From Ophelia neglecta (lineage: Eukaryota), in contig OZ260661.1 in assembly GCA_965285935.1 (NCBI GenBank), positions 144,522,001 through 144,586,000 of the forward strand: a stretch of DNA of 64,000 bases, written 5' to 3'. The notes below the pieces were generated by a model. The model ran no database searches. It was not told the DNA's origin and saw nothing but the letters and a program-made list of their open reading frames with translations. Positions within the stretch are counted from its first letter, which is position 1. Every line of letters starts with the position of its first letter. This document shows positions 1-64,000 of the stretch, one piece after another. A program made the translations under genes and the position numbers.

Positions 1-442
1 TAATGCAGAGTATGTTTTAACAAATGAAATTGAAAAGCAAGCTTGTGTAAAGCAGAAATTGCTGATTGTAAATATTACCATTAGAGCTGATATAAAATGC
101 TTACATTAGCTATATACTCTTTACTGTTGATTTAGAGGTTATCCACAACCTTCTTCATCCAGTCTCACCAGGAATCCGGTAAAAGGAAAATTGTTTCAAG
201 TTTGCTCAGTTAGAGCACCCAACAGAAAGACAATAAGTCATGATATTGAGTATATGTGTTTATCACCATATAAGACTAATCCACGAGATCATTGGCTCAT
301 GACGTCAGTGCACAAGGTCTTTATATCATAATGTTTTGTCTGATACTAGTATTGTCATCATTCTGTTACATTTAAAGTCGTATGGATATAATGACTTTTT
401 AATAAAATTTTAAATAGTCACAATCTCTCTTCGTGCAACTAG

Positions 443-541
443 CCATTGCGTTAGAAGACAATGCGGAGCTGAGATCCAAACTAAAGAAACTAGCTCTTCC
501 CTCCAAGGAATACTTCCAGTTTACGGCCACAGATGGCACTG
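443..541 (+). CDS. DPP4: DPP4-like peptidase, internal exon (IALEDNAELRSKLKKLALPSKEYFQFTATDGT)
   Basis: AG at 441-442, GTAAGT at 542, phase 1-1. Matches human DPP4 LEDNSALDKMLQNVQMPSK. The gene begins upstream of the window. The symbol denotes the family; strict orthology is not established. Confidence 0.9.
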
Positions 542-842
542 GTAAGTAGACATACTTAACAATAGGTACTGTATTATTAACAGTCTAATTGACTAAACAA
601 GTCCAATTAGACAATAAGGCGCGAACTTAAATATTCGGATATGTACAGACAGTGCAAAATCATTGATAATATGTACATTTACTAAGCGCTCCATTTATCG
701 TAAATGAACGCAAGGGCGATTATCAATATATAAAAAAGTGCTCTACTTAAAAGCTTAACTTACTAGAATAAACAAGCATGAATCCATATCAGGAAGTATC
801 CATTTTATCGGTCTGAGTTTATCTGGAACATTTTATTTACAG

Positions 843-918
843 AAATATATGGTGAGATGTTGTTGCCTCCACTTCTGAAGAAGGACCACATAACTATGTA
901 CCCAATGCTGGTCTACAC
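843..918 (+). CDS. DPP4: DPP4-like exon (EIYGEMLLPPLLKKDHITMYPMLVYT)
   Basis: tttacAG acceptor, GTGAGT at 919, phase 1-2. Matches DPP4 QMILPP...KYPLL. Confidence 0.93.
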
Positions 919-1075
919 GTGAGTGGTAAACATCAAATGTTTAAATAATGATAGTCCACATGGTTTTGTTTATGAATATTTGAATATGAGTTCAGTTGCC
1001 TCATATTTTGACTGATTAACGTCCAGAATTACCTTAGAAACCAAGCTAGATCTGAATACTCCTTCATATATCCAG

Positions 1076-1270
1076 GTATAATGGTCCCGGGACTCAGCTG
1101 GTGACGGACGAGTTTAAAATTGGGCTACCCACCTATCTCTCAAGCACAGAGAATGTGATATATGTATCCATAGACGGACGAGGCACCTCCGGACGAGGGG
1201 ATAACTATCTACATCATGTATATCACAACCTGGGGGTCACCGAGGTCACAGACCAGATAGACGGCGCCAG
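1076..1270 (+). CDS. DPP4: DPP4-like exon (YNGPGTQLVTDEF...SIDGRGTSGRGDNYLHHVYHNLGVTEVTDQIDGAR)
   Basis: tccAG acceptor, GTAAGT at 1271, phase 2-2. Contains S9B motifs YxGP and DGRG...LG..EV.DQI. Confidence 0.96.
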
Positions 1271-1313
1271 GTAAGTGTCTTTCAGTCAGCTTAGAACGCC
1301 TTTTCTGTAAATA

Positions 1314-1490
1314 CAGTGAAACCTGCATTAAAGACCACCTCTTTATTCAGACCCACGGTCAATTCAGACCACTAGTATGAAGGCCATGCTGCATACTTTC
1401 AATATAAACAAACCTGTCAAAACAGGCCACCTCTATGATCAGACCAGTATTAACAGTCCCTTGGGTGGTCTCAATTCACAGGTTCCACTG
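1314..1490 (+). mobile_element. Tc1/mariner-type MITE family A (~178 bp)
   Basis: TIR CAGTGAAACCTG / CAGGTTCCACTG, TA on both sides, internal AGACCAC motifs, multiple copies in the window. Confidence 0.9.
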
Positions 1491-2317
1491 TATCTATAGG
1501 CACGGAAATGGTTATCAATGCTTGATAGCCTTCAGCCTTATGCTCTTGAGGATTTGGACATATTTAAGGGAGTATTTTTCAATGATGATTTTCTTTAACG
1601 CCCGGGTGTCGACAGGTTCATATAAAATAGCCTTGCCTTTATATGCAGTTGTGCTATAGTAAAAAGAAAGTTGTGACACGTAGTAACACATAATGGTTTC
1701 TTAACTAGTTTCGATAGTAGCCCTGTCTCTTCAGAAAAATGTGTACATAATGATATAATCGTTATATCTTTGCTAGTTTCGACAGCACTCTCTCTTCTAA
1801 AAAGGTTGCATACATAATGGCTGTATGTTTAAAGTAAACATTATATTTATATAGATTATGAGAGCACCTGTCACAACTTGATTGTGTGGACTTTCATAGT
1901 TCAATTGATACAGGCAAGCGGGAATAAAAGCGGTATCCTTTATAATTGCATTTGGAGGAAATGTGTTTATGGCCTATGACGTGGTAATATGCAGTAAATA
2001 CAAATAACGTTAATCGGATTATCTCCAAGTGTACAATATACATAGTATATATGGTACATTATTTGATATTTAGCATCTGCCAGGTTTGAGGTTCCGATCC
2101 GCCTTGTTAATCATTTAATTGCATTTAATTTTGGTTTTAAACTCTTTGTAAATACATTTCCTTGATGTCCCTTAATGAATTTCCCGGGCTGCAAAGTTTA
2201 TACAAGGGAAATATCTTAACTTTTAGATCTAAATGAACGGCACATTTTGCAGCATGTGATGTTGAGACACCCAACGTTCTATAAGTGTATAAAATTTCAA
2301 CTGTGCATTATTCACTA

Positions 2318-2495
2318 CAGTGAAACCTGTCTTACAAATCACCTCTATATTCAGACCATCTGCCTATTCAGAACACTAATATGAAGACCCTACTGCGTGT
2401 TTTAAGTGTAAAGTTACCTGTCTAAAGAGACCACCTCAACAATCAGACCAACATTTTACAGTGCCTTGGGTGGTCTTAATTTACAGGTTACACTG
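2318..2495 (+). mobile_element. MITE family A copy
   Basis: TA-CAGTGAAACCTG ... CAGGTTACACTG-TA. Confidence 0.88.
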
Positions 2496-3091
2496 TATTT
2501 TGATCTGCTATTGCTTGAATAATTATTTTGAACTTGTGAATTTTAGGGAGACTATAAATAATGCTAGTTTCAACCTCAAAGTTATCCAAATAATTCTCAT
2601 CTTTAGTCAAACATTCCCTGTCTCTCTTAATTATATCTTGTAGTTTACCCATTGCTTTATCTTTGTTATTTGTCTGTTCTTGTTAGTACTGTCATCATTC
2701 AATGTATCGGTAATACGAACGATGTCAAACGTTCAAGAGTACTGTGCACGCCTTGTTTAATCTGCTCTTGATACCTAGCCATTGCCTTATGTTTTTGTTC
2801 CAAGTTTGTTATAGTCTTCCAGTGTTATCGTAAGCTCCCTGGAGACTTGACTCCGTAAGCTTCCTCTATCTCTCTGGAGACTAAGTCGCTTGACTATATA
2901 CATCCTTGCATTGTGCAAGTGTGTGTACGAGCGTGCGTACCTGCATGAATGCCCATAGTTAAACTGGCACCTGTTGTCACTCTGCATCAGAACATAAAAT
3001 CGCCTAAAAGGATGCCCGCCCATCATGCATAAGATCAGAAAAAACGCAGTTTGCTTTATTCTTGTTAAGATATTTTTTAACTGACTTTCAG

Positions 3092-3149
3092 ATATCTAAG
3101 GGACACGTACATGTTTGTTGACAAAGACAGAATAGCCATCTGGGGATGG
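3092..3149 (+). CDS. DPP4: DPP4-like exon (YLRDTYMFVDKDRIAIWGW)
   Basis: ttcAG acceptor, GTAAGT at 3150, phase 2-0. First half of the nucleophile motif. Confidence 0.95.
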
Positions 3150-3390
3150 GTAAGTAGTCTATCTATCTGGGGATGGGTAAGTAGTTTATCTATCTGGGGA
3201 TTGGTAAGTAGTCTATCTATCTGGGGATGGGTAAGTAGTCTATCTATCTGGGTATGGGTAAGTAGTCTATATATCTGGGGATGGGTAAGTAGTCTATCTA
3301 TCGGGGATGGGTAAGTAGTCTATCTATCTGGGGATGAGTAAGTAGTCTATCTATCTGGGGATGGGTAAGTAGTCTATCTACTTGGGATGG
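3138..3390 (+). repeat. 27-bp tandem repeat of the exon end plus splice donor (atctggggatgg|gtaagtagtctatct), 9 copies plus a degenerate tenth
   Basis: GTAAGT at 3150, 3177, 3204, 3231, 3258, 3285, 3311, 3338 and 3365. Confidence 0.97.
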
Positions 3391-3542
3391 ATGAGTGGTC
3401 GCAAAATGTCACTATTTCAATAATACCACTCACTGTAAGGACATTCTATTAGTTAAAGCGGTGTTATCACAAGGACATATCTACTATTTAGCTCTATTTT
3501 GTGCCTTTATTAATAGAACAATTCGACGATTACTGTTTTCAG

Positions 3543-3642
3543 TCGTACGGAGGGTTTGTAGTTGTTCACGCCTTGGGGGAGCCTGGAAGTGTATTCACGT
3601 GTGGGGTAGCCGTCGCCCCCGTCGTAGACTGGAGGCTCTACG
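3543..3642 (+). CDS. DPP4: DPP4-like exon with catalytic Ser (SYGGFVVVHALGEPGSVFTCGVAVAPVVDWRLY)
   Basis: ttttcAG acceptor, GTGGGT at 3643, phase 0-1. Completes GWSYGG and carries AVAPV. Confidence 0.96.
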
Positions 3643-3820
3643 GTGGGTAAAATGCATAAACATATTAATTTTAACTTATATGTTCTAGATGTTTAGACCA
3701 ATAGTATAATGAAGGTTCACTTTGTAATATGAGCGAAGCGCAGCACTAGCGGATACGACTTAAGTTTTATATTTTCTGTGTAGGTTGTATTTAAGTCAAC
3801 GTCCTGTTTTATACTTTCAG

Positions 3821-3885
3821 ACACAGCTTATACGGAGAGATACATGGGCTTCTCAAGTGGCAACGAAAACTTTAGAGGTTATGAT
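3821..3885 (+). CDS. DPP4: DPP4-like exon (DTAYTERYMGFSSGNENFRGYD)
   Basis: tttcAG acceptor, GTTAGT at 3886, phase 1-0. YTERYMG motif. Confidence 0.96.
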
Positions 3886-4403
3886 GTTAGTATCAGGCGC
3901 CATAATGTAAATTTAGGGTGTACCATGTAGGGTCAGGGGTCACGATGTAAGGTCGGGGGGAACGATGTAACCGAGTTAATCAATTAGGAGCTGAGGTCAC
4001 GGTGTAAGTTCAGGGCTTACGGTCAGAGAAAGGATTGTTTTGTCAGAGTTTACGATTTGTATTCAGGAATTACGATGTTCAGTGTTTGTGATGTAAGTTA
4101 AGGATTTACTAGGAAAGTTTAAAGATTACGATTGATCAGAAGTTGTGATGTTATTTCAATGTTTACGATGTGCGTACAGGATTTACGATCTAAGTTAAAG
4201 AATTACGATCAAGGTTTAGAGGTTACGTTTATGGCTTAATGTTTTGATATTAGGTAAGTATTCATGAATTGCGCTCAGGGAATACGATGTAAGTTCAGGG
4301 TTTGCGATGTAAGTTGAGTGCCTAAGATTTAAGGTCAGTGGTTGATTTTTAATAGTCTGAAGGCCATAAAAAGGTTCCCCTAATAATAATATATTCTTTT
4401 CAG

Positions 4404-4476
4404 AATGCCAACGCAACAAGAAAAGCTGTGAAATTGAAAGACAAACAGTTCATGCTCGTCCACGGGACGGCAGATG
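4404..4476 (+). CDS. DPP4: DPP4-like exon with catalytic Asp (NANATRKAVKLKDKQFMLVHGTAD)
   Basis: ttttcAG acceptor, GTACGA at 4477, phase 0-1. HGTAD motif. Confidence 0.95.
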
Positions 4477-4617
4477 GTACGATTGTTTCTTTTGATTAGT
4501 CCGCTTTTAATATTAGAAGCTGGAACACTCTGTTAGTTAGATGCTGCCTCTCCTGAGCTTCTGAATGTTAGATGCTGCCTTTCCACTGCTTCTTATTGAG
4601 CTTCTAATTATTTTCAG

Positions 4618-4847
4618 ATAACGTACATTTCCAACACTCAGCTCAACTGATGAGGGCTCTGAACGAGGCTGAAATCGACTTCAGAGCCCAGTTATACATA
4701 GACAATGCTCATTTCCTCATCTGCTCAGAGCGACATCTCTACCGTAACATCGCAAACTTCCTGAAGAGGGAGTGCTGGGAAGGGGGTCAACCCCGGGACG
4801 CTATAAACGAGGAGGCCATAACTGAGAAAAATATCAATAACTCGTGA
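4618..4847 (+). CDS. DPP4: DPP4-like terminal coding exon with catalytic His (DNVHFQHSAQL...YIDNAH...NINNS*)
   Basis: ttttcAG acceptor, stop TGA at 4845-4847. DNVHFQ motif, and YIDNAH aligns with human YTDEDH. Confidence 0.95.
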
Positions 4848-7556
4848 TGAATGTCATGTTCTCTCCTTATGGATTAGGCCATCATCACTAAAATATGCTA
4901 GTGTGCACCGAAAACACCCCCTTCCAAATCATCCAATCATTCCAAACAGCAAAGAGAATATGAGACACAGTTAATACGAAAGGAACCGTCAGTGTGTTAT
5001 CTATTAAACAGTTTACATTGATGAACGCTTAGGATTAATAGTAGGATATATATTACCAACGTGTGTTGCTTGGTAAAGAAAACGGACATGTGGTAGTAAT
5101 GTGGACTTGTGACTCGGGGTGGCCATCGTACCTCGTAAGGTTAATTGGTAATGATCTTTTCTGCATAAAAATTCACAACAAAAAAGGCCAGGATCGATGC
5201 CAAGGGTATACCGAAAGCGGCAAAACAGTAGGTAATGACTGGAAAGATTATGCTGTGTAAATTCCCACAGGATAATTATATCATACATTCCAACAGTAGC
5301 CGGCGGTAAGCTTATAACAACATACGGGACACAAATGACGACAAGATAGACCCAAAAGAAAGAACCTGGTGTGTCGGCACTTGACAAAGTAAATAGGCAA
5401 CTACGATGACAGGCCGGCCTTATCACTTCGTATAATTCAAATGAGGGTTTAGATATACTACAGCAGCATAGATTACAGTAACATGAATCAAAGTGAATGG
5501 TGCTGAACCCCGCCGAGCTTATGTCAATATCAGACAACAGTCGTATGTTTACTCTCTACAAATCGATATTACAATTGCGACAAAAGTGAGATGCCCATAG
5601 ACTGGGATAGTGAAATATGTAATGGGTCCTTAAGTAAGTTATGACGGCCCTTGAACTCAAATAATCGGCTTTTCTGCCTTACTGTGAAACCAAGGAAAAT
5701 AAGAGGTTCCAGACAGTATTTGTAATCATTGCGAATGGCTGAAACAAGCGTGCTGTTGCTAAAGCCAGCCTTCAAAGTTCGTTCCGGTTCAGTATACTTT
5801 AGAGTATCGCATTGAAGTAAGAACCAATCAACTTATAACAGTATACAATTTTCCACTTTACATTATAAGTGTGTGTACCTAAGGAGACCAAACTATTCTT
5901 CTCATATTATTCTCTGCAGGCTCTTACAAAGGTATTACAGACACTGTTACTCAGACGGAACAGTAAGGCTAAATTCGATACATAGGCGTGTAGTATCATG
6001 ACAAAGTAGTACCATTTATTCGATACATAGGCATGTAGTATCTTAACAAAGTAGTGCCATTTATTCGATACATAGGCATGTAGTATCTTGACAAAGTAGT
6101 ATCATTTATATTCCCATAAGGGTAGTTTATAGTCATTATTGCGTAATTGCCGATTGTTTATATAAAGTGGTTTAGACCAATACATGTTATATCATTTTAA
6201 TGGTTAATAAACGAGTTTTATTAAAATTAATTAAATGTACATAAAAGCTTTTAGTCCAAAGGAAAAGTGCTTATATATTTTACTAAATATTCCAAGACAC
6301 TAATAAGACTTAAAGCTAATAATCTTTTAACAAGAGACCATTTATTTTGATATTTCGGTAAATCTGGCGTCCACCGCACAGATGTACATAAACATGAAAT
6401 ATATTACCGAATTCAAACAAATCATATCAACGCAATTTGCTGCATTAAAACTTTTCGAGAGATTATTTTTAATATCCGCCTACTTTTCTTCAACATTTCA
6501 TTATCGATGATATAATATATATTTCGTTTATTTGGTTAAACATTGTTTAATCTTCTCGAAATGTGATTGTTAGACAGTCTGCTTTTGACAGTTCAGTTGG
6601 GTTCCCGTTAGTGTGTCTATAAAGAGGAATAAACTGTAATCAAAATGTTTTTATATCTAAGATAAATAACATAAAATATCTATATAGAGCGTCATGTGTT
6701 TGGTATATTTGTCTCCATCAGAAGATAAAGTTTCCATCTAGCCAACTGACTTCCTCACAAGGGTTGTTTAATGACTTTACTAGAAAAGAACTCACATGTA
6801 TGTTAAATATTAAACTACCTGCTAAAATATTATCAAAACATGAATTAGAAATGATGTGATGAAAGGTCACAATATTGCAGTTATTGAAATTAGTAGTTTA
6901 AGCTTACTTTTGTTACGAGCTTGCAAAGGGTATCCAGGAGAATCCAACAATTGCGTCATTGCCAGGGAATTCTACTTGCAGCCTCGTTTTGAACCACTTT
7001 GCATCTTAGATTTATAGCCATATGGATCTCGTATGTCAGTATGTAAGTCTCAGCCCCAAGTATTCACGCTCCTAGAACCGAGTGTCATAACGTATGCCGC
7101 TTCATTCATTGTTTAAATGATAGTATGAGACCCTGAGTGCCAAGCATTAAGATAACAGTTTCTTTTCGTATCTCTGTTCTTATTCGGATTCATATCAGTG
7201 AATAGCTTTAACTTAAGCTTTCATCTATCTTTAATCTCTCGCGTATCAATTTCTTTTTTTCTGGTCATAACATCCAAGATAAATAAGCCCTAGGCTTCCT
7301 GTCTTTTGCTATATTTAGCAAGTACTTCTCTGTTAGCTGCTGTAATATATCATAATATAGTAGGCTTAAACATACTTATATTAATTTTGATCTGTATTCC
7401 ATAATATTCTTTAACGCGGTTTGGTTATTCAATCATTGTGTTATCTGTTTGTTTCTTTGCGTTCTATAGATCTTAAGTTTGTAAATTGTATATGATTTAT
7501 ATATTGCTCTTGAAATGTACATATGTTATATGTTATATGATGATAATAATAATAAA
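4848..7556 (+). other. Probable long 3' UTR with candidate poly(A) signals
   Basis: Follows the stop codon, AU-rich, with AATAAA at 6206, 6628 and 7551. The true end is not determinable from sequence. Confidence 0.4.
5973..6108. repeat. 45-bp tandem repeat x3
   Basis: Unit attcgatacataggcatgtagtatcttgacaaagtagtaccattt. Confidence 0.9.
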
Positions 7557-7702
7557 AAAAATTAAAGATACCAAGACACTACTTCAACGACCCAATGGGC
7601 TATTCATGGTGTATATTATTACTGTTTGTATTGCAAGTTTATATACTACTTTAGAGCTGGATATTGACTGATCCATGTGTGTGGTGATGTGTCAGCTGGT
7701 TA

Positions 7703-8091
7703 GGCCAAAAAAAAAAAAAAATTATGTTTCCGGTCGCCCGACCTTACCTAGCAAAAGGTGCCCGGTCCTAAAATATTTATGAGCATCTTAAAAAAAATTA
7801 ACAATTCTCGCCAAAGTCAAAGAAACATCGTCCCTCGCCGTCCGCTAGAAATTTCATTCTCGCGACTTACTCCAGTTGTAGTTAAGAAATAAAACCTGTT
7901 CAATTGCAGTTTTAACATTGTAGTTCTCAGAATTGGTGAAGTTAACCACATTTAATGATAAAATACTGAAAAAATTACCCCCACACCGCGAGGATCATTA
8001 CAAAAAAAAATTCCAAAAAAAAACTTGTTCCTACTTACCTACCCTATTTTTTTTGTCCATGTAATAGGAAACATAATATTTTTTTTTTGCC
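7703..8091. mobile_element. Non-autonomous DNA transposon (Zator- or PIF-like; GG termini, TTA TSD)
   Basis: TIR GGCC(A)nTTATGTTTCC ... GGAAACATAATA(T)nGCC, with TTA at 7700-7702 and 8092-8094. Confidence 0.85.
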
Positions 8092-9379
8092 TTACTGGTG
8101 ATTTCGGACCCATTTGATAGATAATTCTTGACTAATGATTTGGCTTTGTCCTCAAGGTATCCATTCCCCTTTAAAAAGATCAATGATTTGCTACGTTTGC
8201 CGGGTAAACACTTTCGTTTTACCATGCACTTCCCAGGCTAAGGTTAAACCGCCATTCAAATGCATGTTCCAGTAGCTAGCCAATTCAGAAACAGACTACA
8301 GAGTATCCCAAACATAAGCGTCCTGAAAAACTCTCCCAGTTCATTAGGAAATATCAGTTGCAAGTCCCCGAATATCCTAGTTCGGTAAGTTTATGTGTTT
8401 ACAAGTTTATGTGGCGAAATTAAATCAAACAATTAAATACAACTCGATATAAAATGTATATCACAGAGCCGCCATCACTTAAGGCTAGTTTGCACCAATA
8501 GCCCATCTTCTGGATTTCACTTTATTTTATCTCATAAAGCCATTGATTTAAAGCTTAAAAGAGGCCCGTACTTTCCATGGTCCATATTGACCACGAAAAT
8601 AAGCAATCAATTTGGAGCCCATGGGTAGTCTACATTTCATACGAGTCCAACTTCTAAATTCCATGTTACTAGGATTCAGTCCGTTATGATGCTCAGTGTG
8701 GGACGCTTAGCCCTAGTTTTTCCTCGTTTTGCTACATGTCATCATTTTACCAGGCGAGTAGCATCTCTGATCCTTGTATATAAATCCACAATAATCCAAT
8801 CCATTCCAAATAGCTAAAAGCAGCCCTCGGAATTCTTCTCTTGCTTATACGCCTTTTTTAGAGCTAAAGATAAAGACATTATAAAGGGGTTGATCCCTAT
8901 ATTGTTACCTATTCGCCGTATAGAGATCTAATCTTACCTATTCGCCGTATTTAGATGCATGATAAAGAACCAATTCATTATATTAGAAGTAGTAACAAAT
9001 ATGCAGACTTTCACATAAAGGAACAAAGTCACCTCACTCAGCTAAAAGCTAAAACTAATGTTCAAAATTGCCTTCAATTTACTTATTACTTAAAGATGAT
9101 GATGCGGCATTCTGTAGTCCGTCTGTATTAAGCGTGAGGATGCATAAACAATAACTTTTTCGGACTACAAGAGTCTTTACAATCTTTTATCAGTCATGTT
9201 TTATGAAGACACTTTCTCATCAGAAATCTCACATTAATGAGAGTACAGTCCGTCTTATACCATTGAAATGGCACCTTTTATCTTCGTCCCGCGATCAATC
9301 TCTTCATCACAGACATTAAATCAACTCACATGCACTAGCACTTTTTTCAATTAAGCCTTTGATGCTGTACCATTTTTCA

Positions 9380-9560
9380 TCATGACCTTGAGTTCCTATG
9401 AGGAGCTTGCGTTCCTCTGATGATCTCGAGTTTCTCTGATGAGCCTGAGATCCACTGACGACCTTGTGCTCCTCAAACGACCCTGAGATCCTCTAATTAC
9501 CTTGAGTTCCTCTTATGACCTTGAGTTCCTCTGATGACCTCTAGTTCCTCTAATGACCTG
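9380..9560. repeat. Degenerate ~20-bp minisatellite (atgaccttgagttcctctg)
   Basis: About 9 diverged copies visible. Confidence 0.75.
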
Positions 9561-10325
9561 ATTACTATACATGATTCGACTCTGATCATGCAAACCTATT
9601 GACAACTACTTATACATTGCAAGGGATATCAACTCTTATCACCATTTCGTTAATACCATGTACCATTAAGGTGCTTTGTAAGTTCAAGCAATGATATATA
9701 ATTATTAAAAGATAAACTTTGTATGAAATTAAATTTCAGACAAATTGGCTGCCAGATTATATTGGAAAAAAAAGTTTTATTTTGTCCTATATATTGTGTA
9801 TAAAGGATCCCCACCAGTTGGATCAGCAGCTGAGTGGCAGGAACAATTAAACGGCCAGTCGACTAGTCATTAACAGTGGTTTATGCAGTATGGGGTTATT
9901 AAGGCTTTCCACTACTATTTATCAACTTATCCATCACTACATAACCTGCCTCCCTTCCGCCTTAATGTTGTTTCCCCGCTAACTAGTTTTACTGTTTAGC
10001 TCACACCCACTCTGGTTGCCTGGTACTTCTTTTGTTTTGTAGGACATAGAATATGCCTACACATGTATGTAATATTGAGCATAGGACACACAATGTATCG
10101 CTTAAAGTTTTAATGTTGGCGGACAGGATAAGTTGACGGATTTTACGGGTTGTTTGAAAGCTGCAAGAATTTCCTTGGCTAAATTAAAGATAATCATTAG
10201 ATTAATATATCAGACCTGACAACATTTCAGCAAATCCGCAAATATTCAACGTGCCTATCTTCGAAGTATAAAACAAAACTGCCCAGCCGCTACAATAATG
10301 CGATTTCTAGTAGCCGACAGTAATC

Positions 10326-10503
10326 CAGTGAAACCAGTGAATTAAGACCACCCACGGGACTGGGAAATATTGGTCTGACTATACAGGTGGTCTGCTTATA
10401 CAGGTTATTTTATATTGAATGTATACACAGTGGTCTTCATATTAGTGGTCTGAATTGGCAGGTGGTCTGAATATAGAGGTGGTCTTTAAGGCAGGTTCCA
10501 CTG
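10326..10503 (-). mobile_element. MITE family A copy
   Basis: Reverse orientation of 1314-1490, both TIRs present, TA at 10504. Confidence 0.88.
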
Positions 10504-10942
10504 TACCTGTGTTGTGAAAAATAGTCGCATTAAAACCCATCAGACTGGCTGAAAAATCATTACCCCTAAGGCCAAAGCCATAAAAACGTCTGTCAGGCCT
10601 GGTTGTCGAATAATAGTATAATACATAGTTGATAGGACGGAGATACATGTATACCAAACCGTTCTGATCAAATTGACCGGATATATAACCCATAGTCCTG
10701 TGCATATAAACGGAATAAGCAGAGAAGTGAGTGCAGGTTTTACCGAATGAATACATTGTTTAAAACGACTAAACAGTTCTCCTTATTGTAAATAGGTTTT
10801 CAATTTTTGGACCAAAACTGTTTAGTGGAAAATACAAATTTGATATAAATTATTGGTATGCTGAACTGTTGATATGCTGAACTCTTGATATGCACAATTT
10901 TTAGACAAATATGCCTGATGGATAAAACTAAAACGTGAACAA

Positions 10943-11020
10943 ATGTCCACTCTACATTCATTCCACGCAACGCGGCACATGGAAGCCGAGGAGACGAGAA
11001 TATGGAGAGCTTCGTGGAGG
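10943..11020 (+). CDS. Candidate alternative first exon MSTLHSFHATRHMEAEETRIWRASWR (phase 0)
   Basis: ATG, 26 open codons, AGG|GTAAGT. Same length and E-x-x-IW-x-A-x-W motif as 50612-50689. Confidence 0.6.
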
Positions 11021-11185
11021 GTAAGTGTCTTTGCTATACTTATCCCGACCAGCAATTGGTTTCCGAAAATTCCAGAAAATGCACTGCACGCAGCACGCAG
11101 ACATTTCCTGTAAGTGATTTGCTTATCTAACACTCCTGTGTTAGGAAATCATTCACTGGCATATCTCAGTGAGGTCATATTAGGT

Positions 11186-11470
11186 CGTATCTCAGTGACC
11201 AAATGTCATATCTCATTGACTTAATGTCGTTTCACATTGACCGAATGTCATATCTCAATGACAATATATCATATTTCAGTGACCAAATGTCATATCTAAG
11301 TGACCAAATGTCATATCTCAGTGACCAAATGTTATGTCTCAGTGACCAAATGTCATATCTCAGTGACCAAATGTAAATGTCATATCACAGCAACCAACTG
11401 TCATATCACAGCAACCAAATGTCATATCGCATCAACCAAATGTCATATCACAGCAACCAAATGTCATATC
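11186..11470. repeat. 21-bp minisatellite (cagtgaccaaatgtcatatct shifting to cagcaaccaaatgtcatatca)
   Basis: About 13 copies visible. Confidence 0.9.
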
Positions 11471-11515
11471 GACAACTCATTCTACTTGCGATAACTCCTT
11501 GATTTACACTTTACA

Positions 11516-11700
11516 CTAGGCCCGCTCTCCTAAGTTTAAGGATTTGATTAGCCCATTACTGATGGGGTGAGACCGAAATAATCGTACTTTCCAGTGCCAA
11601 GGATTGAGTTTAGGTCCAAAATGGTCTAAGCACCTACATCTTGATTTTAATCCTAGGTTAGAGTAAATTGTTAAGACAGTTTCAAGAAACCTAAGCACAG
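11516..11700 (+). mobile_element. Degenerate copy of PIF/Harbinger-like MITE family B
   Basis: Shares taagtttaaggatt.gattagccc, tgattttaatcc and gttaagac..tt.cagaaacc with 45272-45508. Confidence 0.6.
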
Positions 11701-13732
11701 TGACTAAGTCCCCAATGCACTTCACGAACAAACCAAATACACAACACACAACCCATTTTTTCAACTATTTATGAAATATGAGATAATCCATCTATTTATA
11801 TTATTGATGTTTATACTTGATTACGCTTGTCAAAATTTGATATTGAAATAGTAGCGATTCAACGTGGTCGTTCGCTAATACAGGGCAGGAGCGAACCGAC
11901 ATCGCCGTGCACTAACACCGGGCAGGACTAAATAGACATCATTTAGTCTCAGCCTCATTTCCTCAATAAGGAGTGATTAGTTTGTTCCCTTTTCACTCTT
12001 ACTAATGTCTGTTTATCCACTGGAACCCTATGTATTGAGTTTCGCTACAGTGCCTCTTTACAGAGACCATGTTATACAAACATCCGAGGTGATTAATCTT
12101 TTATAAGTTTTCCCAAATGATCATTACATTTTGTACTAGAGGCCAAATCGTTACCTTTTACCTGTGTTCACTGTCATAGGAATCGCTAGGTGTTTGTCAT
12201 ACATTGTTAATTAGCAGAAAAGTCATGTTTGACTCCTCGCTCAAATAACACGGAAAATATCGACCATCCACTATGCCCATAAAAAACTAATAGACTGTGT
12301 TAATAGTTAATATTTTATTATCCCTTCGGATTTATACAGGTCGTGTATGCCTTGGTATAGAGATACAGCCACAAAGTGATCAATATCTCAGAGTGAACAA
12401 TACTAGGTCTGTCTGGGATGGTTCGGCGTCTAAAGGTACACCTGGTGAAGTACCACTAAATTTTACTCTTCAGACAGTCATTGCTCGGACAGATATCTTC
12501 AGGTAGTAGTATATAAAGCGGTTGACGGCGTTTTGTTATTCTAATTTATACTTTATTGATTATCTGACGATGTTAAAACATCAACCTACACAATTAGGAC
12601 ATAGTACAATAATGTCTACAGTTTAGGACTAGGTTCCCCCGTTACTGGTTGTCTGCGATACTGGATTTGGGCCACATATACGTCCCGTGGCGTCCAATCA
12701 TAGTTTGCTTCCCGTCAGAAGCAAATGGGCCTTACTTTATTAATGCATCGCTTCATTAATATAAAAATAATCGTCATCACTATGATATTATTGATTATGA
12801 CTTGCTGCATAAAACAGACCAGTGCTGTAGCTGCGGAAGCAGATTGATTAAAGGATCTATCTTAATATTGCTGCTGGCCACTGATTGATTCATTCTTTCA
12901 TGGCAAGGCTTTAGAAACTGAATTTCAAAGTTCTCTCTTGTCAGATGATTGATGGTGAACCAAACATATTTTACTATGTTCTACAGATTATGACTATTGA
13001 TCCAATTCGTTAATGAGAATTGATTATCAGTTTCCAAGGTGACTGTGGGTTTAAAACAGCCATGCAATAAAAATTTATATGAATTTGGAAAATACCGCAA
13101 GCCAATAGCTTCATTAATTGCAAAAAAAGGCAAATTATGACAAAAAGCCAATATAATGTACAGTTTTAGAGTGTAAATTGGCTCAACAATTGAGATCCAC
13201 AATCAACAACGACTAGGGAAGCACGGCAGTGGCAGAGTGAGGCTGGCCGTCATATTGTAATCTGGCAGCGCGGTAAAAGACGGGGGTCTTCTCCAAGGCC
13301 AGTTAATCATCTCTGGCACAATCCATATAAACCACTCTTACCAATTAAGATGATTGCCTGTGATTCGGTTTGCCGGAGGTGGCTAGCTAGAACTACAGAC
13401 TGCTGAGTCAAAAGGAGCTTTAGTTTGGCTCAGTGCGAATACAACAAACTGTTATATATACGCTGATGCTAGTTAAAGCACAAGGAAAAATAACAGTTAA
13501 TGGCTTTGAGAGTTGTTGGCTCTAACTGAAAACTAATTTGCTGGAGAAGTCTGCGCTATAGAATTGTGGCTGGATCTTCACCAACATAGGTAACTAATGG
13601 GAGTGTATTACAAAAGGACAGGTGATTTCATATTTCGCTAATACTTGTGATAGGCAGTATCACTGGAAATACTAAACGAAGGAAGACAGTAGAAATCTCT
13701 TTCATTGTCCGTGTCCGCCGTTCACACTCAGG

Positions 13733-13771
13733 ATGTACACAGGAGTTCACTCGAGCAGGGCAAACGACAAG
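13733..13771 (+). CDS. Candidate alternative first exon MYTGVHSSRANDK (phase 0)
   Basis: ATG, 13 codons, AAG|GTTAGT. Short enough to be a chance match. Confidence 0.4.
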
Positions 13772-14874
13772 GTTAGTTTGGTTAACAAACTAAACATCCT
13801 CTCATTGTAATGTAAATATGTGGTTTATTTGTTTCCATGCTGTTATGGTTTGTTGTGCCATAATAGTAGTTTGCATGCAGTAATTCCCGATTTAACTAGC
13901 AGGGGTTAACTTTAAAAACCCCCACTTGGTCAATCCACTATAATGTTCACCTTATAATTGCCCTCAATCCAGTATGGAAATTATGTATTTCCTCTTGGAG
14001 CTATTGTGGAAAAATGCGGAATGAAGATGAAAGAGAAGTTATATTGTGCAAGGCGCCGGCGCGTTGAACTAAACATACAATGAAGAATGTGTGCTTTGTG
14101 TATGAAGAATGACTGCTCTATTTTGATAATAGGCAAGAGAGTGCTGTTTTTATTATATCATGTTTCTATCCGGCATAAGAATTCTATTCGGTTTGAGTTG
14201 AAGTCGATCTAGTCCATGTTGTATCAGATTGGGGAAAGCCTGTCTGTCCTTTATTGAATCAGATTTTTTAAATAATAACTTTTAAATTTATGTTATCTTG
14301 TATAAGATCAAAGTTATATCATTTGTATCGTTCTGTAGTAAATACTACAAAAGAAACATTTATCCACAATACATATTCTCATCAAGCATTGTGGTTATTT
14401 GAAAAAATAACGTTAATTATTTAATTTGATGGACACATTACTATCATTTACGGATTTGTTGCCTTTCTCCGGAGCTAGTTTGCATGTCAGATTGCCCTTC
14501 CGTGTTTGTACTGTATTTATACTTAACATACGAACTTTAGCAGAGGTATGTAACCCTGTAGGACTTCTGTGCGATCGGGCCCTCATCATGGACACTGTTG
14601 ACTATTTCTTATTGCCAGTTTTATCGATATTTTGTTTGAAATTTTGTAACAGGTTTCTTTACTGTTGAGATATTTATTAATGGGTGTGGGGCTGTGGCTG
14701 CGGGTTGATTTTGGACCGTTTTGATGGACTATTCTTGACTAATAGTTTGCATTTGTCTGACGGGTATGCGCTCCCGTTTTTTTAAGAATTCACACATCGT
14801 GCGTCCACATTTTACAAGGGGATATGAATTTAATTTTGGAATTGACTTGTTTTCTCGTAACTTACATACATATT

Positions 14875-15052
14875 CATTAAAACCTGTCTAATCAGGTCAG
14901 TCAAGAAACTGGAAAAACTGACCACATTATGCAGGTGCCCTTAATAGGCAGGTCAGTTAACACCGGAATAAATGGACATTGTGCAATTAGTTAGTGACCT
15001 TAATTGGCAGGTGACCTTATTACACAGGTGACCACAAACACAGGTTTCACTG
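14875..15052 (-). mobile_element. MITE related to family A (internal GTGACC rather than GTGGTC motifs)
   Basis: 178 bp, right end CAGGTTTCACTG-TA, degenerate left end cattaaaacctg. Confidence 0.75.
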
Positions 15053-15519
15053 TAATGGAAAGGACAGCTAATTTAAAGCCTAGACTATCATACAGCCTCA
15101 TAAAAACGCGCAACTCTTGATGTAAAATGTTAATGAACGAAGGCAGGATTGCCTCTCGCTGTGGACATAAGCTGTCGATACTCTCCCACAAATTAGCCTT
15201 CCTTACAGCAGGAACGAGTTATTTGTGCGAATGCCATCAATCACATGTCAACCCGGAGCCCTATCCGATGGCCTGATGGTCTTCACATGCAGTTATAACA
15301 TGTAAGTGTGGGGTATCGATTGTTACAAAACAGGCAGAGGGATATGAAATGATGATAACATGACAGTTAGGGTATTGATTGGTACAACAGGCACACAGTT
15401 GATATATGGAGATATCATGGTAGTTAGGGTAATGCGTGTAACAGCACACAGTGGGGTCTAACATGGAGAAAAAAACATGCCAGTTAGTGTCAGACTGTGG
15501 TAATATCATGTCACTTATT

Positions 15520-15747
15520 GGGCTTTTGATTAAAAGCGGAGGCGCGGAGCCTTGCGGAGGTGAAATCAGAAATTAGAACAGAGCACTAGACCTATCAAAC
15601 CTGTCCCTAACCCTCCCCCTAACCCTAAAATTAACCCTCCGTCCTAACCCTTTCCTTGCTGACGATTATTTACTTCATGCCACTCAGAAATACTCATGAC
15701 CTCCGCCTCCGCATAGCCTCCGAACCTCCGCGTTTAATCAATAGCCC
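15520..15747. mobile_element. MITE with ~41-bp TIRs, 6-bp TSD (CTTATT) and internal CCCTAA motifs
   Basis: Left GGGCTTTTGATTAAAAGCGGAGG, right CCTCCGCGTTTAATCAATAGCCC, with CTTATT at 15514-15519 and 15748-15753. Confidence 0.85.
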
Positions 15748-15811
15748 CTTATTAAGTGTTATAACATACACTGAGATGACGTATTACGAGTTTTTCGGGA
15801 GACATGAGGTG

Positions 15812-16645
15812 CTATATGGATAGACCACGCCAGTGAGATTGTCGGAGATGGTTTCAGCAGACCGGCCTAGACTTCCTGACCTTCAGTCTATATGTATAGT
15901 TCACGTCAGTGAGATTGTTGGAGATGGTTTCAGCAGACCGGCCTAGACTTCCTGACCTTCAGTCTATATGTATAGATCACGTCAGTGAGATTGTTGGAGA
16001 TGGTTTCAGCAGACCGGCCTAGACTTCCTGACCTTCAGTCTATATGTATAGTTCACGTCAGTTAGATTGTTGGAGATGGTTTCAGCAGACAGGCCTAGAC
16101 TTCCTGACTTTCAGTCTATATGTATAGTTCACGTCAGTGAGATTGTTGGAGATGGTTTCAGCAGACAGGCCTAGACTTCCTGACTTTCAGTCTATATGGA
16201 TAGTTCACGTCAGTGAGATTGTTGGAGAGGGTTTCAGCAGACCGGCCTAGACTTCCTGACTTTCAGTCTATATGTATAGTTCACGCCAGTGAGATTGTTG
16301 GAGATGGTTTCAGCAGACCGGCCTAGACTTCCTGACTTTCAGTCTATATGTATAGTTCACGTCAGTGAGATTGTTGGAGATGGTTTCAGCAGACCGGCCT
16401 AGACTTCCTGACTTTCAGTCTATATGGATAGACCACGTCAGTTAGATTGTTGGAGATGGTTTCAGCAGACCGGCCTAGACTTCCTGACTTTCAGTCTATA
16501 TGTATAGTTCACGTCAGTGAGATTGTTGGAGATGGTTTCAGCAGACAGGCCTAGACTTCCTGACTTTCAGTCTATATGGATAGACCACGTCAGTTAGATT
16601 GTTGGAGATGGTTTCAGCAGACAGGCCTAGGCTTCCTGACTTTCA
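15812..16645. repeat. 76-bp tandem repeat, ~11 near-identical copies
   Basis: cagtgagatt recurs at 15831, 15907, 15983 and onward with no spacers. Confidence 0.97.
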
Positions 16646-17314
16646 ATACACCGTTTGCTTTACGCGGGACGTTTCCGAAATACCACCGATCCCAAACAAT
16701 TTCAATACTGATTATTAGAATGAGAGCTATACAATAGTAGATATTACGCAGGGGCCTATGCATGTATGTGAATGAGAAATTGAGAGGTATGCATTGTCAC
16801 ATTGTTGCATTCATCTGGGTTTGGTACGGAGGAACATCCAACAATATTAAATTGCAGGAATAGAAAAAAAAATTTGACAATATATCTAGATGTAAGATTA
16901 AGCCTATTCCCTCTTTTATCAACTGTCCCCTGCTCGCAGAGTCTAAACAATTCTATTCAAATAATTTATAATATAGAAAGATCATAACCATTTGTCTCAT
17001 TGACAAGCGATCTACAACTAGCGTCTGTTTTAAAAGATACTACAACAGCCTGATTAAAACATCGACGTTTTCCTTCGACCAGCCTGCGCTACTACGTCCG
17101 GGCTTGCAACTACTGTGCACAAAGGCAGTGTAAGTAGTTTTGTAGTTTGTTGTAGAAAAGCCTACACTTTCTGGGAGGCCACCAAGTGACATGTCAAATA
17201 CGAGAAAACAGCTTTGAGCCAAGTTTCATAAGGTCATACTACTCATGATATGTAGACTATAAAACATCATAATAGATTCTTATACTAGTTGACTTCTTAT
17301 TCTACTTATTTTGG

Positions 17315-17610
17315 TTGATGGACCCCAGAACTCCAGTGGTTCTCGTTTTATGTTTAGTGAATTCCGAGTTCAAGTTTTAAATTGGACGTACTTGGACCCC
17401 AGAGCTCCCATGAGTCACGTTTTGTGTTTAGTGGTTAACCGTGTCATGTTATATTCGGCGAATTTGGAGCTCAGAACTCAAGTAATTCTTGTTTTATGTT
17501 TAGAGATTTCCTAGTTCATGTTATATTGGGCGTAATGGGACCCCAGAACTCCAGTGATCCTCGTTTTATGCTAAGAGATTTCCTGGTTTATGCTTTATAT
17601 TGGGCGTAAT
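17315..17610. repeat. Degenerate ~73-bp tandem repeat x4
   Basis: Recurring ggaccccagaactccagtg..tcgttttatg.ttag. Confidence 0.7.
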
Positions 17611-19873
17611 GCCATAACCTTACAATAAGCAGTTAATGGTTAACTGTTGCCAGAAAACATCGGTAAACAAACATTTACATATTATTTATAATTTAACTTA
17701 ATATCAATGGTAAATTATGTGGATGATTTTAATTGATAGAAATTTTGAGCAACAGGAGTAATGAGTTATGGCCATCCATTGGGAGCTAATGGATGGCCAT
17801 AAATTAAATCGATAATGAAAAAAAATATGCTATAGGTATAGTAAGATCATGACATCCTGTTGTTGTAATAAAGTATCTACTATTTTACTGATGCTTGATC
17901 GTAGGGATGAAATTAAAGCCCGAGGACTATAAAAATGTTAAGTTATTTAGTTGAGCGCTGTTGATTGCACATTGTAATATTATGTTAGTTTGAACTATTT
18001 TGTGGTGTAGTTTGTGTTGTCAGGTTTTTACTATTATACGTTCATTGCAACATACTAATCACACCAAATCGACAGCAAAAGGTGAATTCCTTAGAATAAA
18101 ACGTATATACTTAAGATGTGACAAAATCAGCTACATTCTAATATGACAAACGTATGTGATGAGCTATCAGGAAAAAATGACCTGGTTGCATGAACAAACG
18201 CGTGGATGGAGGGTAGAAGAAATGTATGCGAGTGTGAGTGTGTGTGTGTGTGTGTGTTGGGGGGATTTATATGGCAGAGATAAGGGAGGTTAGACAGGGC
18301 CTTGTCCAAGCCGGGCGATAAATGAAGTGGAAAAGATAGGTGGGGATATATTATAAAGTTGGAGGATAGGGAGGATACCGAGGGGTCTTGTTCAAAGCGG
18401 GCGCAAGGAAGTGGGGAGGGGTTGGAAAGTTCTGAGTTAAGTCGGGGTGGAGAGTGGAGTAGGGGTGGGGTGGGAGTGGTGGTGAGGGGGAGTAAAATTA
18501 ATGGTTAGGCAAGCTAGTAAGTACGAAGTGTGCTTTCCGAAAAACCCTTTATTAATATACAAAAAAAAACACTAAATCTGAACGTGCTTGCAACACCATT
18601 CCGCAAAGCGGAGGGCGTTCTATAATAGATCAGCTGTGGCTGCTGCAGCGTTTAATGTGACCTCCCATTACCCACGGAAGTCCACACGGCCTCCCATCAA
18701 TAGAGACGTCCACTTAGTCCACCAAATACCCGCTAGAACGTGTACAAAAATACCCTGAATCAACAGACTATCAGCGCTCGCTTGACTGTCACTTACCATT
18801 GCACGGACTTCTGTAAACTAGGTAATGAACTTCGGATAACGCAGCTCGCAGATAACAAATAAGGCATACTAAAACAATAGTAATGGACGGTTTTCGCGGC
18901 TACTCAGAGGCATATATAACAAGCCAAAGGCGGGTTATTTTATCCTCAGGATAGGCAAATAAACGTCCATTGAACCTCTTAGTCCCCGCTGGCTGCTAAC
19001 ACAGAATGATGCGAAATTGCCCAGATATACGTTGTGAGTCGCCGCCAGTAGAGATTCATATAAATTCGCAGTGTACAACAGAACAAAAACAAAGAAATGA
19101 GAAATATGGAAAAACAAGCCAAAATGTAAGAACAATAGAAAGTCGCTCAAGCAATTCGGATACCGATCTGGATTTTTTTTAGATTTTGATTAGTTTATCT
19201 AAAAACACTTGATAATAACGACGTCAATTGCGGAATAAATTTTACATTTTATCTGGATGGAGCCGTCTGTCAGGCTTATTTCATACAGAAGATGTACACT
19301 TTAACATGGAGGTGACCGTCTGCCAGGCTTGTTTTAATACGGAGGACATCTTCTTTAGTTTAAACATATTTATTTATTATGGCTTTCCCCAGAATACTTC
19401 TGCCAAATAAGGCATACTTCTTCTTTAACATGGAGGTGGCCGTCTGCCAGGCCTGTTTAATACAGAAGAGACCAGAAACTATTAGGGAACATCTGGCGGA
19501 ATGCCATGGAGAGCATCAGTGGTAATCAATAAATGGGTCAGGTCAATAAAGGTCACGGATCCTAATCTATAGAATGGAGGCTTCGTACTCAATACAACGG
19601 AAATAGCTTTCTCAGTAAAGAGCCTGGATTGTAATCAAGAAAGGAGATAAATCAAACCCTCTCGCTGGAGGGAGGAGGGGAATGTAAGCTATATGGGTTT
19701 GAAATATACTGCATGTACCAGGATCCTAGCTAAGGCCAATATCAAAGGGGCTATGCGTGCTAACTAGGTCCATTATCTCCTTCCTGGCTTACCTACTAAA
19801 ATATAAGGAAGTCCCCAGCCCCCATCCCGCCCCGGGTTTATAGCATAGCAGATCAATAAAATGTCCGCTCTTT

Positions 19874-20426
19874 TTGTTAACATCCACGGTTTTGAACATT
19901 TGTTTGGGCGTAGTCCGAATCATGCCTATATCGCATGCATTGGTTAGTAGGTGGGTATGCTGCTGGTATTAAGACTAGACTTAAGACGAGGCGAGAGTAA
20001 AGTTATATATCTGTCGGAGTACCAACAAAACCCACCTACTAATCATTTTATAACCGTCAAAACTCAATCGCCACGCGTTGCCTAAGTGCAGAGATATTCG
20101 GAGTGGGTAGCTCGAGATGATGGTAACATATTTTCTATTGGGAAAATTGTATTTTATCATTGCGTTTGTCTATGTATGACTGCATACACGATACGAAGTT
20201 CACAGCGATTTGCACATTTTGTTTTCACGAGTTTCATACACTCAAGATTGGGTGATTTATATTTCGTCACTCTTGCTGATTCGGCAATAGGCAATGAAGC
20301 AATAATTCACCCGGCGTGGAATTCCAGAAGGTTTGAGACATAATACCCACCTACTAACCAAATCATGCGATATATACATGATACGGACTACGCCCATCAA
20401 ATGTTAGAAACTGTGGGTGTTAACAA
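19874..20426. mobile_element. Long-TIR (fold-back type) non-autonomous element
   Basis: Arms 19874-19958 and 20343-20426 are ~85-bp inverted repeats, with TTAA near both outer ends. Confidence 0.85.
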
Positions 20427-22128
20427 TAGTTTTTGCACACGTTCTTGTTTTAGACTTGAGTCTGAGATGCATGGGAACGTATGAAAAAGTCATTGTTATT
20501 ACCTGATCTTAGTCAAAACATTAGTCAAAACTTATATCTCCAACCTTCCAGAATTGTACCCTAGATAACAGCCTGGCGTCCGTGACTAAATGGTCTGCCA
20601 TGCCACGAGTATTGGTGTGAGTGAGACCTACTGCCGGGTGTTATGTACAGTGATTAATGGTTATTGTGGTTAGCCAGACGAACGGAACAAACATCAGCTA
20701 TATGAGAAGTTAGGTGGCCGACAACTGATACGTGTTATATACGGCTGTTCTACCTACCTGGAATACAGAGAACAGATAAACGCCATGCCCTTAAAACAGA
20801 GCCTCGTGGCAATCCATCTGATAACTCACTTAGCTTGAAATGTCCACGAACATCACGTCGACACACTTATAAACCGGGTGTTCATACCCAGCACACAACG
20901 CCGACTATTTAACCTATAACACCGCTCTGAATTTTTTTTTCTTGTCATGAATTGTGATTGCATATAGACACGGTGTGTAGACTGTAAAGCTCTAGTGCCA
21001 TATGTATGTTCAGGAAATTGTACATGCCATGTACTCTGGGCCACTATGGAAACAAATCATGCACTGTTTGACCTTTGGTGCATCCTTTATGTGCAATAAG
21101 CCTAGTCCTGTGAATAAAACCAAATCGACTAAAATTAAATCAATCAATCAAAGAAATCAACAGGAACAATGGGCTGCAGAGTCGCAAACAGCAGTTCTCT
21201 TTTCCTCATAGCAAATAGGCATCTAACGAAATAGAATCCAAGGCAATATGATATCGGTCTTAAGACCGGATTGGAATAGAATGACGTTAGGGACTTTGGG
21301 TGTTGAAAAAAGTACGGGAGTTGACACTCTTGAAGCAATGCAAAAATATATTTCTCAGAGAGTATGCATCAAATCCCACTTCCCAGAAATATCAACTGTG
21401 GGTTAATTTTCTGTCAAAGAATTCTGTTTGCTGACTACCTTGTCTCTCCAATTATTAGTTATTGTAAGAATACGTTTGTTTTAGGAATGAAAAAAGTTCG
21501 TTTCTTCCCTCACAAGCCACCCCCTCCCTCCGCAACCACAAACGACTCGTCCTGAACGAGACGGTTGTAGCCAGAAGTCGATGACACAATGTATTGCGAA
21601 TATCAAATACGCCTGAGAAAGTTTACTATATCATTCCCTAGCCCTTGAGCCCGGTGTCTATAGGCCTTCATCTGTCTTACATTATCGCGTCGGTTTGATG
21701 GCTCCGCGGCCATATATACAGGCGTAGCGAGCGACAGTCGATTGTCCCATGATGTTTACAATAAATACACCAAGTCAAGCCGCCTTCAGGAGATGACATA
21801 TCATTCCTTGGGTATTAAGAAAGCGCTTATTCACGTCAGTCGGAGTATAGGAGAACCTATGACTATATAGGCCAACTAGGTATTTCAACACAACTTAGAG
21901 CCAGGTTAAACATCATATGTGATCAAACTATACATGTACAACGGCGACAGTGAAATAAAGGAAAATATACGAGGACTATTCACCGTATTAAATAACCATT
22001 GGATCTCCGAGGCGACTGTTATGCAGAGGAGTTCATGGCAGCGTGATAGTTATATAAATAGGACGGATTAAATAATGAACCCTTTAGGGGAACAATTTTG
22101 GTAAACTGGAATACAAAATAACAGGAAC

Positions 22129-22206
22129 ATGAACGCTGGGGCGTCCACCTCGACAGCTGTTCAAGATACACACAAGAGGCAGGCACAGGACGACCTGGAT
22201 CTAGAG
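22129..22206 (+). CDS. Candidate first coding exon MNAGASTSTAVQDTHKRQAQDDLDLE (phase 0), DPP10-like N-terminus
   Basis: aacATG, 26 open codons, GAG|GTAGGT, TATA-like tatataaata at 22051. Resembles from memory the human DPP10 start MNQTASVS. Confidence 0.65.
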
Positions 22207-22579
22207 GTAGGTAAAAAAGGTCACAAAAAGCTGGTACATGATGAACTTGATATAGTATAGGTCAAGATGGCCAGAGGAGTCAGGTACAAGACGACCTGGA
22301 TCTATAGGTAGGTTAATATACGCATAGGAGGCTGATACAGGACGGCCTGGATGGAAGCGGCGAAAGTAGACTTTGAAGAGACCACTCATTAGGGACATGG
22401 TACAAAAATTCCATAGGAGCACTGTTTAAATAAGGAAATATGTTTGTTATCACCTGCTTCCTAGCCTGTGAATCGGAATATTCCCTCATCATGCTTTACT
22501 AGGTTTACTTTACGGGAAATCATATATTTTCCCTCACGTTTTGATTTTCTGTACATAGCCAGTGTATTTTTATCTATTA

Positions 22580-22970
22580 AATATTAACCTGTCATATTAC
22601 CATACATAGGCTTAATGCCATTATAAATCACTTGCCATTACATATTGGTTTGACATAAAACCTGATAAATCACTTAATATTGCCTAGTGTCAGATTTAGA
22701 TTTGACGTATACCACTTTACAGTACATCACTTGCCTTGGTCTGGTACCTGATATAGGTTTGTACGCTTAGCATTATTTGTCCTTTCTACCTGATCAAGTA
22801 CCAGAAATTGCTTGACGTATACCATTATAAGTTATTAATCGTGGTCAAGTGCCTGATATTGCTTTAACGCATAACATTATCATCATCTAACATGGTCTTC
22901 TACCAAATATTGATTTGACGTATACCATTATACCTAACTTGAAATGCTCACTTGCCAGACATAGGATTAG
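22580..22970. repeat. Old degenerate ~57-bp tandem array (tttgacgtataccattata core)
   Basis: Core motif recurs several times between ~22650 and ~22930. Confidence 0.6.
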
Positions 22971-23839
22971 TACAAGAATATCAAAGACAATTATTTATAA
23001 CTACGCATTGATCTAATTGTTTGATAATACTGTGGCAGAAGTTTAACTCAATAAATTCAAGAAATTCTAATATATTAGGGATCCAGCCTCGAAACCCTAG
23101 TATATTATGTTCTTCGGTCCCAACATACCGGTATATTATGTCCTTGGGTTTTACTACCCTGGGTTATGAGTCCATGAGACTGGAAAAATTAGACGTTGAA
23201 AGAGTTAGAATATAAGTGTAAAGAAAACGTATTCGGAGCGTTACTGGTGCATGGTAAATAAAGATAAAAAACACATCTACTTCATTCAGTAGCGTTACAA
23301 TGTCGGCATGTAAAATTCACCGATCCGTCGATAAATACACAAGGGGAAGTGTGTTTCAATCTACTACATCTGGCTAGGCAAAATATTATATGCATTAATT
23401 ATAAGCATTACCAATGTTACCGTTGCTGAACCAGTGTACAATGAAAACACCTGAGTGTCGATTTTCCTGCTAGTTTTAATGTATCAGCCTATAATAGAAT
23501 GTACTATATTGATGATAATAGGACGATGATTCGCACCGAGGCAATAGACGTTTCTTGATAAATGAATTTGCTGTGTCTGCCGGGTATTAATTAGTCAGGT
23601 GCCAGCACAAAAGTGACATATTATACTCGTCTGAGAGATCCAAAGCTTAGCATAGAAAGGAGTCAATACCCTGAGAGACAACATATGCTCCTCTCAGAGA
23701 CAACTTGTTGATTCTCATTGCAAGTGATATTAAACTCTATGTTTTCATTAATATTATTTGCATTACAAGTTACTGTTTAGGAGCTGGAGATTGATTTATT
23801 TATGTGTGTGTGTGTGTGTGTGTGCGAGGGTGGGTGTAG

Positions 23840-23871
<32 letters not shown>

Positions 23872-25090
23872 GGGGGGGTCGTGGTTGCGTGGTTGCTGGT
23901 GATTTCGGACCCATTTCATTTTCAGGATTAATGATTCGGTGTTGTCTGACGGGCCTCCACTCCTGTTTTTCGTATAGCCATTCCCGTCAATATAAACAGG
24001 AATCACCGCCAAATGTATGGCACTCCCCCCTCCCCCTCCCTGCGCATTTTCCACACTTCTCAATACTTCCTCCCAGCTCAAATAATTAGCAGCATTTATG
24101 ATCATAACTTGCATTGAAGAGAAAAAATTCGCTTAATAAACCCGAAGTGAATTAGAATTCTCAGGCTTAATATAATTTTCTGAAATCGGCCAAAAGGGTG
24201 GCTGAAAAAAGAAAATGAAGATCGCCCCGACAAAATGCCAAATACTGCTTAAGCCAATCCCCTTTTATGCCCCCTCCCTCTCCCCCGCCACAAACACAAG
24301 CTCCCCTTCCTACACCTCCCACACCCCTCTCGTAATGTGTTTACTTATTTACTGTCTACCAGAACTTACTATTGTAATCTAATAAAATACGAAGCCCTAT
24401 TGCATCTCTCTAGCATTACTTTAATGTCCAAAATACTGGTTGAAATATGCCTCATTAGATAATCCTGCTCTCGAAGTGTAGCTGGGATACAATAATAATA
24501 TGATCCGCGAAACGGGTATCATCAAAAATTATATACTACTTTATATATACTACTTTTGGCCAAAACATATTCGCATTGTTCATCGGTTCAAATGGCGCAT
24601 TGTGTGGGTTTCCGCCAGTGCCAACTCCCGCGATGCTCAAATCACACACTTCAAACAGTTATTCATCTAAGCAGAAACACGATCTGAAGAGGCTGATCAC
24701 CCGTGGCTTCTATTCCATAAACGTTTCAGTCCTATTGTTAAGCCTCCATCCGTACTGCCGATCATGGCGGGAATTCCTTTTTAAAGAGGTCTTCCAGTAT
24801 GTTGGAATCTGATAAGTGTGTGGTGACATTCTGCTATCAATTGTAGTAATTGGAAGGCAGCTGTAAGCCAAGTGGAATTATATGGCATTGGTTCATCGGT
24901 GTCGCTTGGTAACGTGTGGTATGGACCACCCAGTGGCGTATATCAGGCAATAAATATCGTCCACTCAGAGTTTAATAGCCATGTATGGTCGCGGACCACA
25001 CCCGAGGGATAGTAATCTACCACTATGGACTTGTGGTATGGCAATATATGGCTGCCATACGTAAGGTGTCCTGTGACCATCTACAGGCAT

Positions 25091-25288
25091 CAGTGGCGTA
25101 TTTAGGGGGGAGGGGGGGGGGGCGGGCCCCCCCTTTTGCCAAAAAGTGGGCCAGGACCAGGGCCTATTTCTGGACCCACGCAAGGTGGTTTCAGAGGGTT
25201 GGTACCGGGGACAATCCAGACTTAGGCCTTGTCAATCTTGGAATATTTGCCCCCCCCCCCCTTTGCTGAAATCCTGGATCCGCCACTG
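25091..25288. mobile_element. hAT-like MITE (CAGTGGCG...CCTGGATCCGCCACTG) with G/C tracts
   Basis: Terminal inverted repeats and poly-G/poly-C subterminal tracts. The TSD is not clean. Confidence 0.7.
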
Positions 25289-25771
25289 GGCAATGACTAC
25301 TCGTCCTGTCTATAGGAAGGATTAAATGTGCGATGATGTGTGAAATATAAAACGACACACCAGACGTATTGCTCGAAGAACTTTGGAATTGATCCATATC
25401 CTATCTGGGTGCGCTGGTGGAAATAAAATTATAACTTAATTCAAATTCTCATTAATTGGAGCAATGGCACGAAGATTAGCAACATAACACAAATATTTAA
25501 GTGTTGTTTCGAAGTAGGAACATTGAAAATCGGGAAAATCCACAGCTCTAAGGTGTAAAAAAACCTAGTACTAAATAAAAGGTCTGATAGTTTAATAAAC
25601 ATTGGCAATACCATACTACAAGAATAAATATGTTTGAACAATGTGATTAAGTTCAGCTGCTAAGCAGGAATAGAGGTTATACACTTGATGCAAGACATCC
25701 CTCAATTATATTTGTTTTATGTCATGGCATCTAATAGTAGCCACATGTAAAGATTGCATTCTTCTATAAAT

Positions 25772-25803
<32 letters not shown>

Positions 25804-27639
25804 TTTCGGATATCTCAATTAAGGTATTTAACATTATGTGTCCCAGTTAATATCATGAAATGAATAAATGTCCAACTCTTTTTGTGTAAGCCATGGGATG
25901 TCCATGTTGATGTTGTTTGGAACATGATTCCCTTGTTGCCAGGGCTGTACGATTTGTACTGCTGTTGCAAGCAAATGTTTTAGTGTTTAGTCAATCACTG
26001 ACTAGAATCCTAAGTGGGAATAAGGAGGTCAGAGTCTGTTGGAAAGATCTATTCTCAGATGAGTCTGCAGGAACTATCTCTCCCCCCCCCCCCCGCCCCA
26101 CACCACATGCTTTACCCATAATGACAACCGGACACTGCTTTGAGGCATTACAAAAAGCTACATAAGATTCCCCTTGTTCACAATGAAAGTTTTGCCACGC
26201 CTTACCATACGTTCCTAGTTACACAACGGTATCTCATTAACTCCGAGATCGGAAGTGCGTCATTGAATTATTGATGGGTGTTTATTCGACGGCCGCCGGT
26301 CCAATTAATGTCTAATGTTAATAAAACCTAATACGCGGAAATAGAAAGTGATATGGGCTAGTATGTTGCTTCAAAAAGTTAGCCATTAAATGAACAAAAC
26401 AGAACAAAATGGTTGATCTCACAGGCATTTTAGATTTCCATTGTTAAAATACAAGCCTAGTAGCGCTTTGCTAATAAACGTATGCCGTATATAGCACTAC
26501 TGCGATGATATAGTGTTTTGATTTGGTTTGGGCATATACTATTGAATGCAATGCCCGTACATCCCACTCCGGCACAATAGATAGATCTATCCTAGTATTG
26601 ATTGTCGCCGGTTATCACCATTAGATAGCGAACACACATTTAGCCTATGTTACTCTATTGACAACAGTCGAGTATCGCCACAAGTGCTTTGGAGACCTAG
26701 TTGATGGGCTAAAGCGACATCCGATATTGACACATGTGGGTATCAATATTTCAGTATTTGCCACACCTTTTCATAACTGTCTCACATAAATCGATAAATA
26801 TCCATAATGAAACACTGTTACACATTGTGAAAAAGGGCTCCATGTATAGCTTCCAGGAAAATGATATATCAACGATACACCTTGTTCCTGTTCCCATGCA
26901 ACTCTGATATAGAATAATATAAATGTATCATTTTGATTTGCGACTTCTGTTAGTTGTGATTACTAGGTTGGTCATCGGTACTTGCTGTATTGGGGTCAAT
27001 TGAAGTTCACCTCTTGAATAAATGGCGTAAGATTGTAAATGTGAATGATTTTTTGACCCTTACATACGCTAGGTTCTTTTGGCAAATGATATTATCTCTA
27101 GCTTCGAGGGAAGGCGAGGACAATTCACAAATTGATTTTAATTTCATAACAAACATTGAATTCGGTTCTTTGTGTTCTCTTATGCGAATAATTGGCATTT
27201 GAGGTTGTCATTGATTGGAACAACGTTGGGCATTACATTCGATTCCACTGAGAAAAAGACAGATGTGCCTTAAACATCCGAAGGCCCATCAGGCCTAGAC
27301 ATCACACAGAAATCGATTTTTTATAATCGCCAGATGGCTAATAAAGGAACAGGCTGCTGCTCTGCGTTTTGCCCCCCCCCCCCCAAAGCACACAGAGTGC
27401 CCGCTTCCTCCCAGGCCCCTTGATATGCATTGCATTTCTAACATGGTATCTAGCTGGGATTAAAGCAATATTGTTACATCGGCATTGGTGCGTTTTTTTC
27501 GTAGCACAGGGTTCCAATATGTAATTTAAGAACTATATAACTGTTACACGTCGATGCTAATTACTCATGATTAAACTTGAATAAATTAGGTCAGGTTTAG
27601 TTGTTATATTCATCAAGAACCACCTCCGACAATTAGCTG

Positions 27640-28196
27640 GGCACGGTTTCTGTTAGAGGTCCTAAGTTTAAGGATTAGATTAGCCCAGATTAGCTGAGAC
27701 TGTTTCATCAGTGCTTCCATTATCCAGGAATAAATGTTAAACCAAAACAGCTAGGTATAACCCTTTGGGTGCCAAACTGAAATGCAGACCTGATGTCTGT
27801 TAAGTACCTTTATAATAAGCATATTTTCTAAAAGTTCATGTCTTTGAACGACAATGGAGAAATTAAAGACAAATATGAATAGCCCCAAAACTGTATTTTC
27901 TGAAAGGACAGAACCTCAGCAATGCTACAAGACAAACTCCAGTGTAATAGAGGCTGATATGGTGTTAGGGGGCTCTGTTTAATACAGAATACTAGGTATA
28001 ATATAGAGCTGATTATAGTGGCCCTTGGCACTTTAACTACATTGAAAGTAGGGCCGATTTTAGAGGCCCATGGTATTCTAAGTGTTAAGACCAAGTTCAG
28101 CTTTCAGAAACACAGATTAGCAGGTTAAGACCGAATAAAGATCAATCCTGATTTAACTCCGAGTTAAGAGTTAAGACTGCTTTCAGAAACTGGACC
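27640..28196 (+). mobile_element. MITE family B copy interrupted by a nested insertion
   Basis: 27640-27760 and 28085-28196 join to match 45272-45508. Confidence 0.85.
27761..28084. mobile_element. piggyBac-like non-autonomous insert (324 bp)
   Basis: Inserted at the host TTAA site (ATAA left, TTAA right), with degenerate TIR CCCTTTGGGTGCCA / TGGTATTCTAAGTG. Confidence 0.7.
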
Positions 28197-28474
28197 CAGT
28201 AGCTTGAAACCTTTATGAACTATTCTGGCCTGACACGAAGAGCTGCTATGTACTGATGGTACCCGTTAGATCTAGCGCAGCTCTCCTGTTTCGTGTCCCG
28301 GCAATGTCTGACTGCTCTGCTTGGTTCTTCACCACTATGGACCACGGGCCATATCAAGTCCCTGTTAGCTTGTACGTTGTGGGGTATTCCATCAGTTACC
28401 GAGGTATCTGTTTACTCCAGTGTGACAAGGTATTATCGACTCCAGTGTTTTGAGACGCAGCTGTCGAACTATGA

Positions 28475-28653
28475 TGGTGGCCCATCCTGTGGCCCAGGGG
28501 GCATGCCCCCCCCCCTACCATTTTTTGTTAACTCTGAACAAGCCCATCTATGTATGTAACTTCTGTGGCCACCCCCCCCCCCCCCACCCCGCTTTTCAAT
28601 TCCTCTACATGGAATACCCCCCCACCCCCTGGAAATTCCTGGATCCGCCCCTG
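28475..28653. mobile_element. hAT-like MITE, second copy
   Basis: Right end CCTGGATCCGCCCCTG and C-tracts. The left end is degenerate. Confidence 0.6.
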
Positions 28654-31600
28654 GAACACTGATTGGGTACTTGGCCATGTGTGTGACGAGAAAACTACCC
28701 ACACCGGTGACATATTTATGACCCAATTGCAGTACAAGTGTTACGTAAACCATCTAATCCTGTCACTTGTTCATGAAGAAGTAACGATTTCAAGATTGAA
28801 AAAACCCACTTGGCGTTAATCTGGTTCAATCCTTTCTTCAAAAACAAAAAAACCTCGCCGCATATGGTAATTATAGCAGAGGAAAACATCAACTGTTCAG
28901 CACCAGCCCGTTTTGTTCCAGACTACAGCAGTTTATTTTCTCAAAATTCCGGTCTAAGAAAGAAGCCTTCTTTGGCACAATTTACACGTGTTTGCCTATA
29001 TTGCACTGTTCTTGTATATCAGGCACTTTGATAAATTGATAAATTGATAGGTTACGAGATTCAACGAGTTCAGTCCAGATTTACGAAATAAAATCAATAA
29101 TCCTGTCCGATAATGTTATAAAAATGTAACGCTATCTTAATTTTAATAGATTCTCCCTGAGTAAAACAAACACATTGGTGTCCTGGGGTATATACCCAGA
29201 GATAGGATTTGTTACCACTAAATTTCATGGAATTTGTTGGTTTATTTGCCATTGCGATACCCTCGTCATTGGAGTGTGTAGCAGACGATGTAAAGGCGAA
29301 CAAATATATTTCATTGTTGATATTTTTGCATGCGTCTTATTTATATTTTATGAAACAGATGCCATTATTTAGCGCTTTGGCTGATAGCTACATTCATCAA
29401 ATAGATTTTCCTTGAACAGAAAATTCTTGAAACGTAACAAGCGATTGATGACAGCGAATGATTAGAAATGATATCGTGACAGCCATAGCATGGAGCGATC
29501 AGGATCTAGTAGTGGACAATAAATGTGTTACCTAAAAGCGTCTACGCAAAAGCCACTGGCTAATTCAGACAGCCTGTTACCAAGATCAGTTCGATTTGTT
29601 CAAAGATTACATCCAGACTAGATAATGTAAAATGAAGCATATAGATATATAGATATGTATGTAGAGCATTGATGTATAGCATAATGAACAGTTTACAACT
29701 ATTTCTAATAGGAATAATAATATTGAGATTTATATAGCGCTGCTTTACTTTCCTTCTAAATTCAGTTCAGGCTGCTTTAATTTCCTCCTAAGTGAGCTCA
29801 AGCGAACTTTATTCTATTTGCTTTATTAATATTCAATTTAATGGCAAATAAAGGACACACAGACGTGCCATATATACTACTTGTAGTATATCAGGCCTTA
29901 CGTTATAATGCATAGGAAAATAACATCTGCTACCGGACCTGCCAGATCTGCTATTCATGTAGCGACTGTTGGCCCGCCCCAAGGCATGTCCTCCACTGAT
30001 AGTAGCAGATTACAACTGGACCCAGTGCTGTTTCAAATTGGCTGGAATCATCTGACATGGAGCCAGTGTATGTCTAATGCATAGTTAACCGATTCATGGC
30101 AGGCAGGCATATCAGTGCGAACCACCATTGAACAGTAGCCGACTAATAGCTATTCCCAGCTCCCTAATAGTAAATATAATTGTAAAGGAGCTAATCATAA
30201 ATATTCTTACAAATGATGTCGCTTGCAAAGAGAGTAGTCAACAGTTTTTGGGACGCACATTAGCACTTACGTCATGTGCGACTCCGTTTATGTATGACTG
30301 TATGGACATAGTTAACAAGTTATGTTAAGTTATACAATCTTAGCGACTGGTTGGGAAATGGCGATTCGTGATAAATTCAGAGCTATCTAATTCATTGTTC
30401 TTGATGAATTCCTTTGCATTGTCTCTCGGGTATCCTCTCCAAATTTGTAAGGACAAACAATGACACAGGCTTTTTGATGCTGCACATCAGGTTGACGTCT
30501 TTCCTCTATCATGATTAATCGGTTATGTACATTAATCATGCTGTCCTTTGCCGAAAGCTGTGCTGTTATGGGTTTCGTTCCCATCTAAGTACGATATCCA
30601 GCTTAATTGAGGACCATACAGGCTCAGTGATCCCTCAAAAAGCTGGGGAAATGTCGCTTCTAATACATACAAGACACCAAGTTACTTAACAGAAGGCAAC
30701 ATCTGTCATTTCTACTAACGTGCTAAGTAGTATCTATATAGGTGGAAATTAATATAAGGACAATTCAAAACAATCTGCACACTGATTATTCGGTTATCCG
30801 CGGTACATTTGTGAGATTGTGTACTTGAAATTTGTGCTAGGAGTAAAAATAAGTTATTGTAGTCAAAGTGAAGGCCATACTAATGTGGCTCTTCTGACAC
30901 TTCAACACGACTATATCCGAGAGACTACATACCCTACTTAGACTACTTATATATAGACATGCCAAGCAGTATAGTAGAATTGTTTAGTCGCCCAAGCTGT
31001 TCCAGTAACTAAGTAGTGCGAATTCAAACTATGTTGGAGCAAGACAAACCAAAGCACACGATTATATTACCCGTCAGTGGAAAGAAACACTAGGGTACTT
31101 TGCACCTAACTTTTGTCAAAGGGGATGACATTCTTCTGTTTTTCATGAGAAAAAGCTATCTATAGTCTCAAATTTATGAGAGAGTTTCACCCATTATAGA
31201 CTCTTCTAGGTGTATTTTATCGTCGTCCGGTTTTGACAACTGGCTGAGCTGATTATTGCTATGGCTCATATCATGGAGAACCGTTAACTACTTCTCATTG
31301 CAAGGATATCAATCTTAGGATTGTATGATTAATTAACTGACATGTTTACTTCAGGCTGTTTTTAATGTGTTAGTTTACGGAAATCATTGACATTACGGAA
31401 GGAATAAAGCAATAAATAAATTGGAGTAAATTAACTCAAGGGAAAATAGGAAGAAAAAAGATAGGTTAAGAAAAATGTTAGTAAAAAGAAGTGTTCGAAG
31501 AGAAAAAAAGGACATGTTAAAGTTGCGGGAGGATGGTCAGGGGAAAATAAAATTGGCTATTTCCAATTTTGAATTCCAACTTCATATTGAATTGACCAGG

Positions 31601-32260
31601 CCGATCTTGTAACAAATGATGGCATTAGGAAGCTGGAGATAGATTTGTGAGGGGGCGGCGGATTTTTGATGAATTAGGACAGAATTGATCGACAATTCTC
31701 GATTAACGAGTTTGTTTTGTTTGCTGGGTATCCACTCCCGTTTTCTTCAGAAATCCATTGCAAGGCGTGTGAGTAGTTTTCCTAGAAGTAGTATAAAGAC
31801 ACTGTGAGGATTGACTCCCTGTTTTCTTTGTTTTATCAAGCTACTATCGGTACTCAGTAACAGTTCTCAGAGCTAGCAAAGCCATATCAAATGACACATG
31901 GCTTCTAACACGCCAATCTCCATGGAAACGCTGGAGCAGCCAGGGTCAAAGGTCAACGATCGATCTTCCATTACCTGCCGACGTCACGCCTGTCTCATTA
32001 TACTAGCAGACTGAGAGTTAGGTCACGCAGACCCGGCGGTCTGCATTGAGGCCGTACACAGCGCTCCTATGGCGAAATAACCCACGACTCGCGATATCTG
32101 TATGGAGACCCGTTTCATGGCAGTCCTTTAGTCTTGTTACGAATCAATTTTGGCTGTAAATCAATACCAATTGCCTGATGGACACAGGAACACATTCAGT
32201 AATACCATGGTGGCCGTAAAGGTGGTTTCCTGGCCGCTGATGCTTACAATTTCCTTTTGA

Positions 32261-32413
32261 ATGGCAGACACGATTGAGATATGTGGCACAAGAAATCAGT
32301 TGGGCCAACAGAGCTCGGCTTATGCGGATTTTAAGCTAGTCAGACAGGAGGTTAGAAATTCAAAAACTGCCTCGTTTAATGGAAACTGTCGACAATACCG
32401 GAGTGAAATATGC
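32261..32413 (+). CDS. Candidate alternative first exon MADTIEICGTRNQLGQQSSAYADFKLVRQEVRNSKTASFNGNCRQYRSEIC (phase 0)
   Basis: In-frame TGA directly before the ATG, 51 open codons ending exactly at GTAAGT (32414). Confidence 0.5.
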
Positions 32414-32784
32414 GTAAGTTGAGGCTTAACGCATTGACTATAAGGAGGAGTAAAATAGACGAAGTGCTAAGCTTACCATTGACAGTATAAGGACACCAGG
32501 AGTGATCAGATACAGGTGTGATAGCTAATCTTTACTGAATAGGTACTTGGTGGGTGTGGCACAGGTTTTAGGAGAAGCCTATCACGTGATCCACATAAGA
32601 ATCAGCAATAGAGTAGAAGTGCTGCTGTTTGGTGTCCCCGCGAACAGGACTAGAATAATATCAATTTCTGATTGAATACGAATCGATAGGATCATATCAC
32701 AGTATAGTAGTATCAAAAAGTGGAACATAACTACCCCGCAGTGAATTCTGTTACTTGATTATCAGACCGTGACGACACGTGACC

Positions 32785-32817
32785 ATGGAGGAGGAGGAGG
32801 ACGACGAAACATATCCG
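32785..32817 (+). CDS. Candidate alternative first exon MEEEEDDETYP (phase 0)
   Basis: Strong Kozak context gaccATGG, 11 codons, CCG|GTTAGT. Confidence 0.5.
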
Positions 32818-34939
32818 GTTAGTTAAAGAATCAATGCTGTATTAAACTTTTAACTAACTTCGGGAGTATGTATTGTAAACAAAGAAAATGGGGGCATATA
32901 TGGTGAAAAAAAAAAAAAACGGAAGTATATATTGTAAAACAAAGGAGCCATAAACGCGGAAGCGTTTAGTGTGAACAAAGAAAACGGGAGAAAAATTATA
33001 GAAAGACAGGGTGTGAATTTGATTTTGAATTTTTTTATAAACTCCTCATCGGTAGGCAGTTATTTTAACGAAAATTCCCCCTCCCAGGGAAGTTTTGAAT
33101 GTCCACAGTGAAAATATTTCTCAACTAATTCTTGAGCTCAAAATATCTTTATTAACAATAACTGAGGATATCCCCGTGTCTCAATCCATTCACCAGTCCC
33201 ACTTGCAATTCCACCTCATTCCTCAGACCAGGGGGGAACCCCACCGCACTAGCCTAACTATTGCCTGTTAATATTGAGCCCAAATTCACGCTTTCATAAC
33301 TTTGTTTCCACTGTCACACTTGTTCTTAATGTGTTTATACCAGTACCATTTATATGCTAGGCGAATGAATATTACTTTGCCCTGTCCTTGAATTTAAATG
33401 TTAATGGACTAATTTCGATTGTTGATTTGGTTTGTTCTGGCGAGTATCCAGTCCAATGTTTTCGTTAATTGTTTTTCTCAATCAACTGTTCATTTGTTGA
33501 GCAGATATTTAACACAGACGGTCAATCGCGGGTGTACGCTGTTGTCTCCGGATGCATTTCTGCAGCAATGATCGTCTCTATTGCGTTAGGAATAATAAAG
33601 AGAGCTTGATTGTTGATCGGCCATACTCAATATATAACGCTCGCCACTGCTTTTCTGACCACAGCGCATGGTGACGATACCTGAGGCTTTTTTGCACGGT
33701 ATCTTCATCTAAACTTTTTGCTGCTGAGTAATGTAAGAGTGGCTAGATGTTAAGTAAGAAAAAGTAGGAAAATTGCAGGCAGGGATTTTATGTGAACTGC
33801 AAAGTTTTGCGACGAAGGTGAAATACGCGAAATTTTTCAACGCGTGAACATTTTCGGATTTACCTCATTTGGTGGACAGACCAAAATCGATTTTCGACGA
33901 AATAAAAAGGGGCAGAAAATTCAATTAAAAGGAAGAGTCTTTTAACCAAGACAAACGGGAGTGGACACCAAGCGGAAAAAGAAAATAATTAAAGAGCAAT
34001 AGCCCATTAAACATAAAAGTGCCTTGACAACAACAACAGCTGTGCAAAATTTGTATGGACCGAATAGTTTAATGAAAAATAAGGTGAAAGGCTCTCCTTG
34101 TTTGTGGGTCTGTTGCTGCTAGTTCCTGCTGAGTTTGGGAAGATTGAATAATGATTTTGCGTTGGCTGTAGGGTATCCAATCCCGTTTATAAGGAGACAC
34201 TAAAATATAAAAAAGTTACATTCCAAATTGCTCCTTTGCTGATGTAAGAATAATGTCATAATATGCGTTGAGTATATGGGAACAACAAAAAAATATGACG
34301 ACATTACTTTGAAAGAGGTAAAGCTCTGCAAGGATGTAACCTAATTAGCAGTCTGGTCCATTGAAATTAATGGGAAACACCGATAATTTAGGTTGAACAA
34401 ACAACTTACACAGACACTTATGCCCAGGTTTTTTTTAACAATTGAAAACACTTCGTACTTATTTTCATATTTTTAGTCAAAAAGACTTGATAGCAAATTA
34501 TCCTACCTCCTTCATGTCTCGGTTTTCAATGCACTAGCTGAAAGCCGAGTTGTCGACTTGTTCCCCTCAATCAGTACAGCCTATTGCTGATCTGCTTGCC
34601 AGCGAGAAAGTCTCTCTTGTCGAAACCAATCGTCAGAAATAAACCTTGATCTTTATTGTACCAGTATTCGGTGCCGTTAAATAAATGGATGTACATATTA
34701 CAGTAAAGGATTATCGCATTGTCGGTACGGGTTAGATGTCAGGATACCAGTATAGAACTACATTATAGAGGTCTGACAACCTTTCTTTGTATTGTTAACA
34801 AGGGCAGGCGGCAAAACGAAGGATGGTACAATCAGGCAACATTATAATAACCAGCCACCATCACTGTGGTAAGTAAATGGCATAACCCCTAGCAAACATC
34901 ACGATACACAGCGATACTCAACCAACAGTATATAAGTCA

Positions 34940-35656
34940 GTCAACATCACAATACCCGGCCAATATGTAAAAATTCACCAACATTACAATACCCGGCCAA
35001 TATGTCAAAACTCACCAACATTACAATACCCGGCCAATATGTCAAAACTCACCAACATTACAATACCCGGCCAATATGTCAAAACTCACCAACATTACAA
35101 TACCCGGCCAATATGTCAAAACTCAGCCAACATCACAATACCCAGCCAATATGTCAAAACTCACCAACATTACAATACCCGGCCAATATGTCCAAACTCA
35201 CCAACATTACAATACCCGGCCAATATGTCAAAACTCACCAACATTACAATACACGGCCAATATGTCAAAACTCACCAACATTACAATACCCGGCCAATAT
35301 GTCAAAACTCACCAACATTACAATGCCCGGCCAATATGTCAAAACTCACCAACATTACAATACCCAGCCAATATGTCAAAACTCACCAACATTACAATAC
35401 CCGGCCAGTATGTCAAAACTCACCAACATTACAGTACCCGGCCAATATGTCAAAACTCACCAACATTACAGTACCCGGCCAATATGTCAAAACTCACCAA
35501 CATTACAATACCCGGCCAATATGTCAAAACTCACCAACATTACAATACCCGGCCAATATGTCAAAACTCACCAACATTACAATGCCCGGCCAATATGTCA
35601 AAAAATAGTTTTGACATATTGGCATATTGGCCGGGTATTGTAATGTTGGTGAGTTT
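34940..35656. repeat. 37-bp tandem repeat (~18 copies) ending in an inverted copy
   Basis: Unit caccaacattacaatacccggccaatatgtcaaaact, with reverse-complement copies at 35608-35656. Confidence 0.97.
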
Positions 35657-36068
35657 AACCCGGTTAACCGCAGGGCTGGACATGGGGCGTGCGTAGACCA
35701 GGGCGTAGGGACCCGTATCATGAAATCTCAGGGCATATTTCATCTCTGTCCAAAGTTAACCACTCGTTTGTTTTGTGTGCTGCATCATAGAAAACTGGTT
35801 ACTACTTCTCATTGCGAGTAGTATCAAGTTTATGTATTATTAGCATTACAATTGTATTTACTGTTTGGGAGCTAGAGATTCATTTGTTGATATGTGTGGG
35901 GCTGTGGCTGCTGCTTCCATGTACCTTAGGACTGATTTCATGGACTAGTCTCGATCAATGATTTGGCTTTGTCTCCCAGGTGTCTAGTCCCGTTTTGTTG
36001 TGGTTTGGTATCTTAATTCGGCGTAGGTACAGTATGTCTTTTTCGGGCGTTTGGGCTTTGGTCGGTCC

Positions 36069-36547
36069 ATAAGTAGAGATGTGTTTTGTTCTGGCGTACT
36101 GCCTAAGGTGGATAAGTAGAGATGTGTTTTGTTCTGGCGTACTGCCTAAGGTCGATAAGTAGAGATGTGTTTTGTTCTGTCGTACTGCCTTAGGTCGATA
36201 AGTAAGGAAGTGTTTTTTTCTGGAGTACTGCCTAAGGTCGATAAGTAGAGATGTGTTTAATTCTGGCGTACTGCCTAAGGTCGATAAGTAGAGATGTGTT
36301 TTTTTCTGGAGTACTGCCTAAGGTCGATAAGTAGAGATGTGTTTTGTTCTGTCGTACTGCCTTAGGTCGATAAGTAAGGAAGTGTTTTTTTCTGGAGTAC
36401 TGCCTAAGGTCGATAAGTAGAGATGTGTTTTGTTCTGGCGTACTGCCTAAGGTCGATAAGTAGAGATGTGTTTTGTTCTGGAGTACTGCCTAAGGTGGAT
36501 AAGAAGAGATGAGTTTTGTTCTGTCGTACTGCCTTAGGTCGATAAGT
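36069..36547. repeat. 43-bp tandem repeat (~11 copies) with degenerate continuation to ~36900
   Basis: Unit gataagtagagatgtgttttgttctggcgtactgcctaaggtc. A variant pair recurs 172 bp apart. Confidence 0.95.
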
Positions 36548-38458
36548 TCATTTTGTACTTGTACTGTTTTGTTCAGGGTTAGGAGCTGAGGTCAGTAGTT
36601 ACGGATGTGTCTCGTTCTGAAATAGGATCTTACAGATGGGTCTGTTTCGGGCGTAGCCATTAGTTCGGGAATTTCGGACCTGTTTTTGTTCTTGCGTTCT
36701 GTTCGATAGATGTCAGAGATGTGCCTTCTTTTTGCTTACAACCGTCTGTAGGTTGTCTTGCTTGTCTTGCCTGTTGTGGAACCTTAGGTCGGTAGTTTGT
36801 GATTGTCTTTTCTGGTGTGGGACCTTAGGTTGATAGTAACAGGCACGCTTTTCTCTGGCATGAAACCATAGGTAGCTACAAATGTGTCTTTTTCATTCTT
36901 CCTTACACCACTACAGGAAATCTCAATCGAGGCAACAAATTTTTACTAAGGATTCTGAACGCAAAATGTAAGATGAAGCACACTCAGGACCTCGGCGTTA
37001 GGAAGAAAATGGACCTGCTAGGAATAGGTGTGTGTGTGTGTGAGTGTGAGGGTGTGTGTGCGGGGGGGGGGGAGGTGATTGTTGGTTCTCATTAAGAAAA
37101 CTATGGAAACTACTAACAGCCAAAAGGATTTGTTTTTTAAAAAAAGCTCCTTTCTACGTATTTTCCCCGGAATAAGAAATCCGTCAGATATGATCTAACT
37201 CGATGGACATAGCTGTTTGACAAGCGATATGCTTATTCAAGCCAGCTGTATTCGGACGAAAATATTTCCTATCTCGTAAAATGCTTCCATTTACGGACAC
37301 TGTGATATAAATCCGGTTCAACGTTGTGTCATCCATCACATGCTTTACAAGGATTGACTAAATTGATTTAAACACACAACACACTCTAACTAGAGGGTCT
37401 TATACAGGCACCAGTCTTATTATCTCGTCTACAAGGGCAAAATAATGTGATATGGCAGAGACACGGCTCACTCCGGTCTGCCATTTCCAGTGATATCGTC
37501 TCGTTTAGCACATATAATGGATTATAGAGTGAGTTAACACAATAATCAATCACATACATACTGAGTGTTCCTGCTGCAGCGCCTGCGACAGCGGTGGCGC
37601 TCCTTGAAATCAGGCAGCGGAAGAGTAAAATATATTCTCAAGTTTGGAGGACGAAGACGTCGGGCCAATCTGTCATTGTACACAATATCTTTTGTCTTGG
37701 GCTTCACACATACGTCAGTGGACGAAGGATATGTAGAAAGATATAACCTCGCACATATTATATGAAAGGTGCGCTATTAAATTACTGGAATATACTTGAT
37801 ATGGAGCTTTGATTAGTCAAAAAAGTGCCTCAATATAGAAGGATTAACAAAGCATCAGTTCAAAGAACAGAAAGTTCAAGACTGAGATCGAATGTTCGAG
37901 ACACATAACGGACGCTTTGGGTATTCAAATCAACCAAGGGAGACAATCGTCGACCAGTAATATGCCAGTGTCGAGATATATTACCAGGTGGCAAACATTT
38001 CAAAAAGCTTGTCACGTGATACATATCGCCTGAAAGTTTGATAGTGAATGCTTAATACTGTAAGGGCCTAATTAAGTGCACAGTGTCTTAAATTCGGACA
38101 CAAACAGAAAGGGTCGTTGTCGTTTGTGATTTCCTACCATGTTGACAGTGACACAGCATCATCCTTCCGTGGGAGCATCCACTTCGGCGAATATCATAAA
38201 CATTCCCGTATTAAACACCAGGAAAAGTAAAATAATACGAGATCCTACCAAACTACCAAGTATACAGGAATTAGAGGTAAGGTTGTAACTCTACTCATGT
38301 TGGAGATCAACATGAATTATCATGTCATGACCTATGTCGGCGTGAATGGTAGATATGATGTATTGGCTTGTATACTTTTCAATAACAAGTGTTCCCATCT
38401 TCAACTTTTGTAAGGAGCCCATAAAACCAGTTTTCTTGTGGTAACACCGTTTCTCTTT

Positions 38459-38488
38459 ATGGGACCGTTCAATCCCAGCTTTATGAAG
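38459..38488 (+). CDS. Candidate alternative first exon MGPFNPSFMK (phase 0)
   Basis: ATG, 10 codons, consensus donor AAG|GTAAGT. Short. Confidence 0.4.
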
Positions 38489-38644
38489 GTAAGTTGCATT
38501 CGTGCCACGTATTGAGCGGGTTCCATATATTTTGCACCATGGTTTGAGATGGCACTCTTGAAGGACATATTATATACTAGCAGAAACGTTAATTGGCCAC
38601 ATTTGTTATCTCAGAAAGATGGTTAAATGGTTATAAACACTGGG

Positions 38645-38840
38645 CAATATTAATAATATTAATAATATTGATAATATTAATTATATTAATAAAATTATTA
38701 ATATTAATTATATTAATAATATTAATATTAAAATAATATAATAGAATATTAAAATAAATATAATAAAATATGGTAGTAAAATAATATATGAATATGATAA
38801 TAATTATGATAATAATAATAATAATATTAAAAAAAATAAA
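38645..38840. repeat. AT-rich low-complexity tract (ATATTAATA)n
   Basis: Directly visible. Confidence 0.9.
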
Positions 38841-41570
38841 ACTGATTGTTTATTTGCCCTAGAAGTGACAAAGATGCCTAAAAGTCAACATAAAGATCTG
38901 TCAGTGTGTGGTAGTAGAGGGGTTCATACTTAATTTGTATACCGACGAATACTATGGATTATATTCTATATTTTTTACTCCAATTTATTTTTATCAAGTG
39001 ACGTTCCAGCCTTATTTTACCACTTGAATAAAGTGAAAGCTTTGATTAAAAAATCCTTCAACCTCCCCATATCGTGTGAAATCACCAACAATGAACAAAC
39101 TGGCAATCTTATTCAGCTGCCGAGGCAATATTGTGCAAAAAAAAAAAAACGGTAATGATCTTGACATTGATCGAATGGAAATACCCTGCGGGTTTAACAT
39201 TTAAACCTTACAATTCGGAAGAGGAACAGTGCTGTATGATTTTTTCTTATTGGAGCATTTAATATATAAGCTTCATTGACTTACCGATACACTAACCAAC
39301 TAGGTGCAAATATTATGATATACTTTTCAGGTATGCAAAATGTATTTTAAAAAACAAGGGACCTTTGGGCATTGCCTTCAAATTGTGCTTGCTCTGATGA
39401 CTATTGATACTAAAACTAAACTTTGAAGTAAAACTAGATTGTCCTTACAGTGTCTCAGCTCACCTGAATTTATCGTACTGAACGACAATGATTTTATCAA
39501 TATAAAATTGATTTAACATTGATTTTACGCTCTATGCATGATCAATCAACCTTTAAAACCATTTCATTTTTATTATGTTCAGTCCATCTACATGTTTGTA
39601 ATCCACACCATATCAAACGTGAAACCTAAAGTCCACGAATCCAGCTTGGCTAACATTTAAGACTACTTAATCAACGTATATGGCAGTTTATTCATATTAA
39701 TTTATGATAGATCCATGAAAGGTGCATCTTCAGCGTCTTGGCCGAGGAATTCACAACCTTAAAACGGGAATGGATATCCAGGAACAAAACAAAATATTAA
39801 GAAAATGTCCATTAAATTGGTCCGAAATCATTAACTGTACGCCAACAATCAATAAGGCCCAGCTCCCCTTAATAAATAAACTAGTAACTAAATTCATTAT
39901 AAACAATTAAGCCTTATGTAAGTTGAAATGAGAAGTAGTTTCCAAGAGTTCCCATGATGATTCCACTTTCCTATTCTCTTTGGTTTAAATGTGAATATCA
40001 GCGTGTTTTCGGCATGTCGAGTGACATGATAACTCACACAGAACCAGGGACGAACTGAGACGGGTTTGTGTATCTAAGATAACACTAAAAATGATATGGT
40101 TCGGTATTTTTCCCACTGAGCAATCTGACATAAGGGTATTTTAACCTCGGAATATCACTTGGAATATTAACAGGAGTGAATACCCGACAGACAAAGCAAA
40201 CGAATGAATCAAGAAAAGTCCATTAAATTAGTTCTAAATGTTCAGGAGCGCCTGCCACAAGCTTGTAAAATGAAGATCGCTGTGCATAACAGCATTCATA
40301 TCACGTGAACGGCATAGTTGATTCTCCATTGAGGGAGATTCAGTGGCGGCTTGGCTCATCAATATTGCATCCATCACATCTTTATCAAGGATAATCCAAA
40401 TTAAACAAAAAGTAACCGGGAACCAAATACGTTATTTTGTCCGCAGGGGCCGATATAGCAGGATATCGACAAGTAATGTGGTGTATCAAGGACAATACTC
40501 AGACCAACGTGCTAGCTCGACTGATAACACTTCATCGCTCAAATAGATTAAAGAGGGAGGTTACCGTCGTAATCAATCACAGCCCTACCCACAGAATGTG
40601 CTTGGTTCTCTGAATGGGGCTGCGGTGGTGTTCACAGCAGTCAGACACCATCGGGCAAATAGAGAAAAAACCCGGAGTTTATACCCAGCAGACACAACCA
40701 AATCATATGTCAAGAATAGTGCTTAAAGTGTTCCAAAATCATGAGGAACCACCAGCCAAAGGACAACATACGTTAATTCCCCGCTTCATAAGATTCAATA
40801 AACTTTTAACAGAAGAAAATGGAAAAATAAAATCACCATACCACCTGCTATTAGAATTACTCAACGCCTTTTCATGATGATGATGCAAGTTAGAGCACAG
40901 AACGTATCCTCTAAGCTATGTTTTAACTTTACTCCAAATAGTTAACGTATTGTATCATTATGTTAGGATACGTTTATATATTTAACACAAGGAGAACAGG
41001 AGGTGCTCGTTATGGTTTAGGGCAACTTTTCTCATATCATATACCATAATGGTCGAAGGGGGTGAAATGGAATACCCACTTTCTTCTATGATTTTGATTT
41101 GCCATGTTTACAACGCTTTATCACAAAATAAAGCATGGTCAATGCTGGCTTCTGTTTGGTCAAGCCCCCAAACGTTTTCTAACCCAGTTTGAAGGGCAGA
41201 GTTACTTATTTACACGTTAAGACGGACTTATTTTACATGTTTCGTAACAAGTGATCGTGGCAAAGAAGTATTTATTGGTAACATTTGCTGTGTTTGGTGT
41301 TTGACTTGGGTCTCAACCTCTGCTCAGAACCTTGGCTGCCGCCTGGATGCTAAGGTAACCAAGTGTGTCCAGCATCGTATGGTCCCGGCCACATCTTAAA
41401 GCCTCCAATTATTCCAGCAGAACCTGAAAAGTTGTATATTAGTCACAATACAATACAATAACTGATGAACACATATTAACGCTTATTCGGAGTTCCGTGT
41501 TTTAAAATTTATATAATCTCTTTTGTTTCCAACCGTGGTTTGATTTGGTATTTCATTGAAAGTCTACAGC

Positions 41571-41644
41571 ACAGGCCTCATATTAGTGGTCTGAATTGAC
41601 AGGTGGCCTGATTATAGAGGTGGTCTTTAAGGCAGGATTCACTG
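41571..41644 (-). mobile_element. MITE family A, partial
   Basis: One TIR plus subterminal GTGGTC motifs. Confidence 0.8.
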
Positions 41645-41892
41645 CACATGGGTCTGGTATACAGACCCTTATTGGCACCTCCCTGTCTTAACAATACAGA
41701 ACTTACCCCCCCTCATAGTGTCCCATTGTGACTCTTTACGTATCGGTATCGGTCTGACAACACCTCGTGCTTGAGATGTTAATCTACAACCCCGAGGGTT
41801 GACGGAAGGCATTATAGCCCCACGGACTTAAATGGCAAGCTACTTCTCTTGGAAGTTTCACAACTCCTGTACGGGCTACTGAGCAGCAGACG

Positions 41893-42054
41893 ATGACATA
41901 TTGCTATTTGACCCTCGAAGTACATCAAGGCCGTTTCATTTCTGATGTATTGGTGGCAAGGGACTCAAGGATGGAAACTGCTAAAGAAATGGATAACATA
42001 AAACTTTTGGCATCTCGCATATGGATTGCTCGGGACCCATTTACACGGGGCTCT
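41893..42054 (+). CDS. Candidate alternative first exon ...METAKEMDNIKLLASRIWIARDPFTRGS (phase 0)
   Basis: 54 open codons from the ATG to TCT|GTGAGT. RIWIA echoes RIWRA (10943) and TIWQA (50612). Confidence 0.4.
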
Positions 42055-42265
42055 GTGAGTTTTATATGTATTATGGCTGTCTTCTGAACACGCCCGCATT
42101 CAGTGACGGTTTTCGAATTAGCCCTGGTACATTACCTCTGTAAAGAAGCATAAGGGGAGTTAAATCAAGCTTGCTGTTAAAAGTAAACTTGATATAGAAT
42201 CTGTTCTGTCTGCGTTTTTTAAAAGCGTTTACTTGTTTGTATTCACCTTATTTCGTGTTCAAGTA

Positions 42266-42424
42266 AAGTGAAACCTGTGAATTAAGACCACTAAAGGGAC
42301 TGGAAAATAATGGTCTGATTTCAACGGTGGTCTGTTTAGACAGGTTTAGTATCATTAGAGGCAAACAGCATGGTCCTGACCGGTGGTCTGATTAGAGAGG
42401 TGATTTTTAAGGCAGGTTTCACTG
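42266..42424 (-). mobile_element. MITE family A copy with internal deletion
   Basis: TA flanks, both TIRs. Confidence 0.85.
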
Positions 42425-43466
42425 TAGTTAAGGTTATAGAAGTGTTGATTGATGTTTGTTAGCCTGCAGCTGACAGTTTCTGACGAGTTTGAACAGATTT
42501 AATGTAATATTTGTGAATGAGGACCTCTCTTTGTTTTCATGGTATCCACTTTTTTTATAGTTCAATACAAGGGATAAATGCCAAACGTGTTGATACGAAG
42601 ATCCCACCAGAAGTCGTATATTTATATCTTTATTAATAAGAATATTTTACAATGTAAATGAATACTAAAGTTTCTGTTTATGTGTAGTTTCATGATCAAA
42701 TTTACTTCCTTCAAAAATGTTTTAGTGTTATCTTGCAGGTCTGAAGTAACATGATACATATGTATATACTTAAGTTTTCTGTAAGAACAACAAACATAAA
42801 CTTGCTTCGATAAAACCACCCTTTTAATTTCAAACATAACTTCAGGGAATATTGGGCATGGAAACCAGACCGAATTAACAGGTATACACACATAAGAAAA
42901 ATAATTTAATCCATTGAATGTGCGATATCAACATCAATCCTTCAGCTGCACTTTGCTGTTAAAAAACTCATTTGACAACCACTGACTCGCTTAAGAAGAA
43001 GTTGACTTTTCTGACTTTCATATTGCAGACTGCAACTGATTAGAAGTTGCCCTATAATCACACAAATCATGAGTTCGAATATTTTTTTCTCGAATTTTGC
43101 GATAATCGCGAAAATGATGTATATTCGCTTTGTCGACGTCGCCCTACTGCCCATAAGAAATCACTCTACCTTCAACACTTTCAACTCTGAATATATTTAA
43201 CTAAAGTGGTTCTGAAAGCAGTCGAGGCGTTAGTGTTGATAGGGATAATTAATTAGCGACGAAATCTCATGTCAAGTGTAGTGTTCGTCAGATTTCCCTG
43301 CAGGCGAATCTTTCCTAGTTTGCAGTAGGTAGTTGAGAATGCATGGCACGGGTTTCTTGGCTGAGAAATTGATTTGTTTTTCTGTTCATGGTCGATGCAT
43401 GGCATTGCAGTAAATGTTTTGATACAACGGTTGAGGCTACACACATGACTAAAATAACCAGTTATA

Positions 43467-43645
43467 CAGTAAAACGTGTAAATTAAGACCACCAAAAGAA
43501 CTAAAGAATACTGGTCTGATTTTGGAGGTGGTCTGTTTAGACAGGTTTTTTAAAAATTGAAAATATACAGCACAATCCTCATATTGGTAGTCTGAATTGA
43601 CAGGTGGTCTGATTATAGAGGTGGTCTTAAAGGCAGGTTTCAGTG
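43467..43645 (-). mobile_element. MITE family A copy
   Basis: TA-CAGTAAAACGTG ... CAGGTTTCAGTG. Confidence 0.88.
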
Positions 43646-44022
43646 TGGTTGATTCAGCCATTAATAGCGCCGATCAGGAACGAGCTGCTGTAAAGAATAT
43701 AAATCCTAGGGGCTTAAACTTAATGTGAAAATACCAAACGCATATAATATGATAACAAATGAAACGACTCTAAAGAATATAAGTCCCAGGCGCTAAAACT
43801 AAAAGTGAAAGTACCAAGCGTATATAAAATGAAAACCTATAAAAGAATGTAGCAACTGTCATGAGGAAAGTTAAAGACATGCAGCTGAAAGTAGATATAG
43901 ACAACTCTGGGACGATTCATAGATATACTCTTATCTGGTTGAACGATTCCATATAATCAGTGATAACCATGTCACAAAATGTACAGAACACAAGTATTTT
44001 GTACATGATTTTGTAGCATCCC

Positions 44023-44232
44023 CAGAGTCTGGTATCTAGAAACGGTCTTAGTTTAAGGATTGGTTAATCGCTGTTCCATTGACCAGGAGTAAGTTTAAAA
44101 CCAAAATGCCGACTTTTAATACCAAATCCAAATTCCAGAAACCCAGATTAGTAAATTAAGACCGATCAAGCACTTTAAGCTATTTTTTAATTCGAATTAA
44201 GAGTTAATACTACTTTTACAAACCTGGTCCAG
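44023..44232 (+). mobile_element. MITE family B degenerate copy
   Basis: Colinear with 45272-45508, CAG at both ends. Confidence 0.75.
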
Positions 44233-45271
44233 GGGTCATAGGTTAAACATATAAGGAATCACACGTTGATCATCAAAAAACCGTTTGGCATTCAGCAGGA
44301 AAAAGCAGACTTGATGGTCAGCCTGTGGTACTACTTTGTTTTGTTAGTAGTACCAGAAATCTTTCCTTTCTGATTAGTCGCGTGTGTTTACTACTAACCT
44401 GTGTTGCTCGTATAGAGCCTAATGGGACTGTGCTACTCTGGCGTGTTAGGGATAGCTCCATATTGATTTCAGCGAGATTTTCATTTCTACCCTGGAACAT
44501 AATATACCAAGAGGTTTTGAAATAGAGGAACCTGCTCTCAGGCCATTATGATTACTATTAACAACCAATCCTTTTCGAACCGGGTATTCTGTATCTGATA
44601 TTGATAATTTACTATTCCGGTTGTATCTAGAAATCAATGAATATAAGATTAGCATATCTTAACTCTGTCTGGCCAAACACAAAGCGTAACATTGCCGTCA
44701 TAAAGTAACAAAATAATATGTTTTTTTATAAGATTAAAAAGATACATGTTCCAGTAGAGGAAACTGTTTACTGAATAAAGTATGGATTATGTCGCATAGT
44801 TTACACAGCAGGTACTGATAATATTAATCAGTTGTCTCCCAAATAATAACTAACAAAAATTATGAACTATAATCTTAGGAAAATGTTACAGGAATTTTAC
44901 ACATTTAAATTTAACCTTATTAGGCAGGTGTATAGTCTAATATACCTCTATTTGCAGCGTACCGAGTGATTGGCTAGTCAAACTGTCCTTTGCACATTAG
45001 ATGTGTGCTGTAGGAAATCAAGGGTTACTGTAAATAGGTCGAACAGTTAGTCACGTAGGCCACAATTCACGTCACGGCCACAGTAAGAAGGGTGACCTTG
45101 GCTAGGATATAAAGCAGGCCACCTTACTCTTTACTAAATACATATCATATTAGTTGTCAAACATAAGTGAGGGTTATGATAGCAGTTTTGAACAAATGGG
45201 AGCCTATAGCTGGTAGACGAAATGAAATAGTTAATCAAGAGTAGTACTTCGAATATGTCCAAAATAATCAG

Positions 45272-45508
45272 GGGCCGGTTTCTGGAAGGGGTCTTACGTT
45301 TTGGGATTAGATTAGCCTAAGACCGATTAGCTGAGGCCATGTTAAGCAGTGTTTCCACAGACCAGGCTGAAGTATAAGACCAAAATGGCTAGGTTTAAGA
45401 CCTAATCCAGCTTCCAGAAACCTCGATTAGTGAGTTAAGACCGATTAAGCACTTTAATCCTGATTTTAATCCGAGTTATAAGTTAAGACCGCTTCCAGAA
45501 ACCGGGCC
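45272..45508 (+). mobile_element. PIF/Harbinger-like MITE family B, best-preserved copy
   Basis: TIR GGGCCGGTTTCTGGAAG / CTTCCAGAAACCGGGCC, CAG on both sides. Confidence 0.88.
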
Positions 45509-46479
45509 CAGGAGCTTGTCGAAAATAAGTAAATAATAAGTCATTTTTTGAATGGGAACAAACCGACCAAGTAGATCCTGAACCGTCGTTATGTATTTGG
45601 AGGGTTTTGAGTGTTTAAGCTGGATGGAAAGTGTAGGGTTGGGAGTTAAAGTAATGAAGTGTTTAAGGCAGTTTCTGACACATGAGTGGCGAGGATGTTA
45701 GTTGATGGTGTCCAGTGTTTGTCGAAGGCTGATTAAGAGTCGATCAAATATTTGACTGCGAAATCAGAATGTGCTCTGGCCATCAAGACGTCTTTGGACC
45801 GATAACCAGAAGGCATCATTTATCGACCCACATCATTGTGCCCTTCCTGTCAAGAAACCCTAGACTGGTAACCGGAAAGCCTTATTTCCAAGGCTGACCT
45901 ATGATTTGTTGACAGCAAATATGTATACAGTTGGCAAATGGCTGGGTTGTCCCCGTTACCAACCCTCTGAAACCACCTTGCGTGGGTCCAGAAATAGGCC
46001 CGATATTCTATAGGCTAAACCATGATTAAAAAAATATGTTTTAACCAGCAGAAAATTCAATAATTGAGCATTACAATTTGTTATTCCTGCCAAACGTTTG
46101 TAGTAGATTTGTGTCATATTGGTTGCAGTGTTTTCTGAGCGGGAGATGTTTTAACATTACTTGTGGGTTGCCATGGTGATCAATTCATCGTCTGACTGCT
46201 AATGGCGCAATTGTCACTTAGAGTAGTTGTGTAAAAGCTCACTCTCATATTATCGCCAAAAACTTAATTATAGTCCAATACAATAAGTTCGGAATTACAA
46301 TTGATTTGTTGCGGGTAGGAGGAAATTGACAGTTGTCGCGTGATGAGTTGGCGGAGTCAGGAAGGACCATGCAAGTGGTGTTTACTCAAGCCTATAAATA
46401 CCCCGGGGTGGGGGGTGGGATGCGGCTCTATGGGCGCCACAGGGTTTGTGTGTGGAAGTGAGCCACCTCGTGCAAAATA

Positions 46480-46639
46480 CAGTGAAACCTGCCTTTAAGA
46501 CCACCTCTATAATCAGACCACCTGTCCATTCAGACCACCAATATGAGGATTGTGCTGTATATTTTCAATTTTTAATAACCTGTTTAAACACGCCACCTCC
46601 AAAATCAGACCAGTTTTCTCCAGTTTACAAGTTTCAATG
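46480..46639 (+). mobile_element. MITE family A copy with deletion near the right end
   Basis: TA-CAGTGAAACCTG, degenerate right TIR caagtttcaatg. Confidence 0.85.
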
Positions 46640-46681
46640 GGTTGTATTGATATGACTACATCGACCCTTCCTTCTAGAAGG

Positions 46682-47077
46682 ACCACCAAAGCGTGGCCGA
46701 GTGGTTAGGGTGTCCGCCTCGCAAGTGGGGGATCGGGGTTCGAACCTCGATCGCACCAAGGCGTGGCCGAGTGGTTAGGGCGTCCGCCTCGTAATTTGGA
46801 GATCGGGGTTCACTTCTCGATCGCGTCAAACCTAGATGTAAAAATAGGTACTGATAGCTCCCCTGCACGGCGCCCGGTATTTCGGGGTAGTATCAGGACT
46901 GGTCAACCCGGTGTCAGTATAATGTGACTGGGTGGGGTTCCCTGTCTGGTGTCTACGGCAGGTACTCCAGTCATGCAGCACTCTAAAGAGGGCATTGAGC
47001 CCACTGTCACAAGTAGACAAGAAGACACTGTGGCGATATGAAAGTATTGAAAGCCACGAAAAACCCCAAAACAACAA
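46682..47077 (+). mobile_element. tRNA-derived SINE (Meta/MESC-like) with duplicated head and 12-bp TSD
   Basis: A box TGGCCGAGTGG and B box GGTTCGAAC, core GTGTCAGTATAATGTGACTGGGTGGGG, (ACA)n tail, CCTTCTAGAAGG at 46670-46681 and 47078-47089. Family assignment is from memory. Confidence 0.9.
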
Positions 47078-47110
47078 CCTTCTAGAAGGTATCTGATTGT
47101 TTATCTAGAG

Positions 47111-47256
47111 CAGAGACCTGATATGGCCAGACAATACACATATAAACACTGGTATGCGTGGAATTATTTCGATCATTAATCCCAGAGACCTGATATGGCC
47201 AGACAATACACATATAAACACTGGTATGCGTGGAATTATTTCGATCATTTATCCCA
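47111..47256. repeat. 72-bp direct duplication x2
   Basis: cagagacctgatatggccag at 47111 and 47183. Confidence 0.95.
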
Positions 47257-47707
47257 ATTTGGTTCTCTAGCTTGAATGGATGGCCATTTGGTTGTGACGG
47301 GGAGAGGAGGGATGGGAGCACTTCCGTATGCTTCGGAAGGGGGGGGGGGGGGGCGGATGGAGAAGAAAAAGTTAGCCCTTGTTAGGGCGCATTCATTACA
47401 TTTCTAATCCTAGTGAGTTTACCACCGGGGGTGGGGGAGGGGCTGCATGGGGAAGGGGTGGAGTTGTACCCAAACGACCGACTTTGACTCCCTACTGCTT
47501 GCAGTGTTTGTTAACTGTTTGTCCATATGTGTCCTGTCTTTTGTTGTTCCTTGGTTCAAGTTTCATTCGTCTCCACTTTCCCTCGGGGAATGTTTGCTGC
47601 AAGTTACTGTACACAAAACGAATTGGGGAGTCGGAAAACTAAAATATTTCAACTTATATTTTTGACACTTAATATTATCCCAGAGTAATTCTGGAGTGAT
47701 TTCCATG

Positions 47708-47937
47708 AGAAAGTAGGGCTTCGCAGGCAAATCACATACAGGACAGTAGGGCTACGTAGGGAGAATCACATCCAGAAAGTAGGGCGACGCAGGCGAATCT
47801 CATAGAGAAAATAGGGCTACGCAGGCGAATCACATAGAGAAAAAAGGGCTACGCAGGCAAATCACATAGAGAAAGTAGGGCGACGCAGGCAAATCGCATA
47901 GAGAAAGTAGGGCGACGCAGGCAAATCACATATAGAA
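47708..47937. repeat. 32-bp minisatellite x7
   Basis: Unit agaaagtagggcgacgcaggcaaatcacatag. Confidence 0.93.
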
Positions 47938-50611
47938 ATTAATACCTTGATCCTGGTAAATGGAAACTACGATTAACGTGGTGTCAATTAATCGACAATA
48001 GTCATTAAATTAAATCCGAAAACTTATAACGCTTTTAGAAACCCTGGCCAGAAAATTAACGCCAGAAAATTAACGCGGAGGGGATTTTTTTTTCGCGAAT
48101 TTCTTGTTAATCGCGCAAATTCAAAGCTTGCCAAGTTTTCCTGGATAACGGTATCAAGCTGTGTTGTTAATGGCGCTCCTTCTGAATGCCAACAATTGTC
48201 ACAGCGTAAATGTTTAACGGCCTGACGCATGTCACACACGTCTTCCCTCACACCTCGATGATTAGGAGGCATGCCTCCCTATCCATTAACCTGTCAGAGC
48301 CGCTGGTATTCTCTCTCTGAACGTCGTATAATAACAACCCCTTAAAGCGCTGAGCGCGGAAAGGGTGTTTGAAAAGAGGCGTGTAATGATTACTGAAAAC
48401 AATCAGTCGTAGAGCTCTGTCTCCAAAGTATATAGCCGAGAGAGTTGGGTTTTTACAAAGGTCAATTCTATACCTAGCTTTAACGTACTTGAGCATCTTT
48501 CTTATGACATCAGGACAAGTTGAGTCTTTCATTAAACCTCCGGTGAGCGCAGAGGTTTTTCATGGAATCATTCTGGCTTAGACTTGTTGGGACAAAAGCA
48601 AATAGCCATCGCAGGCCTTACTTGTGAGGAAAATACTCATGCGATACGGTAAAAGGAGGATAACTGGTGTCAACTTTACAGACGGCCCAAACGACACCTC
48701 AAGTAGAGGCAGAAGAAACTATAATATGGCGGGTTCCGAGGGAGGTAGAATTGTTCACCATACTTAGGTCAGATCAAAAACAGTCCATTGAATTCTCGCC
48801 TTTTTAATGGGAAACGATCTGCTCACTTCTGGCGAGCAAAAGCCACTTCTGGGTTGTTTTGGTGGCATTAAACCGAGAAGCAGTCTCTGGAAGCAGACTT
48901 ATCTCGGATTTGTTATCAAACTAGTTAGAAATAACCAGAGATAAAAGAAGAAGACAGACTGTTTTAGTTTGAAATACAAGTCCCATTGTTGTTCGCGCAA
49001 ATATGTGTAATGAGAATTAGGGAGCTAAATTACCAGTAGCCTGGTGTTTATTGAAAGCATCTCGGCTGAGAGGACATTGCTGTGAGTTGAAGTGGGTCGG
49101 TGTTTGCTCAAGCCACATAAGAAAACGGAAGTAGGATGTTAGGTGTTGGCGGGGAGAGTTTGCTGGAGGAACCTTCCGAATCTCTCAAATATTTGTCTAA
49201 AAATTCATTATGTATCTGGTCAACGGGAGTTTTCACCAAACAAACAGCAGTGATGACTTCATTTCGGCCAGGGTCAACAAGAACCGCATGGCACATTGGT
49301 CCTAATGATTTTAGCTGGGGATATTGTCCTGGACAAAGACCACAGTAATTACTGCGGTTCGCGGACAGAGTGTGTCTTTTAACAGCATATGACATTAAAT
49401 CAGTGTTCACCAGTGTCAGGAGGACACTATCGAGTATCATAAACTGGTGTCCAATGGCTCTGGTTGTAGGCGAATATATAAAACCAAAACGGAGATATTC
49501 GCGAGGGTCACATTAGCCGCCAGCATCCATTGTTTTTCCCTATGCTTCCACTAGCTGCATTGGAACAATATTAACTAATACATGTAGTTGGCGTCCAATT
49601 TCACCACAACGCAGCTTGTAATAGGACAGAAAACGTCCACCATAGATTGTGTTAGCCAGTTAATAAGTTATCTGTGTGCAGAATCTCGACGAAATTGGAC
49701 AAATAAGAATAGAGATATATGACACAAAAACTGGACAGCCGTCGGATATTTGATAATTGTCGTCTAGATGCTCTGCCAAAAGAGTGTACGTGATTTAACG
49801 TGTTATCTCATACAACGATTGTGCGCGATGTATGTGTGTATTTGCCAGTTTAGTGACGTCATGTTTATATAGCGCTTTGAAAGTCGCCTTATAGACACTT
49901 TGGCAAATTGTGGAAAATAATCCAAAAGAAACTTTATTCCAATGAAGTGGGAATAACGGTACCTAAGGTGAGTCCCGTGGGATGCCCTTAGTTGAGAGAC
50001 AACATCATTTTTGAGGAGATGGAAACAGGTTGAGGCTTTCACCGTGTTCACTCTCCAGAGTGTCCGGGGCAGTTAATGCTCGATTTGGGAATGCTTACTT
50101 TACTCAGATGCGCTCGCTTGGATAGAAAACAAAAGTGCAGGGCTCAGACCTGAAGGCGCACTGTGTTCAGCTCTGGAGGACCGGTATCTACAGTGTGAGT
50201 GTCGATTTTGAATATAAACCCGTCCCTAATGACTCATTCTTCTGTTGTGTAGGGCGTGTTGCCTGTATATGCCCGACAGGCCTAATGAATACATGTGCTC
50301 GACACACATATACAATGTTTCCCTCTGAATGCATCCCAATCCATTAGGCTTGGCACCGCACTCGGCGGCCTCCTTCAGGCTGTGGCGTGAACCACGGCTG
50401 TCGGCTGGGAGAGGACTGCTCGGATAGCTGTAAATACGCTGTCAAACTGTTCAGGCTTGTAGTGTATTATAGTATACATCATCGTTGACCATCAGGAGCC
50501 TTTAATTCACAATCACAGGGAGTATTAACCATAATACCGATTCAGATTGTTTCCTGGGACCATCTGTGATTTTAAGTCGTTGCGAAACTAATTTAATCGC
50601 AGGGAGACTCT

Positions 50612-50689
50612 ATGGCAGATTCACAGAAAGTTCCCGCTGTGGTGAAGACAGCGGAAGACGAGGTGACAATATGGCAGGCCCCGTGGGAG
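50612..50689 (+). CDS. Candidate alternative first exon MADSQKVPAVVKTAEDEVTIWQAPWE (phase 0)
   Basis: ATGG, 26 codons, GAG|GTAAGT. Shares length and motif with 10943-11020. Confidence 0.65.
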
Positions 50690-50865
50690 GTAAGTAAAAC
50701 ATCGTGAGGACAATATGGCAAGCGCCGTGGGAGGTTAGTAGGCCGGAGTAAATAAAATTGAGTCCCCTTATTGTAAGGTCCCACACTCCTAGACTGCTTT
50801 TACCTATCCTAACCCCAAAAAGTCTCTTGGTTTCCAAAATTATTATTTTTAATTTCATGGATATA

Positions 50866-51043
50866 CAGTGGGGCCTGTGAATTAAGACCACCCAAGGGAC
50901 TGGAAAATACTGGTCTGATTTTGGAGGTGGTCTGTTTACACAGGTTATTTAACATTGAAAGTATATAGCATGGTCCTCATATTAGTGGTCTGAATTGACA
51001 GGTGGTCTGATTATAGAGGTGGTATTTAAAGCAGGTATCACTG
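50866..51043 (-). mobile_element. MITE family A copy
   Basis: TA-CAGTGGGGCCTG ... CAGGTATCACTG, 178 bp. Confidence 0.88.
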
Positions 51044-53484
51044 TTGTTCTTTTGGAATCCGGTCTTGAAATCCTGTTTAATTACCTCTGCCGGTCCCAAA
51101 ATACTGGTATATTACGTCCCCGAGGTTATATATCCATAAGGCTTTGAGTCGGTCGGAATTAACAGCCGTGGAGCTGAATACACTTATACACCGGTTTTAC
51201 TCAGACTTTGTCTTGGGCTAACAGTCTTATAGCACTACCCGATGTCAATAGTTTGGAGCAAGTTTACCAAATTCTGTTCAGGGTGCGCTCTGCTGCAGCT
51301 GACGGTCATCCTGTTTTTGTCATCGATAGGAGCTGGGATAATACTGTCGTATATCTAACGGTTCTGCCACTCGTTAAATAGCTCTCTACGTTATAAAGAT
51401 GATGGAGCTTCCATACGGAATACAGTTTGTTTATCATGACAATTCAATCCAATTCCATTAGTTGCTTGTCATACCAGGAAGTAAACTAGTACAGAGTGAC
51501 ACTTGTGAGTAGAACATAAGCGCAAAAGCTCTCTTGATACTTGATAAGAGTTAATGTAAAAATGGCGAAGGCTATATCACATTCTGCTCTGCTATATGAT
51601 AAATATTGATAGATTAAAAGATGGAATACTGTAGTATGTGTTAACTCAGCAGACCTTTTCTCCCCTTATACAGAGTAATGGCGGTAATACTGGATCTGTT
51701 TAACCTTAAGCCTGTGCTAAGGGTTTTATTGGGCGTCCACCCCCCCCCCCTGCATCTAATATGAATTTTATACTTTTTATCTACCAGGCGACAGCTGCTT
51801 ACTGTTTGCTACTCCCGGTAGAAACAAAGTAAAACACCATTTTAGATACTCTCACAAATATCAAGGTTTTGATGACCCAGCACATTAATTGAATGCATAG
51901 ACAGTTTAACAGGCCTGGTTTTCAATCTTTTATAGCGGACAGGGCCTCCGTCAGACGTGGATACACGTCAGACAAAACAATTCTTAAGGTGCATTGAAAC
52001 AGCAAATTTATATTTATTGTTGTTTAAGGGTGGGAAGGGATCATTAATTCAAAAATCAGTCTCCGTCCGTGGAGTTATTTTTGCAAACTTTTTACACACG
52101 GGAGGTGATTTGCTTCTTGAGAGGATGTTGAATAAGACACTTTACGACCAGTAGCTGTAAAACTGGGACCGAGAATGTGGTGGAAACACTGTTCGTCTAC
52201 TCCTCATATATTCAGAAGAATATTTCAAATTACATCTGCCCACCCCTGCCCCTCACACGCACACAGACTACCAGTCTTCACCCGAAAGATATGGCAAACA
52301 TCCGCTAGTATCGGTCATTTATTTCGCTCCTTGACTATTTCCTGTTTTTCTGGGCTTTGAATTATAAGTGCTTTCCCTCCTAAATCAGTGTGAGTTTGTT
52401 TTTTCGGGAAACACGATAGTTAATGGACTCGATGACAGGCCCGCAGTACGGGAAGCACCTCACATAAATAGTCCGCCAGACGACATTATTCCCAGTCCAT
52501 TAAGTCTGACAAAACAATCCGTGTTGTGTCTGATTATCACGTTATAACATGGATTCGTGTTTTTATAACAAGGTTTGTCAGGATACGCGGTCGTTGTGGA
52601 TCCAGGAATGCACAATAGTTGGATTGAGATCACGATAATGGTGTGAGGGTGAACAGTGACCTCCCCTCCCCTTCCCCAGCCTTCCTTCGCTTATTTGTAT
52701 TGGTCTTATTACCTCCTGACGACGCCCCACCCCCCAGACACTTAAATCCGACCCCGAAGCGGTACGGCGAGGGAATACCATAATGCCATTGTGTAAAAAC
52801 ATCCCATTAGTCACATACGATCGTGCCTAGAACAGTACGCAATAACATTAAAGGGGGGCCTATATAGGGAACAGGCGACACAGACGGTCACAACTCATCA
52901 AGCCGTCCCCTTCAGCGGTAATATGATATGGTTAGCAGACTGTGTGTAGTGAGATAGATAGTTAGATATAAGGGGGAGAGTATACACGGCAGACAAACCA
53001 AACGTATCACAAGAAAGGTCAACGAAACCGGCACAAACACATCGATACATCTTATCCTCAGCACAAAAACAGTAAATAAACTTGAAATGCAAATACTAAA
53101 ATTACCAGTAGTAAGGCATGAGGTCGAGGATTAGCTTGTATGTTGTTGCAGACAGTCCTGATATCATCAGAGAAGGTGGGGTCAACCAAGGTCAAGGCCA
53201 TAAGCTGTTCAATCAGGTACCAAAGAAGTCCCCATGGAGTAAGGTCCCCATGGAGTAAGGTACAGGAATTGGCTCTCGACCGAGTCAATTACAGAACTTA
53301 TTCGCGCCCAGGCAAATATTCGGGTATCTTGCTGACCACTATACTACTTTAGGGGCTGGGCGACTCTTCATATTTGAATATTCAAATTTTTAGTAAGCCG
53401 CCGGGTATCTACGCCCGTGCTTTCGGTGTCGATATCCGGCAGGTTTGAAATGGCTTACCCTCATATTCAATAGACAACCAATGT

Positions 53485-53591
53485 CTGTTTTCATTGACCA
53501 GGATAGAATTTAAGAACAAAAGGCCTCGAGTTAAGACCAAATCCAGCTTCTAGAGTACAGTGCTTAGCCTGATTCTAGAAACCGGGCCCAG
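53485..53591 (+). mobile_element. MITE family B 3' fragment
   Basis: Contains ttaagaccaaatccagcttc and ends agaaaccgggcccag. Confidence 0.7.
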
Positions 53592-54539
53592 TAGCACTGC
53601 ATGATTTCTACCAGAATCAGCGTCAAATGGCCATGCTGCGACCACCATGGAAATAAGTTACTATTGTGACTTTCTGGTGCTATCCTTATCAATGTGATGC
53701 AAGTCCTGTGCCATTTAGTCCTGCAGCTGTATGTGTATTATCATTTTATAGTATACTAACCAAACTAAACTAAACTTAAGTATATCTGTTATAAGTTAAG
53801 GAAAACAACATTGTCTGGTATGCCACCCTTGTCTGTGACATGTTGGCTATGATTTCTTTTTTAATGCTTTTATTTTGTGTTTCCATGGGCTATCTAGATA
53901 CAGGTATTAGTGTACAGGACATTCATACATTCATTGGTGGATAAAGAGCGTTACATAAGTATAACAGATAGTATCAGTTATTAGATACTAACAGATGATA
54001 ATAATTGTTGGCTATGACTTCATTGCCCAGCTCGAGGTTGTGCCTGCGCGGTATAAATACGGTCCATGTATTTGAATTGTAGCTCTCGTGAATATTTGAT
54101 CGGGATTCACGTTAGCAAGCCACTCTACCTCCTGTAGGTACCAGTGTGCAGTTCAGGGAAGTCTATACACTGAAGGTGGGGGGCGGGGCGGGAGGAGGGG
54201 GGCTATCAATCATTTAGCTTACCTCTCGGTGCTCGTAATATGAATAATGCAGAGCCTCAAAACAGTTTATGAGTGTTTATCGTTCCACCTGGATAACAGT
54301 TAACGGATGGCCACAAGGCACATACCAGGTTCGTCAATTATACATATAATTTTTATGTATGGACTTTTAAAGGGTAGTTCATCTTTCTTTGACATTCAAT
54401 ACAAGTTGGAACCTTGGTGTATCAGTCTTTATCACGGCCGGGTATCTCCAGTCCAGATTACTGTGCTGTATTCTATGACTTTTAAGTCATTTGTCCCCGG
54501 TGCGCCGTCCAGTTCTTTTATTTCTCACTAACTGCTTGA

Positions 54540-54943
54540 GTTCCGTGTTTTTAGTTCCGGCCAGTGTGGCCAGAACTATTAGGTACAGGGGGGTAACTCT
54601 GTGGCATTATTTCTCTGGGGTTACTGAGACTGAATGTACTTTTCCAAATTTTAAGAGGCAATTGAAGGCATTTCTACTTGGTAATGATGTTGATGTGTGA
54701 TAAACCTGGTTTGTTTCTTGGAGTTACATTGCATGTGACACTGTTGTAATGATAAGCATATAATGATGATTTGTAGTAAATAAGCCAGTCAAATTAAATT
54801 AATCTGTATTAACTGATAGGAAACATATTCAATTTAGGGATCTTTCCTTTTTGCTCCATGTGATATTAATTTTACTATAACCATTTAACTGTGTATTTGT
54901 TTCAAATGGACCTATAAACAATTTGACTTGAATTTGACTTGAA
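54540..54943 (+). mobile_element. 5'-truncated L2/CR1-type LINE 3' end
   Basis: Frame RTIRYRGVTLWHYF...FPNFKRQLKAFLL* resembles L2/CR1-clade ORF2 C-termini, followed by a UTR and a (tttgacttgaa)2 tail. Confidence 0.7.
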
Positions 54944-56769
54944 TATGATTTTATTTATATTCCTTAAGAATATTTAAGGATTGTTTCCATAATAGTAAAA
55001 GTTGTTGTAAAATTTCGCGATTATTTTCGTTTTTTGTGTGTACACATCTATGTTTATCAGTCTCAATTCTAACGGAACAATGCGATTGCTTTGCACAATG
55101 CTTCACTCTTTAGCAACTGGTGTATATCCTTCATTCATTTTGTTAAAGGTTTGAAAACCAATTAAGAATTAATAATAGTCATGGGTGAAACCTCAACGTC
55201 ATTGTTGCACAGTCAGCCCCGAAACGGGCGGTGCAATTGACATGATTACTGGATATACAGATGAAATGTGTGCAATCATTGCACTTTTGTTAGTTTTTTA
55301 ACTTTGAAATGAAATTAAGTCCTTTTTTTTGTAAAAAATGACCAGTTTTCAAAATAAAATGTCCTAATGGACAAGGTAAGGAAATAGAAAAGAGAAAATT
55401 GATACGGTGTGTGGAATCATTTCTTCTAGTGGAATCAAGGTTTTTCATCTATCCGAATTTCCCATACTTTGCTCGGCTTGCAACAATAGCACTAGAGTCC
55501 TCATGCAACTTACATGGAGGGGCTGTAGACTCCGGTGTTATCGATCATTATAATGCAGTCATGCGTTTTTACTCTTAAGGACTGTCTCGGCTGGCACGAA
55601 CTGTAAAATGCTATAAAGAAAAGTTTGTGATAATTCTAGGATTATGCATATCATACTCAAGTGTACCGCCCTATACCTAAACCAGTTATGGTCTCTGTGC
55701 TCAGCTTGAATAGGATCAGTCGGGGATGATGTAATAATTCTAGTTCAGCCTGCCAGCAAGGAGGTGACAGCACTGCATACCAATAGTCTGCACTTGAATG
55801 TGGGGCTAGACTACAGATTTGCAGCGGTTCCATGTTCATTGCGAAACCTGTAGCTATTACACAAATGTGAAATTTACCTGAATGGAAAGCCCTCTAAAAT
55901 GTTAATCATCCCTGAAAGTTTTGTTTTGATTACTTAAACAAGCACTAAGTAAGGGCTTTTAAAACATCATTCCCATGTTAAATTCCCATATGAACAGCTG
56001 AAAGTAGCCCCACTTATCCCAGCCTTACCACTGCCTTTTAATTGCAATCAGCTTTGGAGGTAAGAAAAGTGGTTGTTGGACAGCAGTATGAAACATATCC
56101 GACTGGCCCTATTGTCCTCTGTGTGGTAACGCTATTGAGAAATAAGCACACCTGTTCACAAGGGCAAAGTAGGTCCTATTTATTTTCACATGGATTAAGG
56201 CGGTACTTTTATTTGCCATCAAGTCATTGTGCAAAAAAGTGCAGGAAGTGTTTTAGCTGTTAAACAAGAGTATAGGTGGGAATATCCACAGGATGTAAAG
56301 CCTGCCCGTAACTTTATTGCTATAGTAACCATGTATCACTCAAACAATCGACAATCAAAACATTATTCAAAATGTATAATATGTAAGGGTTGTGAATTTG
56401 AAATACAGAAAAGGAATACCATTGGCCGACTTGGGTTTCTTATGACAAAGCCAAGTAAACAATATGTACTACTGTTTCAACCTAACATTTACCTCCCAGC
56501 AGACACTGGAACCCAGCTAAAAGCCCAACAGATCTGTATCTCATAGTGACAACCAAGTTAGATCGGATCTTCCGTCTACCTTCGAACTCACCTGTATCCT
56601 CACTTGTCAATGACTTCAGGCTAGTGAGGGTGCCCATCTCCCTTTGCAAACTGCTACATCCACAAGACGCGAAGTTGTCCCACCATCATCTCACTTTTTT
56701 GTTTGATATAGCTCCTTTTGATGTCTTTGCTATTGACTACTAAGTGACATCAATATAAGTTTTAATTAG

Positions 56770-59700
56770 GATTAATGTATTAGGGCCTGTGCTGCTGGTT
56801 CCTGGGTATTGATGTATGTGGGCCTGTGCTGCTGGTTCCTTGGGTTGATGTATGTAGGCCTGTGGCGGCTGGTTCCTGGGTATTGATGTATGTGGGCCTG
56901 TGGCTGCTGGTTCCTGGGTATTGATGTATGTGGGCCTGTGGCTGCTGGTTCCTTGGGGTTGATGTATGTGGGCCTGTGGCTGCTGGTTCCTCGAGATTGA
57001 TGTATGTGGGCCTGTGGCTGCTGGTTCCTGGGTATTGATGTATGTGGGCCTGTGGCTGCTGGTTCCTGGGTATTGATGTATGTGGGCCTGTGGCTGCTGG
57101 TTCCTTGAGATTGATGTATGTGGGCCTTTGGCTGCTGGTTCCTTGAAGTTGATGAATGTGGGCCTGTTGCTGCTGGTTCCTTGGGATTGGTGTATTAGGG
57201 CCTGTGGCTGCTGGTTCCTTGGGATTGATGTATGTGGGCCGGTGGCTCCTGGTTCCTTGGGATTGATGTATGTGGGCCTTTGGCTGATGGTTTAAGGGGA
57301 TTGATGTATGTGGGCCTTTGGCTGATGGTTTAAGGGGATTGATGTTTGTAGGCCTGTGGCCGCTGGCTCCTTGGGATTGATGTATGTGGGCCTGTGGCTG
57401 CTGGTTCCTTGGGATTGATATATGTGGGCCTGTGGCTGCTGGTTCCTTGGGATTGATGTATGTGGGCCTGTGGCTGCTGGTTTCTGGGTATTGATGTATG
57501 TGGGCCTGTGGCTGCTGGTTCCTTGGGATTGATGTATGTGGGCCTGTGGCTGCTGGTTCCTTGGGATTGATGTATGTGGGCCTGTGGCTGCTGGTTCCTT
57601 GGGATTGATGTATGTGGGCCTGTGGCTGCTGGTTACTTGGGATTGATGTAAGTTGGTCTTTGCAGCTGGTTCCTTTATATTGATGGATGTGGGCCTGTTG
57701 CTTCTGGTTCCTTGAGATTGATGTATGTTGGCCTGTGGATGCTGGTTCCTTGGGATTGATGTATGTGGGCCTGTGGGTGGCTGCTGGTTCCTTCGGATTG
57801 ATATATGAGGGCTGTGGCTTCTGGTTCCTTGGGATTGATGTATGTGGGCATGTGGCTGCTTGTTCCGTGGGATTGATGTATGTGGGCCCGTGGCTGCTGC
57901 TTCCTCGGGTATTGATGTATGTGGGCCTGTGGCTGCTGGTTCCTTGGGATTGATGTATGTAGGCCTGTGGGTGGCTGCTGGTTCCTTTGGATTGATGTAT
58001 TAGGGCCTGTGGCTGCTTGTCCCTTGGGATTGATGTATGTGGGCCTGTGGCTGCTGGTTCCTTGGGGTTGATGAATGTGGGCCTGTTGCTGCTGGTTCCT
58101 TGGGATTGGTGTATTAGGGCCTGTGGCTGCTGGTTCCTCGGGATTGATGTATGTGGGCCTGTGGCTGTTGGCTCCTTTGGATTGATGTTTGTGGGTCTGT
58201 GGCTGCTTGTTCCTTGGGATTGATGGATGGGGGCCAGTGGCTGATGGTTCTTTGGGATTGATGTATGTGGGCCTGTGGCTGCTGGTTTCTGGGTATTGAT
58301 GTATGTGGGCCTGTGGCTGCTTGTTCCTTGGGATTGATGTATGGGGGCCTGTGGCTGATGGTTCTTTGGGATTGATGTATGTGTGCCTGCGGCTGATGGT
58401 TCAAGGGGATTGATGTTTGTGGGCCAGTGGCTGATGGTTCCTGGGGATTGATGTAAGTGGGCCTGTGGCTGCGTGTTCATGGGGATTGATGTATGTGGGC
58501 CTGTGGCTGCTGGTTCCTTGGGATTGATGTATGTGGGCCTGTGGCTGCTGGTTACTTGGGATTGATGTATGTTGGCCTGTGGCTGCTGGTTCCTTTATAT
58601 TGATGGATGTGGGCCTGTTGCTTCTGGTTCCTTGAGATTGATGTATGTTGGCCTGTGGATGCTCGTTCCTTGGGATTGATGTATGTGGGCCTGTGGCTGC
58701 TGGTTCCGTGGGATTGATGTATGTAGGCCTGTGGGTGGCTGCTGGTTCCTTTGGATTAATATATGAGGGCTGTGGCTTCTGGTTCCTTGGGATTGATGTA
58801 TGTGGGCCTGTGGCTGCTTGTTCCGTGGGATTGATGTATGTGGGCCCGTGGTTGCTGGTTCCTTGGGTATTGATATATGTGGGCCTGTGGCTGTTGGCTC
58901 CTTTGGATTGATGTATGTGGGTCTGTGGCTGCTTGTTCCTTGGGATTGATGAATGGGGGCCTGTGGCTGATGGTTCTTTGGGATTGATGTATGTGTGCCT
59001 GCGGCTGATGGTTCGAGGGGATTGATGTTTGTGGGCCAGTGGCTGATGGTTCCTGGGGATTGATGTAAGTGGGCCTGTGGCTGCGTGTTCATGGGGATTG
59101 ATGTATGTGGGCCTGTGGCTGCTGGTTTCTGGGTATTGATGTATGCGGGCCTGTGGCTGCTGGTTCCTTGGGATTGATGTATGTGGGTCTGTGGCTGGTG
59201 GTTTCTTGGGATCGATGTATGTGGGCCTGTGGCTGCTGGTTCCTTGGGATTGATGTATGTGGGCCTGTGGCTGCTGGTTACTTGGGATTGATGTATGTTG
59301 GCCTGTGGCTGCTGGTTCCTTTATATTGATGGATGTGGGCCTGTTGCTTCTGGTTCCTTGGGATTGATGTATGTGGGCCTGTGGTTGCTGGTTCCTTGGG
59401 ATTGATGTATGTAGGCCTGTGGGTGGCTTCTGGTTCCTTCTGATTAATATATGAGGGCTGTGGCTTCTGGTTCCTTGGGATTGATGTATGTGGGCCTGTG
59501 GCTGCTTGTTCCGTGGGATTGATGTTTGTGGGCCCGTGGTTCCTGGTTCCTTGGGTATTGATGAATGTGGGCCTGTGGCTGCTGGTTCCTTAGGATTGAT
59601 GTATGTAGGCCTGTGGGTGGCTGCTGGTTCCTTCGGATTGATGTATTAGGGCCTGTGGCTGCTCGTCCCTTGGGATTGATGTATGTGGGCCTGTGGCTGT

Positions 59701-60170
59701 TCGTCCCTTGGGATTGATGTATGTGGCCTTGTGGCTGCTCGTCCCTTGGGATTGATGTATGTTGGCCTGTGGTTGCTTGTTCCTGGGGATTGATATATGT
59801 GGGCCTGTGGCTGATGGCTCCTTGGGTTTGATGTATGTGGGCCTGTGGCTGTTGGTTCCTCGGGATTGATGTATGTAGGCCTGTGGCTGTTGGCTCCTTT
59901 GGATTGATGTATGTGGGTCTGTGGCTGCTTGTTCCTTGGGATTGATGGATGGGGGCCTGTGGCTGATGGTTCTTTGGGATTGATGTATGTGTGCCTGCGG
60001 CTGATGGTTCGAGGGCATTGATGTTTGTGGGCCAGTGGCTGATGGTTCCTGGGGATTGATGTATGTGGGCCTGTGGCTGCGTGTTCATGGGGATTGATAT
60101 ATGTGGGCCTGTGGCTGATGGCTCCTTGGGATTGATGTATGTGGGCCTGTGGCTCCAGGTTCCTTTGGCT
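56770..60170. repeat. 38-bp satellite (~89 copies) with block duplications
   Basis: Unit gggattgatgtatgtgggcctgtggctgctggttcctt. Diagnostic variants recur three times. Confidence 0.98.
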
Positions 60171-60738
60171 TCTAGCTGCTGGTTATTTCATCCAATTTAT
60201 ATAGAGAATATTGTATGTTTTTTGTAAAGGTCCAAAGAAAGGCTCCTATCTACGCGACCCACACGAACTCACGACCAATTAAGTACCAGCTATGTGCATG
60301 ATGTACTTTATATAGTTACCATAAGAAGGCAGCCAGGCTTGTTCTTCAGTAAATGCCTCGTTTTGTATAGTTGATTACCTACATTGGCGTCATAAACATA
60401 GTTTTATTCATGTTCAATAGACTTCAGGCCACACATGGGTTGTTGAATGTCAACCCATTAAGATAGTGAATTATTACCTAAGTGCTCTGCATGAAAAAGC
60501 ACGCAGCAATGTATTCATGGCGCTACCATGGGTCCAGTGCATGTTGTGTCTAACTAATAAACAAGGAGGCCATTGGTGAATATGCGTGCCAACTTGAGGC
60601 ATACACTATATCCGTAAATTATTAGGCACACTAGACATGTATGGGCAATTTGCTAGTTACTAATTGACTGTCAATAACTATACAGCAATATGTTACCGGA
60701 TATCATCAACTGACGAATTAACTCGCTATGTACTATTG

Positions 60739-60867
60739 TTGTAGCCAGAGGACACACCGCTTTAACATGGTGAAGTGGCCTCGCCAGGAATAGCGCTGAT
60801 TGTCATCACAGTTCATGTTTTTCTCTTTACGTAATAAGTATCAAATTTCATCGCCAAAGCAACCCGC
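60739..60867 (+). promoter_or_regulatory. Conserved non-coding block upstream of Cys-rich exon 1
   Basis: Homologous to 62257-62385 at a similar distance from the ATG. Confidence 0.55.
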
Positions 60868-61305
60868 ATTGCGTGGGCCAGTGAGGAAGAGAAGGGAGGT
60901 ATTATTGGCACATTCAGTCGTTTGAAGTCACAGTGTCTATTAATGGATGAAGCCTGATGTGCATTGATCTGAACAAATGACGGCGCAAGTCCGAGTGATC
61001 TAACAAGACTATTGTTCAGACATATTGGGAACAGTCAGAGTGATTAATCTAATTTGTCTATTGTTCAAACATATTGGACACGCATTATTCACAGGCTTAA
61101 TGTATTCTAGAAGTATTTTCGATTGACATACATAGATCCGAATAGAAGTAAAGGATAAACAATAGACACTGTCTAGCGCCTAGTCCAGGGATGTTAAACA
61201 TGGTAACTTCAGAATAGAAGATCGTACTTGGTGCGTGACAGTGCACACGGTACTTAATTCCGGCGTTTTCTGATGTGTTAGCGAGGTTAAAAGTTGTCTA
61301 TTAGG

Positions 61306-61440
61306 ATGTCTCGCGTAGCAAGCCAGAGTGGGGCGGTGGTAGGGACAACATACCATGGACTTTACCCCGAGTACCGAGCCAATGGCCACTGTTCACTGGT
61401 CACCTGCCTCTGTGAACTGTGCTCTTGGTGTCTGGGTCTG
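61306..61440 (+). CDS. Cys-rich first coding exon, copy 1: MSRVASQSGAVVGTTYHGLYPEYRANGHCSLVTCLCELCSWCLGL (phase 0)
   Basis: ATG, 45 codons, CTG|GTAAGT. 28/42 aligned residues identical to 62796-62921, with many synonymous changes and a 9-nt in-frame indel. Confidence 0.8.
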
Positions 61441-62256
61441 GTAAGTAGCCACTGACATTACATCTATGGTGCGGTGATTTGTACTCGCTTCTACCCGTTT
61501 AAATGTAAAGGAAATACAAATCCCCCCACCCCCTGTTCAAAGACACATTGGACTAGACCATAACCGCTACCTGTATGCAGCTCCTGGTGCGGACCAAGAA
61601 GCCGAGTATGGTGTCAATTCTTTAGACCACACCTTTATTACTCATCAATACTTACCCGTCCCGACCAGTAGGGCAATGGTCCCATTTCCGTCAGACCACT
61701 CCTGAATGCTTCTCTGCCTGTGACTCCGCGACTGACCTCTATATACAATGGACATCGTACCAGCTGTGTGTTTTATTAATGTCACTCTGAAAACCACTCT
61801 CCAATTGCGTTAATCCATTGTTAGCAACCTACATGTATAAATTGCCATCTGTTACTAGCCATATGCTTTGTTCAGTAAGCACGGTACTAACATCATTGTA
61901 CAGTTTATACACAATTAATGACGATCCATACCTGGCTAGTTGATTGTCGCCAGTTTAAGGGGGTGTATTGTTCCTAGGGATATTTGTATGTGTAGCGCTA
62001 TTACATGAATGGCAAGGTATACTTTCTACTGCCTGTTGGAACTCCCTTGCTAATGAGTAGTTCTCCAAACAATGTCAATGTGCGCTTTGTATTTGTTCTG
62101 GACACATGTTAGAAGTGAGACATGCAAGATACGGATTGATCTCTAGGTATATGATCAATCTTGTGCAAGCTGCCAATCGACAGACAATAGTCAAACAGCC
62201 ATTTGTATGACCATCGATCTAAGCGACTGATGACATAAATCACACTAGTATCATGA

Positions 62257-62385
62257 TTGTAGCCAGGGGACATACCACTTTAACATGGTGAAGAGGCCTC
62301 GCCAGGGATCGCCCTGATTGATATCGCTGTTCCTTTTTTTTTTCATTACCTAATGGGTATCATATTTCATTGCCACAATACCCGC
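62257..62385 (+). promoter_or_regulatory. Conserved non-coding block upstream of Cys-rich exon 2
   Basis: ttgtagccag.ggaca.acc.ctttaacatggtgaag.ggcctcgccagg shared with 60739-60867. Confidence 0.55.
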
Positions 62386-62795
62386 TGATGTGTTGGTCAT
62401 GAAGCTGGGAAAGGGAGACATTACATGTTGCATGTCGTACCATGATATCACTGGGTGGAGTCCGATATACACTGACTATAACAAGGAGACTCACTGCGTT
62501 ATTGTTGTAAAAAGATATCTATATACCCAGGTCGGAAGGATAAGCTGATTCAGTGATTAGGCGTCTAAGTGGGCCATTGTACAGTCATATTGTACAAATT
62601 TTGCACCCATTTGATATATTCAAGGAATTCGCTTAAAGAGTCACAGCCACAAATTCTGGAATGATCCGCAATGGTACTGTAGAAACAAGGATGTTTGCTT
62701 TTCTGTGAATATCTATCAATAATAAACTCAGGGGTGATTTTTCTTGTTTGGTCTGGTAATGAATGCTGTTGGGTAAAGGACGGTTTATTAGTATA

Positions 62796-62921
62796 ATGTC
62801 TCGGATAGCTAGCCAGAGTGGGGCGGGGGCGGGGACCGTTTACCGTGGATTGCACCCAGACTACCGTGATGCTGGACTGGTCACCTGCGTTTGTGAGATC
62901 TGCTCCTGGTGTGTCGGCATC
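62796..62921 (+). CDS. Cys-rich first coding exon, copy 2: MSRIASQSGAGAGTVYRGLHPDYRDAGLVTCVCEICSWCVGI (phase 0)
   Basis: ATG (an in-frame ATG also at 62763), 42 codons, ATC|GTAAGT. Paralogue of 61306-61440. Confidence 0.8.
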
Positions 62922-63399
62922 GTAAGTAATGAGTTCGTTATCAAATAAATTATGCGTTCTTTGTATCATAAGGATGAATGTTACGATATGTTGCGTTAAA
63001 CGACTGACTTAGCCTATTAGAATCCAGAATTGGGAGCCTGAAATTCACTTTGGGCGTTTCTAGTTTAGGTTCTTTACAATCCATCATGCTCGATCAAAAT
63101 GGTTTTACTGTAGGTAATTATTGAATGCAATGGTAAATATTGAAAAATATCAGGACTTTATTTTTAAAGAAAAACGTTTTAGAAACTGTTTCACTTGTGC
63201 TATCATTTGCAATGGCCTATTAAGGGTGCAAAGTGCTAGGTAGAAAAAAAACATTATTGGCCTCACAGCTCACAGGCCTTATGCCTGTGGTTGCCCATAA
63301 GATTGCCCATTATAAGGAATAGTTAAAGTGTTGAATAAATTGTACTAACAGATTTATTCCGTAACTTTGTTACTGTATCACGCCTCTAAAGTGCAAACC

Positions 63400-64000
63400 T
63401 TGGTTGGTGACATCTAACATTCATGCACCTGGCTTTGCACGGCCCTGAGAGACAAAATGAACTTGCTGGTGTCATCTAACATTCATAGACCTGTCTTTGC
63501 ACGGTCCTTGGAGATTAATGAAACTGTTTCTAGCATTAAGAGACAAAATGAACTCGTAGGTAAAATCTAACATTCATAGACCTGTCTTTGCACGGTCCTG
63601 AGAGACAAAAAGAACTTGTTGGTAACATCTCATATTCATAGACCTGTCTTTGCACGGTCCTAAGAGACAAAATGAACTTGTAGGTGACATCCAACATCCA
63701 TAGACCTGTCTGCAAGGCCATGAGATATGAATGAACCTGTAGGTAACATATAACATTCAAAGACCTGTCTTTGCACGGCCCTGAGAGACAAAAAAAAACT
63801 TGTTGGTGACATCCAACTTTCATGGACCTGTCTTTGCACGATCCTGGGAGATGAATGAACCTGTTTCTAACATTAAACATTCATGGACCTGGGATATCAA
63901 GAACTTTTGAGACAATTGAAACAGATGGTGATATCTTACGTTCGTGGACCTGGCTTTTAACGGCCATGAGAGATCATCAAATGATCCTGTAGATATCCTC
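63400..64000. repeat. ~61-bp degenerate tandem repeat
   Basis: Unit aacattcatagacctgtctttgcacggtcctgagagacaaaatgaacttg. Confidence 0.9.

What the first reader, a model, noticed from the sequence alone, without database searches (positions are those of the whole stretch)
10943..62921. Apparent gene desert hides a ~52-kb array of phase-0 alternative first exons (variable N-terminus cassette)
Seen: short + strand units that start at ATG, stay open and end exactly at a phase-0 donor, at 10943, 13733, 22129, 32261, 32785, 38459, 41893, 50612, 61306 and 62796, plus weaker ones. Two pairs are homologous at the protein level. I found no shared downstream coding exon between them. Established: vertebrate DPP6 and DPP10 use several alternative first exons spliced onto a common juxtamembrane/TM exon (RNWKGIAIALLVI), and some of these N-termini impose fast inactivation on Kv4 channels. 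Inference: the gene to the right of the window, possibly a tandem DPP4/6/10 paralogue given the neighbouring gene and the DPP10-like 22129 exon, has an expanded promoter-choice menu of cytoplasmic tails (acidic, Trp-motif, Cys-rich), organised like protocadherin or UGT1A variable-first-exon loci. The short candidates could individually be chance hits.
Basis: partly seen in the sequence, partly recalled or inferred. Interest (0 to 1): 0.9.

Follow-up and report, generated by a model that had tools for sequence, protein, structure and literature searches.

The report
Alternative first exons of a DPP6/10-like gene

Summary
All ten units exist at the stated coordinates: ATG, open frame, GT donor in phase 0. 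It lies 743 bases beyond the window (window-extended 64743-64856) and encodes ELVGSGPSERNWRGI plus a transmembrane helix behind a phase-0 acceptor. It is exon 2 of a DPP4-family gene (gene B), a collinear tandem paralogue of gene A, whose coding sequence ends near window 4847.

Five units are supported by conservation:
- 10943 ("W2" type)
- 22129 ("a" type, DPP6a/DPP10a-like)
- 50612 ("W1" type)
- 61306 and 62796 (Cys-rich "M" type)

Each has paralogous copies upstream of, and on the same strand as, other DPP6/10-like paralogues on chromosomes C1 and C9. These copies keep the ATG, the frame and the phase-0 donor, while the flanks do not align. In W1 and in the first 11 codons of the a-type, changes fall mostly or only at third codon positions.

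The 41893 unit is conserved only as DNA. Units 13733, 32261, 32785 and 38459 have no support and fit chance.

RefSeq already annotates 10 or more N-termini on the same exon 2 in oysters, limpet, amphioxus, acorn worm and ticks, so this is a new member of a known kind. The scan had already noted the W-type exons upstream of gene A (s1-739816).

The parts
434..4847 (+). 3' exons of gene A, the left tandem DPP6/10-like gene. Holds the peptidase S9 exons with IAIWGW|SYGG, HGTAD|DNVHFQ and DNAH. The stop codon is near 4845-4847.
   Evidence: Pfam exon hits; collinear tblastx with gene B; tblastn with annelid protein P0196; reading frame to the stop
10943..11020 (+). W2-type alternative first coding exon: 26 aa ending ..EETRIWRASWR, GTAAGT donor at 11021 in phase 0. 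It lies 53.7 kb upstream of exon 2.
   Evidence: Sequence. Paralogue of the same length, with ATG and a phase-0 GT, at C1:144437441 upstream of gene A. In-frame stop 8 codons upstream.
22129..22206 (+). a-type (DPP6a/DPP10a-like) alternative first coding exon: 26 aa starting MNAGASTSTAV, GTAGGT donor at 22207 in phase 0.
   Evidence: Paralogue at C1:144457942 with identical first 11 residues and six differences, all at third positions and silent. Ranks first of 11289 six-frame fragments with an HMM of invertebrate a-type tails. Orthologous tails are joined to exon 2 in other phyla.
41874..42090 (+). Conserved two-copy element containing the 41893 unit. It may be a non-coding exon, a regulatory element or a decayed exon.
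   Evidence: 72% identity over 221 nt to C1:144484778-144484998, collinear, and the only other copy in the genome. The ORF and ATG are not kept in the gene A copy.
48667..48744 (+). Degenerate W2-type copy: GTG instead of ATG, ..IIWRVPRE, weak donor gtagaa. Probably a pseudo-exon.
   Evidence: tblastn and alignment
50612..50689 (+). W1-type alternative first coding exon: 26 aa, MADSQKVP..EDEVTIWQAPWE, GTAAGT donor at 50690 in phase 0. It lies 14 kb upstream of exon 2.
   Evidence: Five intact copies of exactly 78 nt upstream of five paralogues on C1 and C9. Variable columns by codon position 8/6/20, p = 0.006.
50710..50739 (+). Partial duplicate of the W1 end (TIWQAPWE) with a GTTAGT donor and no ATG.
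   Evidence: Motif scan and tblastn
60651..60856 (+). Conserved element upstream of the 61306 exon, possibly a promoter or 5' UTR.
   Evidence: 74% identity to window 62165-62376; the corresponding element is also found upstream of gene A's M exon
61306..61440 (+). M-type (Cys-rich) alternative first coding exon, 45 aa, GTAAGT donor at 61441 in phase 0.
   Evidence: Four copies genome-wide that differ only by in-frame indels and all end at gtaagta
62170..62399 (+). Conserved element upstream of the 62796 exon, possibly a promoter or 5' UTR.
   Evidence: 72% identity to C1:144508094-144508318 upstream of gene A's M exon
62796..62921 (+). M-type alternative first coding exon: 42 aa, MSRIASQSGAG...LVTCVCEICSWCVGI, GTAAGT donor at 62922 in phase 0. 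It lies 1.8 kb upstream of exon 2.
   Evidence: 79% aa identity to gene A's copy at C1:144509177 and 75% to C9:700066, which lies 7.4 kb upstream of another paralogue's exon 2
13733..13771 (+). Unsupported candidate unit (13 aa, GTTAGT donor)
   Evidence: No paralogue in 184 kb around the locus
32261..32413 (+). Unsupported candidate unit (51 aa)
   Evidence: Unique in the genome at the protein level
32785..32817 (+). Unsupported candidate unit (11 aa, acidic). Its only lead is a resemblance to the N-terminus of Patella isoform P0460 (MEEEDDSTF..).
   Evidence: No second DNA copy; not picked up by an acidic-tail HMM; Patella N-terminus seen
38459..38488 (+). Unsupported candidate unit (10 aa)
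   Evidence: No paralogue

Best explanation
The stretch between the two tandem DPP4-family genes is the extended 5' region of the right-hand gene (gene B). Gene B's shared exon 2 lies at window-extended 64743-64856 (C1:144586743-144586856).

At least five short exons lie 1.8 to 54 kb upstream of exon 2: 10943, 22129, 50612, 61306 and 62796. Each starts at an ATG and ends at a phase-0 GT donor. The proposed mechanism is that each is transcribed from its own promoter and spliced to the phase-0 acceptor of exon 2.

The products would be type II membrane proteins that share the juxtamembrane ERNWRGI segment, the TM helix, the beta-propeller and an intact serine-hydrolase domain. They would differ only in a cytoplasmic tail of 26-45 residues. 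There are four tail classes: W2, a, W1 and Cys-rich M.

By analogy with vertebrate DPP6/DPP10 and fly DPP10, the tails most likely tune Kv4 (Shal) channel complexes. The a-type tail is the best candidate for a pore-blocking inactivation peptide.

Shown here: the exons, their phases, exon 2, the conservation and the coding constraint. Inferred: the splicing, the separate promoters and any channel effect.
For: - Exon 2 has a phase-0 acceptor and the predicted content. The same exon is found from vertebrate DPP6/10 to insects.
- Genes A and B are collinear paralogues.
- The exon order W2 - a - 41893 element - W1 - M - exon 2 is the same upstream of both genes.
- W1 occurs as an intact 78-nt ATG-to-GT unit upstream of five paralogues, and M upstream of three. 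Of the eight exon-2 copies in the genome, six have a W1 or M exon 1.8-20 kb upstream on the same strand.
- Coding constraint: W1 variable columns by codon position are 8/6/20 (p = 0.006). The first 11 a-type codons carry 6 of 6 silent changes. M copies differ only by in-frame indels. Flanks run at about 59% identity against 77% for the exon.
- Every supported ATG has an in-frame stop 5-11 codons upstream.
- Tails of the a type are physically joined to ELVG..RNWRG in annotated or transcript-derived proteins of Patella, Arion, Octopus, Mytilus, Crassostrea and Lineus.
- RefSeq lists 10 or more different N-termini on this exon 2 in several phyla.
- MNQTA exon 1a of DPP6a/DPP10a confers pore-block inactivation (PMC9409431). 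Fly DPP10 is both a Kv4 subunit and an active peptidase (PMC4873792).
Against:
- No W-type or M-type N-terminus was found in any database protein, so their use rests on within-genome conservation only.
- The W2 pair shows no third-position bias (6/7/10).
- The a-type HMM scores are the best in the region but not significant on their own (E 0.13 and 0.25).
- A 54-kb first intron for 10943 is inferred from collinearity, not seen.
Confidence: 0.78

Rival explanations
1. The full reading of the first stage: a 52-kb array in which all ten or more units, including 13733, 32261, 32785, 38459 and 41893, are used as alternative first exons in the manner of protocadherin/UGT1A variable exons.
For: Orthologues in oysters, limpet, amphioxus, acorn worm, ticks and shrimps are annotated with 10-15 or more N-termini. 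Some are only 1-7 residues long, so short units are plausible. The Patella N-terminus P0460 begins MEEEDDSTF, close to the 32785 unit.
Against: No paralogue or second copy exists for 13733, 32261, 32785 or 38459. The ORF of 41893 is broken in the gene A copy. Once the conserved exons are removed, the count of phase-0 units equals the background. HMMs of acidic and mollusc AF..E tails pick up none of them.
Confidence: 0.12
2. The conserved units are leftovers of duplicated 5' regions (pseudo-exons) or belong to separate short transcripts. Gene B would then use only the nearest exon (62796).
For: Decayed copies exist: 48667, 50710-50739 and the gene A copy of the 41893 element. No database protein carries a W or M tail.
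Against: ATG, length, frame and donor are kept in copies whose flanks no longer align, including copies on another chromosome. Substitutions are concentrated at third positions. The a-type tail is joined to exon 2 in other phyla.
Confidence: 0.08
3. All units are chance ATG-to-GT open frames in an intergenic desert.
For: Short open frames ending at GT are common: 2-5 per strand/phase class in this region.
Against: Rejected for five units by paralogous and orthologous conservation.
Confidence: 0.02

Closest known systems
Vertebrate DPP6 (DPPX) and DPP10 (DPPY) N-terminal variants (DPP6a/K/S/L, DPP10a-d) made by alternative first exons
   Same: Short, variable, ATG-initiated first exons are spliced in phase 0 onto a common exon encoding ELVGSxPxQRNW[KR]GI plus the TM helix. 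One variant begins MN-x-[TA]-[AG]-[ST], like exon 1a MNQTA.
   Different: The catalytic Ser/Asp/His are intact here. The W-type and Cys-rich M-type tails have no vertebrate counterpart. First exons are duplicated within the locus, and the whole unit is duplicated in tandem and on another chromosome. Splicing was not observed.
Drosophila DPP10 orthologue (PMC4873792)
   Same: An invertebrate DPP6/10-type protein that keeps peptidase activity and acts as a Kv4 ancillary subunit. It is the best functional model for genes A and B.
   Different: No functional data exist for this genome. The insect N-termini seen here (MADHDNIYDDE type) differ from the W, M and a tails.
RefSeq-annotated DPP4-like / DPP6-like loci of bivalves, limpet, amphioxus, hemichordate, brittle star, ticks and shrimps, with isoform numbers up to X40 and 10-15 different N-termini among the members read
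   Same: Many different N-termini sit on one ELVG..RNWRG exon 2, and an a-type tail is among them.
   Different: Those isoforms come from NCBI's annotation of other species. This locus has no annotation or RNA evidence available here, and its W and M tails are not seen in them.
Clustered protocadherin and UGT1A variable-first-exon loci
   Same: Several first exons are each joined to shared downstream exons, and some arose by local duplication (W1/W2/W2-pseudo; M/M').
   Different: The exons here are tiny (26-45 aa) cytoplasmic tails, not whole functional domains. They are few and heterogeneous rather than a uniform tandem array. Promoter choice is untested.

Membership tests
DPP6/DPP10-type gene architecture (alternative first exons on a common juxtamembrane/TM exon) | Common exon 2 with a phase-0 acceptor, encoding ELVGxxPxxRNW[KR]GI followed by a TM helix | tested here: met
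   cag|GAG acceptor at C1:144586743; 38 codons ELVGSGPSERNWRGIFISLLVIVVV..; 256 database hits including vertebrate DPP6/10
DPP6/DPP10-type gene architecture (alternative first exons on a common juxtamembrane/TM exon) | Several upstream same-strand exons that start at an ATG and end at a phase-0 donor | tested here: met
   Five units conserved with ATG, frame and donor
DPP6/DPP10-type gene architecture (alternative first exons on a common juxtamembrane/TM exon) | Each first exon is observed spliced to exon 2 in mRNA, from its own transcription start | not testable with these tools
DPP4 family (peptidase S9B) | DPPIV_N beta-propeller plus Peptidase_S9 hydrolase domain | tested here: met
   PF00930 and PF00326 exon hits for both genes; about 45-50% identity to annelid DPP proteins
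Inactive DPP6/DPP10 subfamily (vertebrate sense) | Catalytic serine of GWSYGG replaced | tested here: not met
   Both genes read IAIWGW|SYGGF, with HGTAD and a conserved His
Exon 1a (MNQTA) inactivation-ball variants DPP6a/DPP10a | N-terminus homologous to MNQTA[ST]VS.. at the start of a roughly 20-30 aa first exon | tested here: inconclusive
   MNAGASTSTAV is strictly conserved between genes A and B. It ranks 1 and 2 of 11289 fragments with the invertebrate a-type HMM, but E is 0.13 and 0.25. Similar tails occur in molluscs, a nemertean, chelicerates, a hemichordate, a brittle star and fish DPP10.
Exon 1a (MNQTA) inactivation-ball variants DPP6a/DPP10a | Confers fast N-type-like inactivation on Kv4 channels | not testable with these tools
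   Needs electrophysiology
Protocadherin/UGT1A-type variable-exon cluster | Tandem array of paralogous variable exons, each with its own promoter | tested here: inconclusive
   Two small duplicated families (W: 10943, 48667, 50612; M: 61306, 62796), with a duplicated upstream element for the M exons. The other units are unrelated to each other.

The most novel reading that the evidence does not exclude
The a-type exon (22129 here, with its twin upstream of gene A) would be the protostome counterpart of vertebrate exon 1a of DPP6a/DPP10a. If so, an auxiliary-subunit-borne inactivation peptide for Kv4 channels, and the multi-promoter menu of tails itself, date back to the bilaterian ancestor. 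The W-type and Cys-rich M-type tails would be additional lineage-specific gating, redox or trafficking modules kept in six paralogues.
Probability: 0.3. Interest if true: 0.7.

Novelty: new member of a known kind. Interest (0 to 1): 0.45.

Why it matters
In vertebrates, the choice of DPP6/DPP10 N-terminus sets how fast Kv4 A-type potassium currents inactivate. [quoted passage not shown]

This locus, together with the RefSeq isoform sets found on the way, suggests two things. The many-first-exons design is general to bilaterian DPP6/10-like genes. An MN..-type tail also occurs in annelid-like, mollusc, nemertean, chelicerate, hemichordate and echinoderm genes.

That gives a testable route to the origin of subunit-borne N-type inactivation. 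It also supplies two new conserved tail types, W and Cys-rich M, for electrophysiology. For annotation, it shows that a 60-kb "desert" between two compact genes is really the 5' region of the downstream gene.

Tried and rejected
- **Spliced models.** Exons were searched one by one by reference.
- **Large self-searches for low-copy conservation.** A 20-kb query was swamped by a high-copy repeat of about 390 bp, so I switched to per-exon queries.
- **Fetching the C9 paralogue regions and the rest of gene A's upstream region.** The 24 kb between C1:144458019 and 144482000 was therefore not scanned for twins of 32261, 32785 or 38459.
- **W or M tails in database proteins.** None was found among the 150 representative hits, the 46 and 120 full-length relatives or the isoform sets. 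The ORF around 62796 has no homologue of 34-106 aa. This blank says nothing about longer proteins.
- **W-type as a variant of the mollusc ..AF..[FL]E tail.** An HMM of that tail does not find W exons.
- **32785 as the arthropod/bivalve acidic M.D..Y[DE][DE]E tail.** Not supported by an HMM.
- **41893 as a coding exon.** The gene A copy has no ATG, an in-frame stop and frame-shifting indels.
- **"Related molluscs".** The best matches are annelid proteins (Paralvinella, Ridgeia, Lamellibrachia, Capitella) at 45-51% identity, against about 36-46% for molluscs.


Full report
**Observation.** The window is G000:C1:144522001-144586000.

Inside 10943-62921 and outside tandem repeats, my tally of the list gives 9 units on + strand phase 0. 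The other five strand/phase classes give 4, 5, 2, 4 and 3 (Poisson tail about 0.012). Removing the four conserved exons that match this donor pattern leaves 5 against a background of 3.6. The excess is therefore real, but it is carried entirely by a few exons. The remaining short units cannot be told from chance by counting.

**What flanks the "desert".** Exon-by-exon Pfam hits (DPPIV_N, Peptidase_S9) define two compact + strand genes:
- Gene A spans C1:144515852-144526769. Its coding sequence ends near window 4847.
- Gene B spans C1:144588232-144596158, beginning about 2.2 kb past the window end.

The two genes are collinear paralogues, exon for exon.

One block is 91% identical in protein between them: A 144511671-144511784 and B 144586743-144586856, which is window-extended 64743-64856. 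It begins at a polypyrimidine-cag acceptor on a codon boundary. It encodes ELVGSGPSERNWRGI followed by a hydrophobic helix.

A search of 1.84 billion representative proteins with this exon gave 256 hits. They include vertebrate DPP6/DPP10 and insect, chelicerate and mollusc proteins. Variable sequence sits directly in front of ELV... in these hits.

Both genes keep GW|SYGG, the Asp and the His. In this they resemble the fly DPP10 orthologue, which is both a Kv4 subunit and an active peptidase (PMC4873792).

*W1 type (50612).* This is a 78-nt unit, M.D..KVP..VKTAEDEV.IW[QH]APWE|gt. It occurs with ATG, frame and phase-0 GT intact at:
- gene A (C1:144491241)
- gene B (50612)
- C9:8988169 (+)
- C9:8936936 (-)
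- C9:8901696 (-)

A more diverged copy lies at C9:8996183. Each copy lies 2-20 kb upstream of, and on the same strand as, one of the eight exon-2 copies in the genome. Exon identity averages 77% against about 59% for the flanks. Variable columns by codon position are 8/6/20 (p = 0.006). The earlier scan note s1-739816 had flagged the gene A copies, and I confirmed them.

*W2 type (10943).* An intact twin of the same length lies at C1:144437441 (..EAEEAKIWRAPWK|gt), far upstream of gene A. A decayed copy lies at window 48667. Constraint is weaker for this pair (6/7/10).

*M type (61306, 62796).* There are four copies in the genome. The other two are C1:144509177, upstream of gene A, and C9:700066, 7.4 kb upstream of a C9 exon 2. 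All start MSR[IV]ASQSGA, carry a Cys cluster, differ only by in-frame indels and end at gtaagta. Similarity stops at the ATG and at the donor. A conserved element of about 200 bp lies a few hundred bases upstream of each.

*a type (22129).* A twin lies at C1:144457942. Its first 11 residues (MNAGASTSTAV) are identical to those of 22129, and the two differ there at six sites, all third-position and silent.

Tails of the form MN[SAY].[AG][ST]..[SV]...[DM][LM]E are directly joined to ELVG..RNWRG in full-length proteins. These come from Arion, other gastropods, Patella, Octopus, Mytilus, Crassostrea, Potamilus, Mya and the nemertean Lineus. Related MN.. tails occur in horseshoe crabs, a spider, Ptychodera and Amphiura, and as MNQTATVSH.. 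in fish DPP10.

An HMM built from 12 invertebrate tails ranks 22129 first and its twin second among 11289 six-frame fragments. The alignment runs from the Met to the donor. The E-values (0.13, 0.25) are not significant alone.

*Order.* The order W2 - a - 41893 element - W1 - M - exon 2 is the same upstream of both genes.

**Units without support.** The 41893 unit sits in a 221-nt segment that has exactly one other copy, collinear and upstream of gene A. That copy lacks the ATG and has a stop and frame-shifting indels. So it is conserved DNA, not a conserved ORF.

Units 32261 and 32785 are unique in the genome. Units 13733 and 38459 have no paralogue in the 184 kb examined. The one lead is that Patella isoform P0460 starts MEEEDDSTF.., close to the 32785 peptide. 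An acidic-tail HMM does not pick the unit up.

**Mechanism.** The best reading is alternative transcription starts with mutually exclusive splicing of one short first exon to exon 2. The introns would be 1.8, 3.3, 14, 42.5 and 53.7 kb. The products would be type II membrane peptidases identical except for a cytoplasmic tail of 26-45 residues.

Phase compatibility, in-frame stops 5-11 codons upstream of each ATG and the conservation pattern are shown here. Splicing, promoters and function are inferred.

By analogy with DPP6a/DPP10a, whose exon 1a motif MNQTA blocks the Kv4 pore (PMC9409431), the a tail is the best candidate for an inactivation peptide. The W and M tails have no known counterpart.

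**Known or new.** Alternative first exons of DPP6/DPP10 are textbook for vertebrates. NCBI annotation lists 10 to 15 distinct N-termini on this exon 2 among the members read per cluster. Examples are Magallana gigas (isoforms up to X40), Crassostrea virginica (X35), Mytilus, scallops, Patella (11), Branchiostoma (12), Ptychodera (12; isoforms up to X27), Amphiura, ticks and shrimps.

The locus is therefore a new member of a known kind. Three things may be new. The first is the W and M tail families. The second is the parallel retention of the whole first-exon set after tandem and inter-chromosomal duplication. The third is the hint that the a-type tail is pan-bilaterian, whereas the review read here (PMC9409431) describes exon 1a as conserved from fish to humans.

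**Limits.**
- There are no reads.
- The closest relatives are annelids at only about 50% identity, so orthologous loci of close species could not be compared.

Noticed in passing
window 3138-3390; also C1:144594099-144594708 in gene B: A 27-nt in-frame tandem repeat (9.4 copies, 93% matches) repeats the last codons of the exon ending ..IAIWGW together with its GTAAGT donor. It sits directly before the catalytic SYGG exon. The same kind of repeat is present at the same intron in the paralogue. Each copy offers a consensus donor that would add 9 residues. I have no explanation for it.
   Followed up: partly
window 56769-60165: A 38-bp G/T-rich minisatellite with 89 copies (3.4 kb; GC skew up to 0.44) lies directly upstream of the M-type first exons. 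The spurious ATG-to-GT units at 57574 and 57612 lie inside it.
   Followed up: partly
window 7700-8103: A high-copy dispersed repeat of about 390 bp. It gave 11233 first-look candidates, and all 39 scored copies are 94-97% identical on many chromosomes. It looks like a young SINE-like element. Lower-copy repeats lie at 10322-10505 and 14872-15053.
   Followed up: no
window 46684-47075 (-); window-extended 64111-64328 (+); C1:144505215-144505523: A tRNA-like SINE (contains a GGTTCAAACC-type box). Copies are 80-86% identical. One copy lies between the 62796 exon and exon 2.
   Followed up: no
window 15812-16645, 34942-35603, 36064-36547: Further minisatellites with periods of 76, 37 and 43/172 bp. 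The 37-bp array creates the long false ORF at 35076 and most of the minus-strand phase-1 units in the null count.
   Followed up: partly
G000 C9:707568, 8899301, 8920360, 9005092, 7175102, 7223551 and C1 genes A and B: The genome holds eight copies of the DPP6/10-type exon 2. Six of them have a recognisable W1 or M first exon upstream. The two most diverged (C9:7.17 and 7.22 Mb) have none detected.
   Followed up: partly
whole locus: The closest proteins are annelid (Paralvinella palmiformis, Ridgeia, Lamellibrachia, Capitella, and a Logan transcript P0196) at 45-51% identity, against about 36-46% for molluscs.
   Followed up: partly
RefSeq clusters P0181, P0172, P0175, P0152, P0237, P0230: Across bilaterian invertebrates one DPP6/10-like gene is annotated with 10-15 different N-termini among the members read (isoform numbers up to X40). 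Recurrent types include MN..(a-type), ..AF..[FL]E in molluscs and M.D..Y[DE][DE]E in arthropods. In two of the ten allowed literature searches, neither aimed at this question, I met no paper that describes this.
   Followed up: partly

What the first reader, a model, noticed from the sequence alone, without database searches (positions are those of the whole stretch)
60739..62927. Tandem ~1.5-kb duplication of an upstream block plus Cys-rich exon, with a coding-type substitution pattern
Seen: the two exons share 28/42 residues. Differences include synonymous changes (cgc/cgg, gca/gct, aca/acc, ctt/ttg, ccc/cca, cga/cgt, gaa/gag, tct/tcc, ggt/ggc), conservative replacements (V/I, E/D, L/V, L/I) and one 9-nt indel. 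Both end at a phase-0 GTAAGT and keep LVTCxCExCSWCxG. Only copy 2 appears in the ORF track. Inference: both copies are functional, mutually exclusive starts, and the CxCxxCxxC cluster could be a palmitoylation or metal/redox site next to the membrane.
Basis: partly seen in the sequence, partly recalled or inferred. Interest (0 to 1): 0.75.

Follow-up and report, generated by a model that had tools for sequence, protein, structure and literature searches.

The report
Duplicated cysteine-rich start of DPP10-like gene
Two neighbouring copies of a short cysteine-rich exon sit just in front of a DPP10-like membrane peptidase gene and are likely alternative starts that give the protein a cell-interior tail predicted to be lipid-modified and to steer its uptake from the cell surface: a known gene layout with an unusual tail.

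Summary
The duplication is real and shows a coding-type pattern (dN/dS 0.30; copy-1 branch pN 0.11 vs pS 0.32). It is not a transposon.

It is a DPP4-family peptidase with all triad motifs present and a DPP6/DPP10-type membrane anchor; its closest named relatives are annelid. Both copies end in phase 0, matching that gene's exon 2. They are the nearest two of at least five conserved candidate first exons inside the window, the layout known for DPP6/DPP10 and seen in annotated invertebrate orthologues. The same exon heads two paralogues elsewhere in the genome.

The tail is the unusual part: a YxxL motif plus a hydrophobic Cys cluster. None of 49 orthologue tails has three or more Cys near the membrane. 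S-acylation with adaptor-driven sorting is the most likely mechanism; redox gating of Kv4 is the main rival.

Against: no RNA data were found, and a second haplotype has a 4-base deletion at copy 1's splice donor, so copy 1 may be decaying. Verdict: new variant of a known kind, moderate interest.

The parts
61306..61440 (+). Copy 1 (B1): candidate first coding exon, 45 aa; YHGL at 16-19, CxCxxCxxC plus one extra Cys in a 3-codon insertion; donor at 61441
   Evidence: donor scores above 61 of 71 family donors; second haplotype has a 4-base deletion at 61441
62796..62921 (+). Copy 2 (B2): candidate first coding exon, 42 aa; YRGL at 16-19, CxCxxCxxC; donor at 62922; nearest to exon 2
   Evidence: a second allele differs at four codons, none in the motifs
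60651..60856 (+). Conserved non-coding block Y, copy 1 (likely promoter or 5' regulatory element)
   Evidence: 73.6% to copy 2; three copies in the genome, the third before paralogue A's exon; a short core is also seen before paralogue C's exon
62164..62400 (+). Conserved non-coding block Y, copy 2
60330..60471 (+). Conserved non-coding block X before copy 1; a weaker counterpart lies at about 61800-62020
   Evidence: 69% to the same position before paralogue A; three-way alignment; marginal against shuffles
50612..50689 (+). Further candidate first exon of the same gene, 26 aa, phase-0 donor, no Cys
   Evidence: 85% identical to paralogue A's; 6 matches in the genome, all upstream of a family exon 2 on the same strand
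38139..38276 (+). Further candidate first exon, 46 aa, phase-0 donor, no Cys
   Evidence: 70% identical to paralogue A's; 2 matches in the genome
10943..11020 (+). Further candidate first exon, 26 aa, phase-0 donor; weaker case
   Evidence: 48% to a mini-exon of paralogue D, E 7e-5 within the candidate set
451..4837 (+). Last exons of the upstream tandem paralogue (gene A); its own Cys-rich first exon lies 12.8 kb before the window
62922..64000 (+). Start of the intron that leads to exon 2 of the DPP10-like gene B. Exon 2 (ELV..NWRG plus membrane anchor) and about 20 further exons lie beyond the window, in loci L005:743 to L006:230

Best explanation
The two copies are a local tandem duplicate of a conserved upstream block plus an ATG-to-donor exon, likely used as alternative first exons of the DPP10-like peptidase gene just downstream, and the cytoplasmic tail they would encode is predicted to be S-acylated at its Cys cluster and sorted through its YxxL motif. 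Shown: the duplication, purifying selection on the copy-1 branch, phase match to exon 2, the family identity of the gene body, and other conserved phase-0 mini-exons upstream. [quoted passage not shown] Odds by step: alternative first exons 0.8; copy 1 long under selection 0.9; copy 1 still needed today 0.65; S-acylation 0.55; YxxL used 0.5; Kv4 partner 0.6.
For: Exon 2 opens in phase 0 and matches DPP6's juxtamembrane and anchor at E 4e-9, with no DPP4 chain among the 8 hits. Other exons hit DPPIV_N and Peptidase_S9 (6 of 7 exons tested, all six over the curated cut-off) and cover 737 of 791 residues of an annelid homologue. DPP6/DPP10 have alternative first exons on a common core (PMC3973911, section 7). 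In 10 invertebrate clusters, 49 distinct annotated tails all join at the same ELV point. Of 203 candidate ATG-to-donor mini-exons upstream of gene B, those at five places have a counterpart in another paralogue. Copy-1 branch pS 0.32, pN 0.11, bootstrap share with pN >= pS 0.0006; neutral survival of frame, ATG, donor and motif is 0.6% or less with indels and 3% at most without. Tyr16, Leu19 and the first two Cys are invariant in 4 of 4 copies. The Cys segment has mean hydropathy 1.8-2.2 and its one Glu lies on the far side of a helix from three of the four Cys. One contig without differences covers 61245-61424, while the stretch just before has a second allele with 12 substitutions.
Against: No transcript or junction was seen. 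A second haplotype lacks 4 bases at copy 1's donor in all three runs (one sample); with no other change that donor would score below all 71 family donors, and the neighbouring substitutions were not displayed. YxxPhi is a common motif (5 of 49 orthologue tails), and 23 of 47 alignment columns are invariant, so its conservation is not exceptional. Copy 2's own branch does not show significant selection (bootstrap share 0.145) and its second allele differs at four codons, all non-synonymous. No homologue of the tail was found outside this genome, so there is no cross-species check. S-acylation rests on sequence anatomy alone. No full spliced model was built, so frame continuity over every intron is unchecked.
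Confidence: 0.6

Rival explanations
1. Copy 1 was functional for a long time but is now dispensable and decaying; only copy 2 matters.
For: A 4-base deletion at copy 1's donor on a second haplotype, at about half depth in 3 of 3 runs of one sample; predicted score 2.4 against a family minimum of 3.3. Copy 1 has the longest branch of the three close copies and a 3-codon insertion.
Against: On the assembled haplotype ATG, frame, motifs and a strong donor are intact. Codons 1-39 appear identical on both haplotypes while flanks differ by several percent (inferred from contig overlaps; 43 records not shown). One sample gives no allele frequency.
Confidence: 0.2
2. The tail works like DPP6a/DPP10a: the conserved first ten residues plug the Kv4 pore (N-type inactivation) and the Cys cluster is a redox (glutathionylation) switch rather than a lipid anchor.
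For: Residues 1-10 are the most conserved part, 9 of 10 invariant. DPP6a/DPP10a inactivate Kv4 through their N-terminus, controlled by Cys-13 glutathionylation (PMC3968176 abstract; PMC3973911 passages). The genome has a Shal-type Kv4 match.
Against: Here the Cys lie at 29-42, in a hydrophobic run next to the membrane and far from the tip, unlike Cys-13. The exon profile matched none of the orthologue N-termini. In paralogues D and F another first exon (MNAGASTS...) resembles mollusc tails and is Cys-free.
Confidence: 0.2
3. Copy 1 is the leftover head of a third whole tandem gene whose body was deleted, not a local exon duplication.
For: Copy 1 is at least as far from copy 2 (dS 0.74) as gene A's body is from gene B's (about 0.52) and as copy 2 is from A's exon (0.50). 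Whole-gene duplication is common in this family (8 exon-2 matches).
Against: Head-to-tail spacing of 1.5 kb with blocks X and Y in both units. Copy 1 lies inside gene B's own array of first exons. Block Y is slightly closer between the copies (68.5%) than copy 1 to A (60.1%). With 34 synonymous sites the dS values are imprecise. The outcome for splicing would be the same.
Confidence: 0.12
4. CxCxxCxxC is a four-Cys zinc or iron site.
For: Four Cys in identical spacing in 3 of 4 copies.
Against: Paralogue C has lost the last two Cys by an in-frame 12-base deletion while showing the lowest dN/dS (0.06-0.12). No Pfam match. The surrounding residues are hydrophobic.
Confidence: 0.07
5. The unit is a transposon fragment or an assembly artefact.
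For: The region is flanked by minisatellites and repeats.
Against: Four exon copies and three block-Y copies in 762 Mb, all upstream of a family exon 2. The copies are 73% identical, and both are covered at similar depth in DNA-like runs (possibly the source sample).
Confidence: 0.01

Closest known systems
Vertebrate DPP6/DPP10 (DPLPs) with alternative first exons
   Same: Variable first exons on a common exon 2; the ELV..NW(R/K)G anchor aligns end to end with DPP6 (PMC3973911).
   Different: Catalytic Ser, Asp and His motifs are kept here; about 21 core exons in 10 kb against 25; the tail has a Cys cluster and YxxL; two first exons are direct duplicates of each other.
Fly DPP10 (PMC4873792)
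   Same: DPP10-type membrane region with a DPP4-like catalytic site; the fly protein both modulates Kv4 and cleaves Gly-Pro substrates.
   Different: The paper suggests one such gene in insects; this genome has at least 8 exon-2 matches. No Cys-rich tail appears in the parts read ('cysteine' 0 occurrences in the main text).
DPP6a/DPP10a N-termini with redox-sensitive Cys-13 (PMC3968176)
   Same: A cysteine carried by one alternative first exon is a regulatory site.
   Different: One Cys near the tip there; four or five Cys in a hydrophobic juxtamembrane run here.
Transferrin receptor cytoplasmic tail (analogy only)
   Same: Type II N-terminal tail with a YxxPhi motif at 20-23 that binds AP-2 (10.64898/2026.04.06.716751 passages); palmitoylated juxtamembrane Cys (recalled, from no call).
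   Different: No homology; function of either motif is untested here.
Palmitoylated KChIP N-terminal variants
   Same: S-palmitoylation encoded by optional 5' exons of a Kv4 auxiliary subunit (PMC3973911 passages).
   Different: KChIPs are cytosolic EF-hand proteins; this is the DPP-type subunit.

Membership tests
DPP4 family (S9B) | DPPIV_N propeller plus Peptidase_S9 domain | tested here: met
   3 exons DPPIV_N, 3 exons Peptidase_S9, of 7 tested; best DPP4 chains E about 3e-11
DPP4 family (S9B) | Catalytic triad Ser630/Asp708/His740 and GWSYG motif | tested here: met
   GW|SYGG across an intron, HGTAD whose Asp aligns to residue 708 of full-length DPP4 (weak score, short query), His in DNAHSL (triad numbering from PMC4515598)
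DPP4 family (S9B) | Xaa-Pro dipeptidyl peptidase activity | not testable with these tools
   needs an enzyme assay
DPP6/DPP10-type (DPLP) subunit | DPP6/10-type membrane anchor and flanks, unlike DPP4 | tested here: met
   7 of 8 hits are DPP6, none DPP4
DPP6/DPP10-type (DPLP) subunit | Alternative first exons joined to a common exon 2 | tested here: inconclusive
   Five conserved phase-0 candidates on the DNA; no RNA to show the junctions
Vertebrate DPP6/DPP10 (inactive) | Loss of the catalytic serine | tested here: not met
   Ser kept in paralogues A-F; so not filed as an inactive DPLP but with the active invertebrate DPP10 orthologues
DPP6/DPP10-type (DPLP) subunit | Binds and modulates Kv4 | not tested
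   A Shal-type match exists in the genome; no complex was predicted
DPP6/DPP10-type (DPLP) subunit | Orthology by phylogeny | not tested
   No tree built; placement rests on the anchor and on similarity ranks
Tandem-duplication-derived alternative exons | Adjacent homologous exons, same phase, under purifying selection | tested here: met
S-acylated juxtamembrane tail | Thioester-linked fatty acid on cytoplasmic Cys | not testable with these tools
   Only position and hydropathy were examined
Transposable element | High copy number at unrelated sites | tested here: not met

The most novel reading that the evidence does not exclude
This lineage evolved a new plug-in tail for DPP10-type proteins: an acylation-switched, adaptor-sorted N-terminus that lets a catalytically active Kv4 subunit cycle between surface and endosome, so that one reversible lipid switch sets both A-type current and local peptide breakdown. 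The tail was then multiplied by promoter-plus-exon duplication within a birth-and-death array of first exons, and copy 1 is caught segregating for loss.
Probability: 0.2. Interest if true: 0.6.

Novelty: new variant of a known kind. Interest (0 to 1): 0.36.

Why it matters
Alternative first exons on DPP6/DPP10-type genes are known, so the layout is ordinary. The tail is not: among the relatives examined none carries such a Cys cluster, and six paper searches listed no report of a palmitoylated or endocytic DPP10-type tail. If the motifs work as predicted, they show how a channel subunit and peptidase gains a new trafficking mode by adding one exon. The locus also offers a compact test case of first-exon turnover: duplicated promoter-exon units across several paralogues, with one copy polymorphic at its donor.

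Tried and rejected
RNA evidence: no RNA holder listed. The three runs found cover introns and repeats and behave as DNA of one sample, possibly the source sample; they show no splice joints and say nothing on expression.

Homologues of the tail peptide: Pfam 0 of 2; word-index search of longer proteins none of 946 candidates, weak evidence; 1.84-billion-protein profile search 2 hits, both repetitive and unrelated by inspection; ESM Atlas no usable hit; own profile against the first 250 residues of 120 family proteins nothing under E 1.

Cys-rich exon in paralogues D-H: none in the 12-45 kb fetched upstream of their exon 2 or in two genome searches.

An apparent loss of the catalytic Asp in paralogues D-F was rejected: the changed residue is 709, not 708.

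An upstream in-frame ATG at 62763 was rejected as the start because it is not shared by the other three copies.

The block at 41874-42090 is conserved with gene A but gave no shared reading frame.

Earlier findings of the scan: nothing returned. One PDB query on an unrelated stretch was a mistake and is not used. No structure or complex prediction was run. No supplementary files were consulted.

Full report
OBSERVATION. Two ATG-initiated frames lie at 61306-61440 (45 aa) and 62796-62921 (42 aa), each followed by GTAAGT in phase 0. They share 29 of 42 aligned residues and differ by one 9-base indel. An upstream block repeats at 73.6% over 212 nt. Sliding comparison against shuffles shows patchy homology from about 60400 to 61550 and none beyond, so 1.5 kb is the spacing rather than the length of shown homology. 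A weaker block X is also present in both units.

THE HOST GENE. The window is G000:C1:144522001-144586000. Comparing neighbouring stretches showed about 21 conserved blocks from 743 bases to about 10.2 kb past the window's end, repeated after a third copy of the exon 12.8 kb before the window (gene A) and after a fourth on contig C9 (gene C). Single exons match DPPIV_N and Peptidase_S9 (6 of 7 tested) and DPP4 structures. Exon 2 begins in phase 0 with ELV..NWRG and a 19-residue anchor of mean hydropathy 3.2. It aligns end to end with DPP6 (E 4e-9); no DPP4 chain is among the 8 hits. The gene covers 737 of 791 residues of a Paralvinella homologue with the Ser, Asp and His motifs in place. Of 45 homologues tested, the best by summed score are an unnamed record and annelid proteins at about 50% identity. 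The genome has 8 matches to exon 2 and one Shal-type Kv4 match. A full spliced model and a tree were not made.

ALTERNATIVE FIRST EXONS. No exon 2 lies between the copies, so copy 1 can only join the same core. Of 203 candidate ATG-to-donor mini-exons in the 60 kb upstream of exon 2, those at five places have a counterpart in another paralogue: 10943, 38139, 50612, and the two Cys exons. The exon at 50612 has 6 genomic matches and the one at 38139 has 2, all upstream of a family exon 2 on the same strand. This is the DPP6/DPP10 layout (PMC3973911: section 7 read whole, other passages). I took 52 of the 70 members of ten invertebrate clusters, leaving out fragments and most records of other species. 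They give 49 distinct tails, all ending at the ELV junction; these are database annotations. Fly DPP10 has the same mix of DPP10-type anchor and active site and does both jobs (PMC4873792: first quarter of the text and passages).

SELECTION. Between the copies pS is 0.47 and pN 0.19 (dN/dS 0.30, Fisher p 0.002); the six pairs range from 0.06 to 0.30. Three-point estimates give copy 1's own branch pS 0.32 and pN 0.11 (bootstrap share with pN >= pS 0.0006). Copy 2's branch is 0.15 and 0.08 and not significant (0.145). In neutral simulations at distances 0.2-0.58, frame, ATG, donor and Cys motif survived in 3% of runs at most, and 0.6% or less with indels. This shows long selection, not present use. 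Copy 1 split from copy 2 at about the time of the A/B gene duplication (dS 0.74 against about 0.52 for the bodies; the body blocks include some intron flank), which leaves a lost third gene possible.

RESULTS AGAINST. Three runs of one DNA-like sample carry a second haplotype with 4 bases missing at 61441, copy 1's donor (depths 9.6 of 22.8, 19.9 of 36.5, 9.0 of 16.8). With no other change that donor scores 2.4 on a matrix of 71 family donors whose minimum is 3.3; the assembled donor scores 10.2 (an earlier matrix with four false sites ranked it above 11 of 91). About 12 nearby substitutions were not displayed (70 rows hidden), so compensation cannot be excluded. In the same data one contig with no differences spans 61245-61424, and 30-base overlaps put the first difference at 61425, a third codon position (inferred). 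Copy 2's second allele, listed in one run, changes four codons (V15S, H20N, D22E, A26T), none in the motifs. No RNA run was listed.

THE TAIL. All four copies keep M-S-R-x-A-S-Q-S-G-A, Tyr-x-Gly-Leu and G..LVTCxCE. A, B1 and B2 continue to CxCxxCxxC; C has lost the last two Cys in frame; B1 has one more. A and C have a second YxxPhi. The Cys segment is 15 residues, hydrophobic, with one Glu facing away from three of the four Cys, and would end 13 residues before the anchor. Of 41 homologues with a readable tail (of 120), 2 have two Cys in the last 45 residues and none combines that with YxxPhi. Of the 49 isoform tails, 1 has two Cys, none three, and 5 have YxxPhi. YxxPhi binds the AP-2 mu2 subunit (10.64898/2026.04.06.716751, passages). 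S-acylation of juxtamembrane Cys in type II proteins such as the transferrin receptor is recalled, not retrieved. The most likely mechanism is a lipid-anchored inner-leaflet helix plus a sorting signal that sets surface residence. The main rival is a DPP6a-like pore plug with a redox switch (PMC3968176, abstract only). A metal site is unlikely given paralogue C.

NOVELTY AND VERDICT. Tandem exon duplication and promoter-driven 5' cassettes are known (PMC8373072, PMC4835542: search listing only). Searches listed no palmitoylated or endocytic DPP10-type tail and no annelid expansion; the library lacks most subscription journals and I read listings only for most rows. The finding is a real, lineage-specific variant of a known arrangement. 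Interest 0.36.

Noticed in passing
G000 C1:144.51-144.60 Mb; C9:0.70-0.72, 7.17-7.22 and 8.89-9.01 Mb: At least 8 DPP10-type exon-2 matches, in tandem and inverted clusters: a lineage expansion of a gene suggested to be single in insects.
   Followed up: partly
window 50612-50689 and 10943-11020; upstream of paralogues A, D, E, F (L049-L061): A second family of first exons ending in (I/V)WxxPWE-like residues occurs in two or three diverged copies per gene, so first-exon duplication recurs in this family.
   Followed up: partly
upstream of paralogues D and F (C9:8.95-8.97 Mb): A first exon starting MNAGASTS resembles mollusc tails starting MNSASTS, suggesting an old conserved variant.
   Followed up: no
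paralogues D, E, F (C9:8.89-9.01 Mb): The residue after the catalytic Asp (DPP4 709) is Val instead of Asp; these three also lack the Cys-rich exon in the stretches fetched.
   Followed up: partly
window about 3100-3270, gene A: The splice donor after the GW codons of the catalytic motif is repeated several times as a short tandem unit, offering several in-register donors.
   Followed up: no
window 41874-42090: Non-coding block 72% identical to the matching position upstream of gene A, between two shared first exons; possible promoter or enhancer.
   Followed up: partly
window 56740-60180: 38-base minisatellite of more than 80 units directly upstream of the duplicated unit; long open frames on the minus strand are repeat artefacts.
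   Followed up: no
window 63390-64000 and 34890-35700: Further tandem arrays: about 61-62-base units in the intron after copy 2, and another array mid-window.
   Followed up: no
4.2 kb before gene A's Cys exon (L017/L016 region) and 1.7 kb before gene C's (L027 about 1320-1420): A 96-base non-coding block is 80% identical between genes A and C; no counterpart was found before gene B.
   Followed up: partly
window 62838-62871: Copy 2's second allele matches the residues of paralogues A and C at two of four changed codons (Ser15, Glu22).
   Followed up: no
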